Positions 1 through 64,000 of a stretch of 64,000 nucleotides of DNA are shown one piece after another. This stretch comes from Callorhinchus milii (taxonomy: Eukaryota). Position numbers and translations under genes: made by a program. Where the stretch lies: contig NW_024704771.1 of the NCBI RefSeq assembly GCF_018977255.1, forward strand, positions 3,968,001-4,032,000, written 5' to 3'. The notes under the pieces are model-generated. The model was not told the DNA's origin. It ran no database searches and saw only the letters and a program-made list of their open reading frames with translations. The number at the start of each line of letters is the position of its first letter. The stretch's first letter is position 1.

Positions 1-432
1 GGCCTTCAGCCTCTCAGCCCCGAGGCTCTGGAACTCTATCCTCCAGTGCCTTCGCCGCTTCCTCCCTCTCCTCCTTCAAGGCCGGTCTCAAAACCTTTCT
101 CTTTGACCTTCAGCCTTCAGCTCCGCTCTCGACTCTCTACACCCTCCTCGCTCCCTCCCTTCCCTCCCCTCACCCTGACCATTTCCCCCCTCCTCGCTCC
201 CTCCCTTCCCTCCCCTCACCCTGACCATTTCCCCCCTCCTCGCTCCCTCCCTTCCCTCCCCTCACCCTGACCATTTCCCCCCTCCTCGCTCCCTCCCTTC
301 CCTCCCCTCACCCTGACCATTTCCCCCCCAATGCTCGGGTCATGACCCAACTGTGCAGCGCCTCGGGACGTCCTCCCGACGTGAAAGGCGCTTTATAAAT
401 GGAATCTTGTTGTTGTTGTTGTTGTTGTTGTT
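1..432 (+). mobile_element. L2-clade LINE 3' end with 4 copies of a 46-bp repeat and a (TTG)n tail
   Basis: Matches the L2 fragment at 30075-31150; terminal cagcgcctcgggacgtcctcccgacgtgaaaggcgct followed by (ttg)n. Confidence 0.8.
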
Positions 433-440
433 GCGCGCAG

Positions 441-2394
441 GAGCAGGCCGGCCGTTTGCTGAACCACATCACGGCCGAGTTCTCTCAGATGCGGCAGATC
501 CTGGACGAGAAAGAGGCGCGTTTGATCCAGGAGCTGAAGGACAGAGAAACGGACGTGCTGAAAGCGACCGGTGAAAGTCTCTGCCTGATCGAGAGCGACT
601 TGAGAGCCATCGAGCACGAGTTAGAGAGCTGCTGGAAGAGGTTCAACGAACCAAACCCGATGACCTTTCTGAAGGTAGGGAGATGGTTTCGAAAGCGAAG
701 GATCAAAATAATAATCGTCGCGTTTGACGTAGCACCTTATCACGCTTTCGAGACGTCTCGAAGTGCTGCGCCTGAATAAAGGGGAGTGACTGTGCATTCG
801 GTGGGCGCACGTAGGGTTTCGCCCACAAATATACGGTCGGTTCGCTTTGCAGCATAGTCCGTGAAGCGCTTCGAGACGTCGAGAAGGATTGCGAGGATTA
901 TTATTATACACTTGCCGAAGCGTTCCCCCCCGCCTGGGAATCGAACCCACGTCCTCTCGCTTGCGAGCCACGTGCTCCAACCAATGCTCTCCAGGGCACG
1001 GATTATCAGTTTAATATAGTAACGTACTAACCTTCGCCGACAAGAGGTTTGCTCTGCGTGTTAATTCACAAATTTGAAATTGGAATGCATTTACTTGTTC
1101 GTTTCGTTGCAGGGCGAGTCTTCGCGGACCAGCGGGTAAGATTCCTTGTTTTGTCATCAATCTCCGTCCTCTTATTCCGACGGCTGATTTCAAGACACGA
1201 TGGTTTCTGGGTTCTTAATCTCACGTCAACCCCGTTTTGTTATTGCAGAAGAACGGCAAACTACAAATGTCTGTCCCTGGTCCCCAGCGAACTCCCGCTT
1301 GGGCCGTTCACAGGTCCCTTGCAGTATAAAGTGTGGAAGGAAATGTTCAGTCTTATCAGTCCGGGTGAGTGACGGAGGAAGAGGGGGGGTTGCGAAACCG
1401 CCGGATGGAGTGAGGAAGGCAGGGAATAAGTAACTGGGAGTGGGAGGGAACGTATAAGTAGGGGAGGGAGGGTGGGAGTATGTAACCAGTGGGTTGAGGG
1501 AGTTTGTGACCGAGAGCAAAAGAGAGTGAGTGTGTGAGTGCATAATAGAGAAGGAACGAATAAATAGACAAACGAGAGCGAGCGTGCGAAAGAGTACGTG
1601 GGAGAGGGAACGAGGGAGCGAGTGAGTTCGTAAACTCAGGGAGAGAATGAACGGACGAATGAATAAGAGAGAGAGAGCACGGGTTATGAACAGGGATGAG
1701 TGAGTGTGCGAACGGGTGTGTGGGAGAATGAAGGAGCGAGGGAGTGAGAGAGTGAGAGTGAGGATCGATTCAGCGTGCGAGATGCCCGTGAATCCTAACT
1801 TTTAATTCTTCTCGACCTTTTTCCCTCTTGGCTCCGAACACAAAAGTCCCGGCATTCATGACCCTGGATGCCAGAACAGCCCACCCGCATCTCATCGTGT
1901 CCGAGGACCTGATTAGTGTGAGGTATTCCGATGATTTCCAGGTGCTCCCGGATACCCCAGAGAGGTTCGATGAGTGTGTCAGTGTCCTGGGATCTCAGGG
2001 CTTCACATCAGGGAGACATTACTGGGAGGTGCAGGTGGGCAATAAGACCAAGTGGGATTTGGGGGTGGCCAGAGAGTCCATCAACAGGAAGGGCTCAATT
2101 CTTCCCTCTCCTGGTACCGGATACTGGCTCTTAGGGCTCCGGAACAGGAATGAATATGAAGCTCGAACCTCACCCACCACTCTCCTGACCCAGGGAACCA
2201 ATCCTCGGAAGATCGGAGTTTACCTGGACTATGAGGGGGGACAGGTTTCATTTTACAACGCTGATAACATGTCTCATCTTTACACCTTCACTGAAACTTT
2301 CACTGAGAAACTTTATCCCGACTTCAGCCCCTGTTTGAACGAGGACGGGAAGAATGCGGAGCCGCTGAGAATCTCCCTGGCTATGAATAATTAA
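441..2394 (+). CDS. G1: class IV TRIM protein, 3' part (coiled coil + PRY/SPRY); exons 1-2 lie upstream of the window
   Basis: Exons 441-674 (234 bp, [14 protein letters not shown]...), 1113-1135 (23 bp), 1249-1364 (116 bp, [15 protein letters not shown]) and 1847-2394 ([11 protein letters not shown]...GRHYWEVQV...[10 protein letters not shown]). GT-AG boundaries and exon sizes match the paralogs. Confidence 0.9.
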
Positions 2395-2589
2395 TAATGA
2401 CTACTATTCGAGATTAGCCTGTTCACAAACTGTCCCACCTCTTGCTAGTTCAGGGTTAACTAATTCAAATTAACGAAGAAATTCGACATCCATTTTTGAG
2501 GTTCTGTCCTCGAATGATTCGGGTCTTATCTCTCACACCGTCTCCAATCTGTCGCCACCAACGATTCTCTTTCAGCCACCGCACAGTCT

Positions 2590-3456
2590 TTCTTGTGCGA
2601 TGTTCCTCAGGGCTCTGTCCTCGATCTCCTCCACTTCAACCTCACGTGCTCTCCCTTGGATGACACCGTCTGCAGATCTGGGGTCAATTTCCGGATGTGC
2701 GCGGATGACACCCAACTCTATCTCTCTGCCTCCACCCTCATGATCGACCTTCAACTGTCCTTTCTCCCCCATATCTAGGCCATGACCCGCTCTGCTTTCC
2801 TCCACCTCCCCAACATTGCCCAATTCCACCAGTGCCTCACCCCTCAGGCCGCCAAAACCCTCATACATGCATTCGTCACCTCAAGGCTCAACTACGGAGA
2901 CCCCCTCCTTGTCGCCCTCCCCAACTCTATTCCCTCCACAAGCTGCAGACCATCCAGAACTCATGTCCTTCAGAACCACTCACGTCCTCTCCCGCACCGG
3001 GCTCCGTGATCCCATCAACCCCCACCCTGGCCCGGCTCCACTGGCTCCGCATCCCTCAGAGGATTAGCATTCAAAATCCTCGTCCTCACTCTCAAGGCCC
3101 TCGACAGTCTTGACCCATCCTACCTCTCTGACGGCTGACCCCTTATTAAGCTGTCCACTCCCTCAGTTCAGCATGCTCCAGGCTTGCTCCATGTCTCTCG
3201 GCCGACCCTCCCTACAATCAATCCCCTGGGCCTTCAGCTTCTCTGCCCCCCTTGGACCTCCATCTCACAATCCCTTTGCCTTGCTCTCTCCCCTCCTTTT
3301 CGATCGTGCCTTCAGCCATCCTCCTACCTCTCGGCCCTCCCTCATCCCAACCCCACCCTCAGGTCCTGATCCCTGACTGTTCAGCGCCTTGGATCGTCCT
3401 CCCGATGTGAAAGGCGTTTTACAAATGTCATTTTGTTGTTGTTGTTGTTGTTGTTG
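2590..3456 (+). mobile_element. Degenerate L2 LINE fragment (RT to 3' tail)
   Basis: VPQGSVL...ADDTQLY, SAFLHLPNIA, LIHAFVTSRLNY, LARLHWLRI motifs; (ttg)n tail. Confidence 0.85.
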
Positions 3457-4895
3457 TCTAACTCACCCATCACTGAGAACCACTTACCTCTCTGCAGTGA
3501 TCTAAATTACAATAACGTAATAATAATAATGACATTAATTCTTGCATTTGGTATCGCACCTTATCACGTCTTTGAGACGTCTCAAAGCGCTTCGCGGAAT
3601 GTACTGCAAAGTGGATTGACTGTATATTTTGTCGGATCGAGTGACAATTTTTTTGGAGGGATTATTACTTCCGTAAAAGTGATCTGCCGCATATCTGCCG
3701 GGTGAAACCTTCACGTCATGGAGGACGCAAAAAAAAAAAAAAATCGGTCACTTCACAATCCACGACTGTTTGGGACACTGCCGTCCGCCAATGGCTGACG
3801 TGTTTCGCCCCCAAATTTACAGGTAATTCACTTTACAGCATATTCTGTGAAGCACTTTAGATGTCTAGAAGATGCGCAAAGCGCTATACCACATGTATTA
3901 TTATTATTATCATTATTATTATTATTATTATTATTATCCCAAAGCACTTCAGCTGCTGTTTGCCATTATTTTGTGAAATAGGCGGATTTACTCATATGAT
4001 GTAAAGTGTTGCTGTGAATTGAAGTTTATTTTTGTTTGTTGTCTAATTGATGGCGTTTACCGAATGGAATTCATCACGAACGCTAAACGTGTGAGTTTGC
4101 AAATCACGAATCATCGATCACCGATCATTACGAAACCCGGCAGCTGGCGCTTTACACATCATTTTTTACCAAATGTTTTACCAAAATCCACATTGCTCCT
4201 GTGTCTGATCGCAGTACTGATCGGGTTTGCCGTCTTTGGTTTCGTGGGTAACGAGTTTGACACTATCAAACCCATCGCAGAGTGCTTTCATTGGGAATCG
4301 CTGGCAAGTGCAGTGACTGTTTTTGTACTCCTACAAATCCGCGCGGGCAACTTAGCCGGGAAATAGTCTGTCCCCCCCCCAACTCCCTTCTCCTTTCCGA
4401 CTCGGTGAGTTTCGCGTGTGAGTTTCTGCCTGAGTGAATGCGTGTGTGTGTGTGTGCGTGTGTGTATTTGTGTGGCTGTAGGTGCGTCTGTGCCTATGTA
4501 TTTGTTTTTAATCTCTCTCTGTGTATGTGTACGTGAGTCTCTCTCTGTTGCTCTGTCCATGTGTGTTTATGTGTCAATGTTTGCACCTCTGCATTTGTGT
4601 GCGCGTGTCTCTCTCTGTATGTATGGCTATGTGTTTGCGTGTGTCCCCATGTGTGTGTGTGTGTCTCTCCGTCTGTGCGTCAGTGTCTGTGTCTCTTTGT
4701 GTTTGTGTGGATCTCTATGCGTGTGTGTGTCTCCGTGTATTCAGTATTCAGGGCGTGCCTGAGATTGAGCTGATCACTGAACACACGGACCGGTCTGACT
4801 GGTAACCCTGGCTATATAAACAGAACCGTCCCCGATCCGCCAAGCCCTGCCCTGCCCTGCCCTCCCTACCGGTTGATCGAGTCAGACCGAAGAAG

Positions 4896-7602
4896 ATGGC
4901 TTCCTGGAGCGAGACCGAGCTGCTGACAGAGGAGCTGATCTGCTCGGTTTGCCTGGAGATCTTCGCCGACCCGGTCACTCTGCAGTGCGGTCACTGCTTT
5001 TGCCGAGCCTGTATCACCCGGTACTGGGGGCGTCCGGGGGTGCGGAGGTGCCCCCACTGCCGCCAGAGCTTTACAGAGGGGGACCTGAGGCAAAGCCGAG
5101 TGCTGGGGAACCTGGCTGATAAAGCTCGAGGTCTGAGCCTGAGAAGGAGCTGCGAGGAGCGGGAAGGAGATCTGAAGTCCAGCGAGGATCACCACAAACC
5201 TATCTGCTTGGCGTGTGGGGGGGAGTGGCGGGACAGTCACCGGGAAGTGGCTGACACACAAGGCAAGGTAAGAGAGGCGCTGACCCTCACAGGGGATGGC
5301 ACTGCGATTCTCCCCGCTGACCCTGCTTCCTCTGCCGAGGACATCCTCCATTCAAACTGGCCGCCCGCCCGTGTTCGTTGAACAAAACCACATTCAGCTT
5401 TTCTGCCCCAAACTCTGGAATTCTATCCTGGAGCTCCTCTGCCTCGCGCCCTTGCCCTCCTTTGCCTCCTTCAAGGTCCGTCACAGGACTCTCTTTGACA
5501 GTGTCCGGAGTCATCTTCGCTCCTTCACTCTTGACTCCAACCCCCAGTTTGGACAACAAGATTACATTTGTATAGCGCCTTTCACGTCGGGAGGACGTCC
5601 CAAGGCCCTGGACAGTGTACAGCATTTCAGACCCGAGCTGGGGTCGGGGGGAAGAAGGGAGAGGAGAGGGGGGGGGTGACCGATGGCATGGTCGAAGAGA
5701 GGGTTTTGAGGCGGGACTTGAAGGAGGCTAAGGAGGGGGTGAGGCGGAGTGGGGGATGGAATTCCAGGCGTTGGGGGCAGAGGGGCTGAAGGCTCTCCCA
5801 CCAATGGTGGGGCGGAGGGTCGGGGGACGAGGAGCAGGCCAGAGCCGGCTGAGCGTAGGGAGCGGGCTGGTTGATGGGGGGTTAGGAGGCCACAGAGGTA
5901 GGGTGGGGCGAGGCCATGGAAGGCTTTGTAGGTGAGGACCGGGATCTTGAACTGGATCCTCTGAAGGACAGGGAGCCAATGGAGTCGGGCGAGAGTGGGG
6001 GAGATGGGGTCACGGAGTTTGGTGCGGGAGATGACACGGGCGGCAGAGTTCTGGATTACCTGCAGCCTGTGGAGGGAGGAGTTGGGAAGGCCGACAAGCG
6101 GGGAGTTTGCATAGTCGAGCCTGGAGGTGAAGGCATGATCAAGAGTTTCAGCGGCCTGAGGGGTGAGGCAGTGGCGGAGTCGGGCGATGTTACGGAGGTG
6201 AGGGAAGGCAGAGCGGATCATGGCTTGGACGTGGGGAAGAAAAGAGAATTGACTGTTGACCAAGACACCCGGGTTCCTGATGGCTGGTGAGTTGAAGTGT
6301 GCAACCATGGAGGTTGACGCTGCCAGAGCCTGAGGTGCTGAGGCAATGGCGTGAGCCGATCGGGAGGGCCTCAGTCTTGTTCACATTCAACTGTAGGAAA
6401 TTTGCAAGTGAATGTGCTCTACATAAACACAAAGCTCGTTAAAGCTCTTCCCTTCTTGGGAAATTAGGAGAGAATTTCTCTTCCTCCACCCAGTGACAAT
6501 ACCCCAGATACAATCGCTTGTTTGCTTCATGGCTGTGTGCAATTTGGCCGCCGTGGTGGTCTACAAAACACAATCACTGCGCTTTGCAGTGAAATGCACT
6601 CTGAGACAACTCCCAGACGTGAACGGTGTCACGTCAGATCGAACGCTATATCTTATTGATATTTGTGGAGTCCTGTGGCTCAGTGGTTAGAGCGCTCGCT
6701 TTGCAAGCGAGAGACCTGACTTCAATCCCAGGCAGAGGGCCAAACCTCGGGCAAGTTTCCTTACCCCACACAGAGCCTAATAATAATCCCTCCAAAACCA
6801 AAAACAATAATAAATTGGTCATTTTCAATCCACGACTGTTTATGGGACATTGCTGTGGGCAATTGGCTGCCGCGTTCGCCCACAAATATACAGTCATTTC
6901 ACTTTACAGTATATTCTGTGAAGCGCTTTGGGATAATAATAATAATAATCCTCGCATTTGATATAGCGCTTTTCACGTCGGGAGGACGTCCCAAAGCGCT
7001 TCACAGAACACACTGTAAAGTGAATCGACTGTATATTTGTGGGCGAACGCGGCAGCCAATTGCGCACAGCAAAATGTCCGGGATGTCCTCCCGACGTGAA
7101 AAGCGCTATATCAAATGCAAGGATTATTATTATTATTATTATTATTATCGTACGGCCTGAGACGTAAAAGTTTTTACGTTCCTTTACCGCGTGCCCAGGA
7201 CAATTTCACAGTCGCCGAAGTCTCCCTGAAAGAGAGGAAAGCAGCGGTTTGTGATGCAAAAACGAGACAGGAGGAGAATATCACGGATATTAAAGTAAGT
7301 CGCGGCCGTTTGATTTTAGCGGAAATTCTGCAAAGGTCAGGGGTCTGATTTCCAGTGTGGTGGCCGGGCTCTCCATCGTGTTTCTCGCTTTACTTTGTGA
7401 TGTCTTACTGCGTGGAATTGAGGTACAGATCAGCCACCATCTTAATACCGGGTGGTCCAATCTGCTGAGGGCCGGATACCCTTTGAGGAGCGCACTCGGG
7501 CTGCGTAGCGGCATTTTTGAGTTTCCTTTCCAGAAACGTAACATTTACAGGTGGGGTGGACCGGATGAAATGGAAGGAGGGGGAATTGGATCAACCTGAA
7601 TA

Positions 7603-7636
<34 letters not shown>

Positions 7637-10134
7637 CCTTGCATTTGATATAGCGCTTTTCACGTCGGGAGAGGACGTCCCAAAGCGCTTCACAGAACAC
7701 ACTGTAAAGCGAATTGACTGTATATTTGTGGGCGAACGCGGCAGTCAGGTCTCTCGCTTGCAAAGCGAGTGCTCTAACCACTGAGCTACAGGACTCCACA
7801 ATGACCAAACAGACTGACTGAACAGGCTCAAGGGGCTGAATGGCCTCCTCCTGTTCTTATGTTCCTACGTCTGACGCCTTCATTTTACAGGAACAGGCGA
7901 GCAGTCTGCAGAATCACATCGCGGGTGAGTTCGCTAAAATGCATCAGAGCCTCTATGACAGAGAGCAGCGTGTTATCCGAGAGCTCAGACAGCGAGAGGA
8001 GGAGATTCTACAGCGAATGGAAACCAATCTGCAAGAGATTCAAGACAATTTAGACTCTGTTGAGAGAGAGCTGTTAACAATACAAAGGCAAAGAGATCAC
8101 CAAGAGACATTCACTGTCCTAAAGGTACCGGCAACTTGATAATAATCCTCAGATTTGACACAGAGTTCTCCATAAAGTGTAGTGACAGCGTTTGTAGGCA
8201 AAGGCGGCACAGGACGATCATTGGCCTGGATCATAGAGAGAAACGGCTTCTGTTCTCCCTGACTGTGTTGTGGATAATAATAATCCTTGCATTCGAGATA
8301 ACGCCTTATCGCGTCTTCGAGAAGTCTCAAAGCGCTTCACCGAATATACCGTAAGGTGAATGGACCGTATATTTTTGGGGCGAAACTTAACAGGCAGCGA
8401 CAGGAGGTGGAGTTTGAGGTCTCATTTGAAAGACGGTCCCTCTGACAACGCAGAGGTGCTTTTTTAAATAGAGATCGCGGTTCCCTACCCCCTCCACCAG
8501 TTCCTTCCTCGTGCCTACTCCCTTCTTCCACGTGCGTGTCGTGCTCCTAGACTGTTGGTGGATGTTGCGTGTGTGGACGCCCACGTGCTCTTGTACGTTG
8601 CATTCGCCTGCATTGTGTGCACGCGGACGCATATCCGTCGGCGTGCATCTTTCCGCGCTCGCGGGCACACGTTTGTATGTGGGTGCATGAGTTTGCATAA
8701 TTCTTTTGCGTGTGTTTTTATGCGCGTGTACATACGAGGAGTTCGTGTAAGCGTGCGATTGTCTGCTCAGATCTGTGCTGTGTTTGTTTTAGGACAAGAC
8801 GGGTCTGAAGAGAAGGTAAGACATTCCCTTTGTACAAACTCATTAAGCAGAGTAACTTGCCAAATTGCTGGACTTCCATTGCCAATCGCCGGGTACTTCC
8901 TTCTTCTAGGCTCAGCGAAAAAAACAGGGGAACATCTGCGATCCACGAAGATCTCTCTCTGGGATTGTTCAAGGGGCCTTTACAGTACACGGCGTGGAAA
9001 AAGATTTTAGCCAACATCAGCCCAGGTAGAGTCTTACAATTTCCCTTCTTAGAAGGCTGAGGAAAGAGCTCCCAAACCAGAGAAGTCTTAGCTTCTGAAC
9101 AACAAGAAATTAAATTTGTATAACACCTTTTGGGAGGACATCCCAAGGTGCCGGACAGTCAAGAGATTTGGATCCGAGCTGGGGGTCGGGATCAGGTACG
9201 GTGGAGGGCAGGGAGGGCGGACGTAGGAGGGTAACCGAAGGTGCGATCAAGGAGGAGAGTCTTGACCTGGGGCTTGCGGGAGGCAAAAGATAGAGCGGAG
9301 CGAAGAGACTGTGCGTGGACTTCCAAAGTGTGGGGATAGATCGGCTAAAAGGCCCGACCGCTGATAGTTGAAAGCAATTTGGAGTTAGGGGTGTAAGCCA
9401 GTTAATAATTCCTCACATTTGATACACCATCAAAATATCTCAATACACTTTACGGGGAATTGCTGCCAAGTGTAGTGGCTGTTTATATCTGGATGTTCAA
9501 TATCCACCTTTCAGTTGCGTGAAAAAAGTATGTGAGAATATAGATGGTGGCTTTAACAGTTCGACTGAAGAATAATATCAGCCATCCTCTTCCAGCTCCG
9601 GCTTCGCTGACTCTGGATCCTGACACAGCCCATCCCCGGCTCATCCTGTCTGAGGACCTGACCAGTGTGAGACACGGAGACAAGCGGCAGCCGCTCCCTG
9701 ACACCCCGGAGAGGTTTGATCCCTACGTCTGTGTCCTGGGATCTGAGGGCTTCACATGGGGGAGACATTACTGGGAGGTGAAGGTGGGGAAAAAGACAAA
9801 GTGGGATGTGGGAGTGGTCGGAGAGTCCGTCGACAGGAAAGGGAATGCATCGCCAATACCGGAGAACGGATTCTGGATTGTGTGGCTGAGGAACAGAAAC
9901 CAATATTGTGCTGTCGCCTCACCTCGTACCCGCCTGACCCTGGCAGTGAGACCCAGGAAGATCGGGGTGTACCTGGACTATGAGGGGGGACAGGTGTCGT
10001 TTTACAACGCTGATAACATGTCTCATCTCCACACTTTCACCGATACGTTCACCGAGAAACTTTTTCCTTACTTCAGTCCCTGTTTGAACGAAGGGGGAAG
10101 AAACTCGGAGTCGCTGAGAATCTGTCACGTGTAG
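4896..10134 (+). CDS. G2: TRIM39/NF7-like RING-(degenerate B-box)-CC-PRY/SPRY E3 ligase
   Basis: Exons 4896-5267, 7199-7294, 7891-8124, 8793-8815, 8910-9025, 9596-10134. C3HC4 RING (CSVC...CGHCFCRAC...CPHC), open frame throughout, GT-AG sites. Confidence 0.9.
5555..6400 (-). mobile_element. L2 LINE 3' fragment in G2 intron 1
   Basis: ORF 5562-6308: [13 protein letters not shown]...SRLDYANS...[13 protein letters not shown], and LQLNVNKTE upstream. Confidence 0.9.
6665..7148 (+). mobile_element. tRNA-Ala-derived SINE with an antisense SINE fragment (6934-7079) nested in its tail
   Basis: Head gtcctgtggctcagtggttagagcgctcgctttgcaagcg with A/B-box-like motifs; L2-like tail and (TTA)n; the internal segment is the reverse complement of the same family. 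Confidence 0.85.
7604..7800 (-). mobile_element. tRNA-Ala SINE, internally deleted copy
   Basis: Head (7800-7746) joined directly to the 3' half (7745-7604) with a (TAA)n tail. Confidence 0.8.
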
Positions 10135-10400
10135 ACAGATTAAATCTGACAGACCTGACTTAGACGGATTGGTAAAATGGGCGGAAACGCGGCAGATGTG
10201 GTTTCATGTGGAGAAATGTGAAGTGTTGCATTTTGGTAGGAAGAATGAGGAGAGGCAGTATAAGCTGATGGTACAATCTTAAAGGGGGCGAATGATCAGA
10301 GAGCCCTGGGGTCAGTAACCCAAGGTCACCGATTTAAGATAGTTGTTAAAAGAAATAGAGGGGAGGTCGGAAGAAATGTTTTCACCCAGCGAGTTGTTCA
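10135..10400 (+). mobile_element. CR1-clade LINE fragment directly after the G2 stop
   Basis: Encodes DLDGLVKWAETRQMWFHVEKCEVLHFGRKN, the typical CR1 ORF2 region C-terminal to RT. Confidence 0.75.
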
Positions 10401-10415
10401 GATCTGGAATGCATT

Positions 10416-11030
10416 CCCTAAAAAACCCTAACCCTAATTCAAGATCCTCATCCTCACCTACAAGGCCATTCACGGCCTCGCTCCCTCCTACCTCTCCGAC
10501 CTACTATCCCCCTACCTACCGGCCCGTACCCTCCGTTCCTCCGGCTCCGGTCTGCTCCACATCCCCCGCCCCAACCGCCCTACCATCGGTGGTCGGGCCT
10601 TCAGCCTCTCAGCCCTTAGGCTCTGGAACTCCATCCCCCAGTGCCTTCGCCGCTTCCTCCCTTTCCTCCTTCAAGACCGGTCTCTTTGACCTTCAGCCTT
10701 CAGCTCCCCTCTCGACTCTCTACCCCCTCCTCGCTCCCTCCCTCCCTTGATATAGCGCTTTTCACGTCGGGAGAGGACGTCCCAAAGCGCTTCACAGAAC
10801 ACACTGTAAAGTGAATTGACTGTATATTTGTGGGCGAACGCGGCAGCCAATCGCGCACAGAATATACTGTAAGTTGATTTGACTGTGTATTTTGTGACAA
10901 TTGGCTGCTGCGTTTCGCCCACAAATATGCGGTCAATTCACTTTTGCAGCGTATTCTGTGAAGCTCTTTGAGACGTCTAGAAGATGTGCAAAGCGCTGTA
11001 TTAAATGCAAGGATTATTATTATTATTATT
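10416..11030. mobile_element. L2 3' fragment (+, 10416-10745) followed by two oppositely oriented SINE 3' halves
   Basis: Near-identical to 30200-30510; SINE tail on - at 10748-10860 and on + at about 10860-11030. Confidence 0.75.
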
Positions 11031-11850
11031 GTTGCGGGCGAAACACAGCCCATTGTGCGCAGCAGTATCCCACGATCAGTTCTGAATTGAGTGACCCATT
11101 TTTTTCTGAGCGATTATTAGCCCGAAAGGTGATCCACCGATCGACTAACAACCGGGATCCTGCTTCCTGCAAGGTAAACCGAGAACGTATGGAGTAAGGA
11201 AACTTCCCTAAGGTTTTGCCCTGCCCAGGAATCGAACCCGGGTCCTCCGGCTTGCGAGGCGAGTGCTCTAACCAGTACGCTTCAGGACTTTGCGATTTTA
11301 GGCGGCTGTGAGTCCAAAAATGGTGCCTGGAATGACTTGCGGTGGGGAGGAAAACACAAGAGTTAGGAACCGGCCTGGAATGGTTGGGGTACCTGGATTC
11401 GGATTGGAACGTACCTTTAGCCTTTCCAGATGAAGAACAAAACCCCACAGGTACCGGCCAGGAAAATGAAGAAGCACCACCATGGAGCTGCCTGGCTCAG
11501 GACGAGAGTCGGCCGCAGACAGTGGACTCCATGTTTGATGCTGAAAGCGTCACTGCCATACTGCCCGCTCCCTCTGTTCAGCGGGCTCCGGCCTGCTTCA
11601 CGTCCCCCACCTCGCTCGCCCCACCTTTGTCAGGCATCCCGCAGTCTCTTCGCCTCACCCCCTTCCTTTCCCTCCTTCAAGCCCCATCTCAGGGCCCGAC
11701 CGTGCTTTCGATCACCCTCCTTCCCCCCCCCCACCCCCCGCTCTTCACCCTTCCTGATTCCCAACCCCCAACTGTGATCCGACTGTCCAGCGCCGTGGGA
11801 CATCCTCCCAACGTGAAAGGCGCTATGCACACGTAATTTTGTTGTTGTTA

Positions 11851-12819
11851 TCATAGACCCCACCTCACAGCCACACATCCTTTGGTGACCGTGTGATTCG
11901 TTCTTTCCTGATTCCTTTCTCGGGGTGGGTCTCATGGAGCGGGAGGGCGCGGGGGGCTGGGGGGGAAGGGTGGTGTGCTAGGGCTGGCGTGTGAGCTCGT
12001 GACAGGTCTACATTAAAGGGTTCGTTTCCTGAATCTGAATAAAGATGTGTGTCTGTCCTTGTGTGCGTCTGTCCACCAAGAACGCAATAGGCGATTGGCG
12101 CACAGAGATGATTCATACCTCAAGAGAGAAACCTGACTGAGGGCACGGACATCACACAACGATAATAATGCAAAATACTGCAGATGCTGGAAATCTGAAA
12201 ACAAAACCAGAAGTCATTGGGGCTCACTTTCCTTTCTCCGCAGATGCTGCCTGACCTGCTGAGTGTTCCCAGCGACTTCTGTTTTTTGTTCTCCTAATAA
12301 TTTGATATAGCGCCTTATCGTCTTGAGACATCTGGAAGAGGTGAAAAAGCGCGATATCAAATGCAAGGATTATTATTATCGTTGTGTTGTTGAGACGTCT
12401 CAAAGTGCTTCAAGTGTAGGGACTTGAGGGCGAAAAGGAGCAGCCAGTTTGCCCGCAGCGACATCCCACAAACAGCCGTGGAGTGAATAACCAATTTTAT
12501 CTGTTAGCCAGGACCCCGGGAGAGAGAGAGAAACTCTTCTCTTTTCGATAAACGCTGCGGGAGACCTTTATCGTTGACCTGAACAGTCTGACAGGGCCTC
12601 GGTTTGTCTCATTTGAAGGATGGCGGCATCGACGGTGCAACGCTGAGAGCCCAGGCATCACACGGCGCGTGTGGTAAAGAAAGAAACACAACTGGGAGAA
12701 CAGAAATCAGTTCAGACACGACTTCCAGTGCTAAAATCTTCTATATTTGCCCCCAATTCAGCCTGGACAACAGCGTCCTTGCTCTTCATGACCGGAGCAA
12801 GAGGAGATTTCAGTTTTGC
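11851..12819 (-). pseudogene. Decayed TRIM relic (exon 2, intron 2, intron 5 and a PRY/SPRY fragment)
   Basis: 12819-12725 translates AKLKSPLAPVMKSKDAVVQAE, similar to G9 exon 2 [21 protein letters not shown]. 12655-12724 resembles intron 2 of G3-G7, 11950-12150 resembles G3 intron 5 (14400-14600), and 11910-11851 gives RKERITRSPKDVWL*GGVY, similar to the PRY/SPRY variable segment. Confidence 0.7.
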
Positions 12820-14994
12820 CTGCTCGCTCCCACTGCTCAGTGGGCTATGGCCTGCTTCGCATCCCCCTGTCTCAACCGGCCCACCACAACGGGCCTTCAG
12901 CCAATCTGCCCCCACCCTCCGGAACTCGATCCCGCAGTCCCTCCGCCCCGTCTCCTCCCTTGCTTCCTTCAAGACCCATCTCAAGACCTTCCTCTTCGAC
13001 CATGCCTTCAGGCACACTCCTTCCTCCCCCACCCCTTCCCCCCCCTCCCCGCTCAGTCCTGAAGCACTGATCGTCCAGGGTCTTGGGACGTTCTCCCGAC
13101 GTGGGAATAATCCCTGCCCCCGAGTGACACTCACTCCAAGTCCTGCTGACAAGTCAGGCCGGGCTGACTGTCATCAGCAGTCTCCTTGACTAATGTGGAC
13201 CTGTCTGGATAAGGAACCTGCAACACACAACAGAAATGCAACGACAACAACAACAGTCCCTTCAGGTTGAAAAGTGGAGCAGTCTATTTTAACTGAAAGG
13301 CAAATTACAGACTTTCTGCGATGTAAGACCTGGATTCAGTCTGAGGAGGGCAATAAGCAGATGGAACTACTATTCTACAGTCATTTGCAATGTGACCAGG
13401 ATCTATGTGCGGATTGTGCTGTGGACAATACTGAACCCTTTGCTGCAATAGATAGAAATTCCAGCTGCTCATAGGTCTGGATCAAAGGCGGAGTAAACCC
13501 AACTCATGTGTGTCCGGGTGTGGGAGCCTCCTCTCTGCTCATCACCGGAGTGAAACTGGAGGAAAGATCTCCTGGATTGACGTTCTATCAGACACATTAC
13601 TTGGACCAAAGTTCACACGTTGGGTACAATCCAGACACAAACCAATAGAAATTCGCTGTGTTTCCAACTCCAGCCTTATTACAGGATCTCTATGGACCCG
13701 CAGAGCTTGGCGTTTTCTCCTGCAATCTCCCGCCTGCCCCCACCCCGTATTCCCTTAAACCACAAACAGCGAATGATGTGCAGGAAAAAGTGAGGAAAAA
13801 CCACGTCACTGTCAATGTGTTAGAACCGGCAGATTCTCAGAGGCTCCGAGTTTTTCCCGCCATAATTATACCCGGGACTGAAGAGAGGATAAAGTTTCTC
13901 AGTGAAAATGTGGGTGAAAGTGTGGAGATGAGACATGTTATCAGCGTTGTAAAATGACACTTGTCCCCCCTCATAGTCCAGGTAAACCCCGATCTTCCCG
14001 GGTCTCACTGTCAGGGACAGAAGGGTGGGGGGTGAGGTCAGAGCCCTACAGACCTCGCCCACCAGTCTCACAGCCCAGACCCCATTCTCTGGTGACCGTG
14101 TGGTTGATTGTTTCCTGTTGACAGACTCTGTGGCCGTTCCCACAGTCCACTCAGTCTTGTTGCCCACTTGCACCTCCCAGTAATGTCTCCCTGATGTGAA
14201 GCCCTCAGATCCCAGGACAACGGGATCTTCACTAAACCTCTTCGGGCTGTCAGGGAGCGGCTGCCATATGTCTCCACATCTCACACTGGTCAGGTCCTCA
14301 GACAGGATGAGCCGGGGATGGGCTGTGTCAGGATCCAGAGTCAGAGCGGCCGGAGCTGAGAGAGAGAGAAAAATAACACAAAGTGAGGGGGTCACGGAGC
14401 GGGGGGGGCTGCAGGAGCGAGGGCGGGCACGAGGGGCCGGTGTGTGAGCTGGTGACAGATCCACATTAGAGGGTTAGTTCGATGAATCCATGGTAACAAA
14501 GACAAAATGTGTGTCTGTCCATGTGGGTGTGTCTGCAATAACCGATTGACTTAGAGACATGACTTATACCCCTTCAGAAAGGTCTTGCAAGTGAGGGTGT
14601 TTTTCACGGATCTCCTATCGTTGCTGAGCTGTCTTTAATTTCAAATGCTTTAATTAATTAAATCACACGCTCGTCTAAAGATATACATCTGTACTAATTA
14701 TTCGGCAACCAAGTAGCAACAAGTTTAGACACCTTTCTAGAGTGCCATGGGCATATTTTTTTTTCGGGGGGAATCTCCTATCATGTAAAGGATAATAATA
14801 CAATATAATGTGTAATACTACTGAAATCTACATCCCATATTGGATCCTTCGGTTGCAAGCGAAGCAACCGACAGCTAGTACAGCTGGTACAGGATAAAAA
14901 GACTGATTAAAAAGACACCAGCAGAGGGTGATGGTGACTGTGACTGGAGTTGGAGAAAATGCTCACACAGCACCACCTACTCATGGTAACGCAG

Positions 14995-15310
14995 TAATAA
15001 TAATAATAATCCTTGCATTTGATATAGCGCTTTTCACGTCGGGAGGACGTCCCAAAGCGCTTCACAGAACACACTGTAAAGTGAATTGACTGTACATTTG
15101 TGGGGGAACGCGGCAGCCAATGGCGCACAGCAATGTCCCACAAACAGTCATGGATTGAAAATGACCAATTTATTATTGTTTTGGGTTTTTTGGAGGGATT
15201 ATTATTAGGCTCTGTGTGGGGTAAGGAAACTTGCCCAAGGTTTGGCCCTCTGCCTGGAATTGAACTCAGGTCTCTCGCTTGCTCTAACCACTGAGCTACA
15301 GGACTCCACA
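14995..15310 (-). mobile_element. tRNA-Ala SINE, near full length
   Basis: Reverse complement of the 36593 and 47877 copies. Confidence 0.85.
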
Positions 15311-15599
15311 CCAGCAGTACAACAACAACAGCCAAATTACATGTGAATAGCGCCTTTCACGACGGGAGGACGTACCGAGCTGCTGGAAAGTCAGTGTTTC
15401 GGGCCTGAGCTGGGGGGCGGGGGAGGGAGAAGGAGGGTGGTTAAAAAGTACAGTCGACGAGGAGGGTCTTGAAGCAGTCAAGGGAGGGGGCGAGACGGAG
15501 GGACTGCGGGATGGAGTTACAGAGGGTGGGGGCAGAGTGGCTGAAGGCCTGCTGAACGCTAACACTATCTTAGTCTCTCCCTTTCTAAAAAGTAATCTG

Positions 15600-15905
15600 C
15601 TTTACTGTTTTCGCCACCTGGGTGGATAACTTCACACTTCCCTACATTATACTTCATCTGCCACCTATTCGCCCACTCCCTCAGCCTATCTATATAATGT
15701 TACACTTTTTTAACGACATCCTCAGTGTTTTCTCTCCCTCCTAGTTTAGTGTCATCCGCGAATTTGGATATATTAAGTTTCATGTCCTCATCTAGATCGT
15801 TGATGAAGATTGTAAATAGTTGAGGCCCAAGCACTGATCCTTGTGGCACTCCACTAGTCACATCCCGCCAATCTGAGAAGGACCCGTTTATCCCTAATTT
15901 TTGCT
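15600..15905 (-). mobile_element. CR1 LINE RT fragment (L2 fragments flank it at about 15320-15550 and 15910-16270)
   Basis: The minus strand encodes [22 protein letters not shown]...KFADDTK. Confidence 0.8.
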
Positions 15906-18900
15906 TTCTTCAAGGAGTTTGCATAGTCAAGCCTGGATATCATGAATGCGTGGACGAGGGTCTTGGCAGCCTGCGGTGTGAGACAGCGGCAGAACTGGGC
16001 AATGTTGCGGAGGTGGGGCAATGCAGAGTGAGTCATGGCACGGATGTAGGATAGAAAGGATAATTGAGGGTCAAACATGAGGCCAAGGTTCCGGACTGGC
16101 TAAGTAAGGTGTAGTGTGCATCAATAAATGGTGATGCTGTCAGTGCCTGAGGTGTGGAGCCGCTGACCAGAGACAATATGAAGGGTCATGGTCTTCTTGA
16201 CGTTCAACTGAAGTTAGTTCTTACCCAGGACATGTTTCTATCAGGAAAGCAGTGGTCCTGAAATCAAGAGTAGCGGCAGAGAGGCACAACTGGGTGTCAA
16301 GAGTAAAGAGCTCTGGGCTGCGTCTCTGCAGTGACATTTCACAACCAACAATGTTTAATTTGGGATCCAGGTGAATGTGAGATTATTCTGAGAATAGGAG
16401 ACACGTACCTGGGCTGATGCTGTGTATCATGTCTCTCCAGGCCGTGTAATGTACAGGACCCTTGTATATCCCCACAGGCAGATCACCCTCAGATAATGAC
16501 AGTTTAAAATCTTCAGCACTGATCCTAAAATAAGAGACGTTCACATTATAAAGTGGAACTACATTGTGTTTGGTTTATGTATTCAATTCTGGGGTTAATT
16601 TGTGAAGAACATTGCATACCTTCTCTTCCGAGCAGTTTCCCCCTAATGAAATAAAACACAGACAGATCTGAGCTCACACTGAGACTCGACATTGTAAACT
16701 CAGATACACAGAATTCCACAGCAGCAAAGTCTCTATCAGATTATACCAAATAATCAATAAAATCACTGGGCTGTTTAACAGTCAGACTTTGATTTTCTGC
16801 TCCAGACTCTAATTTTTACTGAACTATAATCTCTTTACCTGCAGAAAGGTGAGCGCGTCTTTTTCCGTCTGTTTCTGTAACACTGAGAGCTTTTGCTGAA
16901 CAGAAGTTAAATGGTCCTGAATCTCTCGCAGATTTTTCTCCATTCGGGTAAAACCTCCTCCTCTCGCTGTCTGAGCTCTCGGATCACACGCTGCTCTCTG
17001 TCAGTGAGGCTCTGGTGCATTTTAGCAAACTCAGCCGTGATGTGGTTCTCCAGACTGTCCGCCTGTTGCTGCAAAATGCGGCGTCAGACATCACACGGCG
17101 CACAGTAAAGAGAGACACACGACTGAGAGCCCAGACATCAGCCCCGACACAACTTACCTTCGCTTGTGAAATCTTTTCTTTCTGTTTCCCTTCAGCTTCC
17201 AGAGCCGCGGCCTTCCTCTGTGTGAGAGAAGCTAAGGAGGGTTTCACTTTATCCTGGAATTAAATAGAAAATGAGAAAAATCTTGATTAACCGAACAGAG
17301 AATTAGATCCGACTGAGCCCGATTGACAGTCTGGTGCCTTTTACCTTAAAGATCTGAGCCGCCTCCTGTATGGGGAGGAAGCTGTGGTGTCTGTGTTCTC
17401 GGGCGTCTCTGCAAACCAGGCAGATCAGTTTCTTGTCTGTTTCACAGTACAGCTTCAGTTCCTGCTGATGCTCCTCACAGTAAAGTCTTCTTTCTGTCTC
17501 GTCTGTGCTCATCTGTCGAGCTATCGCTGCCATGCTCGCCAGGGCCCAGTTGCCACTCAGTCTACTCTTGGCAAAGACTGTTCTGCATTCGGGACAGGCT
17601 TTGCTCTCCTTCTTTTCCCAGCTCCCTGAGATGCAGGAGCGGCAGAAGTTGTGGCCGCACTCCAGGGTAACCGGGTCAGTAAAGAGATCCAGACACACCG
17701 AACAATTTAAGTCATCGGTCAGATTCTCTGTTATTGGAAGCTGTGGTCCCCAGGAAGCCATGGTCACCTCGCAGCCCCCCCGGGTTACACACCTTTCAGT
17801 CTCAGGGTTTCTCAGCTGTGCGTGTGTGTGTGCGTGTGTCCTGCCCTGGACACCACTCCTTCACCGCGATCACTTTCACCTTTGGAACCATCGTGGTGAA
17901 GGTAGTTGGAAACACCACAGAGATTGAGGAAACGGAGCAAAGTTTATTCTAAAAACAACCCTGAAGTGCTGAGGAGGCAGAGTGAGGATTAGATAAGAAA
18001 CCTGGAAAATATTGACAATGATCTGCGCGTTTGATGTTGCGTTAGGATATCTCCTAAGCGCCTCACGGGAGTTTACTGCGCATTCTGAGACGTTAAACTG
18101 AGGTCCAGTGCCCAGGTGGACATTCAGAGAAAGATGGGCGTTCAGGCCAGCAATGCAAAATGCAATCGATCATTCACTTCAAGGTTCTTTGCGGGACATT
18201 GCTATGTGTCAATTGCCTCTGTGTCCAATACATACACAGTCTCTGCACTTCACAGTAAAATCCCGTCAAGTGCATTGAGATATCCTCCTGACACGAAAGG
18301 TGCCATTTTAAATTATTACTAGTTTCGCGCCGATAAGATTTTGTATTTTTATGTAAACTGGACCGAGTTTTAACATCTCATCTGAAGGATGGCACCTCTT
18401 GACAATCCAAGCTCCCCCCCACCCCCCACCCCCGGCACTGTGCAGGATTGTCAGCCCAGACTGTGAGCTCAAATCCCTGATGTGATCTCAGACTGTAAAC
18501 CACCTCCTCACAAAACCAAACCTGGGAGTGGTTTGCACCTGGAAATATGGCCTCAAGACATGGGGCTCAGAATTGTGGGCATCAGCCCCACTGCGCAGGA
18601 GCTGTTCCTCTCCCTAAATGCATAACCAGGAGGTGAAAATCTCAAAATCTCTTGCTTCTCATTTCTCTGGATCTAGCGAACCGTGTCACTGTTAACTGCT
18701 CCGAGACACTGCCCTACGTGAAGGGCACTATATACATACAAGTTGTTGTGCGGTTGTCTCTGCAACTGGCAAGTTGATTATAACAGGCATCAAATGAAGG
18801 AACCTTATAATAATAATAATAATAATCCGTGCATTTGATATCACGCATTTCACATTTTCAAGACATCTCAAAGCGCTTTACAGAGTATATTGTAAAGTGT

Positions 18901-20886
18901 AGTGACTGTATATTTGTGGGAGGAATGGGCAGCCAATTGTGCACAGCAGTGTCCCACAAACAGTCATGGATTTGAATGACCAAATATTTTTGAGCGTTTG
19001 TTATTCCCAGACAAGCAATTGACTAACAACCAGGTTCCTGTGTGTGTGGAGTAAGGAAACTTGCCCAACATTTCACTCCGACTGGGAAATCCCGCTCTCT
19101 CACTCGCGACTGCTCTGACCACTGAGCTACAGTACAACTTGGGAGGAGAGGGAAGAAGAGAGACAAAGCTATCACTCAGTAAGAGGGAGAGTAGGAAATG
19201 GAGCGATAGAGAGAGAGAGAGAGAGAGAGAGATGGAATTTGTCAGATGCGACTCAGAGATAGGAATGGATGGAGGGAAGGAGAAAAAAAAGATACAGAGG
19301 TCACTCAGAGAGTGAGAGAGGGGTGGAGAGGATCGAGTGTAAGAGATGTTTGAAGGGAACGAAGAGAGACAGAGATATAGATGTCACTCAGACACTAAGA
19401 GACAAATGTATAAACGACAAATGCTATCTTGCTGTCTTGTAAGAGACAGAGATGGAGCGAGTGTGAGCGGAAGCAAGATGGAGCGACAAAAAGAGAGATA
19501 CAGATGTCACTCAGTGAAGACATCTAGCAGGTGTGTTTCAGCTGTTTTCCTGCATTGTTTTTCTTCTCTTTTACTTTCTTCTAACTTTGCTGAAATCGCC
19601 GGAACGCTCAAGGGCGAATGAGTGGCTTAAGTCGCGAGCGAGGGAAATAAAAGGCGTTCTCGCTCTCACCACCTCAGTCCCAACAACACAGTGACCAATT
19701 CTAACTGAACAAAGTATACCTTCGCTCCAGCTCTTTTATCGTTGTCTCTTTTTAACACCAAAGATGGATGTCCTGAGGAATCTGTGTCCTCACAAGTCCT
19801 GATAGCGATTTACAGGCTGGCGTAAAAAAACTGGGGCCATCCTTGGATACAATAGCCATCACTCTAAGCTGATATAGATTAAAACAGTGCGATTACATTT
19901 TATCTAAAATTATACCATGTAACATACACAAAGTCTACAATTTAGTTGAATCCGGTTAGCCACGTGATAGACATCTATCACCTGATCAATCAACCATTTA
20001 ATTATCGAGATTGTTATTCCACGGGTTAGCTAACAAACATAAACATTCCTAATTGAATTAAACAACAAAGTTATGCTTGTATTGCGCCCTTCGCGTCGGA
20101 AAGACATCCCAGGGCGCTGGATAATCAAGCAGGGAGTTGGATCAGGAAGGATGGAGGGTGGGGGTCGGAGGGTGGTCGGAGACACAGTTAAAGAGGAAGG
20201 TCTTAAACGGAACTCGAAGGTGGGACAAAATAATAGTTTAAGCAATAACATACTTCTAATTCCAACATTCATTCTTGTTTGATGTTGTATCACACTCTTT
20301 ATTGTGCGAAAAGTTGACACATTGGGTACAATCCGGACACAAACCAATAGAAACCTGATCTCAACGGGGAGCCCCGCACCCAGAGACCCGCCCGGTCTGG
20401 CCACAGCCCATTCCCGCTCTGGTGCTGCAGGAGGGGCTCTGTCCTGAAGGGGCAAAGGTTTAAACGCAGACAAACCAACACCGTCTACAGATCAGAGAGC
20501 CGGTCCCGTGGAGATGTCACTGGGACACACACGGGTTAGAGTGGGAATGAGGGGGGGATCGAGAGAGAGATCTCAGTGTGTCTGAGAGACAGGAAAGCTC
20601 CAGCTGTGACCTCGATGGTTCTGTGTATTTGGTATAAACTCTCCTCGCGCTCAGTGCAAAGCCCCTGTAGTGTTAGTGGCCGGGCTGGTCTGTGGTGAGG
20701 TGATGGCTCTGTAACTCGTCGTGTGTCCGCCTCTGGCCTTACAGGATTTCTATGGACCCACAGAGCTCAGCATCTTCTTCAGGAATCCCCCCCCACTCCC
20801 AACAACCAGCTCCGACCCCGTATTCCTTTAAACAACCGACGGTGAATCACATGGAACTGCGGTAAAACCACGTCACTGTTAATATG

Positions 20887-23800
20887 TTACAACTGGCAGA
20901 TTGTCAGAGGTTCCGAGTTTTTCCCGCCATCATTAAACCAGGGACTGAAGAGAGGATAAAGTTTCTCAGTGAAAGTGTCAGTGAAAGTGTGGAGACGAGA
21001 CATGTTGTCAGCGTTGTAAAATGACACCTGTCCCCCCTCATAGTCCAGGTACACTCCGAGCTTCCCGGGTCTCACTGTCAGGGGCAGGCGGGTGGGAGGT
21101 GAGGTCAGAGCCTTATAATCCCCATCCCACAGCCATACCCCCCAGACCCCACCCTCTGTTGACCAAGTGATCTCTCCTTTCCTGTTGACAGACTCTCTGG
21201 CCACTCCCACAATCCACGCAGTCTTGTTGCCCACCTGCACCTCCCAGTAATGTCTCCCTGATGTGAAGCCCTCAGATGCTAGGATGGTGGGATGGTAACT
21301 AAACCTCTTTGGGGTGTCAGGGAGCGGCTGGCATTTGTCTCCGTGTCTTACACTGGTCAGGTCTTCAGACAGGATGAGCTGAGGATGGGCTGTGGCTGGA
21401 TCCAGAGTCAGAGCGGCCGGAGCTGAGAGAGAGAGAAAAATAATACAAAGTGGGTGAAAGGGGGTCATGAAGCAGGGGGTTCTCTACTGGCTCCGAGACG
21501 CCTTCCAGCATGGTACTACAAGAGTAAAGAGCCCTGGGCTGTGTCCCTGCAGTGACATTTCATGACCAAAAATGTTTAGTTTGTTAGGATCCAGGTGACT
21601 GTCAGACTATTCACACAACTTCATTCTGAGAATGGGAGCCATGTACCTGGGCTGATGCTGTGTCTCATGTCTCTCCAGGCTGTGTACTGTAGAGGCCCTT
21701 TGTATATCCCCATAGGGAGATCACCTTCAGATAATGACAGCAAAAAATTATCCTCACTGACCCTGAAATAAAGACGTTCACATTATAAAGTGACACTACA
21801 CATTGTGTTTGGTTTGTGTAGTAAATTCTGGGGATATTTTGTGAAGAACATTTCATACCTTCTCTTCCGAGCAGCTTCCTCCTAATGAAATAAAACACAG
21901 ACAGATCTGAGCTCACACTGAGACACCACATTGTAAATGATAATAATTCTTGCATTTTATATAGCGTCTTATCATGTCTCCAAGATATCTCAAAGCACTT
22001 TACTGTAGTAAAGTGTGGTGACTATTATTTTGTGGACGAAACATGCACAGCACTATCCCACAAATAGTCACGGATTGATTGACCAATTTATAATCTTTTT
22101 AAAGGGAATATATCTTTTTAAAGAGATTCGATCCGCGAATCGACTTACTGCTTGGTAAACTTGCCCAACATTTCGTTCTGCCGGGAATCCAACCCAGGTC
22201 TCTCGCTTGTGAGGCGTAGGCTCTAACCACTATGCTACAACCACTAGGTCTCCAATACAAGTCAGATACAGAGACTATCGCAGCAGAATCATCATTAGAA
22301 TATAGTCTAAACAACAATGTCTGTGTGTTTGTTTGTCTGTGGTGTCTGTTTACTTCATTGGTAAGGTCTCGCAGCTGACAGTGTCATGGGCATATTGTTG
22401 TGGGCGGATCTCCTATCGTTGATGAGCTATATTAAAAAAATGCTTTAATTAAAATATGAGGTATCCATTGTATTCAACAACTAAGTAAACACAGAGGAAA
22501 GCATACACTGTTCAGATAGACACATCTATATTCTGTAACAAATATATGTCAGTTTCTGGTTGTCCTCCCATGTGGGAGATAGATAAAGTGAGAAAGAGAG
22601 AGACTGAGATAGTGAGAGTCACACACAGAGAGAGAGAGAGACAGAGAGAATATATAAAGTGTAGTGAATGTGTACTTTATGGTAGAGACTGAGAGAGACA
22701 GAGAGAAAGACTGGAGAGGGGGAGAGAGAGAGACAGAGAGAAAGACAGACAGAAAGAATAAGAAAGACTTTGAGAGAGAGTCAGAGACTGTAAGAGAAAA
22801 TATATTAAAGGAGTCCTTCCACAAGGAGTATAAAGACAAAATGTGTGCCTATCTCTCCATATTGGATCAAGCGAACCAGCAACGGGTACAGCTCGTAATC
22901 AATAAAATCACGGGACTGCTTAACAGTCAGACTTTGACTTTCTGCTCCAGACTGTGTGTAACTTTTACGGAACTAAATTATAATTTCATCTCTTTACCTG
23001 CAGAAAGGAGAGAGTGTCTTTTTCCATCTGTTTCTGTAACTCTGACAGTTTTTGCTCAACAGAAGCTAATTTGCCCCGAATCTCTTGCAGATTTTTCTCC
23101 ATTCGATGCAAAACCTCCTCCTCTCGCTGTCTGAGCTCTCGGATTACACGCTGCTCTCTGTCAGTGAGGCTCTGGTGCATTTTAGCAAACTCAGCCATGA
23201 CGTGGTTCTCCAGACTGTCCGCCTGTTCCTGCAAAATGAATTGTCAACATCACACTGCGCACAGTAAAGAGAGAAACACGACTGAGAGCCCAGACATCAG
23301 CCCCGACACAACTTACCTTCACTTGTGAAATCTTTTCTTTCTGTTTCCCTTCAGCTTCGAGAGCCGCGGCCTTCCTCTGTGTGAGAGAAGCTAAGGAGGA
23401 GTTCACTTTATCCTGGAATTAAATAGAAACTGTGAGAAAAAATCTTGTTTTAACGGAGGATTCGATCGTACTTATCACAATTGACAGTCTGGTGCCTTTC
23501 ACCTTATAGATCTGAACAGCCTCCGCTACGGGGATGAAGCTGTGGTGTCTGTGTTCTCGGGCGTCTCTGCAAACCACACACATCAGTTTCTTGTCTGTTT
23601 CACAGAACAGCTTCAGTTCCTCCTGATGCTCCTCACAGCGAGGTTTTCTTTCTGCCTTCACCGGGGCTATGTTGAGCCGTCGAGCTTTCTCCGCCAGCCT
23701 CGCCAGGGCCCAGTTGCCCCTCATGCTACTGTTGGCAAAGACGGTTCTGCACTCGGGACAGGCTTTGCTCTCCTTCGTTTCCCAGCTCTGTGAGATACAG

Positions 23801-23907
23801 CAGCGGCAGAAGTTGTGGCCGCAATCCAGGGTGACCGGGTCGGTAAAGAGATCCAGGCAAACCGGACAAACTAAGTCCTCGCTCAGACTGTGCTGTCTGG
23901 AAGCCAT
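20887..23907 (-). CDS. G4: TRIM RING-B-box-CC-PRY/SPRY
   Basis: Exons 23907-23503, 23412-23317, 23228-22998, 21881-21859, 21762-21647, 21422-20887. Intact RING ([17 protein letters not shown]), B-box2 (CEEH..C..D..C..C..H..H) and B30.2. Confidence 0.92.
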
Positions 23908-24106
23908 GGTCAACCTCGCAGCCCCTCCGGTCGCACCGCTCCGTCTCAGGCTTTCCGTGCTGTGTGCGTGTGTCCCGCCCCTGGACTCCGCTCCTTCACT
24001 GCTGGTTCAGCTCGATCGCCGCTTTCACCTTTGGAACCGCCACGGTGTAGATTGTGTGTGGGGGGGGGATAGGGCGCCGCAGAGATTGCGGGAAAGTTTA
24101 TTCTAG

Positions 24107-24421
24107 CGTCCTGTGGCTCGGCGGTTAGAGCACTCGCTTTGCGAGCGAGAGACCTGAGTTCAATTCCCGGCAGAGGGCCAAACCTCGGGCAAGTTTCCTT
24201 ACTCCACACAGAGCCTCTAATAATAATCCCTTCCTCCAAAACCCCCAAAAACAATAATAAATCGGTCATTTTCAATCCACGACCGTCTGCGGGACATCGC
24301 TGTGCGCCATCGGCCGCCGCGTTCGCCCACAACTATACAGTCAGTTCGCTTTACAGTGCGTTCTGTGAAGCGCTTTGGGACGTCCTCTCCCGACGTGAAA
24401 AGCGCTATGTCAAGTGCGAGG

Positions 24422-24452
<31 letters not shown>
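24107..24452 (+). mobile_element. tRNA-Ala SINE, GC-shifted copy just upstream of G4
   Basis: Colinear with the other copies but carries many A/T->G/C changes. Confidence 0.85.
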
Positions 24453-24453
<1 letters not shown>

Positions 24454-24479
24454 AGACGCGTCGGGACGAACCTCTGCAA

Positions 24480-25120
24480 AGACTGAGCTCCAGGGCCTCT
24501 CTCTCCATCTCTCTGGGCTTCTCCCTCTGACCTGCTGCTGTCTCTGGGCTTCAGGCCTCGTCCCCCTCGTCGCTCCCTCCCCTCCTTTAGAGGGGGTCGT
24601 CGTCGTTGCCGCCGCCGCCGCCGCCGGAAAGCGGAGCGAGAGGCGCGAGCGAGCGCCGACCGTTAGGCGCCAAGGACCACGTGGGAGAGAGGGAGGGGGG
24701 GGGAGGACCTGCGCTTGCGCGGTGGCGACCGATCCCCCTTATATGGTCGGACCACGTGCTGAGGAGCCTCGCGGGCGGCCAATGGGCGTCCGTCCAACAG
24801 GGCGGGAGGGAGGCACGCGTGACGAGGTGAGAGCACGTGATGAGGGCGCGCGCGGCAAGAGATAGGGGCGCGGCGAGGGAGGGACGTGCGCAAAGGAGCG
24901 GCTCTCACGACTGTGAGGCGCCGAGGAGCGCGCGGAGCCCCGGCTCGAGGCGGGAGCGGCGCCTGCGCGGTGGCGGCCGAGGCCCCGTCTGGGGTGAGAC
25001 CACGTGCTGAGGAGCCCCAATGGGGGCGACCAATGGGTGACGCGGCGGGAGCCCACGTGATGAGCGGGAGTGGGCGGGAGACAGAGAGGCGCGAGCGGCG
25101 ACCGTTACAGCTCGAGCTTC
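24480..25120. promoter_or_regulatory. CpG-island, promoter-like segment
   Basis: Very GC/CpG rich. CArG box CCTTATATGG at 24737-24746, five CACGTG E-boxes, three CCAAT, an NRF1-like tgcgcttgcgc and a (GCC)n run. Confidence 0.6.
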
Positions 25121-25124
25121 ACAT

Positions 25125-25655
25125 CCCCCCCACAGGGACAGTTAGAGAGGAGACCCCCCCACAGGGACAGTTAGAGAGGAGACCCCCCCACAGGGACAGT
25201 TAGAGAGGAGACCCCCCCCACAGGGACAGTTAGAGAGGAGACCCCCCCCCCACAGGGACAGTTAGAGAGGAGACCCCCCCCACAGGGACAGTTAGAGAGG
25301 AGACCCCCCCCCACAGGGACAGTTAGAGAGGAGACCCCCCCCACAGGGACAGTTAGAGAGGAGACCCCCCCCCCACAGGGACAGTTAGAGAGGAGACCCC
25401 CCCCCATAGGGACAGTTAGAGAGGAGACCCCCCACAGGGACAGTTAGAGAGGAGACCCCCCCCACAGGGACAGTTAGAGAGGAGATCCCCCCCACAGGGA
25501 CAGTTAGAGAGGAGACCCCCCCCACAGGGACAGTTAGAGAGGAGACCCCCTCCACAGGGACAGTTAGAGAGGAGACCCCCCACAGGGACAGATAGAGAGG
25601 AGACCCCCCCCACAGGGACAGTTAGAGAGGAGACCCCCCCCACAGGGACAGTCAG
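25125..25655. repeat. ~30-bp minisatellite, about 18 copies (Cn-acagggacagttagagaggaga)
   Basis: Directly visible tandem units that vary mainly in C-run length. Confidence 0.95.
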
Positions 25656-26343
25656 AGTGAGGAGAGGAGCCCCCGACGCGGGGCTGGAACCCGCGACCCC
25701 CTGACTCAGAGGTAAGAGCCTCCGCCCGAGCCGGGCCGCCTGACGGCTCACAGCGAGACCCCCCATCGGCCGTGTCCGGCCACAGGGACCGACGCCGATT
25801 CGGCGTCGAATCGAAATGATAAATACTTATCATTTTCCCGTAACAATTTATCTTAAGTTACACCAACCAAACCCTGTAACGTACCAAGGTATAGTTATGC
25901 TGATTCCGATGAGGCATGTGATGGGCAACGTTCACCTGAGCAAACAACCAATTTATTATGAAGCTTGACAATCCCCCGGTTAGCTAACAAACGTAAGCAT
26001 TTCCAGCTGAACCCAAATAATAGCTTAACGTATTTCCGATTCCAACATTATGGATTGACGTTGTATCGAACATTTTATTTTGAGCAAAGTTGACGCGTTG
26101 GTTACAATCCGGACCCAAAACCAATAGAAACCTGATGTCAACAGGGAGCCCCGCACCCAGAGACCCGCCCGGTCTGGCCACGGCCCATACCCGCTCTGGT
26201 GCTGCAGGAGGGGGCTCTATCCTGAAGGGGCAAAACATCTACAGATCAGAGATCTGGTCCCGTGGAGATATCACTGGGACTTGGGTTAAAGTGGGTTAGA
26301 CAGAAGGCAGTGAATCACATGGAAATTGATCACTGTTAATGTG

Positions 26344-29300
26344 TTATAACCGGCAGATTCTCAGTTGCGCCGAGTTTTTCCCATCGTAATCATTACAGGG
26401 ACCAAAGAGAGGATAAAGTTTCTCAGTGAATATTTGGGTGAAAGTGTGGAGATGAGACATGTTGTCAGCGTTGTAAAATGACACCTGTCCCCCCTCATAG
26501 TCCAGGTACACCCCGATCTTCCCGGGTCTCACTGTCAGGGGCAGGCGGGTGGGAGGTGAGGTCAGAGCTTCATAGACCCGGCCCCACAGCCACACACCCC
26601 AGACCCCACCCTCTGTTGACCACGTGATTGGTTGTTTCCTGTTGACAGACTCTCTGGTCACTCCCACAGTCCACGCAGTCTTGTTGCCCACCTGCACTTC
26701 CCAGTAATGTCTCCCTGATGTGAAGCCCTCAGATCCCAGGACAATGAGAGATATAGTAAACCTCTTTGGGGTGTCAGGGACCGGCTGCCATTCGTCTCCA
26801 TCTCTCACACTGGTCAGGTCCTCAGACACGATGAGCGAGGGATGGGCTGTGTCAGGATCCAGAGTCAGGGCGGCCGGAGCTGAGAGAGAGAGAGAGAAAA
26901 ATAACATAAAGTGTAGTGAGACACTTGTCACCTCCCACCTGGATTACTCAAACACTCTCCATGCCGGTTTCCCCAGCGCCACTGTTCAAAAATCCCGATC
27001 ATTCAGAACTTTGCCCTCCACCTGGACCACACTCCGAACCCCCTTCTCACCATTTCTGGCCAGGCTCCACTGGCACCCTATCATCGAGTAGATCATCTTC
27101 AAGATCCTCACGCTCATGTTCAAATCCTTTCACTCCCTAATTCCTCCCTACCTCTCCGATCCCCTCACTCCCCAAACCACCACCCAGCGCCTCCTCTCGA
27201 CTGGCACTGGCCCTACTGCTCATCCCTTCCGCCATTGAAGGTCTACGCCTCAAACCTCTGGTAAACTCTCCCCCGATCTCTGCACCTTGCTCCCTCTTTT
27301 TCCCTTTTTTAAGTCCTGCTTTAAAACCTTCCTCTTCGACCACGCTAATGGTCCAACACCCCAGCTCAGAGTCAGGCTCCGCCACTGTTAAGCGCTCTGA
27401 GACTCTAACTTGCATGGAAGTCACTACGTAAGTGCAAGTTGTTGTAAAAAGCACGGATTGTGTACCACTGCTAGGCTGCCAGCAAAGGGCACCAGTGACT
27501 GGAGTCGCTGTTGGTGAACATGGTACTGTAAGAGTAAAGTAAGAGTAAAGAACCCTGGGGTGACATTTCCTTTCTAACAATGTTTAATTTGTTAGGATCC
27601 AGATGAATGTGAGACTATTCACGTACCTTCCGTCTGAGAATAGGAGACATTTACCTGGGCTGATAATGTCCAGCACCTCTCTCCAGGCTGTGTACTGTAC
27701 AAGTCCTTTGCACATCCCCACAGGCAGATCCCCCTCAGATAAAGACAGTTTAAAATCCTCATCACTGATCCTGAAATAAGAGACGCTCACATTATAAAGT
27801 GAAACTACACATTGTGTTTCATTTGTGAATTAAATTCTGGGGATATTTTGTGAAGATCATTTCGTACCTTCTCTTCCGAACAGCTTCCTCCTAATGAAAT
27901 AAAACACAGACAGATCTGAGCTCACACTGAGACGTTACATTGTAAATTCAGAATACACAGAATAGAATTCTACAGCAGTAAGGATTACTATTATTATTAT
28001 GTAACACCGTTCCCACCACGGACATCTCCCCAAAGCGCAGAGTGAGTTCTGCTTCCAGACGCGCACTCACACTCAATAACTCCAATAACTTTATATTTAT
28101 ATTGATATAAATGTAACAAAACATCGATATCATTAAAGATTAAATTAAACACAGCTACAAATCAAAACAGTTATAAATGTTAATATCAACAGTAACGGAA
28201 GCGAATATAAATATAAATAACTGACAAGAACTTTAATCCCAGGATAACCACGGCTGAAGTGTCCCTGGCTGTTGGCTTTGCGGGGACACTGCAGGCCTTG
28301 GGAGTGACTGATGTGGGTTTACTTCTATTCTGAGTGGCAGCAGCAGAGTCACTATCAGATTATACCAAATAATCAATAAAATCACTGCGCTGTTTAACAG
28401 TCAGACTTTGACTTTCTTCTCCAGACTGTGTGTAACTTTCACTGAACTAAATTGTAATTTCATCTTTACCTGCAGAAAAGTGAGAGCGTCTTTTTCCATC
28501 TGATTCTGTAACTCTGAGAGCTTTTTCTGAACAGAAGCTAAATTGTCCTGAATCTGTCGCAGATTTTTCTTCATTCGTTGCAATATCTCCTCCTCTCGCT
28601 TTCTGAGCTCTCGGATTACACGCTGCTCCCTGTCGGTGAGGCTCTGGTGCATTTTAGCAAACTCGGCCGTGACATTGTTCGCCAGACTGCTTGCCTGTTT
28701 CTGTAAAATAAGGCGTCAGCCATCACACTACACTGCGCACAGTAAAGAGAGACACACGACTGAGAGCCCAGACATCAGCCCCGACACAACTCACCTTAAC
28801 TTGTGAAATCTTTTCTTTCTGTTTAACTTCAGCTTCTAGAGCAGTGGCCTTCCTCTGTGTGAGAGAGTCTAAGGAGGGTTTCACTTTATCCTGGAATTAA
28901 TAAAAACAATATTAATTCTTGCATTTGATATAGTGCCTAATCACATCTTTAAGACGTCTCACAGTGCTTCACAGAATATACCGTTAAAGTGAGTTGACTA
29001 TATTTTGTGGGAGAAAAGCGGCAGCCGAATGCACGCAGTGTCCCACAAACATTCGTGGATTGAGTGAACATTTTAAAAATTATTTTGAAGGAATTATTTC
29101 CCCAGAAAAGCGATCTACCAATCGCTTACAACTGAGTTCCTACTTACTGCTACGTAAACATAGGAGAGTGGAGTAAGAAATCTTGCCCAACGTTTCCTCC
29201 TGCCGGGACTTGAATCCAGATCGCCTTACTTGCGACTTGAGTGGTCTTAACCACTAAACTACAGGACTCCACATTAAATTAAGTCGAATTAAATAGAAAC

Positions 29301-29771
29301 TGAGAAAAGTTTGTTTAAACAGAGAATTAGATCAGACTGAGCTCAATTGACAGTCTGGTGGCCTTTTACCTTATACATCTGAACAGCCTCCTGTATGGGG
29401 ATGAAGCTGTGGTGTCTGTGTTCTCGGGCGTCTCTGCAAACCAGACACATCAGTTTCTTGTCTGTCTCACAGAACAGCTCCAGTTCCTCCTGATGCTCCT
29501 CACAGTGACGTCTTTCTGTCTCCTCCAGGGCTGCACTCAGCCTTCGAGCTTTCACGGACAGCCTCGCCAGGGTCCAGTTGCCCCTCATGCAAATGTTGGC
29601 AAAGACTGTGCTGCATTCGGGACAGGCTTTGCTCTCCTTATTTTCCCAGCGCTGTGAGATACAGGAGCGGCAGAAGTTGTGGCCACAATCCAGGGTGACC
29701 GGGTTGGTAAAGAGATGCAGACAAATCGAACAAATCAAGTCCTTGGTCAGACTCTGGTGTCTGGAAGCCAT
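26344..29771 (-). CDS. G5: TRIM RING-B-box-CC-PRY/SPRY
   Basis: Exons 29771-29370, 28890-28795, 28700-28470, 27890-27868, 27770-27655, 26879-26344. Canonical sizes and splice sites. Confidence 0.92.
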
Positions 29772-30074
29772 GGTCACCTCTCAGCTCCCTTGGTCACACC
29801 TTTCAGTCTCAGGGTTTCCGTGCTGTGTGTGTGTGTGTCCCGCCCTGGACACTCCTTCACTGCCGATCACCTCGATCACTTTCACCTTTGGAGCCTCCGT
29901 GGTGAAGATTGTGGGGGAAGCGACACAGAGGAAACAGAGCAAAGTTCATTCTGAACGCAGCCCTAAAGTGCCGAGGAGGCATAAGATAAACCTGGAAAAT
30001 ATTAACAATAATCTAAGCGTTTGATATTGTTTTCTGGACGTCTCAAAGCGCCTCATAGGTACTTACTTACTTAC

Positions 30075-31150
30075 CTCCCTCCACACTGCAGGTCATTCAG
30101 AACTCTGCAGCTCGTGTACTGTCCCGCACCAGACACCGCGACCACATCACTCCCACCCTCGCTCGCCTCCACTGGCTCCCCATCCCCCAGAGGATTGATT
30201 TCAAGATCCTCATCCTCACCTACAAGGCCATTCACGGCCTCGCTCCCTCCTACCTCTCCGACCTACTATCCCCCTACGTACCTGCCCGTACCCTCCGTTC
30301 CTCTGGCTCCAGTCTGCTCCACATCCCCCGCCCCAACCGCCCTACCATCGGTGGTCGGGTCTTCAGCCTCTCAGCCCCGAGGCTCTGGAACTCTATCCCC
30401 CAGTGCCTTCGCCGCTTCCTCCCTTTCCTCCTTCAAGGCCGGTCTCAAAACCTTTCTCTTTGACCGAGCCTTCAGGTCCCCTCTCGACTCTCTACCCCCT
30501 CCTCGCTCCCTCCCTTCCCTCCCCTCACCCTGACCATTTCCCCCCTCCTCGCTCCCTCCCTTCCCTCCCCTCACCCTGACCATTTCCCCCTCCTCGCTCC
30601 CTCCCTTCCCTCCCCTCACCCTGACCATTTCCCCCCTCCTCGCTCCCTCCCTTCCCTCCCCTCACCCTGACTATTTCCCCCCTCCTCGCCCCCTCCCTTC
30701 CCTCCCCTCACCCTGACCATTTCCCCCCTCCTCGCTCCCTCCCTTCCCTCCCCTCACCCTGACCATTTCCCCCCTCCTCGCTCCCTCCCTTCCCTCCCCT
30801 CACCCTGACTATTTCCCCCCTCCTCGCTCCCTCCCTTCCCTCCCCTCACCCTGACCATTTCCCCCCTCCTCGCTCCCTCCCTTCCCTCCCCTCACCCTGA
30901 CCATTTCCCCCCTCCTCGCTCCCTCCCTTCCCTCCCCTCACCCTGACCATTTCCCCCCTCCTCGCTCCCTCCCTTCCCTCCCCTCACCCTGACCATTTCC
31001 CCCCTCCTCGCCCCCTCCCTTCCCTCCCCTCCCCCTGACCATTTCCCCCCCAATGCTCGGGTCCTGACCCAACTGTGCAGCGCCTCGGGACGTCCTCCTG
31101 ACGTGAAAGGCGCTTTATAAATGGAATCTTGTTGTTGTTGTTGTTGTTGC
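30075..31150 (+). mobile_element. L2 3' fragment carrying about 12 copies of the 46-bp pyrimidine-rich repeat (about 30495-31050)
   Basis: LHWLP/RIDFKIL-type coding remnant, unit cccctcaccctgaccatttcccccctcctcgctccctcccttccct, (ttg)n tail. Confidence 0.9.
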
Positions 31151-31502
31151 TGTTGAATGTCGTAACTGTGTATTTTGCGACATTGAACTGAGGTCCGGTG
31201 TTCCTGTCCAGGTGGACATGAACAATAAGATGGGAGCTCAGGCTGGCAGTCCCCCAGGTATAATGGATCAATCACTTCAAAGTTCTTTATGGGACATTGA
31301 TATGTGTAAATTGCCTCTGTGTTCACGTGCAGTACACACAGTCGCTCCGCTTCGCAGTAAAATCCGGCTTCGGGATATCTTCTTCCCGACATGAGAGCTG
31401 CCATCTCAGGTTCAAGGATTATTATCAGTTTTGTTATGAGAGGTTTCATATTTATCTTTTTATATAAACTGAACTGACGTTTAACATCTCATCTGAAGTT
31501 CT

Positions 31503-32265
31503 TGCCCCTTCCCCCAGCACCGTGCCTTTCCCCCAGCACCGTGCCACCCCCCCACCCCCAGAACCATGCCACTCCCCCCAGGACCGTGCCACTCCGCCCA
31601 GCACTCTGGCCCTCCCCCCAGCACTCTGCCCCTCCCCCCCAGCACTCTGCCCCTCCCCCCAGCACTGTGCCCCTCCCCCCAGCACTCTGCCCCTCCCCCC
31701 AGCACTCTGCCCCTCCCCCCAGCACTCTGCCCCTCCCCCCAGCACTCTGCCCCTCCCCCCAGCACTCTGCCCCTCCCCCCCAGCACTCTGCCCCTCCCCC
31801 CAGCACCGTACCCCTCCCCCAGCACTGTACCCCTCCCCATCACAGTGCCCCTCCCCCCAGCACTGTGCCCCTCCCCCCAGCACTGTGCCCCTCGCCCCCA
31901 GCACTGTGCCCCTCCCCCCAGCACTGTGCCCCTCCCCCCAGTCCTGTGCCCCTCCCCCCCAACACTGTGGCTCTCCCCCCAGCAATGTGCCCCTCCCCCC
32001 AGCACTGTGCCCTTCCCCCAGCACCGTGCCCCTCCCCCAGCACTGTGCCCCTCCCCATCACTGTGCCCCTCCCCCCAGCACCGTACCCCTCCCCCCAGCA
32101 CCGTGCCCCTCCCCCAGCACCGTGCCCCTCCCCCAGCACCGTGCCCCTCCCCCAGCACCATGCCCCTCCCCCCAGCACTATGCCCCTCCCCCCAGTACTG
32201 TGACCCTCCCCCTAGAATTGTGCACCTCCCACCAGCACTGTGCCCCTCTCCCCAGCACCGTGCCA
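31503..32265. repeat. ~20-bp C-rich minisatellite (ccctccccccagcactgtgc)n
   Basis: Roughly 35-40 imperfect tandem units; source of the spurious Pro/Gly-rich ORFs. Confidence 0.95.
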
Positions 32266-33217
32266 CCTGCACCTCCCAGTAATGTGGGGTTGCCATGAGG
32301 AGCCCTCCCATTTCCAGGGGTCAGTTAGAGAGAGAGGAGAGGAGCCCCCCCCCCCCCCCCCCAGAGCTACACTGGAGGGTCAGACTGGAGGATCAGCTCC
32401 AAGAGCCCCCAACGCGGGGCTGGAACCCACAACTCACTGACTCAGAGGTAAAAGCCTCCGCCGGAGCCGGGCCGCCTGACGTCTTACAGTGAAACTCACA
32501 TCAGTCGTGTCAGGCCAGAGGGACCTTCAGGTTTAATGAGACTGACGCAAAATATGAATTACAGGCAGAATTACAACAATATTAATCCTTGCCTTATCAC
32601 ACCATCGAGACATCTCAAAGCACTTGACAAGATATACTGTAAAGTGTAGTGACTGTGTAGTTTCTGGGCGAAGGAGCACAGGCTCCAAATGTGAAGGTGC
32701 AAAACTGAACTCACATCAGTTGCTCCCAGTGTAGAGTGTAGAATTATTAAAACAGCTAACTGCATAATGAGCTTAACTACAGAATATTTTAGGGTGTTTG
32801 GGGGTAAATCCTAGTTCAACCACCTAAAACTGCACAGCTCGTCAGCAACGCCCTGGAGTACCGTGGCTCTCGTCCTGGCTCAGGACTAGAGACAGCCACA
32901 GAGGATGGACTCCATGTTTGACGCCGACATTCAGTTGCTGAGCATCTGCCAACCGAAACTCGTGAAAGATGCAAACCACTGAGAGATTTCGGAGAGTATT
33001 TGGGATGGGCTGGTGAGAGCCGAGGCTTGGGGTGGGGGCAGTTGACGCCAAAGTATGAGTCTGAGGGGTGGCTGCTGGAGTTTAATCAGCTAATAACGCA
33101 CAGGATGCCATTGGGTGCACTGTGACAAGCTTCTCGCTGATTGTCCAGTGACCAACCCTTGGGGCACTGACTTGCTGGACCGACTGAGAATCCCACAGGC
33201 TCGCGATTCCCACATCC

Positions 33218-33373
33218 TGTTTGTGGGACATTGCTGTGCGCAATTGGCCGCCGCGTTCGCCCACAAATATACAGTCAATTCACTTTACAGTATATTCTGT
33301 GAAGCGCTTTGGGACGTCCTCCCGACGTGAAAAGCGCTATATCAAATGCAAGGATTATTATTATTATTATTAT
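33218..33373 (+). mobile_element. tRNA-Ala SINE 3' half
   Basis: Body and tail match the family consensus, ending in (TTA)n. Confidence 0.8.
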
Positions 33374-33774
33374 CCTGGGATCAGCGATTTGATCTGGATC
33401 AAAGCTGGAGTAAACCCAGCTTGTGTATGTTCACCTTGGGAGCCTGCTGGAGAGCACACGAACGTCAACAAGATTACATTTGTGTACATCACCAGCCGGA
33501 GTGAAACTGGGAAAAAATCTCCTGGATTGACATTTTATCAAATACTTCACGTTGAGCAAAGTTTACACATTGGGTACAAGCGAGACACAAAGCAGTAGAA
33601 ACTCCCCATGTGTCCCATCTCCAGCCTTATTGCAGGGTCTCTATGAACCCACAGAGCTCGGCATCTTCTCCCGTCATCTTCCCCCCCACCCCCGGCCGCT
33701 CCCACCCCGTATTCCCTTAAGCGACACAGTGAATCACATGGAAGCTGAGGTGAAACCACGTCACCGCTAATGTG

Positions 33775-36526
33775 TTATAACCGGCAGATTCTCAGCGGTT
33801 CCGAGTTTTTCCCGCTATAATTATACCAGGGACCGAAGAAAGGATAAAGTTTCTCGGTGAAAGTGTCAGTGAAAGTGTGGAGACGAGACATGTTGTCAGC
33901 GTTGTAAAATGACACCTGTCCCTCCTCATAGTCCAGGTACACCCCGATCTTCCCGGGTCTCACTGTCAGGGGCAGGAGGGTGGGAGGGGAGGTCAGAGCC
34001 TTATAGACGTTGTCCACCAACCGCACACCCCAAACCCCATCCTCTGGTGACCGTGTGATTGCTTGTTTCCTGTTGACAGACTCTGTGGCCGCTCCCACAG
34101 TCCACCCAGTCTTGTTGCCCACCTGCACCTCCCAGTAATGTCTCCCTGATGTGAAGCCCTCAGATCCCAGGACGATGGGATAGTAACTAAACCTCTTCGG
34201 GGTGTCAGGGAGCGGCTGCCGTTTGTCTCCGTATCTCACACTGGTCAGGTCCTCAGACAGGATGAGCCGGGGATGGGCTGTGTCAGGATCCAGAGTCAGA
34301 GCGGCCGGAGCTGAGAGAGAGAGAGAGAAAAATAACACAAAGCGGAGTGAGGGGATCACGGAGCTGGGGGGGCTGCAACGCGGTAATGCAGTACTACAAG
34401 AGTACAGAGCTCTGCGCTGTGTTGCAGTGACGTCTCATCACCAACAACGTTTAGTTTGTTAGGATCAGGTGACTGTCAGATATTCACACTCCTTCAGTCT
34501 GAGAGACTCCACGACCACTGCTGTGCTGACAGAATGTCTGTCAGTCATCAAGTCCTCGATGAGAGCTAATTTCAGTCGAAGGTTAACAAGACCGAGGCCC
34601 TCCTGATTGGCTCCCGTCAGCGCCTCCGCACCTCAGGTGCTGACAGTGTCACCATCGGTGGTTGACCACTCCACTTACTAAGACAGTCCGGAATCTTGGG
34701 GTCTCGTTCGACCCTCAACGACCCCACATTCGCGCCGTGATCTGCCTTCCCCCACCTCCGCAACGTCGCCCGGCTCAGACACTGTCTCACACCGCAGGCC
34801 ACCCAAACCCTCATCCACCCCTTTATTACATCAAGGCTCGACTACGCAAACTCACTGCTTGTCGGCCTCCGCAGGCTGCAGATCATCCAGAACTCTGCAG
34901 CCCATGTCCTCTCCCGCACTAGGATCAGTGACCCTATCACCCCCATCCTCGCCCAACTCCACTGGGCTTCCCATCACACATGAGGATACAGTTAAAGATC
35001 CTGGTCCTCACCTTCAAAGCCCTCCACAGTCTTGATTCCCCCCTGCGACCTCCTAACCCCCTACCACCCTGTCCGCTCCCTCTGCTCACTGCATGTCCCC
35101 CGCCTTGCTCGCCCCACTATTGGCGGGCAGGCCTTCCACCACTCTGCACCCACCCCGGAGTCCCTCCATCTTGGCCACTCCCTCGTCACCTTCAAGACCC
35201 ACCTCAAGCTTCTTCCACCGTGCTTTCAATCTCACTGCTTCCCCCCCCCTGCCCTCCCCACTCCACCACCCCGACCCTCAGCTCAGGTCCGTAAATCTAT
35301 CCAGTGCCTTGGGACGTCCCCCCAACATGAAAGGTCTTATATAAATGTAATGTTGTTGTTGTTGAGAATGGAAAACACGTACCTGGGCTGATACTGTCCA
35401 TCAACTCTTTCCAGGCTGTGTTCTTCAGCGGCCATTTGAATATCCCCACAGGCAGTTTATCCTCAGATAATGACAGCAGATTTTCATCATCGCTAATCCT
35501 GAAATAAGAGACGTTCACATTATAAAGTGAAACTACACATTGTGTTTGGTTTGTGTAGTAAATTCGGGGGATATTTTGTAAAGGACATTTCATACCTTCT
35601 CTTCCGAGCCGCTTCCTCCTAATGAAATAAAACACAGACAGATCTGAGCTCACACTGAGACACCACATTGTAAACTCAGATACACAGAATAGAATTCTAC
35701 AGCACACAGTTTACTGTAATTATTACAAGAATATCAGTCACTCAATTTTATCTCCAGGTTACAGAGTGAGACCTTAAAAACACACCTTCATACTCAGTAA
35801 CTTACAGATATCACCTGTGGATACGGTCAATAGAACATTAATGCGATTTCACTGTAATTAGAAGGTAAATGATAGAATTCTCACACGGATAAATAAATCT
35901 TAATCCCAGAATAACCACAGCTGAATTGTCCCCGGATGTTGGCTTTTGCAGGGAAACTGCAAGCCCAAGGAGTATAACTCATGTGGGTTTAGTTCTGTAC
36001 TGAGTGACAGCAGCAGAGCCGCTATCAGATTATACCAAATGATCAATAAAATCACTGGGGCTGTTTAACAGTCAGACTGTGACTTTCTGCTCCAGACTGT
36101 GTGTAACTTTTACGGAACTAAATTATCATTTCATCTCTTTACCTGCAGAAAGGTGAGAGCGTCTTTTTCCATCTGTTTCTGTAACTCTGAGAGCTTTTGC
36201 TGAACAGAAGCTAATTTGTCCTGAATCTGTCGCGGATTTTTCTCCATTCGGTGTAAAACCTCCTCCTCTCGCTGTCTGAGCTCTCGGATTTCACGCTGCT
36301 CTCTGTCAGTGAGGCTCTGGTGCATTTTCGCAAACTCAGCCGTGATGTGGTTCTGTTGACTGTCCGCCTGTTCCTGCAAAATGAAGCGTCAGCCATCACA
36401 CTGCGCACAGTAAAGAGAGAAACACGACTGAGAGCCCAGACATCAGCCCCGACACAACTTACCTTCACTTGTGAAATCTTTTCTTTCTGTTTAACTTGAG
36501 CTTCTGCAGCAGTGGCCTTCCTCTGC
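33775..36526 (-). pseudogene. G6: 5'-truncated TRIM (no RING/B-box exon); exons 3-6 intact
   Basis: Partial exon 2 (about 36526-36463, acceptor deleted), then 36373-36143, 35618-35596, 35498-35383, 34310-33775, all open and in phase. No RING exon is visible between 36.5 kb and the G7 stop. Confidence 0.75.
34500..35365 (+). mobile_element. Degenerate L2 fragment in G6 intron 5
   Basis: [34 protein letters not shown] motifs; (ttg)n tail. Confidence 0.8.
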
Positions 36527-36592
36527 GTTTATTTCTTTATTTTGAAGGAATTATCACCCCTAGAAAAGCGATCCACCTATCATCTAATAACC

Positions 36593-36923
36593 GTGGAGTC
36601 CTGTAGCTCAGTAGTTAGAGCACTCGCTTTGCAAGCGAGAGACCTGAGTTCAATTCCAGGCAGAGGGCGAAACCTTGGGCAAGTTTCCTTACTCCACACA
36701 GAGCCTAATAATAATCCTCCAAAACCAAAAACAATAATAAATTGGTCATTTTCAATCTACGACTGTTTGTGGGACATTGCTGTGCGCAATTGGCTGCCGC
36801 GTTCGCCCACAAATATACAGTCAATTCACTTTACAGTGTGTTCTGTGAAGCGCTTTGGGACGTCCTCCCGACGTGAAAAGCGCTATATCAAATGCAAGGA
36901 TTATTATTATTATTATTATTATT
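36593..36923 (+). mobile_element. tRNA-Ala SINE, full length
   Basis: gtggagtcctgtagctcagtagttagagcactcgctttgcaagcg...gaagcgctttgggacgtcctcccgacgtgaaaagcgct...(tta)n. Confidence 0.9.
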
Positions 36924-37442
36924 AACCGGGTTCCCACTTACTGCTGGAAGCAGAGGTCTGCGGAGTAAGGAACATACCCAACATTTCGGGAATTGAACCC
37001 AGGTCTCTTGCTTGCGAGGGCAGGTACTCTATCCACTGAGCCGCAGTAATCCCACAACAAGACTTTCGGATGCACACAGACAGCAGAATACGGACACGGG
37101 TTTCGACCGCAAAGAGGGGAATTTCAACATTTGGGGTATCTTGTAACCCGGAGGGCGATTAATGACTGGAACGGGATGATCAGTCATTAAGAACCCGCTC
37201 GATCCTGTGAGGGGAGGACAGTCAGGCAGGTGTCCTGGTGAGATGAGGTCAGATGGACTGATCGGCCTTCTTCAACCAAACCAATCTTGTGATCTTGTGA
37301 ACAGGCGGCAGATTGCAGGAGGAAGGGAAGACTGAGGGAGATTAGGAGCTGCACTGCCTTCGTGTTGGGAAAGAATGGGTGCGAGAGAAGATTGTGGAAT
37401 GTGATTTGATCACAACCCGGGATTAGTGACCGGAATGACCTG

Positions 37443-37710
37443 ATAATAATAATAATAATAATAATAATCCTTGCATTTGATATAGCGCTTTTCACGTCGG
37501 GAGGACGTCCCAAAGCGCTTCACAGAACACACTGTAAAGTGAATTGACTGTATATTTGTGGGCGAACGCGGCAGCCAATTGCGCACAGCAATGTCCCACA
37601 AACAGTCGTGGATTGAAAATGACCAATTTATTATTGTTTTTGGTTTTGGAGGGATTATTATTAGGCTCTGTGTGGAGTAAGGAAACTTGCCCAAGGTTTC
37701 GCCCTCTGCC
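37443..37710 (-). mobile_element. tRNA-Ala SINE lacking its head
   Basis: Reverse complement of 36660-36923. Confidence 0.85.
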
Positions 37711-38596
37711 TTATTCATTAGAAATGCAAAATGTACTTCAACTCATTTGAAGAATGAAAGAGGTCAAAGTCAAACAGAAATCATGAAGTGTTAATAGAAA
37801 GGACTGTAAGAGTCAAACCCTCCAGCAAAAATATCAGAACTAGTAAACCAGCTCCTTCTTTTTCTTCACTTTATAATAATAATCCTTGCAATTGATATAG
37901 CGCCTTATCATGCAGTTTCTTCATTCCTGATGGCGATTTGACCCTTTACTCTGTTACAGTGCTTTCCTTATATGTGAGTCTGACAGTAAATGTTTGCGGG
38001 CTATTCAACTAAAGGTGTTGGGGGAAGAGAATTACAGCTGAACCTGATCGTGTCCACTGATCAGGGTGAACGGTGTAGAAGTCTCCTTTCTGATTGTCAA
38101 AAGTGATCATTCCTGTCACAGCTGTGTGCAAATTTGCTGCCACATTTGCCTGCAAAATACACAGCCACTACACTTCAACAACAGTCCTGCGCAGTGCTTT
38201 GAGACTGCACTCCTCCTGATGTGAGAGGCGCCGTTTCAAATTTAAGGATTGTTATTAATCAATCAGTTTCTACCGTGGACTTTATCACCAGTCGGGAGTG
38301 AAACTGGAGGAAAGATCTCTGGGATTGACGTTGTATCAGACGCTTTATTTTGAGCCAAGTTTACACTTTGGGTACAATCCAGACACAAACCAACAGAAAA
38401 CTGATGTCAACAGGAAACCCTGCGCCCAGGCAACAACTTTCATTTATATAACGTCCGTCACACCACACATCATCTTTGGAGACTGGAAGCTCTTCACCTC
38501 CTTCTGAAATCCCCACCAACACCCCCCCACCCACTCCCACCCCGTATTCCCAGAAACCAGAGACAGCGAACCACATGGAAACTGAGGTAAAATGTG

Positions 38597-41500
38597 TTAT
38601 AACCGGCAGATTCTCAGCGGCTCTGAGTTTTTCCCACCTTCAATGAAACAGGGACTGAAATAAGGATAAAGTTTCTCAGTGAAAGTGTGGGTGAAAGTGT
38701 GGAGATGAGACATGGTGTCAGCGTTGTAAAATGACACCTGTCCCTCCTCGTAGTCCAGGTACACTCCGATCTTCCTGAGTTTCGTGTTCGGGGTTAGGAG
38801 GGTACGAGGTGAAGTGGCAGCCTTGTATTCATCCCCGTTTCTCAACCATATAATCCAGTATCCAGCCTCCGGCAACGCCATCTCATTCCCTTTCCTGTTG
38901 ATGGACTCTCTGACCACTCCCACATCCCACCCAGTCTTGTTGCCCACCTGCACCTCCCAGTAATGTCTCCCCGATGTGAAGCCCTCAGATGTCAGGACGC
39001 AGACACAGCAATCAAACCTCTTGGGGCTGTCTGGGAGCTTCTGTCTGTTCCCTCCATCTCTCACTGTGTTCTGGTCCTGGTTCAGGATGAGCCGTGGATG
39101 GGCTGTGTTGGGATCCAGAGTCAGTGAGGCCGGAACTAGGAAAGATCAAAAAAAACACTATAATCTTAACAACAGATATATCAGCTTTTAGTGTGCTGAG
39201 GAAGTCTCAAAGTGCTTCACATGATTTAATATATAATGTAGTAGAGTCCTGCAGCTCAGTAGTTAGAGCAGTCGCCTCGCAAGCAAGAGGACCTGGGTTT
39301 GATTCCCGGACAGGGCGAAACATTGGGCAGGTTTCCTTCCTCCACATGCCTCTGTTCACTTAGCTGTAAGTAGGAACCCGGTTGTTCGTGGATTGGAGGA
39401 TCGCTTTTCCAGGGATAATAATCCCTTAAATAATAAATTTAAATTAAAAAAATCACAATTTAGTCACTCAATCCATGACTGTTTGTGGGACACAAACTGC
39501 AATTGGCTGTCACGTTTCTCCCACAAAAGAGACAGTCAATTCACTGTACAGTACAGATAAAATGGGCTCTGTGCAATCGGCTGCCACTTTTCGACCATAC
39601 AGCAGAGGCGTGGAGTAAGGAAATCTGCCGAATGTTTGGCTCTGCCCGGGAATTGAACCCAGGTCCTCTCGCTTGTGAGGCAAGTGCTCTGACCACTACA
39701 CTAGGTATGGTAAATACATGCACAATTCTGGCTGTGTAAATATACAATGAAAGTTACCTGGGCTGATATTGTCCAGCACCTCTTTCCAGGCTGCGTACTG
39801 TAGAGGCCCTTTGAATACCCCCACAGGCAGATCCCCCTCAGATAATGACAGGTGAAAATCATCCTCACTGACCCTGAAATAAGAGACGTTCACATTATAA
39901 AGTGAAACTGCACATTGTGTTTGGTTTGTGTAGTAAATTCGGGGGATATTTTGTAAAGAACCATTTCATACCTTCTCTTCCGAGCCGCTTCCTCCTAATG
40001 AAATAAAACACAGACAGATCTGAGCTCACACTGAGACACCACATTTTAAACTCGCGACAGTAGGGCATATAATCCTACGGTGATAGATAAATAATCGTTG
40101 CATTTGATATAGCGATTTAACACGTCTTCGAGACGTCTCAAAGCGCTTCACAGAATATACTGTAAAGTGAATTGACTATATTTTGTGGGAGAAACGCGAC
40201 AGCCAATTGCACACAGTAATCGTGGATTGTAACCCATTACCCACCAAGGACACATCCCAAAAACGGAGAGACACGCACTCACACTCAGTAACTCCAATAA
40301 CTTGACATTTATATTGATATATTTCTATTAATATAATGTAAAAAAAATCATTCAAGATTAAATGAAACACAACTACAATCCAAAACAATTGTAAGTGTTA
40401 ATATCAACAGAAACGTAAGCAAATATAAATATAAATAACTGTGACAAGAGCTTTAATCCCAGGATAACCACAGCTGAAGTGTTCCTGGATGTTGGCTTTG
40501 CAGAGTCGCTATCAGATTATACCAAATAATCATTAAAATCACAGGGCTGTTTAACAGTCAGACTTTTTCTGCTCTAGTTTGTGTGTAACTTTTACGGAAC
40601 TAAATTATCATTTCATCTCTTTACCTGCAGAAAGGTGAGCGCATCTTTTTCCGTCTGTTTCTGTAACTCTGAGAGCTTTTGCTGAACAGAAGCTATTTTT
40701 CCCCGAATCTCTCGCAGATTTTTCTCCATTCGGTGTATTATCTCCTCCTCTCGCTGTCTGAGCTCTCGGATCACACACTGCTCTCTGTCAGTGAGGCTCT
40801 GGTGCATTTTGGCAAACTCAGCCGTGATGTGGTTCTCCAGACTGTCCGCCTGTTCCTGTAAAATGAATTGTCAGACATCACACTGCGCACAGTAAAGAGA
40901 GACACACGACTGAGAGCCCAGACATCAGCCCCGACACAACTTACCTTCACTTGTGACATCTTTAGTTTCTGTTTCCTTTCAGTTTCCACAGCAGTGGCCT
41001 TCCTCTGTGTGAGAGAGTCTAAAGAGGATTTCGCTTTATCCTGGAATGAAACGCAAACACAACTCAAGTTACATTACACAATGTTGGGAGGATACCTCAA
41101 ACCAAGAATTCAAATCTCCTCTCGCGCTCTGAGCTCTCAAAATTCCAATCAAAGATCAATGGATTCCTGTAGAGTATTGGTGAGAGCACTTGCCTCGCAA
41201 GAGAGTGGACCCGGGCTCAATTCCTGGGTGGTGCGAAACCTTAGGTTAGTTTCCTTACTCCACACACCTCTGTACACCTAACAGTTTGTATGTACCCGGT
41301 GGTTTGTCGATGGCGGATCATTTTCCGGGGCGAATAAACTCTCCAAATTGAAAACAAACAATAATGATAATTTGGTCACTCAATCCACGACTGTTTGTGG
41401 GACGCTGCTGTCCGCAATCGGCTGCCACGTTTCGCCCGCAAAATATGCAGTCAATTCATTCTGCATTATATTCTGTGAAGCACTTTGAGACGTTTCGAAG

Positions 41501-42166
41501 ACGTGATAAGGTGGAATATCAAATGAAAGGAGTATTATTATATTTATGTTTACCTTCACACAGCTATCGAAGGTACCCGACCTGGGGGTTGGGGGCAAAG
41601 ATAACCAAAAGCGCAGACAAAGAATAAAGCCTTGAAGGGTTTGATAATTGGGGGGGAGTCAAGAGCAACAACAAGGGCAGAATGGCTGAAAAATCTTATC
41701 AGAAATGGTGCAGAAAAATCTTGTCTTATACAAACGGGAATTACATAATGTTTCTTTTCTTTACCTTATAGATCTGAACAGCCTCCTTTATGGGTTTGAA
41801 GCTGTGGTTTTTGTGTTCTTGCGCGTCTCTGCAAACCAGACACATCAGTTTCTTGTCTGTCTCACAGAACAGCTTCAGTTCCTCCTGATGCTCCTCACAG
41901 CGCGGTCTTCTTTCCGTCTCCACCGGGGCTGTGCTCAGCCGTCGAGCTGCGTCTGCCAGTTTCCGCAGGTTCCAGTTCTCGCTCATTCTACTGTTGGCAG
42001 AGACCGTTCTGCACTCAGGACAGGCTTTCCTCTTATTTTTCCAACTCAGCAAGGTGCAGGAGCGGCAGAAGTTATGGCCACAATCCAGGGTGACCGGCTT
42101 GGTAAAGAGATCCAGACAGACCGAGCACATTAAGTCCTCGCTCTGACTCTGGGGTCTGGAAGCCAT
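38597..42166 (-). CDS. G7: TRIM RING-B-box-CC-PRY/SPRY
   Basis: Exons 42166-41765, 41040-40945, 40855-40625, 39994-39972, 39873-39758, 39135-38597 ([18 protein letters not shown]...). Frame intact. Confidence 0.92.
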
Positions 42167-43489
42167 GGTCACCTCACGGCCCCTCTCGTCGCACCTCTCA
42201 GTCTCAGGGTTTCCGTGCTGTGTGTGTGTGTGTGTGTGTGTCCTGCCCCCGGACACCGCTCCTTCACTGCTAATCACCTCTCGATCACTTCCACCTTTGG
42301 AACGGCCACGGTGAAGATCGTGTGGGAAGCAACGCGGAGATTGAGGAAACAGAGCAAAGTTTATTCGAAACACAGCCCCAAAGTGCTGAGGAGGATTCTT
42401 GGAGATAAGAAACACGGAAAATAACAACAATAATCCAAGCAGCGCTATTCGGAAAGAGAAGGGCGTTCCTCTCTCCCGATATCTGGGCCAGTAATCGAAC
42501 AACCACAACTGTTGTGTGGGATATTGCAGCGTACAAATCGGCTCTCTTGTTCTCCCACAAAATACACAGTCACTACACTACACTACACCGTGAAATCCTG
42601 TGTCATCCATCCAACATGAAAGGTACTATTTCGGGTTAGGGTTCGGGTTATTTAAACTGTAAGCGTTGTTATTATAATAGGGTTTTTGTACAGATGGGGT
42701 GGGACATTTGACATTAATATTTGAAGGCACGGCGGCTGAAAATGTGGTGCTCCCTCCAGCACTGGGCAGGAGCGCCAGCCCGGACCGTGAGCCCGACCTG
42801 ACACCTGGGTGCGGGGCTCCACCGTTGAGATCAGGTCTCTCTTGGTTTGTGTCCGGATTGCACCCGGTGTGTAAACTTTGCTCACAGTAAAGGTATTTCC
42901 TCCCGTTTCACTTCGCCTGGTGATAAAAGTCCACGGTACGAACCGATGAGCAGAGAGAGAGGAGACGCCCGCAACTGGTACGGCGGAGCTGGGTTTGATC
43001 CGGATCAAGTCATTCCAGTCACTGAACCGGGGATGTGGGTATCAGGAAGGTGTCGATTTCTCAACTCAGTTCCTGGTGTAACCCTGAGAGGGGAGACGCG
43101 TCCGAGCTGGAAAAGTTTCTTCAGGCAAAGTTAAGTGGTGTGTGTGTGTGTGTGTCCCTGTCCTCCCTCTCCCCGGGGAGAGAGAGAGAGGAGGCTCCAG
43201 GAGTGACAAACACGGTCCGAGAGGTCTCGGGAGCTGGAACCATTGGTTCAGAGGAATTCTCCCGGACGCCATACCACCCACCCCATCTCCCCCCAACCCC
43301 ACACCCACCTGATTATCAGCGGGGCGGGGCGGGGCGGGGGGGGGGGGGCGAGGTGAAGTGGGATAAGCGAACTCTTCAGCTTTGAGCTTACACCTCGGGG
43401 GAGCGTTGTCCAGGAGCACACGGAATGCTACCCTTTCCTGAACTGTTGTCTGGGTCCCGAACGTTGGGGGGGGGTCCCTGTATCTGTCA

Positions 43490-43640
43490 CCTGTGCTCTC
43501 GCCCCCAGCCAGAAGGGTTGTGGGTTCAAACCCCACGTCAGGAACTTGGAGCTCACAGTCCAGGCCTCTCCGAGCGCCTCAATTGTCAGTGCTGCCATAG
43601 GTTGGGTGAGATGTTAAACCGCGCTCCCGTCTGCGGATCG
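43490..43640 (+). mobile_element. Second tRNA-derived SINE family fragment; related pieces on - at 25670-25755, 32405-32480, 31470-31500 and 18360-18470
   Basis: B-box-like gtgggttcaaacccc and body gagatgttaaaccg shared among these copies. Confidence 0.5.
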
Positions 43641-44298
43641 CTTTCCCGGAGAGGGGGGGGGGGGGGTAATAATTGCTTCAAAAAAAAAAAAAAAATCGGT
43701 CACTCAATCCACGGCTGTGCGTGGGTCGCCGCTGCGCACACTTGGCTTCCGCGTTTCGCCCACAAAATATAGTCAGTTCGCTCTACAGTATATTCTGCGA
43801 AGCACTTTGAGACATCTCAAAGACGTGATATTATTAGTATTATTATCCCACATAAAATTGGCCATTCACTTCGGAGTTAGAATCATACGGCACAGCAGGA
43901 GGCCATTCGGCCCATCGTGTCCGTGCCAGCTCCTTTAAAGAGCTTTCCAAATTAGTCCCACTCCCCCCCCGCACCCCGCGCTCTCCCAATAGCCCTGCAA
44001 ACTTGTCCTCCCCAAATTTGTTTTGTTTGATTCTGTGGAGATTGGCTGCCACATTCACTAAAAATCCAGTCACTACATGTACGCAGCAACGTGCAGAGCT
44101 TTGGGATGTTACAAATCCCTGATTTTCCAGCCTCGTGGGATGTCCTCCTGTCATGAAAGGTGCTATGCAACTGTACTGTGTTGTTGTTACAGGCACTGTT
44201 CCTCATTCTTGTGCTTCCCATTTCTCAGTCCAGGATTATTGATGGCTCTTACAACGTGAATTGAAATGAACAGAGAATTGTTAATTCTATTTGAAAGC

Positions 44299-44619
44299 GT
44301 GGAGTCCTGTAGCTCAGTGGTTAGAGCACTCGCTTTGCAAGCGAGGGACCTGAGTTCAATTCCAGGCAGAGGGACAAACCTTGGGCAAGTTTCCTTACTC
44401 CACACACCTAATAATAATCCCTCCAAAACCCAAAACAATAATTAAATTGGTCATTTTCAATCTATGACTGTTTGTGGGACATTGCTGTGCGCCATTGGCT
44501 GCCGCGTTTGCCCACAAATATACAGTCAATTCACTTTACAGTGTGTTCTGTGAAGCGCTTTGGGACGTCCTCCCGACGTGAAAAGCGCTATATCAAATGC
44601 GAGGATTATTATTATTATT
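44299..44619 (+). mobile_element. tRNA-Ala SINE, full length, 160 bp upstream of the G8 ATG
   Basis: Family consensus head and tail. Confidence 0.9.
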
Positions 44620-44740
44620 AAAGCCTGGATCATTGTACTGAGCTTTCAAATAAGCTCCTGGAATCACAGTCACAGCGAACTGATTTCACAAGAATTAACA
44701 GGACTTTGACAGACAAGTGGCCCGAATCCACCTCCACACT

Positions 44741-44750
44741 GAAACTGAAA
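44741..44750 (+). promoter_or_regulatory. ISRE/IRF-E-like motif GAAACTGAAA
   Basis: Exact GAAANNGAAA, 33 bp upstream of the G8 ATG. Confidence 0.4.
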
Positions 44751-44782
44751 GCAGTTTTGAATGAGGAAACTCTGAGGGTGAA

Positions 44783-47700
44783 ATGGCTTCTCAACACCAG
44801 ACTGACAGTCTGACCGAGGAGTTAATTTGTCCGGTTTGTCTGGATCTCTTTACTGATCCCGTTATCCTGGATTGTAGCCACAGCTTCTGCCGCTCCTGTA
44901 TCACACGGTGCTGGGAAAAGCCGGGGCCGAGCTCCTGTCCTGTGTGTCAGGAGACTTTCCTGGAAAGGAACCTCAGGGTCAGTCGGGCCCTGGGGAATCT
45001 GTCAGAGAAAGCTCGGGAATTGAAGCTGACCCCGAACGTGACGGGAATTAAACGTCGCTGTGAGAAACACCAGAAACAACTGAGGCTGTTCTGTGAAACT
45101 GACAAGAAGTTGATCTGTTCCATCTGTAGAGATGCACAGGAACACAGAGATCACAGCTTCCTGCCCATTGACGAAGCTGCTGAAATCTACAAGGTAACAA
45201 TAACCCCGACACGGGATTCATTCTCTTCCACTTTATATAAACACATTTCCTCTGTGTGTTTGTGTTTAATTCCAGGATAAAGTGAACTCCTCCTTAGCTT
45301 CTCTCACACAGAGGAAGGCCGCGGCTCTGGAAGCTGAAGGGAAACAGAAAGAAAAGATTTCACAAGTGAAGGTAAGTTGTGTCGGGGCTGATGTCTGGGC
45401 TCTCAGTCGTGTGTCTCTCTTTACTGTGCGCAGTGTGATGTCTGACGCTTCATTTTGCAGAAACAGGCGGACAATCTGCAGAACCACATCACGGCTCAGT
45501 TTGCCAAAATGCACCAGAGCCTCACTGACAGAGAGCAGCGTGTGATCCGAGAGCTCAGAGAGCGAGAGGAGGAGATTTTACACCGAATGGAGAAAAATCT
45601 GCGAGAGATTCAGGACAAATTAGCTTCTGTTCAGCAAAAGCTCTCAGAGTTACAGAAACAGATGGAAAAAGACGCGCTCACCTTTCTGCAGGTAAAGAGG
45701 TGAAATGATAATTTAGTTCAGTAAAAGTTACACACAGTCTGGAGCAGAAAGTCAAAACCTGACTGTGAAAGAGCCCAGTGATTTTATTATCTGGTAAACT
45801 CCGGTGTGTGTCTGTAACCAGGTCCCACTTTGCGTTCTGTCTGTAAACCCACACGAACACCACTTTACAGTTGCTACGTGAACTTTCTGCATTTTGGAGA
45901 CAACATTGGGTGATAACATTCCTGTAATAATTACAGTAAACCGAGCTGTAGAATTCTCTAGTTTACAGTGTTGGGTCTCAGTGTGAGCTCAGATCTGTGT
46001 TTTGTTTCAATAGGAAGAAGAAGAAGCTCGGAATGGAAGGTATGAAATGTCTTTACCGAATATTCTTCTTTACCCCAGAATTTAACACACAAACCAAACA
46101 CAATGTGTAGTTTCACTTTATAATGTGCACGTCTCTTATTCCAGGATCAGTGATGAGGCTCTTACACTGTCACTATCTGAGGGGGATCTGCCTGTGGGGA
46201 TGTTTGAATGGCTTATACAGTACACAGTCTGGAGAGACACGAGACACAGCATCAGCCCAGGTACATGCTCCCATTCTCAGACTGAAGGTGTGTGAATATC
46301 TGACATTCACCTGGAACCTCCTGCTTACTCCTTACCGCTCTGCTCACAAATATCAAATGGCATTCTGTCTATCTGTGAGCAGGTCTCCCTCCTCGTCCTC
46401 CTTGACCTCTCTGCTGCCTTCAATACCGTTGACCACTTCATCCTCCTCCACCGCCTCTCCTCTCACCTCAACCTTCATGGTTCTGTCCTTCAATGGTTCA
46501 GATAATACCTCTCACACTGCCCTCCACTTAAATCTCCACGAACGGTTTCTCCTCGAGCCCCGGCACCGTTTCATGTGGCGTTCCTCCTCTGGTGTCCATG
46601 CTCCCCTCCTCTTGAATATTTATAAGCTCTCTTTTGGTGACTTTTGGTGACTTCATCTACAGGAATGGGTTCAACTGCCACATGTATGCAGAGGACACCC
46701 AACTCTTACCTCTTTGCCTCCACCATTGACTCCAGGACCACTGCTGTCCTGACAGAATGTCTGTCAGACATCAAGTCCTGGATGAGAACTAACTTTCAGT
46801 TGAATGTCAAGAAGATCGAGGCTCACTTGATTGGCTCCTGACAGTGCCACCACACCTCAGTTGCTGACAGTAAACCATCCAAGAAGGCCCCCTCCACCTT
46901 ACTAAGCCAGTCCGGAACCTTGGTACCTTGTTCGACCGTCAACTATTCTTTCTACCCCACATCCAAGCCATGAACTGCTCTGCCTTTCCCCACCTCCACA
47001 AGATCGCCCGGCTCTGTCACTGGCTCACACCACAGGACATTGAAACCCTCGTACATGCCTTCATAACATCCAGGCTCGACTATGCAAACTCATTGCTTGT
47101 GGGCCTCCCCAACTCCAACTCCTCCCTCCATAGGCTGCAGATCATCCAGAACTCTAATCCAGCCTGTGTCCTCTTCCTCACCAGGCTCTGTGACCCTATC
47201 ACCCCCATCCTCGCCCGACTCCACTGGTTTTCCATCACACAGAGGATACAGTTCAAGACCCTGGCCCTCACCGTCAAGGTCCTCACCTTCAAAGCCCTCC
47301 ATGGCAATGCTCCCCCCTACCTCTGCGACCTCCTAACACACCAATCAACCTGCCCGCTCCCTCCGCTCAGTGGGCTCTGGCTGGCTTCACGTCCCCTACT
47401 TCGCCCACGCGGGTGGGCCTTCCGTCACTGTGCCCCCATCCTCTGGAACTCCATCCTGCAGTCCCTCCGCCTCACCCTCTCCCTTGCCTCCTTCAAGACC
47501 CATCTCAAGACCTTCCCCTTCGACCATGCCAGCACCCTCCTTCCCCCCCCCCCCCCACGGCTCTCCACCCTCCCCGATCCCCAGCTCAGGTCCAAAACAT
47601 TGATTGTCCAGTGCCTTGGGACATCCTCCCGACGTGAAAGTCGCCATCCAAAGGCGAATACAGGACTCGTTATTCATATAGTACCGGGTGACCGACAGCA

Positions 47701-49253
47701 GATGGCACTAACATCAACAACAATTCCAGTCATTATCACCAGCGCCTTCTGGTGGCGGCGGTGCACGATCAGTGCTGTTTATCCGGTATATCCTGTTTAT
47801 CCTCAGGGCTCTGTCCTCGGTCCCCTCAGGCTGCCGAAACCCTCACCCACACATTCATCGCCTCAAGGCTCGATTTGTGGAGTCCTGTAGCTCAGTGGTT
47901 AGAGCACTCGCTTTGCAAGTGAGAGACCTGAGTTCAATCCCAGGCAGAGGGCCAAACCTTGGGCAAGTTTCCTTACTCCACACAGAGCCTAATAATAATC
48001 CCTCCAAAAGCAAAAACAGTAATAAATTGGTCATTTTCAATCCACGACTGTTTGTGGGACATTGCTGTGCGCAATTGGCTGCCGCGTTCGCCCACAAATA
48101 TACAATTCACTTTACAGTGTGTTCTGTGAAGCGCTTTGGGACGTCCTCCCGACGTGAAAAGCGCTATATCAAATGCAAGGATTATTATTATTATTATTAT
48201 CTATGGCTTTGCCCCCTCCTACCTCTCTGACCTGCTGACTCCCTGCCAACCTGCCCACTCCTTACATTCATCGGGCTCCGGCCTGCTCCATGACTCCCAC
48301 CCGACCCGCCCTACGATCGGTGGTGATGTAGGTGGCCCTACCATCAGCCGCTCTGCCCCCACACTCTGCCCCCACACTCCATTCCGCGGTCCCTTCGCCT
48401 CGCTTCCTTCCTTGCCTCCTTCAAGACCCTTCTCTTCGACCGTGCCTTTGGTCTCCCTCCCACCTCTCTGCCTTCCCTCACCTCTACAACCCCCCTCCCC
48501 CCATGCTTGGACCCCGACACCTGACTGTTCAGCGCTTTGGGACGTCCTCCCGACGTGAAAGGTACTCTATAAATGTAATTTTGTTGTATTGAGCAACTAA
48601 CCCTCTGATGTGGATCTTTCACCAGCTCACACACAGCCCCTAGTGCCCCTCGCTCCTGCAGCCCACCCCCCCGCTCCAAACCCCCCCCACTCACGTTGTA
48701 TTATTCTTCTCTCTCAGCTCCGGCCGCTCTGACTCTGGATCCTGACACAGCCCATCCCTCGCTCATCGTGTCTGAGGACCTGACCAGCGTGAGAGATGGA
48801 GACGAATGGCAGCCGGTCCCTGACACCCCGAAGAGGTTTAGTAAATCTCTCATCGTCCTGGGATCTGAGGGCTTCACATCAGGGAGACATTACTGGGAGG
48901 TGCAGGTGGGCAACAAGACTGCGTGGACTGTGGGAGTGACCAGAGAGTCTGTCAACAGGAAACAACCAATCAAGTGGTCAACAGAGGGTGGGGTCTGGGG
49001 GGTGGGGCTGGTGGGTGGGGGCTATTGTGCTATGACCTCCCCTCCCACCCGCCTGCCCCTGACAGTGGGACCCGGGAAAATCGGGGTGTACCTGGACTAT
49101 GAGGGGGGACAGGTGTCATTTTACAACGCTGACAACATGTCTCATCTCCACACTTCCACCCAAACTTTCACTGAGAAACTTTATCCTTACCTGTGTCCCT
49201 GTGTTAATGACGACGGGAAAAACTCGGAGCCGCTGAGAATGTGCCAGTTATAA
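44783..49253 (+). CDS. G8: TRIM RING-B-box-CC-PRY/SPRY
   Basis: Exons 44783-45193, 45276-45371, 45461-45691, 46014-46039 (26 bp, one extra GAA codon), 46145-46260, 48718-49253. Confidence 0.92.
46375..47640 (+). mobile_element. L2 LINE fragment in G8 intron 5 (continues at about 48200-48590)
   Basis: [33 protein letters not shown] 46928 ([15 protein letters not shown]...LHWF). Confidence 0.9.
47877..48200 (+). mobile_element. tRNA-Ala SINE, full length
   Basis: Family consensus. Confidence 0.9.
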
Positions 49254-49672
49254 CACATTGACAGTGATGTGGTTTTACCTCGCTTTCCGTGTGATTCACT
49301 GACTGTTGTTTAAGGGAATACAGTGGGGTGGGGGGGGATGAGGTGGGGGGGGTGAATTTCGGGAGAAGATCGCAAGCTCTGCCATGATTATGAGTCCAGA
49401 AGAGTATGAGAAAGCAGAAAGTGAACTGACTGTATGTTTTGCGGGTGAAACACGGCAGCCAATTGCATATACAGCATCCCACACAGTTGTGGATAAAGTG
49501 ATCAAATTTTTTTTGGAAGGAATTATTACCCCCTCGGAACAGCCACCTGCCAATCTGTAGCTCGTGTCTCAGTGAAATACCTCGGGGACCAGCTCTCTGA
49601 TCTATAGACTCTGAGCGTCAAGTTACTGTCAGTTTGTGTCTGGATCGTACCCAGTGTGTAAACTTTGCTCAC

Positions 49673-49678
49673 AATAAA
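49673..49678 (+). terminator. Probable poly(A) signal AATAAA of G8 in a conserved 3' module (homologs: G9 56772, G4 20303-20298, G5 26079-26074, G7 38349-38344)
   Basis: Same position within the paralogous module gtgtaaactttgctcacAATAAAgtgtctgatacaac, 250-600 bp past each stop. Confidence 0.6.
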
Positions 49679-49789
49679 GTGTCTGATACAACTTCAATCC
49701 AGGAGATCTTTCCTCCGGTCCCCCACACCCGGACCCACACGAGCTGGGCTTACTCCGCCTTTGATCCAGATTAAAGTCGGCTCAAAACA

Positions 49790-49816
49790 CAAAATACTGC
49801 AGATGCTGGAAATCTG

Positions 49817-49847
<31 letters not shown>

Positions 49848-51190
49848 CCTTGCATTTGATAGAGCGCTTTTCACGTCGGGAGGACGTCCCAAAGCGCTTC
49901 ACAGAACAAGAACAAGAACAGAAGTCGCTGGGAACACTCAGCGGGTCAGGCAGCATCTGCGGAGAAAGGAAAGTGAGTCAACATTTCGGGTCCGCGACCC
50001 TTCGTCAAAACTGGGGGCATGTTGGGAGGGAGAGGCCCTTAAGGGCTAACTAACAGAGAGGGGGGAGGCAGAGCAAGGAAGACAAAGGAGAAAATGGGGT
50101 AGAAGGCAGGAGATGATGGGTTAAAGAAGTGCTGATAATGCAGAATGGAGGGGGAAACTGCCATAAAATAGGCAGAGCAGAGAGAGAAAAGGTGTGCAGA
50201 TAAGTGAGGTGCTGCTCCTCGAGCTCGCGCTGTGGCTCATTGGAACAGCGCAGGAAGGAGACCGTGGATGGAGAGGTCAGAGCGCGAGTGGGAGGGAGAG
50301 TGGCAAGAACCCGGAAGCTCAGGGCTGTGCTCACGGACAGAAGGGAGGTGATCGGCAAATACGTCGCCCAATCCGCGTTTGGTCTCCCCAGTGTAGAGGA
50401 GATCACATCATGAGCAGCGAATGCTGTAAACTACATTGGTGGGAGTACATGTAAATCACTGTCTCATTTGAACTCTTGGTTCGGGCCCCTGGACAATAGT
50501 AATGGGGGGAGGAGGTGAAAGGCACGAGGTATTGCGTGGGAAGGTGCCGGGGGAGGAGGATAACTGTTGGTGGTGATGGAGGAATGAACCAGGGAGTCAC
50601 GGAGGGAATGGTGCCTTCGGAATGAGAGGGAAGGGGAGGGAAAGATATGCTTAGTGGTTGGATTAAGCTAGAGGTGCCGGAAATGGCGATGAATTATTGT
50701 TGGGATGTTGAGGCCGGTGGGATGGAAAGTGAGGACCAGGGAGGCCCTATCGCGGTTCTGGGAAGATGGGGAAGGAGTGAGGGCAGAGTTGCGGGAAATA
50801 GGGCGGACATGATCAAGAGCCCTGCCTACCACATGGATGGGAATCCTCGGTTGAGGAAAGAGGAAGACATTTCGGCTGCTCTGGTGTGAAAGGTGGGATC
50901 GTCAGAGCAGATGCGGAGGAGGCGGAGGACCTGGAAGAAAGGGAATGGAGTCCTTACAGGTGGCGGGGTGGGAGGAGGTGTAATCCAGGTAACTGAGGGA
51001 GTTGGTGGGCTTGTAAAAGGTATTGGTTGATAATCTATGCCACAAGATGGAAATGCTGAAGTCAAGGAAGGGAAAAACTGGGGATGGACCATGTGAAGGT
51101 TATGGATGGTTGGAAGGTGGAAGCGAAATTGGTGAATTTTTCCAGGTCACTGCGAGAGCAGGAAGTAGCCCCAACACAGTCGTCGATGTA
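49790..51190 (-). mobile_element. Penelope-like retroelement fragment (copy A)
   Basis: FQVLRLLRICSDDPTFHTRAAEMSSSFLNRGFP and GIY-YIG-like LYTGETKRGLGDVFADH on the minus strand; a SINE tail is inserted at 49818-49908. Confidence 0.75.
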
Positions 51191-51879
51191 TAAACGTCAG
51201 CAGTAACCTCCCCAATGCACACTTGGCTCATTCCCTCCTTGGGCCCTTCTCGAATCTCAAAGCTTATTTACTTGTGTGCCTCTCACCCACCCCCACCCCC
51301 TCCCCTCCCACCCAAACCTGCTGGGCTGGACAATCCTCATCCCCTCTCTCCGCCCCATTATCTGCAGCTAAACCTTTAGCGCCGTCTTGTGAACTATCTC
51401 TCCCTAATACCCTCAGGCTCCCTCATCCCCTATCTGTTCCTCAGCGACCCGCTCATTCCCTTTACTTGACAGGCACCGACCGGGCTCCTTCACGTCCCCG
51501 TACTGTTCAAGATCATGTGGCACTGTTCGAAAAGAGAAAGGAGTTTCTCTCCTATTGCCTTAGCCAAGACCCAAATAGAATTGCTCATTCATTTCATTAC
51601 TGTTTGTGGGGCGTGAGGCGTTTCACCTACAAAATATAGTACCACTCACTACACCTTATAGTGTATCCTGTGAAGCGCCTTGAGACGTCTCAACGATGTG
51701 ATAAGGCACTATATATATATCAAATGTAAAGGTTATTATTATGTTATTCTGCGCAATTGTGCTCCAAGTTCACTCTCAAAACAGTCACTACAATTCACAG
51801 TAAATCCTGTGAAGTTTTTTTTGGGATGTCCTCCTGACGTGAAACTAAATGCAAAGATTATTGTTATTAGCAACTATTT

Positions 51880-52610
51880 TTCTCCAAGTATCTCACGCTC
51901 TTTCGCTCTAACTTGCTTCCTTCCTCTCAACCTATAGCTTACAATAGGTTTAAACACCTCAACCTCCCTGGGCTCTCCCTCAGACTCACCAAACCAGTGC
52001 GCAACCTCGGCATCCGGTTCGACCAACTGTCCTTCTTCCCCCACAACCGGTCCCTGACCAGGACTGTGCTCTTCCACCTCCGCCACATTGCCCATCTCCG
52101 ACCATACCTTACCCCAAATGCACCCAATGCCCTCGTGCATGCACTTGTCATCTGCTTGGAGCACTCCTCACTGGTCTCCCCAGCTCCACCATTCACAAGA
52201 TCCGGCTCATTCAAAACTCTGCCGTCCGCATACTGACCCAGAACAAACTCAGTGCCCAAATCTCACCCGTACTGGCCCAGGCTCCGCTGGCTGCCCATCA
52301 CCGAACGGATCGACTTCAAGAGCCTCACACTTGTGTTCAAATCCATTCACTCCCTGGCACCTCCCTACATCTCCGACCTCCTCACTCCCCACTCCCACCG
52401 CCTGGCGCCTCCGCTCGACTGGCACCGGCCTCCTGCTCATCCCTCGCATCCTCTCGTCCCACCATCGGAGGTTGAGCTTTCAGCCACTACATCCCAGAAC
52501 TCTGGGACACTTTTCCTCAATCCCTCTGCCTTGCCCCCTCTTTCACGTCCCGCCTGAAAACATTCCTTTTGACCTGTACCCTGCGTGCAAGTTGTTGTTG
52601 TTGTTGTTGT
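51880..52610 (+). mobile_element. Degenerate L2 fragment (duplicate at about 58670-59395)
   Basis: PVRNLGIRFDQ, LFHLRHIAHLR, LRWLPITERIDFK motifs. Confidence 0.8.
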
Positions 52611-53543
52611 ACATATCTCTTACCACAAGCCCAAAACTGCAGACAGTAAAAACATGAACGCTTACCTTTCTGACCAGCAGAAATAATAATAATCATTATC
52701 CTTGTATTGTATATGACACCCTATCAAGTCTTTCGAGACATCTCAAAGCACTGCACAGAATATGCTGCAATAATAATAATCCTTGCACTTGATAGAGCGC
52801 TTTTCGCGTCTTCTCGACGTCTCAAAGCGCTTCACAGAATATACCGTAAAGTGAGTTGACTGTATATTTGTGGGTGTAAAGTGAATTGACTGTGTATTTT
52901 GTGAAACCAGACTATGTGCTAAGTTGCAAGGCTGTTAGAATTGTTTCCCAGGCTCAGAGAATTCAGTCACTTGGCACACACACTCAATGGTACAGTATTT
53001 TGCAGTTCCTCTGTCCAACGTCTGCCTCAGAGAGACCTAATGCACATAAGTGGGACTTGCGGATATTTGGCTAGATGGAATTTCTTCCGCATGGATAAAG
53101 CTTATCATTACAAATACACGTTAGGAGCACCGCAGACTCCGATCGCATTGTGTACCTCAGATGACAGAGGTTCATCTGCTTTTTTCCTTTCTCTCGATAT
53201 ATCCGGCTCTGACAAAGCCCTCGAGTACATCACAGAGAGTCTGTAATGTCACCTTTTTAACGAAAGTAAAATACACTGTTCAACTTTTCCTATTGTGGGT
53301 TGCTGCCTCTCAAATTCAGAGGAAGTGTGTGTGTGTGGGTGTGGGTGTTGGGGGAGGGGTTAGTGGGCGATGGTGGGGGTGAAATGTACCAAGAAGATAA
53401 AATATTCTCTCTTCAGCCTGTGCCGAATATTCTCCAGATTTAGATGAGCAGGGTGTGGTCTCCACCAGAGATTTTGCCCTCCAAATACACAGAAAAGATT
53501 TCATCGGAAAGCTAAGGCAGGTTGAATCAGGAAGTGCTCAGAA

Positions 53544-55781
53544 ATGTCTTCAAGAGGCCAGAAGCAGAAGTGGACGGAGGAGTTAAACTGTCCCATCTGT
53601 TTGGAGATCTTTACCGAGCCAGTTACCCTGAAGTGTGGCCACAACTTCTGCCGCTTCTGTATCACGCATAGCTGGAGCGAGCAGCTGAAAGGAACCTGTC
53701 CAGAATGTCGAGAGGTGAATTCAGGAAATCAGCTGAAACCAAATCGAACGCTAGTAAATCTGTCAAATGAAGCTCGGGAACTGAAATCACCGCAGAACAA
53801 AGAGATGCGTGACTGTGATAAACATTCGGAAGAACTGAAGCTGTTCTGTGAAACTGATAAGAAATTGATCTGCATCATGTGTCTTATTGATGCCGATGGA
53901 CAGAGCCACAAATCCCACGACTTAATGCTGATAGAGAAAGCGGCTGAGATCTACAAGGTAACAAGGAGCGGACTTTATAATGTGACTACTTCTCTCTTGT
54001 TGTTGCAGTGAGGCGTTTTAAAAAAAGATTTTGTTTTCTTTTGTTTCATCGATATTCTGGTTGCAGGACAAACTAAAATCGTCCTTTGATCCGGTTATCA
54101 AAAGAAACGAGGCTGTTCTGCTCACTGAATCGGAGCAAAAAGAGAAGATTTCAGCGCTGAAAGTAAGTTGTGACAATTATCAGTTGCGTTTCCCTTATTT
54201 ACCGGGTGATGTCTGGGCTCTGTCGTGTTCCTCTTTCTGTAAGTGCCCGTGGTGATGTCTGATACCTTGTTCTGCAGGAGCAGGTGAGCAGGCTGGCGAA
54301 GCATGTTACGGCTGAGTTTGGTAAGATGCACCAGAGCCTCTATGACAGAGAGCAGCGTGTAATCCGAGAGCTCAGACAGCGAGAGCAGGAGATTTTGCAA
54401 CGAATGGAGAAAAATCTGGGAGAGATTCGGGGCAGTTTAGTTTCCCTTCAACAAAAATTCTCAGAGTTAAAGAAACAGATGGAAAAGGACGCATTCACCT
54501 TTCTGCGGGTAAAGAAGTTAACATTGCTCTAAGTTTCTGCAAGCAGACGCTTTAGTTCAGTAAACTACTCACAGTCTGCAGCAGAAAATCAAAGTCTGAC
54601 TGTTAAATAGCTCAGTAAATACATTAACTAGTATAACCAGACCTTTGTAAGAAGATCTCACTTTATGTTCTGCCTATAACTCAGAACAGCACTTTGTAGT
54701 TGCTCTGTATCTGAACCTTCTGGCTTTGGAGACAACTGGCTTTCTGGCTTTGAAAAAGCTTTCTGGCATTGAGTGACTAATATTCTTGTAATAGTTAAAC
54801 TGTGCGCTGTAGAATTCTATTCTCGGTATCTAAGTTTGCAAGTTTGTGTCTCAGTCTGAGCTCAGATCTGTCTGTGTTTTATTTCAATTAGGATGAAAAT
54901 ACTCGGAAGAGAAGGTATGAAATGTTCATGACCAAATATCCCCAGAAATTTAATACACAAACCAAACGCAATGGGTAGTTTGACTTCATAATGTGAACGT
55001 CTCTTATTTCAGGGTCAGTGAGGAGTATGTTAAGCTGTCATTATCTGAGGGTGATCTGCCTGTGGGGATATACACAGGACCTGTACAGTACGCAGCCTGG
55101 AGAGACATGAGACACATCATTAGCCCAGGTAAATATCTCCCATTCTCAGACTGAAGGTGTATGAAGAGTCTTAGGATACTAACAGATTAACAGTAACGAT
55201 CCTCGCATTTAATATTGTGCGTTATCACATCTTCACGGCGTCTGAAAGCTCTTCACCGCATATACCGGAAACTGAATTGACTGTAGACTTTGTGAAAGAG
55301 ATATGACAGAGATATGACTGCCAATCATGGCAGTCGATTGTGCGCAGCCCTGTCCCACAAACAGTCATTGATTAAGTGACCTGATTCTTCCATTTATTTA
55401 AAATAAAATCTGACTCGATTATTATCTGCACCAAAAACTATCCGCCAATTGCCTTACGACCAGAATGCGAGCTACTGGTAAACAGAGGCAAGCAGAGGCG
55501 TGTATTGTAAGGAAACCTGCCTGAGGTTACACCTGCCCAGGAATCGAAACTGGAACCTCGCTTTGCGAGGCGAGTGCTCTAACCACGACTCTACAGGACT
55601 GCAGTGTTGTTAATGAACAGCTCAGCGCTCTTTACACTCGCAGTACCGGGTTATGGCAGTTGTCGCTGTGTGAACGTTTTCACCAACAGCGAGACGCCAG
55701 TCACACTGTCCCCAGCGCCCGCCTTCGCTCCTGCAGACCCCCCCCCACCGCTCCGTGACCCCCTCACTCCACTTTGTGTTA

Positions 55782-55816
<35 letters not shown>

Positions 55817-56351
55817 TCCGGCCGCTCTGACTCTGGATCCTGACACAGCCCATCCCGAGCTCATCCTGTCTGAGGACCGGACCAGTGTGAGACTCGGAGG
55901 CAAACTGCAGCAGCTCCTCGACACCCCGAAGAGGTTTAGTTACCATCCAGTTGTCCTGGGGTCTGAGGGCTTCACATCAGGGAGACATTACTGGGAGGTG
56001 CAGGTGGGCAACAAGACTGCGTGGAGTGTGGGAGTGACCAGAGAGTCTGTCAACAGGAAACAATCAATCACTTGGTCACCAGAGGGTGGGGTCTGGGGGG
56101 TGTGGCTGATGGACGGGGACTATGTGGCTCTGACCTCCCCTCCCACCCCCCTGCCCCTGACAGTGGGACCCGGGAAAATCGGGGTTTACCTGGACTATGA
56201 GGGGGGACAGGTGTCATTTTACAACGCTGACAACATGTCTCATCTCCACACTTCCACCCAAACTTTCACTGAGAAACTTTATCCTTACCTGTGTCCCTGT
56301 GTTAATGACGACGGGAAAAACTCGGAGCCGCTGAGAATGTGCCAGTTATAA
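53544..56351 (+). CDS. G9: TRIM RING-B-box-CC-PRY/SPRY (chimeric last exon)
   Basis: Exons 53544-53957, 54067-54162, 54278-54508, 54892-54914, 55013-55128, 55816-56351. Confidence 0.9.
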
Positions 56352-56887
56352 CACATTGACAGTGATGTGGTTTTACCTCGCTTTCCGTGTGATTCACTGA
56401 CTGTTGTTTAAGGGGATACAGGGGGGTGGGGGCGGATGAGGGTGGGGGGGGTGAATTTCGGGAGAAGATCGCAAGCTCTGCCATGATTGTGAGTCCAGAA
56501 GAGTATGAGAAAGCAGAAAGTGAACTGACTGTATGTTTTGCGGGTGAAACACGGCAGCCAATTGCATATACAGCATCCCACACAGTTGTGGATAAAGTGA
56601 TCAAATTTTTTTTGGAAGGAATTATTACCCCCTCGGAACAGCCACCTGCCAATCTGTAGCTCGTGTCTCAGTGAAATACCTCGGGGACCAGCTCTCTGAT
56701 CTATAGACTCTGAGCTTCAAGTTACTGTCAGTTTGTGTCTGGATCGTACCCAGTGTGTAAACTTTGCTCACAATAAAGTGTCTGATACAACTTCAATCCA
56801 GGAGATCTTTCCTCCGGTCCCCCACACCCGGACCCACACGAGCTGGGCTTACTCCGCCTTTGATCCAGATTAAAGTCGGCTCAAAAC

Positions 56888-57970
56888 ACAAAATACTGCA
56901 GATGCTGGAAATCTGGAACAATAATAATAATAATAATAATAATCCTTGCATTTGATAGAGCGCTTTTCACGTCGGGAGGACGTCCCAAAGCGCTTCACAG
57001 AACAAGAACAAGAACAGAAGTCGCTGGGAACACTCAGCGGGTCAGGCAGCATCTGCGGAGAAAGGAAAGTGAGTCAACATTTCGGGTCCGCGACCCTTCC
57101 GTCAAAACTGGGGGCATGTTGGGAGGGAGGTGATCGGCAAATACGTCGCCCAATCCGCGTTTGGTCTCCCCAGTGTAGAGGAGATCACATCATGAGCAGC
57201 GAATGCTGTAAACTACATTGGTGGGAGTACATGTAAATCACTGTCTCATTTGAACTCTTGGTTCGGGCCCCTGGACAATAGTAATGGGGGGAGGAGGTGA
57301 AAGGCACGAGGTATTGCGTGGGAAGGTGCCGGGGGAGGAGGATAACTGTTGGTGGTGATGGAGGAATGAACCAGGGAGTCACGGAGGGAATGGTGCCTTC
57401 GGAATGAGAGGGAAGGGGAGGGAAAGATATGCTTAGTGGTTGGATTAAGATAGAGGTGCCGGAAATGGCGAAGAATTATTGTTGGGATGTTGAGGCCGGT
57501 GGGATGGAAAGTGAGGACCAGGGAGGCCCTATCGCGGTTCTGGGAAGATGGGGAAGGAGTGAGGGCAGAGTTGCGGGAAATAGGGCGGACATGATCAAGG
57601 GCCCTGCCCACCACAGTGGATGGGAATCCTCGGTTGAGGAAAGAGGAAGACATTTCGGCTGCTCTGGTGTGAAAGGTGGGATCGTCAGAGCAGATGCGGA
57701 GGAGGCGGAGGACCTGGAAGAAAGGGAATGGAGTCCTTACAGGTGGCGGGGTGGGAGGAGGTGTAATCCAGGTAACTGAGGGAGTTGGTGGGCTTGTAAA
57801 AGGTATTGGTTGATAATCTATGCCACAAGATGGAAATGCTGAAGTCAAGGAAGGGAAAAACTGGGGATGGACCATGTGAAGGTTATGGATGGTTGGAAGG
57901 TGGAAGCGAAATTGGTGAATTTTTCCAGGTCACTGCGAGAGCAGGAAGTAGCCCCAACACAGTCGTCGAT
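56888..57970 (-). mobile_element. Penelope-like retroelement fragment (copy B, ~310 bp shorter)
   Basis: ORF 57246-57875: LRLLRICSD...LVLTFHPT...RDSLVHSS. Confidence 0.75.
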
Positions 57971-60331
57971 GTATAAACGTCAGCAGTAACCTCCCCAATG
58001 CACACTTGGCTCATTCCCTCCTTGGGCCCTTCTCGAACCTCAAAGCTTATTTACTTGTGTGCCTCTCACCCACCCCACCCCTCCCCTCCCACCCAAACCT
58101 GCTGGGCTGGACAATCCTCATCCCTCTCTCCGCCCCATTATCTGCAGCTAAACCTTCAGCGCCGTCTTGTGAACTATCTCTCCCTAATACCCTCAGGCTC
58201 CCTCATCCCCTATCTGTTCCTCAGCGACCCGCTCATTCCCTTTACTTGACAGGCACCGACCGGGCTCCTTCACGTCCCCGTACTGTTCAAGATCATGTGG
58301 CACTGTTCGAAAAGAGAAAGGAGTTTCTCTCCTATTGCCTTAGCCAAGACCCAAATAGAATTTCTCATTCATTTCATTACTGTTTGTGGGGCGTGAGGCG
58401 TTTCACCTACAAAATATAGTACCACTCACTACACCTTATAGTGTATCCTGTGAAGCGCCTTGAGACGTCTCAACGATGTGATAAGGCACTATATATATAT
58501 TATATCAAATGTAAAGGTTATTATTATGTTATTCCGCGCAATTGTGCTCCAAGTTCATCCTCAAAACAGTCACTACAATTCACAGTAAATTCTGTGAAGT
58601 TTTTTTTGGGATGTCCTCCTGACGTGAAACTAAATGCAAAGGTTATTGTTATTAGCAACTATTTTTCTCCAAGTATCTCACGCTCTTTCGCTCTAACTTG
58701 CTTCCTTCCTCTCAACCTATAGCTTACAATAGGTTTAAACACCTCAACCTCCCTGGGCTCTCCCTCAGACTCACCAAACCAGTGCGCAACCTCGGCATCC
58801 GGTTCGACCAACTGTCCTTCTTCCCCCACAACCGGTCCCTGACCAGGACTGTGCTCTTCCACCTCCGCCACATTGCCCATCTCCGACCATACCTTACCCC
58901 AAATGCACCCAATGCCCTCGTGCATGCACTTGTCATCTGCTTGGAGCACTCCTCACTGGTCTCCCCAGCTCCACCATTCACAAGATCCGGCTCATTCAAA
59001 ACTCTGCCGTCCGCATACTGACCCAGAACAAACTCAGTGCCCAAATCTCACCCGTACTGGCCCAGGCTCCGCTGGCTCCCCATCACCGAACGGATCGACT
59101 TCAAGAGCCTCACACTTGTGTTCAAATCCATTCACTCCCTGGCACCTCCCTACATCTCCGACCTCCTCACTCCCCACTCCCACCGCCTGGCGCCTCCGCT
59201 CGACTGGCACCGGCCTCCTGCTCATCCCTCGCATCCTCTCGTCCCACCATCGGAGGTTGAGCTTTCAGCCACTACATCCCAGAACTCTGGGACACTTTTC
59301 CTCAATCCCTCTGCCTTGCCCCCTCTTTCACGTCCCGCCTGAAAACATTCCTTTTGACCTGTACCCTGCGTGCAAGTTGTTGTTGTTGTTGTTGTACATA
59401 TCTCTTACCACAAACCCAAAACTGCAGACAGTAAAAACATGAACGCTTACCTTTCTGACCAGCAGAAATAATAATAATCATTATCCTTGTATTGTATATG
59501 ACACCCTATCAAGTCTTTCGAGACATCTCAAAGCACTGCACAGAATATGCTGCAATAATAATCATAATCCTTGCACTTGATAGAGCGCTTTTCGCGTCTT
59601 CTCGACGTCTCAAAGCGCTTCACAGAATATACCGTAAAGTGAGTTGACTGTATATTTGTGGGTGTAAAGTGAATTGACTGTGTATTTTGTGAAACCAGAC
59701 TATGTGCTAAGTTGCAAGGCTGTTAGAATTGTTTCCCAGGCTCAGAGAATTCAGTCACTTGGCACACACACTCAATGGTACAGTATTTTGCCGTTCCTCT
59801 GTCCAACGTCTGCCTCAGAGAGACCTAATGCACATAAGTGGGACTTGCGGATATTTGGCTAGATGGAGTTTCTTCCGCATGGATAAAGCTTATCATTACA
59901 AATACACGTTAGGAGCACCGCAGACTCCGATCGCATTGTGTACCTCAGATGACAGAGGTTCATCTGCTTTTTTCCTTTCTCTCGATATATCCGGCTCTGA
60001 CAAAGCCCTCGAGTACATCACAGAGAGTCTGTAATGTCACCTTTTTAACGAAAGTAAAATACACTGTTCAACTTTTCCTATTGTGGGTTGCTGCCTCTCA
60101 AATTCAGAGGAAGTGTGTGTGTGTGGGTGTGGGTGTTGGGGGAGGGGTTAGTGGGCGATGGTGGGGGTGAAATGTACCAAGAAGATAAAATATTCTCTCT
60201 TCAGCCTGTGCCGAATATTCTCCAGATTTAGATGAGCAGGGTGTGGTCTCCACCAGAGATTTTGCCCTCCAAATACACAGAAAAGATTTCATCGGAAAGC
60301 TAAGGCAGGTTGAATCAGGAAGTGCTCAGAA

Positions 60332-63147
60332 ATGTCTTCAAGAGGCCAGAAGCAGAAGTGGACGGAGGAGTTAAACTGTCCCATCTGTTTGGAGATCTTT
60401 ACCGAGCCAGTTACCCTGAAGTGTGGCCACAACTTCTGCCGCTTCTGTATCACGCATAGCTGGAGCGAGCAGCTGAAAGGAACCTGTCCAGAATGTCGAG
60501 AGGTGAATTCAGGAAATCAGCTGAAACCAAATCGAACGCTAGTAAATCTGTCAAATGAAGCTCGGGAACTGAAATCACCGCAGAACAAAGAGATGCGTGA
60601 CTGTGATAAACATTCGGAAGAACTGAAGCTGTTCTGTGAAACTGATAAGAAATTGATCTGCATCATGTGTCTTATTGATGCCGATGGACAGAGCCACAAA
60701 TCCCACGACTTAATGCTGATAGAGAAAGCGGCTGAGATCTACAAGGTAACAAGGAGCGGACTTTATAATGTGACTACTTCTCTCTTGTTGTTGCAGTGAG
60801 GCGTTTTAAAAAAAGATTTTGTTTTCTTTTGTTTCATCGATATTCTGGTTGCAGGACAAACTAAAATCGTCCTTTGATCCGGTTATCAAAAGAAACGAGG
60901 CTGTTCTGCTCACTGAATCGGAGCAAAAAGAGAAGATTTCAGCGCTGAAAGTAAGTTGTGACAATTATCAGTTGCGTTTCCCTTATTTACCGGGTGATGT
61001 CTGGGCTCTGTCGTGTTCCTCTTTCTGTAAGTGCCCGTGGTGATGTCTGATACCTTGTTCTGCAGGAGCAGGTGAGCAGGCTGGCGAAGCATGTTACGGC
61101 TGAGTTTGGTAAGATGCACCAGAGCCTCTATGACAGAGAGCAGCGTGTAATCCGAGAGCTCAGACAGCGAGAGCAGGAGATTTTGCAACGAATGGAGAAA
61201 AATCTGGGAGAGATTCGGGGCAGTTTAGTTTCCCTTCAACAAAAATTCTCAGAGTTAAAGAAACAGATGGAAAAGGACGCATTCACCTTTCTGCGGGTAA
61301 AGAAGTTAACATTGCTCTAAGTTTCTGCAAGCAGACGCTTTAGTTCAGTAAACTACTCACAGTCTGGAGCAGAAAATCAAAGTCTGACTGTTAAATAGCT
61401 CAGTAAATACATTAACTAGTATAACCAGACCTTTGTAAGAAGATCTCACTTTATGTTCTGCCTATAACTCAGAACAGCACTTTGTAGTTGCTCTGTATCT
61501 GAACCTTCTGGCTTTGGAGACAACTGGCTTTCTGGCTTTGAAAAAGCTTTCTGGCATTGAGTGACTAATATTCTTGTAATAGTTAAACTGTGCGCTGTAG
61601 AATTCTATTCTCGGTATCTAAGTTTGCAAGTTTGTGTCTCAGTCTGAGCTCAGATCTGTCTGTGTTTTATTTCAATTAGGATGAAAATACTCGGAAGAGA
61701 AGGTATGAAATGTTCATGACCAAATATCCCCAGAAATTTAATACACAAACCAAACGCAATGGGTAGTTTGACTTCATAATGTGAACGTCTCTTATTTCAG
61801 GGTCAGTGAGGAGTATGTTAAGCTGTCATTATCTGAGGGTGATCTGCCTGTGGGGATATACACAGGACCTGTACAGTACGCAGCCTGGAGAGACATGAGA
61901 CACATCATTAGCCCAGGTAAATATCTCCCATTCTCAGACTGAAGGTGTATGAAGAGTCTTAGGATACTAACAGATTAACAGTAACGATCCTCGCATTTAA
62001 TATTGTGCGTTATCACATCTTCACGGCGTCTGAAAGCTCTTCACCGCATATACCGGAAACTGAATTGACTGTAGACTTTGTGAAAGAGATATGACAGAGA
62101 TATGACTGCCAATCATGGCAGTCGATTGTGCGCAGCCCTGGCCCACAAACAGTCATTGATTAAGTGACCTGATTCTTCCATTTATTTAAAATAAAATCTG
62201 ACTCGATTATTATCTGCACCAAAAACTATCCGCCAATTGCCTTACGACCAGAATGCGAGCTACTGGTAAACAGAGGCAAGCAGAGGCGTGTATTGTAAGG
62301 AAACCTGCCTGAGGTTACACCCTGCCCAGGAATCGAAACTGGAACCTCGCTTTGCGAGGCGAGTGCTCTAACCACGACTCTACAGGACTGCAGTGTTGTT
62401 AATGAACAGCTCAGCGCTCTTTACACTCGCAGTACCGGGTTATGGCAGTTGTCGCTGTGTGAACGTTTTCACCAACAGCGAGACGCCAGTCACACTGTCC
62501 CAGCGCCCGCCTTCGCTCCTGCAGACCCCCCCCCCACCGCTCCGTGACCCCCTCACTCCACTTTGTGTTATTTTTCTTTCTCTCTCTCTCTCTCTCTCAC
62601 AGTTCCGGCCGCTCTGACTCTGGATCCTGACACAGCCCATCCCGAGCTCATCCTGTCTGAGGACCGGACCAGTGTGAGACTCGGAGGCAAACTGCAGCAG
62701 CTCCTCGACACCCCGAAGAGGTTTAGTTACCATCCAGTTGTCCTGGGGTCTGAGGGCTTCACATCAGGGAGACATTACTGGGAGGTGCAGGTGGGCAACA
62801 AGACTGAGTGGAGCGTGGGAGTGGTGAGGGAGTCTGTCAACAGGAAAGAATCAATTACATTGGCACCAGAGGGCGGAATCTGGGGTGTGTGGCTGCATAA
62901 TGGGGCCTATTGGGCTCTGACCTCCCCTCCCACCCGCCTGCCCCTGACAGTGAGACCCGGGAAGGTCGGGGTGTACCTGGACTATGAGGGGGGACAGGTG
63001 TCATTTTACAACGCTGACAACATATCCCATCTCCACACTTTCACCCACACTTTCGCTGAGACAGTTTATCCTCTCTTCTACACCGGTTTGAATAACAACA
63101 AAAAGAACTCGGAGCCACTGAGAATCTGCCGGTCATTAACACATTAA
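60332..63147 (+). CDS. G10: TRIM RING-B-box-CC-PRY/SPRY, near-identical to G9 up to mid exon 6
   Basis: Exons 60332-60745, 60855-60950, 61066-61296, 61680-61702, 61801-61916, 62603-63147. Exon 1-3 translations are identical to G9. Confidence 0.92.
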
Positions 63148-63269
63148 CAGTGGCGTGGCTGTACCTCAGATTCTGTGCGATTCACTGCCTGTCGTTTACA
63201 GGAATTCGGGATGGGTGCAGGTGGAGTGGGCGCTTTCCTATCTTTCAGACAATCTGAAATCCCTCACTC

Positions 63270-63505
63270 AATCCGTCCTTTGACCATGCCTTCAGCTCCC
63301 CTCTCGACTCTCTTCCTCCTCCTCGCTCCCTCCCTTCCCTCCCCTCACCCTGACCATTTCCCCCCTCCTCTCTCCTCCTCTCCCTTCCTCCCCTCACCCT
63401 GACCATTTCCCCCCTGCTCGGGTCATGACCCAACTGTGCAGCGCCTTGGGACGTCCTCCTGACGTGAAAGGCGCTCTATAAGTGGAATCTTGTTGTTGTT
63501 GTTGT
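63270..63505 (+). mobile_element. L2 3' end with 2 copies of the 46-bp unit
   Basis: Same tail as 1-432. Confidence 0.8.
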
Positions 63506-64000
63506 CCTCATTTCCACTCTAACCCGTGTGCGCGTCCCAGTGGTATCTCCACGGGACCGGCTCTCTAATCTGTAGCTGTTTGTTTGTCTCTGTTTAAACA
63601 TTTTCCCCTTCAGGACAGAACCCCCTCCTGCAGCACCAGAGGGTGAATGGGCCGTGGCCAGACCGGGCAGGTCTCTGGCTGCAGGTCTCTGGCTGTTGAG
63701 ATCAGTTGGTGTCTGGATTGTATCCAACGTGTGAAAGGGTTGGAATAAAGTGGACCTAAATGGGCCAGAGTGTGCATTGGAGAAACCTTTGGGAGTTTAA
63801 CCAGCGGTTATAATCCATAGGGATCTGACAGTAAAAAAGACGAGTGTGATTTGGGTTTTGAATCTGAATAAAAGAAGTGTTTGATTTGTTGAGAACGTTC
63901 TCTGACTGTATTCCATGAAGCCAGTGGGCACCCGACTGACAGGATAACCACAGAATGAAATGGTAATAACAATACTTCCATTTGACATTATCACATCATT

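Follow-up and report, generated by a model that had tools for sequence, protein, structure and literature searches.

Mosaic B30.2 exons in a tandem TRIM gene cluster of Callorhinchus milii

How do neighbouring TRIM genes come to share short pieces of their recognition domain in patchwork fashion? The question is raised by a stretch of 64,000 nucleotides from the elephant shark Callorhinchus milii (the window). An initial annotation had proposed that recurrent segmental exchange shuffles loop cassettes between homogenised frameworks, with defective copies as possible donors by analogy to chicken immunoglobulin loci. We consider it probable, at about 0.85, that the B30.2 exons are mutual mosaics produced by ordinary germline unequal crossing-over and gene conversion between paralogues, with diversifying selection likely acting on the ligand pocket. 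A new programmed diversification system is not supported by the evidence from the cluster.

The gene cluster and its assembly

The window contains 10 TRIM genes (RING/B-box/coiled-coil/B30.2), and a further 9 downstream to the contig end bring the total to 19; the cluster is a tandem array of class IV-type TRIM genes (Table 1). Genome-wide there are at least 150 scored B30.2 matches, about half of them on one 4.1-Mb contig, and 16 of the roughly 130 outside matches were aligned. Pfam PRY and SPRY matched in cluster proteins, and zf-C3HC4_4 and zf-B_box exceeded their cut-offs in G4 and G9, giving an N-terminal RING and B-box; G6 has no exon 1. Exons 2-3, between B-box and B30.2, look heptad-like by eye. 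Family knowledge suggests that the products are probably cytosolic receptors and E3 ligases with an antiviral role.

Table 1. Positions of genes and other features in the window
Feature	Position	Strand	Description
G1	441..2394	+	divergent TRIM, exons 3-6 in window; tblastn and splice sites
G2	4896..10134	+	divergent TRIM; degenerate-looking B-box region
Isolated exon-2-like relic	12723..12816	-	76% like G9 exon 2; no B30.2 sequence
G3	13820..17761	-	TRIM with six exons, exon 1 of class A
G4	20887..23907	-	intact TRIM, 468 aa, exon 1 of class A; exon 6 at 20887-21422
66-bp stretch, G4 exon 6	20968..21033	-	identical to G6 33856-33921; [10 protein letters not shown] patch
G5	26344..29771	-	intact TRIM, 467 aa, exon 1 of class A
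G6	33775..36528	-	5'-truncated, lacking exon 1 and first 30 nt of exon 2; exons 3-6 open
G7	38597..42166	-	intact TRIM, 468 aa; exon-level mosaic
G8	44783..49253	+	intact TRIM, 471 aa; exon 1 of class B ahead of exons 2-3 that resemble class A; 26-nt exon 4
~7-kb tandem duplication, copy 1	49089..56019	+	G8 exon-6 3' part to G9 exon-6 5' part
G9	53544..56351	+	intact chimeric TRIM, 471 aa
G9 exon-6 middle, 167 bp	56020..56186	+	matches neither parent
~7-kb tandem duplication, copy 2	56187-62806	+	second copy of the duplicated unit
G10	60332..63147	+	intact TRIM, 474 aa, exon 1 of class C

Exon 6 of G3-G6 and G8-G10 lies within 13820-63147 in every case (coordinates checked). G1, whose exon 1 sits about 2.3-2.7 kb 5' of the window start, has an exon 6 only 70-74% like the other cluster copies. 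G7 is 78-92% like the cluster in exons 2-5 and just 75-78% in exon 6, where it groups with G1 and G2. These three genes were kept out of the tests for their divergent exon 6, as were the broken G12 and G15, which entered the tract counts only. A SINE-like repeat stands directly upstream of the truncated G6. G3 has a 1-bp deletion in exon 3, near 16947, leading to a stop at codon 225; it may be genuine or an assembly error. Record P0123 omits G3 exon 3, the exon that bears this deletion.

Could the mosaics be products of the assembly, with merged reads of near-identical paralogues or haplotypes creating chimeras and false frameshifts? Two 25-base gaps lie in the downstream part of the cluster, G14 is frameshifted in the assembly although a 487-aa G14-like record exists, and the older gene model P0123 fuses the G4 RING to the G3 B30.2. 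However, the window is free of any N, the duplicated units described below differ by scattered sites and an indel, and other records from the species give the same exon-6 proteins (G3 99.4%, G4 100%, G9 99.4%, and 100% over the first 94 residues of G16). One of them, P0033 (Callorhinchus milii nuclear factor 7 ovary-like), has a B30.2 domain identical to that of G4. We give this explanation almost no weight.

Exchange among the B30.2 exons

The exons of these genes differ widely in divergence. Three classes of exon 1, with 62-74% similarity between them, stand against an exon 6 that is 82-96% alike, G7 apart. Between classes A and B the silent divergence (dS) is 0.79 in exon 1, 0.14 in exons 2-3 and 0.10 in the exon-6 framework; the corresponding values for A and C are 1.07, 0.57 and 0.14. 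In a 12-gene comparison, exon 1 was incompatible with every one of the seven other trees (log-likelihood loss 247-543), and none of four exon-6 windows accepted a tree built from another of the four (p-AU <= 0.005), so that separate trees per exon and per exon-6 window, the check suggested in the initial annotation, are incongruent. The near-invariance at DNA level that it had seen in the exon-6 framework was also borne out: three framework motifs in 7 genes have mean identities of 96.8%, 98.9% and 97.0%, with 3/27, 2/51 and 5/54 sites variable. In most pairs this near-identity ends with the exon and short flanks. The 5' half of G5 exon 6 is about 97% like that of G8, which runs in the opposite orientation, and the alignment of the two genes extends no further than 9 bp into intron 5 on one side and 51 bp past exon 6 on the other. 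That the exon-1 classes predate the shark/chimaera split was not shown, as a single clade had a p-AU of 0.229 in a comparison whose trees covered cartilaginous fishes and a few further sequences.

Tests within exon 6 gave a clear signal of recombination. PHI was significant for the 7 window genes (p=1e-4), likewise with 13 and 14 genes (1e-4), and for the window genes without G9 (p=9e-4); for the five left without G9 and G10 it fell to p=0.04 when every site was used and to p=0.20 when each codon contributed a single site. Under a clonal null with clustered hot spots, site rates being kept in place, 0/200 simulations reached the observed PHI value. GENECONV-type global p values were <0.001 for a 203-bp tract in G9/G10 and a 162-bp tract in G8/G9, 0.011 for G8/G16 and 0.027 for G5/G16. 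On the other side, only four of ten hand-picked triplets gave p<0.05. Together with the window trees, PHI and the clonal simulations uphold the claim of recurrent segmental exchange among homogenised exon-6 copies. A second G5 record points the same way: its sole difference is a three-residue block, whose Met is found elsewhere only in G9. The alternative records for G5, G13 and G14 exist as proteins only, however, and may represent paralogues or chimeras of the assembly. In four public runs, contigs from very many paralogues piled on G5 exon 6, too mixed for phasing; none carried the window's letter at 26580, a site where holes in coverage deprive this absence of weight.

The largest single event had escaped the first reading of the sequence. 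G9 is the 5' part of G10 joined to the 3' part of G8, within a tandem duplication of about 7 kb: it is G10-like up to 56019 and G8-like from 56187. The duplicated units differ by 22 substitutions over 50500-55999, 6 over 49089-50026 and an indel of about 310 bp. The 167 bp between the two parental parts have 16 differences from G8, and the best of 34 other sequences still has 14. Record P0112 has the same exon 6 as G9 (99.4% of amino acids).

It might be argued that conversion played no meaningful part, and that the patchwork is only mimicked, through fast gene duplication, unequal crossing-over on one or a few occasions, and a few hypervariable codons that changed convergently. Greedy removal of G9, G17 and G19 from 14 genes leaves PHI non-significant (p=0.13, by a method biased towards loss of signal). 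Most of the long-range signal comes from these three chimeras, so that long-range mosaicism is concentrated in a few recent events of this kind. Site conflict is already 0.48-0.50 at 3-20 bp, as recurrent mutation would produce, against 0.55-0.57 beyond 120 bp. Silent-site support is weak: the 7-8 informative strictly silent sites give conflict at p=0.01-0.035 under mild rate variation and 0.28 at alpha 0.2. However, the 11 genes that remain after the removal have a site conflict of 0.488, above the maximum of 0.399 in 60 clonal simulations. Multi-base patches that include a silent change recur in genes that are not sisters: G11/G13/G19 at nt 204-206 and G14/G17/G18/G19 at nt 480-495. The G5/G8 exchange, between opposite orientations and ending at the exon borders, is unlike a simple crossover, and the contrast in dS between exon 1 (0.8-1.07) and the exon-6 framework also argues against this explanation, which we regard as quite improbable.

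The patches that first suggested the mosaic are themselves of uneven value. Each quoted peptide is confined to the genes named for it among the 16 aligned, but two of the four rest on 1-2 bases, a point in favour of convergence. The [10 protein letters not shown] patch of G4/G5/G8 has one shared non-majority base, its carriers disagreeing at 2 other bases, and RFSYHP (G4/G9/G10) has two, with a triplet p of 0.41. In exon 6, G3 has its nearest relative in G6 and vice versa (91.3%; sisters at 97% bootstrap), and exchange is therefore not needed for what they share. The stretch common to G4 and G6 has 4 shared derived bases and a non-significant triplet test (p=0.13).

Nor do loop cassettes appear to be the unit of exchange, as had been suggested. 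Identical tracts common to gene pairs have a median of 69 bp, painted exon-6 segments are mostly 50-300 bp and exchange tracts mostly 40-200 bp; the strongest exchanges, of 100-200 bp, span several loops. Import of cassettes from older sequences was rejected, four-fold silent divergence being 0.103 in patches (35/341) and 0.099 in the framework (130/1311). A G-quadruplex trigger was considered for a G-run motif at exon-6 nt 270-300, present in 7/19 cluster genes, of which G8 alone belongs to the window, and in 3/16 outside loci; it was dropped because the motif tracks Gly/Val/Trp codons and is missing from G9 and G10.

Defective copies and the predicted ligand pocket

A dedicated system, in which defective copies persist as templates and pass loop cassettes to functional genes, whether in the germline or in somatic cells, like chicken pseudo-V genes, would draw on several of these observations. 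The exchange is genuine by PHI and clonal simulations, a 66-bp tract is common to G6 and the intact G4, the exon-6 frames of the defective G3 and G6 are still open, and the middle of G9 has no exact donor in the assembly. The organisation of the cluster is against it. Many genes are intact, with full open frames after splicing in 6/8 of G3-G10, so there is no single acceptor. The defective copies are entire genes or truncated ones rather than a bank of domain-only segments: in 208 kb searched there were no exon-6-only copies, save 23-24 bp matches and one 43-bp match at 79%. Defective copies take part in 3/27 shared tracts compared with 54/120 pairs, or 8/27 compared with 65/120 if G14 is counted as defective too; these counts were compared directly, as a Fisher test would treat tracts as independent pairs. 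They supply 14% of painted bases (1052/7476), and the patches specific to G3 and G6 are missing from intact genes. The isolated relic, also put forward as a donor, cannot donate loops because it has no B30.2 sequence. Germline differences have no bias towards AID hot spots (WRC/GYW; G/C sites variable 14/37 versus 97/266, p=0.86). Neither the donor role of the defective copies nor the analogy with chicken immunoglobulin genes is supported here, and we hold such a system to be highly improbable.

The B30.2 model (pLDDT 94.7) has a TM score of 0.97 to the PRYSPRY domain of human TRIM21 (PDB 2IWG), at about 50% identity. Pocket residues of TRIM21 were taken from the parts consulted of PMC4670481 and PMC12647892 and mapped by alignment, not by coordinates: 13/13 equivalent positions vary among the shark genes, compared with 59/165 others (p=1e-5), and 0/177 circular shifts were as high. 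The variable sites do, as anticipated, cluster on one face, the ligand face. Because the boundaries of the exon-6 patches were themselves set from the data, using them for this purpose would be circular; the TRIM21-derived list alone is independent. Pocket pN is 2.8 times the exon-wide pS (95% CI 1.9-3.8), while pN/pS inside the pocket codons is about 1.0 (0.406/0.391, Nei-Gojobori), so the case for positive selection depends on the exon-wide silent rate. These sequence comparisons suggest that diversifying selection is likely to act on the predicted ligand pocket.

Our preferred reading, germline crossing-over and conversion, would then work as follows. Conversion, copying from tens up to a few hundred bases at a time, would homogenise the whole of exon 6 (silent divergence 0.10-0.14), even between genes with far older first exons (0.8-1.07) and opposite orientations. 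Pocket codons would gather amino-acid changes, and breakpoints in the near-identical framework would allow recombination to reassort these into new combinations. Broken copies would be by-products of gene birth and death.

A more far-reaching proposal seems unlikely on present evidence. It holds that the elephant shark B30.2 repertoire (at least 150 domains) is among the largest seen in vertebrates and is reshuffled today by allele-level microconversions of 10-40 bp, which move single pocket loops among TRIM genes and also exchange them with butyrophilin genes, so that intracellular receptor pockets vary from animal to animal in a way comparable to MHC class I.

Comparison with known systems

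A mosaic recognition domain has already been reported in reptile harbiTRIMs and in zebrafish btr and NLR-B30.2 genes. The cluster has three features of that pattern: breakpoints inside B30.2, homogenised B30.2 with divergent N-termini, and variation on the ligand face. In the sections cited, the squamate harbiTRIM locus has GARD/RDP4 breakpoints throughout PRY-SPRY, which its authors attribute to duplication coupled to gene conversion (PMC12262214). As in the shark cluster, its TRIM/PRY-SPRY genes stand in tandem near butyrophilins, have been gained and lost, and have breakpoints across PRY-SPRY (PMC12262214). It differs in lineage and locus, in its demonstrated antiviral activity and in copy number, which is far higher in the elephant shark (19 in the cluster, at least 150 B30.2 genome-wide).

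In zebrafish the btr, finTRIM and trim35 families of TRIM genes have also expanded, and their B30.2 loops are hypervariable and under positive selection, although these expansions are teleost; the passages cited report GARD breakpoints in B30.2, seven for btr and one for finTRIM, and no recombination in trim35 (PMC3137616, PMC2657112). For the zebrafish NLR-B30.2 genes, the cited account has selection making substitutions, which are then spread and recombined across groups by conversion in tracts that fall short of the full B30.2 exon (PMC4852459). The proposed mechanism is the same, with N-terminal parts staying distinct between groups, but these are about 400 genes for NACHT-LRR proteins rather than TRIMs (PMC4852459). 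Our results extend this 'conversion plus selection' mode of B30.2 evolution to a holocephalan, which suggests that it recurs across jawed vertebrates.

The resemblance to chicken immunoglobulin conversion is that segments are copied between homologous variable sequences (PMC10917233, PMC449846, PMC7986818). That process, as described in the portion cited, is somatic, AID-triggered and one-way, from pseudogenes to a single functional V (PMC10917233); the shark cluster showed none of these features where they could be tested. The variable shark positions align to pocket residues of TRIM21, which has the same fold. In the parts of the TRIM21 reports used here its Fc-binding pocket is fixed, whereas the equivalent positions differ among shark paralogues (PMC4670481, PMC12647892). 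D355 is kept in no shark paralogue, and Fc binding is therefore not implied. The cluster offers a natural series of near-identical frameworks with differing pocket residues, suited to tests of the role of pocket loops in target specificity, and the young chimera G9, standing beside both its parents, would be useful for such tests. A parallel to G9 itself is in the chicken BG genes, a tandem immune array in which, according to the cited text, unequal crossing-over or deletion has given rise to hybrid genes, though BG genes encode butyrophilin-like surface proteins and keep a single orientation throughout (PMC4046983).

Extent and makeup of the TRIM array

The TRIM-B30.2 array is a case of real germline mosaicism, with variation at the predicted ligand pocket. 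Six-frame motif and ORF scans found 10 PRY/SPRY exons in the window, and Pfam placed RING and B-box domains in the first exons and PRY and SPRY in the last. The model of gene G4 has six exons (405, 96, 231, 23, 116 and 536 nt) encoding 468 aa, and its B30.2 domain matches a record titled Callorhinchus milii nuclear factor 7, ovary-like at 100% identity. Nine more genes, G11-G19, continue downstream as far as the contig end; no further cluster genes were found in the 57 kb preceding G1. Of 423 candidate B30.2 matches in a genome-wide search, 150 were scored, and by hand count about 76 of those scored fall on this one contig of 4.1 Mb, where B30.2 sequences are thus very dense. The genes already carry automatic annotation. 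Literature searches largely confined to openly available main texts turned up no paper on the cluster; it may still be listed in the supplement of a genome paper.

Complete open frames are present in G4, G5, G7, G8, G9 and G10. In G3, 1 bp is deleted from exon 3; G6 is missing exon 1 as well as 30 nt of exon 2. Of the downstream genes, G15 is degenerate, G12 and G14 carry frameshifts (in exon 6 and in exons 2-3, respectively), and G18 ends two codons short. As a G14-like record of 487 aa is known, some frameshifts, possibly that of G3 among them, may be assembly errors. A young repeat of about 330 bp, SINE-like in our reading rather than by a database result, has at least seven copies, 86-99% alike and in both orientations, one of them at the 5' break of G6. 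A 46-bp-unit minisatellite occurs twice, 30 kb apart, with flanks 96-98% identical.

Coordinates of features in and around the window (window scale unless prefixed by the contig handle G000:C30)
Feature	Position
SINE-like repeat, about 330 bp	6661-6933
SINE-like repeat, about 330 bp	14995-15310
SINE-like repeat, about 330 bp	24108-24446
SINE-like repeat, about 330 bp	36589-36924
SINE-like repeat, about 330 bp	37443-37711
SINE-like repeat, about 330 bp	44295-44620
SINE-like repeat, about 330 bp	47873-48200
Minisatellite, 46-bp unit	1-433; 30358-31155
Minisatellite, 20-bp unit	31503-32264
Framework match, 23 bp	32263-32285
Relic	12723-12816
Exon 2 with shared residues	23317-23412; 45276-45371
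G7	38597-42166
227-codon frame	57246-57929 (-)
G16 (L037)	118865-119431
L006, B30.2 exon	G000:C30:3684656-3685177
L026, B30.2 copy	G000:C30:67941-68459

Exchange between and within exons

Exon 1 falls into class A (G3, G4, G5, G7, G11, G13, G17-19), class B (G8, G12, G14, G16) and class C (G9, G10). Across 15 genes, identity is 62-74% between classes in exon 1, 85-96% among class A and B genes in exons 2-3, and 82-96% in exon 6, G7 excepted at 75-78%. When classes are compared, silent sites diverge by 0.79-1.07 in exon 1 as against 0.10-0.14 in the exon-6 framework. In most gene pairs, among them G5 and G8, which lie in opposite orientations, alignment extends no further than about 10-200 bp beyond exon 6. 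The trees of separate exons, for which the initial annotation had suggested a test of incongruence, did conflict, exon 1 rejecting the tree of every other partition. G7 has cluster-type exons 1-5, yet its exon 6 clusters with G1/G2, either an old exon retained or a divergent exon acquired. Exon 2 encodes the same 32 residues in G4, G8, G18 and G19, despite the different exon-1 class and opposite orientation of G8 and G4.

Recombination is also seen within exon 6, the PRY/SPRY exon. PHI, computed with our own implementation, gave p=1e-4 for the seven window genes (G3-G6, G8-G10), for 14 genes, for 13 without G9 and for seven outside the window. It gave p=9e-4 for six window genes with G9 left out and p=0.04 for five without G9 and G10 (p=0.20 at one site per codon). 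In clonal simulations that kept each site at its own rate, no run attained the observed value (three gene sets at two scales, 200 runs apiece). With 12 genes, each of four exon-6 windows rejected the trees of the other three, and three of the four rejected the whole-exon tree. Some results weigh against a fine patchwork across the whole cluster: greedy removal of G9, G17 and G19 raised PHI to p=0.13, sites 3-20 bp apart already conflict at 0.48-0.50, and silent-site conflict is significant under mild rate variation only. Conflict among the 11 genes left after removal exceeds all 60 of 60 simulations, which favours such a patchwork, and this excess could come from short tracts or from convergence. 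We counted 27 identical tracts with at least three shared derived bases (median 69 bp; not mutually independent), and four of 10 triplets, picked by eye, reached p<0.05: G9, G17, G5 and G19.

All the shared patches first reported are indeed confined to the genes named. The G4/G5/G8 patch has one shared derived base, RFSYHP (G4, G9, G10) has two, and the patches common to G3 and G6 fit common descent; the G4/G6 patch is a tract identical over 66 bp with four derived bases.

The structure of G9 is that expected from unequal crossing-over of G10 with G8 within exon 6. Exon-6 nucleotides 3-205 are identical to G10 and 373-534 to G8, the upstream flank matches over 5.5 kb with 22 substitutions and the downstream flank over about 940 bp with six. 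The middle 167 bp has 16 differences from G8, against 0.4-0.6% in the flanks, and none of 34 other sequences is closer than 14 differences; so divergent a segment would need further exchange or a crossover of divergent alleles. The exon recurs in a second record. Near the inner duplication boundary is a 227-codon minus-strand frame that may be a Penelope-type retroelement fragment.

The protein records P0116 and P0119 hint at exchange still under way. They agree with G5 in 175 of 178 residues; the other three are consecutive (99-101), and one of them, Met99, is otherwise found only in G9 among 16 genes. If they represent an allele, the flanking residues imply a tract of about 7-40 bp. G13-like records have eight residue differences and G14-like records five, several common to paralogues. 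All of these exist as protein sequences only, and paralogy or assembly may account for them.

The B30.2 exon L006, some 285 kb before the start of the window, was compared along with records P0101/P0103; it is nearly identical to the exon of a record that is annotated as butyrophilin-like and has Ig domains. Its protein is 81-82% identical to that of G4 and has the WLWDGDYKA loop of G4, so that TRIM and butyrophilin genes may have exchanged B30.2 sequence. L026, which lies 3.9 Mb away and contains an internal stop, is a B30.2 copy similar to G5 in two distinct loops, those with the TIS and GRVY motifs, on a different framework.

Defective copies as putative donors

The initial annotation had proposed that defective copies donate loops, as in chicken Ig loci. 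The results speak against this. Counting G3, G6, G12 and G15 as defective, such copies entered 3 of the 27 tracts versus 54 of 120 pairs and supplied 14% of painted bases, and patches specific to G3/G6 were not found in intact genes. The relic resembles exon 2 only and, containing no B30.2 sequence, has no loops to donate. There was no exon-6-only template array in the 208 kb searched, and no AID-motif bias. A stretch of 23 bp identical to part of the exon-6 framework (HYWEVQV), either a remnant or chance, adjoins a minisatellite whose 20-bp unit is loosely similar.

Variable sites and the predicted ligand pocket

The AlphaFold model of the B30.2 domain has pLDDT 94.7 and TM 0.97 to TRIM21 PRYSPRY. 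The pocket list comprises 13 residues given in PMC4670481 and PMC12647892; with numbering anchored on D355A chain 8Y58 in alignments, the equivalents are positions 15, 44, 46, 71, 84-87, 97, 99, 160, 163 and 165. Variable sites gather there, as had been supposed for one face of the domain: by alignment mapping rather than coordinates, 13 of 13 pocket positions vary in seven genes, compared with 59 of the remaining 165 (p=1e-5). In the pocket, pN reaches 2.8 times exon-wide pS, with pN/pS about 1 inside the pocket codons by simple counting, and patches and framework are equally diverged at four-fold sites. Import of old cassettes is disfavoured; in the best reading, pocket codons would gather replacement changes that recombination then reassorts.

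The cluster joins a pattern already known from harbiTRIM, btr and NLR-B30.2 genes. Published work describes, for harbiTRIM, breakpoints all along PRY-SPRY in a tandem array of TRIM and butyrophilin genes, where the authors of the preprint invoke duplication coupled to gene conversion (PMC12262214), and for zebrafish btr B30.2, seven GARD breakpoints plus positive selection (PMC3137616, PMC2657112). The zebrafish NLR-B30.2 work puts forward the same short-tract mechanism as that proposed for the Callorhinchus milii cluster (PMC4852459).

The last variable loop of G16 is lengthened by an in-frame insertion of 11 residues, which is retained in record P0192.

Follow-up and report, generated by a model that had tools for sequence, protein, structure and literature searches.

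A hybrid TRIM gene bridging the two copies of a tandem duplication in Callorhinchus milii, with a divergent patch in its PRY/SPRY exon

Results

TRIM genes of the locus

The window, i.e. the whole stretch of 64 kb (64,000 nucleotides) of Callorhinchus milii DNA that was analysed, contains 10 PRY/SPRY exons and is part of a larger cluster on contig C30. Three adjacent genes in this cluster are the subject of this report.

44783..49253, + strand: G8, an intact TRIM gene encoding 471 aa, the upstream parent locus (open model with GT-AG sites)
53544..56351, + strand: G9, an intact 6-exon RING/B-box/(coiled-coil)/PRY-SPRY TRIM gene encoding 471 aa (GT-AG model, open frame)
53544-53957, 54067-54162, 54278-54508, 54892-54914, 55013-55128 and 55816-56351, + strand: exons 1 to 6 of G9
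60332..63147, + strand: G10, an intact TRIM gene with GT-AG introns, the downstream parent locus

In Pfam searches, a RING domain was matched above the cut-off on exon 1 of G9 (PF15227 and PF00097), and the B-box (PF00643) scored 35 bits vs. a cut-off of 24. SPRY (PF00622) was matched on the 3' part of the window sequence, and both PRY (PF13765) and SPRY (PF00622) scored on the database protein P0035, which is near-identical to G9. Exons 2-3 are the putative place of the coiled-coil, as judged from its expected position. Named proteins with near-identity are TRIMs of Callorhinchus milii.

For comparisons of exon 6 we used 44 distinct copies, comprising all those in C30:3,858,001-4,116,489 and the best matches elsewhere; the PRY/SPRY family exceeds this set, the best 40 of 253 candidates having been scored in the genome search. 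Codon statistics were based on 35 of the 44 copies; set aside were four broken copies and five distant ones, the latter including the three window genes most remote from the rest. A paralog at C30:4,053,959 is frameshifted, and in the one at C30:4,086,866 the end of the exon is broken near codon 161, with the remainder about 50 bases further on. Six PRY/SPRY proteins of C. milii in the databases (P0130, P0131, P0141 and P0151-P0153) are 72-88% identical to the nearest of the 44 copies; either haplotypes may differ in gene content, or the 44-copy set may be incomplete.

G9 is a hybrid of G10 and G8

Comparison of G9 with its two neighbours delimited the following segments.

55817..56019, + strand: 5' part of G9 exon 6 (PRY and the start of SPRY), with 0 differences to 62604-62806 of G10
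55962..56019, + strand: presumed crossover interval, 58 bp with the same sequence in G8, G9 and G10 and in 14 of the 44 exon copies
56150..56351, + strand: 3' part of G9 exon 6, identical to G8 except for one silent difference at 56186
48922..56019, unstranded: duplication copy A (3' end of G8, intergenic DNA, G9 exons 1-5 and the 5' part of exon 6)
56020..62806, unstranded: duplication copy B

Exons 1-5 of G9 and G10 showed no difference in 880 coding bases. Exon 6 of G9 starts at 55816, and its sole difference from G10 up to 56019 is this first base (an Ala/Val split codon). The coordinates and counts given for the exon in an earlier note, which had been made from the sequence alone, hold. 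G10-type sites end at 55961 and G8-type sites begin at 56020, which places the join within 55962-56019. In permutation tests, the G9-G10 tract was equalled in 0 of 500 permutations and the G8-G9 tract in 1 of 500. The 58-bp core has a pS of 0.07, compared with 0.10-0.19 in the adjoining segments.

G9 lies where the two copies of a 6.8-7.1 kb tandem duplication meet. Outside the region 56020-56149 (hereafter the patch), the alignment of copies A and B has 29 substitutions over 6644 bases (0.44%); apart from small gaps there is an indel of 315 bp, which are present near 50027-50341 in copy A and missing from copy B. The differences between the copies are unevenly spread, with very few in the gene body (53080-55791) and about 1% in the intergenic segment 50668-51857.

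A duplication by unequal crossover leaves the head of the downstream gene joined to the tail of the upstream gene. G9 is a real hybrid of its neighbours, G10 in the 5' part and G8 in the 3' part. Unequal crossover in the invariant core, as proposed earlier, is supported by the junction of the tandem copies within the shared 58 bp, and from the geometry of this junction we consider such an event likely.

Divergence of the patch between G8 and G9

Between the G10-like and the G8-like part of exon 6 lies a segment of high divergence.

56020..56149, + strand: patch of G9, unlike G8 at 15 nt in 11 codons
48922..49051, + strand: counterpart of the patch in G8, carrying the rare residues K85, T88, G101 and M105

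The 11 codons are 70, 83, 85, 88, 96, 98, 99, 101, 103, 105 and 111 (exon numbering), and the residue is changed in all of them. The substitution density of the patch is not that of the flanks (11.5% vs. 0.44%; Fisher p about 2e-16, computed on a preliminary, approximate flank count of 26/6780). The statement that none of the changes is silent is correct per codon (11/11 replacements) but not per nucleotide. Pathway counting gave 13 steps that replace the residue and 2 that are silent (range of silent steps 1-3; pN/pS 2.3), and the change at 56114, within GGT/GAC, is silent whichever mutational route is assumed. The replacement excess between the two patches is not significant (Nd 13/98, Sd 2/34, Fisher p=0.35). 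Zero silent-only codons were found in 15 of 160 paralog pairs differing by 12-18 nt in the patch, and P was 0.024 under neutral simulation. The value for G8/G9 is in the tail, yet it is not extraordinary; given this tail position, the pair may truly have been under selection.

The patch had also been described as retaining a G8 backbone. In raw distance this does not hold, because four other paralogs (11, 13, 13 and 14 nt) are closer to G9 than G8 is (15 nt). In silent positions it does: no codon differs silently only, and G8 and G9 have in common a rare base at 56037 that occurs in 5 of the 44 copies. The common silent backbone and the rare base place both patches in the lineage of the G8 locus. 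G9 and G10 differ in the patch by 24 nt, with 7 silent-only codons, and are alike at 8 of the 15 patch sites.

The G8 residue and the G9 residue were counted among the 42 other exon copies, with the following result (G8 v G9): codon 70, 14 v 2; 83, 24 v 5; 85, 1 v 34; 88, 4 v 38; 96, 14 v 15; 98, 9 v 0; 99, 19 v 8; 101, 0 v 9; 103, 3 v 4; 105, 1 v 36; 111, 24 v 10. The rarer residue is in G8 at six codons (clearly at 85, 88, 101 and 105, narrowly at 96 and 103) and in G9 at five (70, 83, 98, 99 and 111). The polarity of the patch changes is mixed between the two genes.

Selection at patch codons and the predicted ligand pocket

Home-made M1a and M2a site models with naive Bayes assignment were applied to codons 67-111 of 33 copies, with G8 and G9 left out. 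M2a was better than M1a (LRT 55, omega 3.4), and codons 68, 70, 83, 96, 98, 99, 103 and 111 (above 0.95) and codon 90 were flagged. These 9 flagged codons of 44 include seven of the 11 in the patch (p=0.0003). Codons 26, 30, 42, 43 and 159 were flagged in other segments, where G8 and G9 were included. Site models are inflated by recombination, and the result is therefore taken as support, not proof. The pairwise pN/pS over the whole patch segment was 0.84 (35 copies), i.e. below 1, so that selection is visible in the site models alone. The strong positive selection that the earlier note had invoked is supported as a family-wide, long-term property of the patch codons; it is not supported for G9 since the duplication (p=0.35).

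The best match to the G9 domain among solved structures is the PRYSPRY of TRIM21 (PDB 9ek5 and 2iwg; E 1e-48). Codons 70, 96 and 98 of G9 align with D355, W381 and W383 of TRIM21 (a numbering inferred from the spacing of 26 and 2 residues), which are listed together with F450 and D452 as Fc-pocket residues in the TRIM21 study PMC4670481. With three codons aligned to the ligand pocket, the patch probably lies on binding residues, as had been suggested. At the five positions G9 has Ser, Trp, Met, Val and Asp, so that 2/5 are kept; the signature of Fc binding is thus largely missing, and judged by it G9 is not a TRIM21-like Fc receptor. The proposal of a new binding surface stands as far as the combination of PRY and SPRY loops is new, and altered binding is a prediction. 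Judging by its domain family, G9 would be a putative ubiquitin-ligase receptor with a target range unlike that of either parent.

Origin of the patch states

Among the 42 other copies, exact matches were found for 9/11 G9 codons (expected 3.8) and 9/11 G8 codons (expected 3.6). In both genes this sharing is above chance (P about 0.001 each, relative to random changes of the same size), and the shared codons include the 3-nt pairs TGT/GTG and GGT/GAC. Four codons are private in this assembly: AGT70 and ATG98 in G9, AAG85 and GGC101 in G8.

Most patch sites are covered by exact tracts common to paralogs. G9 is identical to C30:4086866 over 44 bp with 5 patch sites (56122-56165; p=0.30 alone) and to C30:4065492 over 44 bp with 4 patch sites (56065-56108; p=0.08 alone), and G8 to C30:4103079 over 35 bp with 4 patch sites (p=0.13 alone; all by permutation). 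Searches of the assembly returned no donor for the whole G9 patch (best other copy 11 nt away; best 40 of 108 candidates), for the G8 patch (best 40 of 83 candidates) or for the 3' half of G10, which is 83-85% identical to every other copy (best 40 of 213 candidates). G4, a paralog in the window that had been named as a candidate, is 17 nt away and was ruled out as the donor.

Two features bear on exchange with G5, another gene in the window.

48719..49000, + strand: part of G8 exon 6 that resembles G5 (282 bp with 8 differences; the 253 bp after it have 32)
26342..26879, - strand: G5 exon 6, of which database versions carry the Met-Asp-Gly of G9 at codons 98-100, not Trp-Gly-Arg

The first 282 bp of G8 exon 6 show 8 differences from G5, compared with 15-43 for 15 other copies. 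This tract reaches into the patch, and the preceding intron is not G5-like. G8 is also identical to C30:4086866 over 125 bp (0/500 permutations). To judge from these tracts, G8 is itself a mosaic. G8 and G5 are oppositely oriented and 22 kb apart, and the exchange between them is limited to the exon.

Six database proteins (P0110, P0115-P0118 and P0121) equal G5 except for W98M, G99D and R100G. The resulting M98-D99-G100 is the motif of G9 and is absent from all other copies of the 44 examined. The G5 variant may be an allele, possibly formed by allelic micro-conversion, or it may be a mix-up in an older assembly. P0130, which is 86% identical to the nearest copy in the assembly, carries S70; with no close copy here, it indicates that donors may be missing from the assembled haplotype. 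G10 shares rare bases with the paralog L017 on either side of the core (55918-9 on one side; 56038, 56039 and 56042 on the other), which suggests that the two halves of G10 are original partners.

Explanations of the G9 exon

We regard it as probable that G9 is an unequal-crossover hybrid, the patch of which is pre-existing paralog or allele variation brought in by short conversion tracts and kept by diversifying selection. Unequal crossing-over in the 58-bp stretch common to many paralogs would have generated the hybrid at the duplication junction; variants from paralogs or alleles would have reached G8 as well as G9 through short gene-conversion tracts and been retained under long-term diversifying selection acting on the predicted ligand pocket. 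Conversion is the likely carrier of the patch variation, as far as codon and tract sharing can indicate. Against this explanation, repeated mutation at hypervariable codons can mimic codon sharing. Of the two origins considered earlier for the patch, import by conversion fits the data and a burst of new G9 mutations does not, because both G8 and G9 have a share in the changes and most of the codon states occur in paralogs.

It is unlikely that the G9 patch was rebuilt after the duplication by new point mutations under very strong positive selection. The silent backbone common to G8 and G9 agrees with new mutations, as do the zero silent-only codons (P=0.024, neutral), the position of the changes on family-wide selected codons and the failure to find a donor among the best 40 of 108 candidates. 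However, new mutations would require a replacement divergence of 13% where the flanks have 0.44%, about 30-fold; the codon states match paralogs above chance, the family-majority residue at 85, 88 and 105 is in G9 and the rare one in G8, and the pairwise dN/dS is not significant (p=0.35).

A history with two crossovers, in which the patch was original to the G10 lineage, the join in G9 fell at about 56150 and the 3' half of G10 was replaced later, is improbable as well. It would account for the 8/15 patch sites at which G9 equals G10 and for the distance of the G10 3' half (83-85%) from every other copy (best 40 of 213), but not for the 24 nt and 7 silent-only codons between the G9 and G10 patches, the rare bases flanking the core on its two sides that G10 has in common with L017, or the rare 56037 base common to G8 and G9.

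Independent records of G9

The UniRef protein P0035 contains G9 exon 1 and, apart from a single substitution (N139D), all of the hybrid exon 6. Because of N139D, P0035 was not read from the window sequence; it may still come from the same animal. Contigs were checked in four sequencing runs from two studies, one of which runs could be the source of the window itself; 32 of 479 pieces were listed, and they were compared with 56020-56420 only. Among the matches listed, exact patch contigs were found in X1 (56069-56185), X2 (56079-56140) and X6 (56079-56155), and a contig in X8 (56079-56169) had 2 letters other than those of the G9 patch. The nearest other assembly copies over the X1, X2, X6 and X8 spans are 11, 7, 8 and 9 bases off. 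Patch matches with 2 other letters occurred in X2 and X8, where the nearest other copy in the assembly is 5 and 9 bases away, and such contigs imply that close patch variants exist elsewhere.

Only short contigs, none spanning the junction or G8-G9-G10, were among the matches listed, and the protein searches returned no other versions of G8 or G10, a weak result. In X6 and X8, patch contigs are present and 56356-56420 is uncovered; a gap in contigs proves nothing. X1 is only guessed to be RNA, and no RNA record of the patch was found.

That two haplotypes were assembled in tandem and the G9 exon is a misjoin is very unlikely: a copy divergence of 0.44% is of the order that alleles could show, and the listed matches and protein searches yielded neither a record spanning the array nor, for what little this weighs, G8 or G10, but P0035 has the whole hybrid exon 6, one residue off (be it from the same animal or another), and X1, X2 and X6, from two studies, have exact patch contigs.

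Within the preferred explanation (crossover with imported patch variation), two timings were considered. Unequal crossover draws its two copies from different homologues; the 0.44% may therefore be an allelic distance, and the patch an older allele difference at the G8 locus. That the two patch versions were already distinct G8-locus alleles when the crossover joined two haplotypes has a slightly better than even chance, and that they diverged after the duplication a slightly poorer one. The close patch variants in X2 and X8 lean slightly towards alleles older than the crossover; conversion after the duplication fits the data equally.

A second array in the cluster

A similar arrangement was found 80 kb away.

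C30:4,092,000-4,115,000: second tandem array (L070-L072), three genes with a period of about 11 kb

The middle gene of this array is a hybrid: in codons 12-45 it agrees with the downstream gene at 14 sites, in codons 67-123 with the upstream gene at 11, and at one late site with the downstream gene again. It has bases of its own at 10 sites, five of them within codons 94-102, where it carries its own patch. The unit of the middle gene differs from the next at 17 of 3530 bases upstream of exon 6 and at 21 of 536 in exon 6; the introns and tails adjoining exon 6 differ by about 2%. With the switch between neighbours across the same core, the anatomy seen in G9 arose at least twice, and the G9 pattern is not unique. 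In the middle gene, codon 176 of this exon is a stop, and short exon-1 fragments are located near C30:4,099,318 and 4,110,074. Another tandem duplication (C30:3,877,345-3,901,188) has a period of about 12 kb and copies 97-98% identical; no PRY/SPRY exon was found within it.

Discussion

G9 is a clear new example of an already known process. For the NLR-B30.2 genes of zebrafish, conversion tracts in the B30.2 exon have been proposed to recombine paralog replacements, and positive selection on exposed residues is described in the same source (10.1101/027151). Short conversion within B30.2 and positive selection are common to that system and G9; the zebrafish genes have an NLR scaffold in a teleost and were described by family statistics, whereas G9 is a chimaera TRIM with two junctions located base by base. 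G9 thus provides a base-level case of crossover and short conversion recombining binding loops, as proposed earlier from fish B30.2 family statistics. The literature searched, with most subscription journals and supplements outside the search, contained no account of this TRIM cluster.

The finTRIMs are an expanded TRIM family with positive selection in the variable loops of B30.2 and a GARD breakpoint in B30.2; they were called teleost-specific, a counterpart being absent from the then-incomplete elephant shark genome (PMC2657112). The likeness of the G9 cluster to finTRIMs in family expansion, B30.2 selection and breakpoint carries no claim of orthology. Young primate TRIM genes and the rodent Trim5 cluster are described as showing segmental duplication, copy-number variation, possible conversion and selection in target-recognition regions (PMC3228819, PMC6677749); these mammalian clusters have tested antiviral relatives, whereas G9 is known from sequence alone. 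In the chicken BG region, tandem immune genes vary in copy number and hybrids are attributed to unequal crossing-over or deletion (PMC4046983). Unlike G9, BG genes encode butyrophilin-like membrane proteins, and their join is not inside a PRY/SPRY exon.

A patch with only amino-acid-changing differences between young duplicates is, by itself, no evidence of recent selection. G9 and G10 have the same exons 1-5 and PRY loops, with all differences confined to the SPRY half, and for G8 and G9 the situation is reversed, so that the three genes form a natural domain-swap set, usable for asking which loops set target specificity.

Micro-conversion occurs in MHC genes. It is also mentioned in 10.1101/027151. 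A speculative extension, which we hold only tentatively and think rather doubtful, is that the cluster is a germ-line loop-shuffling system that provides every individual with a personal repertoire of cytosolic receptors, with MHC-like polymorphism, in the oldest lineage of jawed vertebrates. The 58-bp core, invariant down to its silent sites in 14 of the 44 copies, would then be a reusable hinge at which the two halves of the binding surface, PRY and SPRY, are swapped, and micro-conversion would rewrite pocket residues.

A butyrophilin-like gene on contig C30 (L062, near 782,400; P0147 and P0148) also ends in a closely related PRY/SPRY exon, which points to one exon pool for TRIM and butyrophilin genes.
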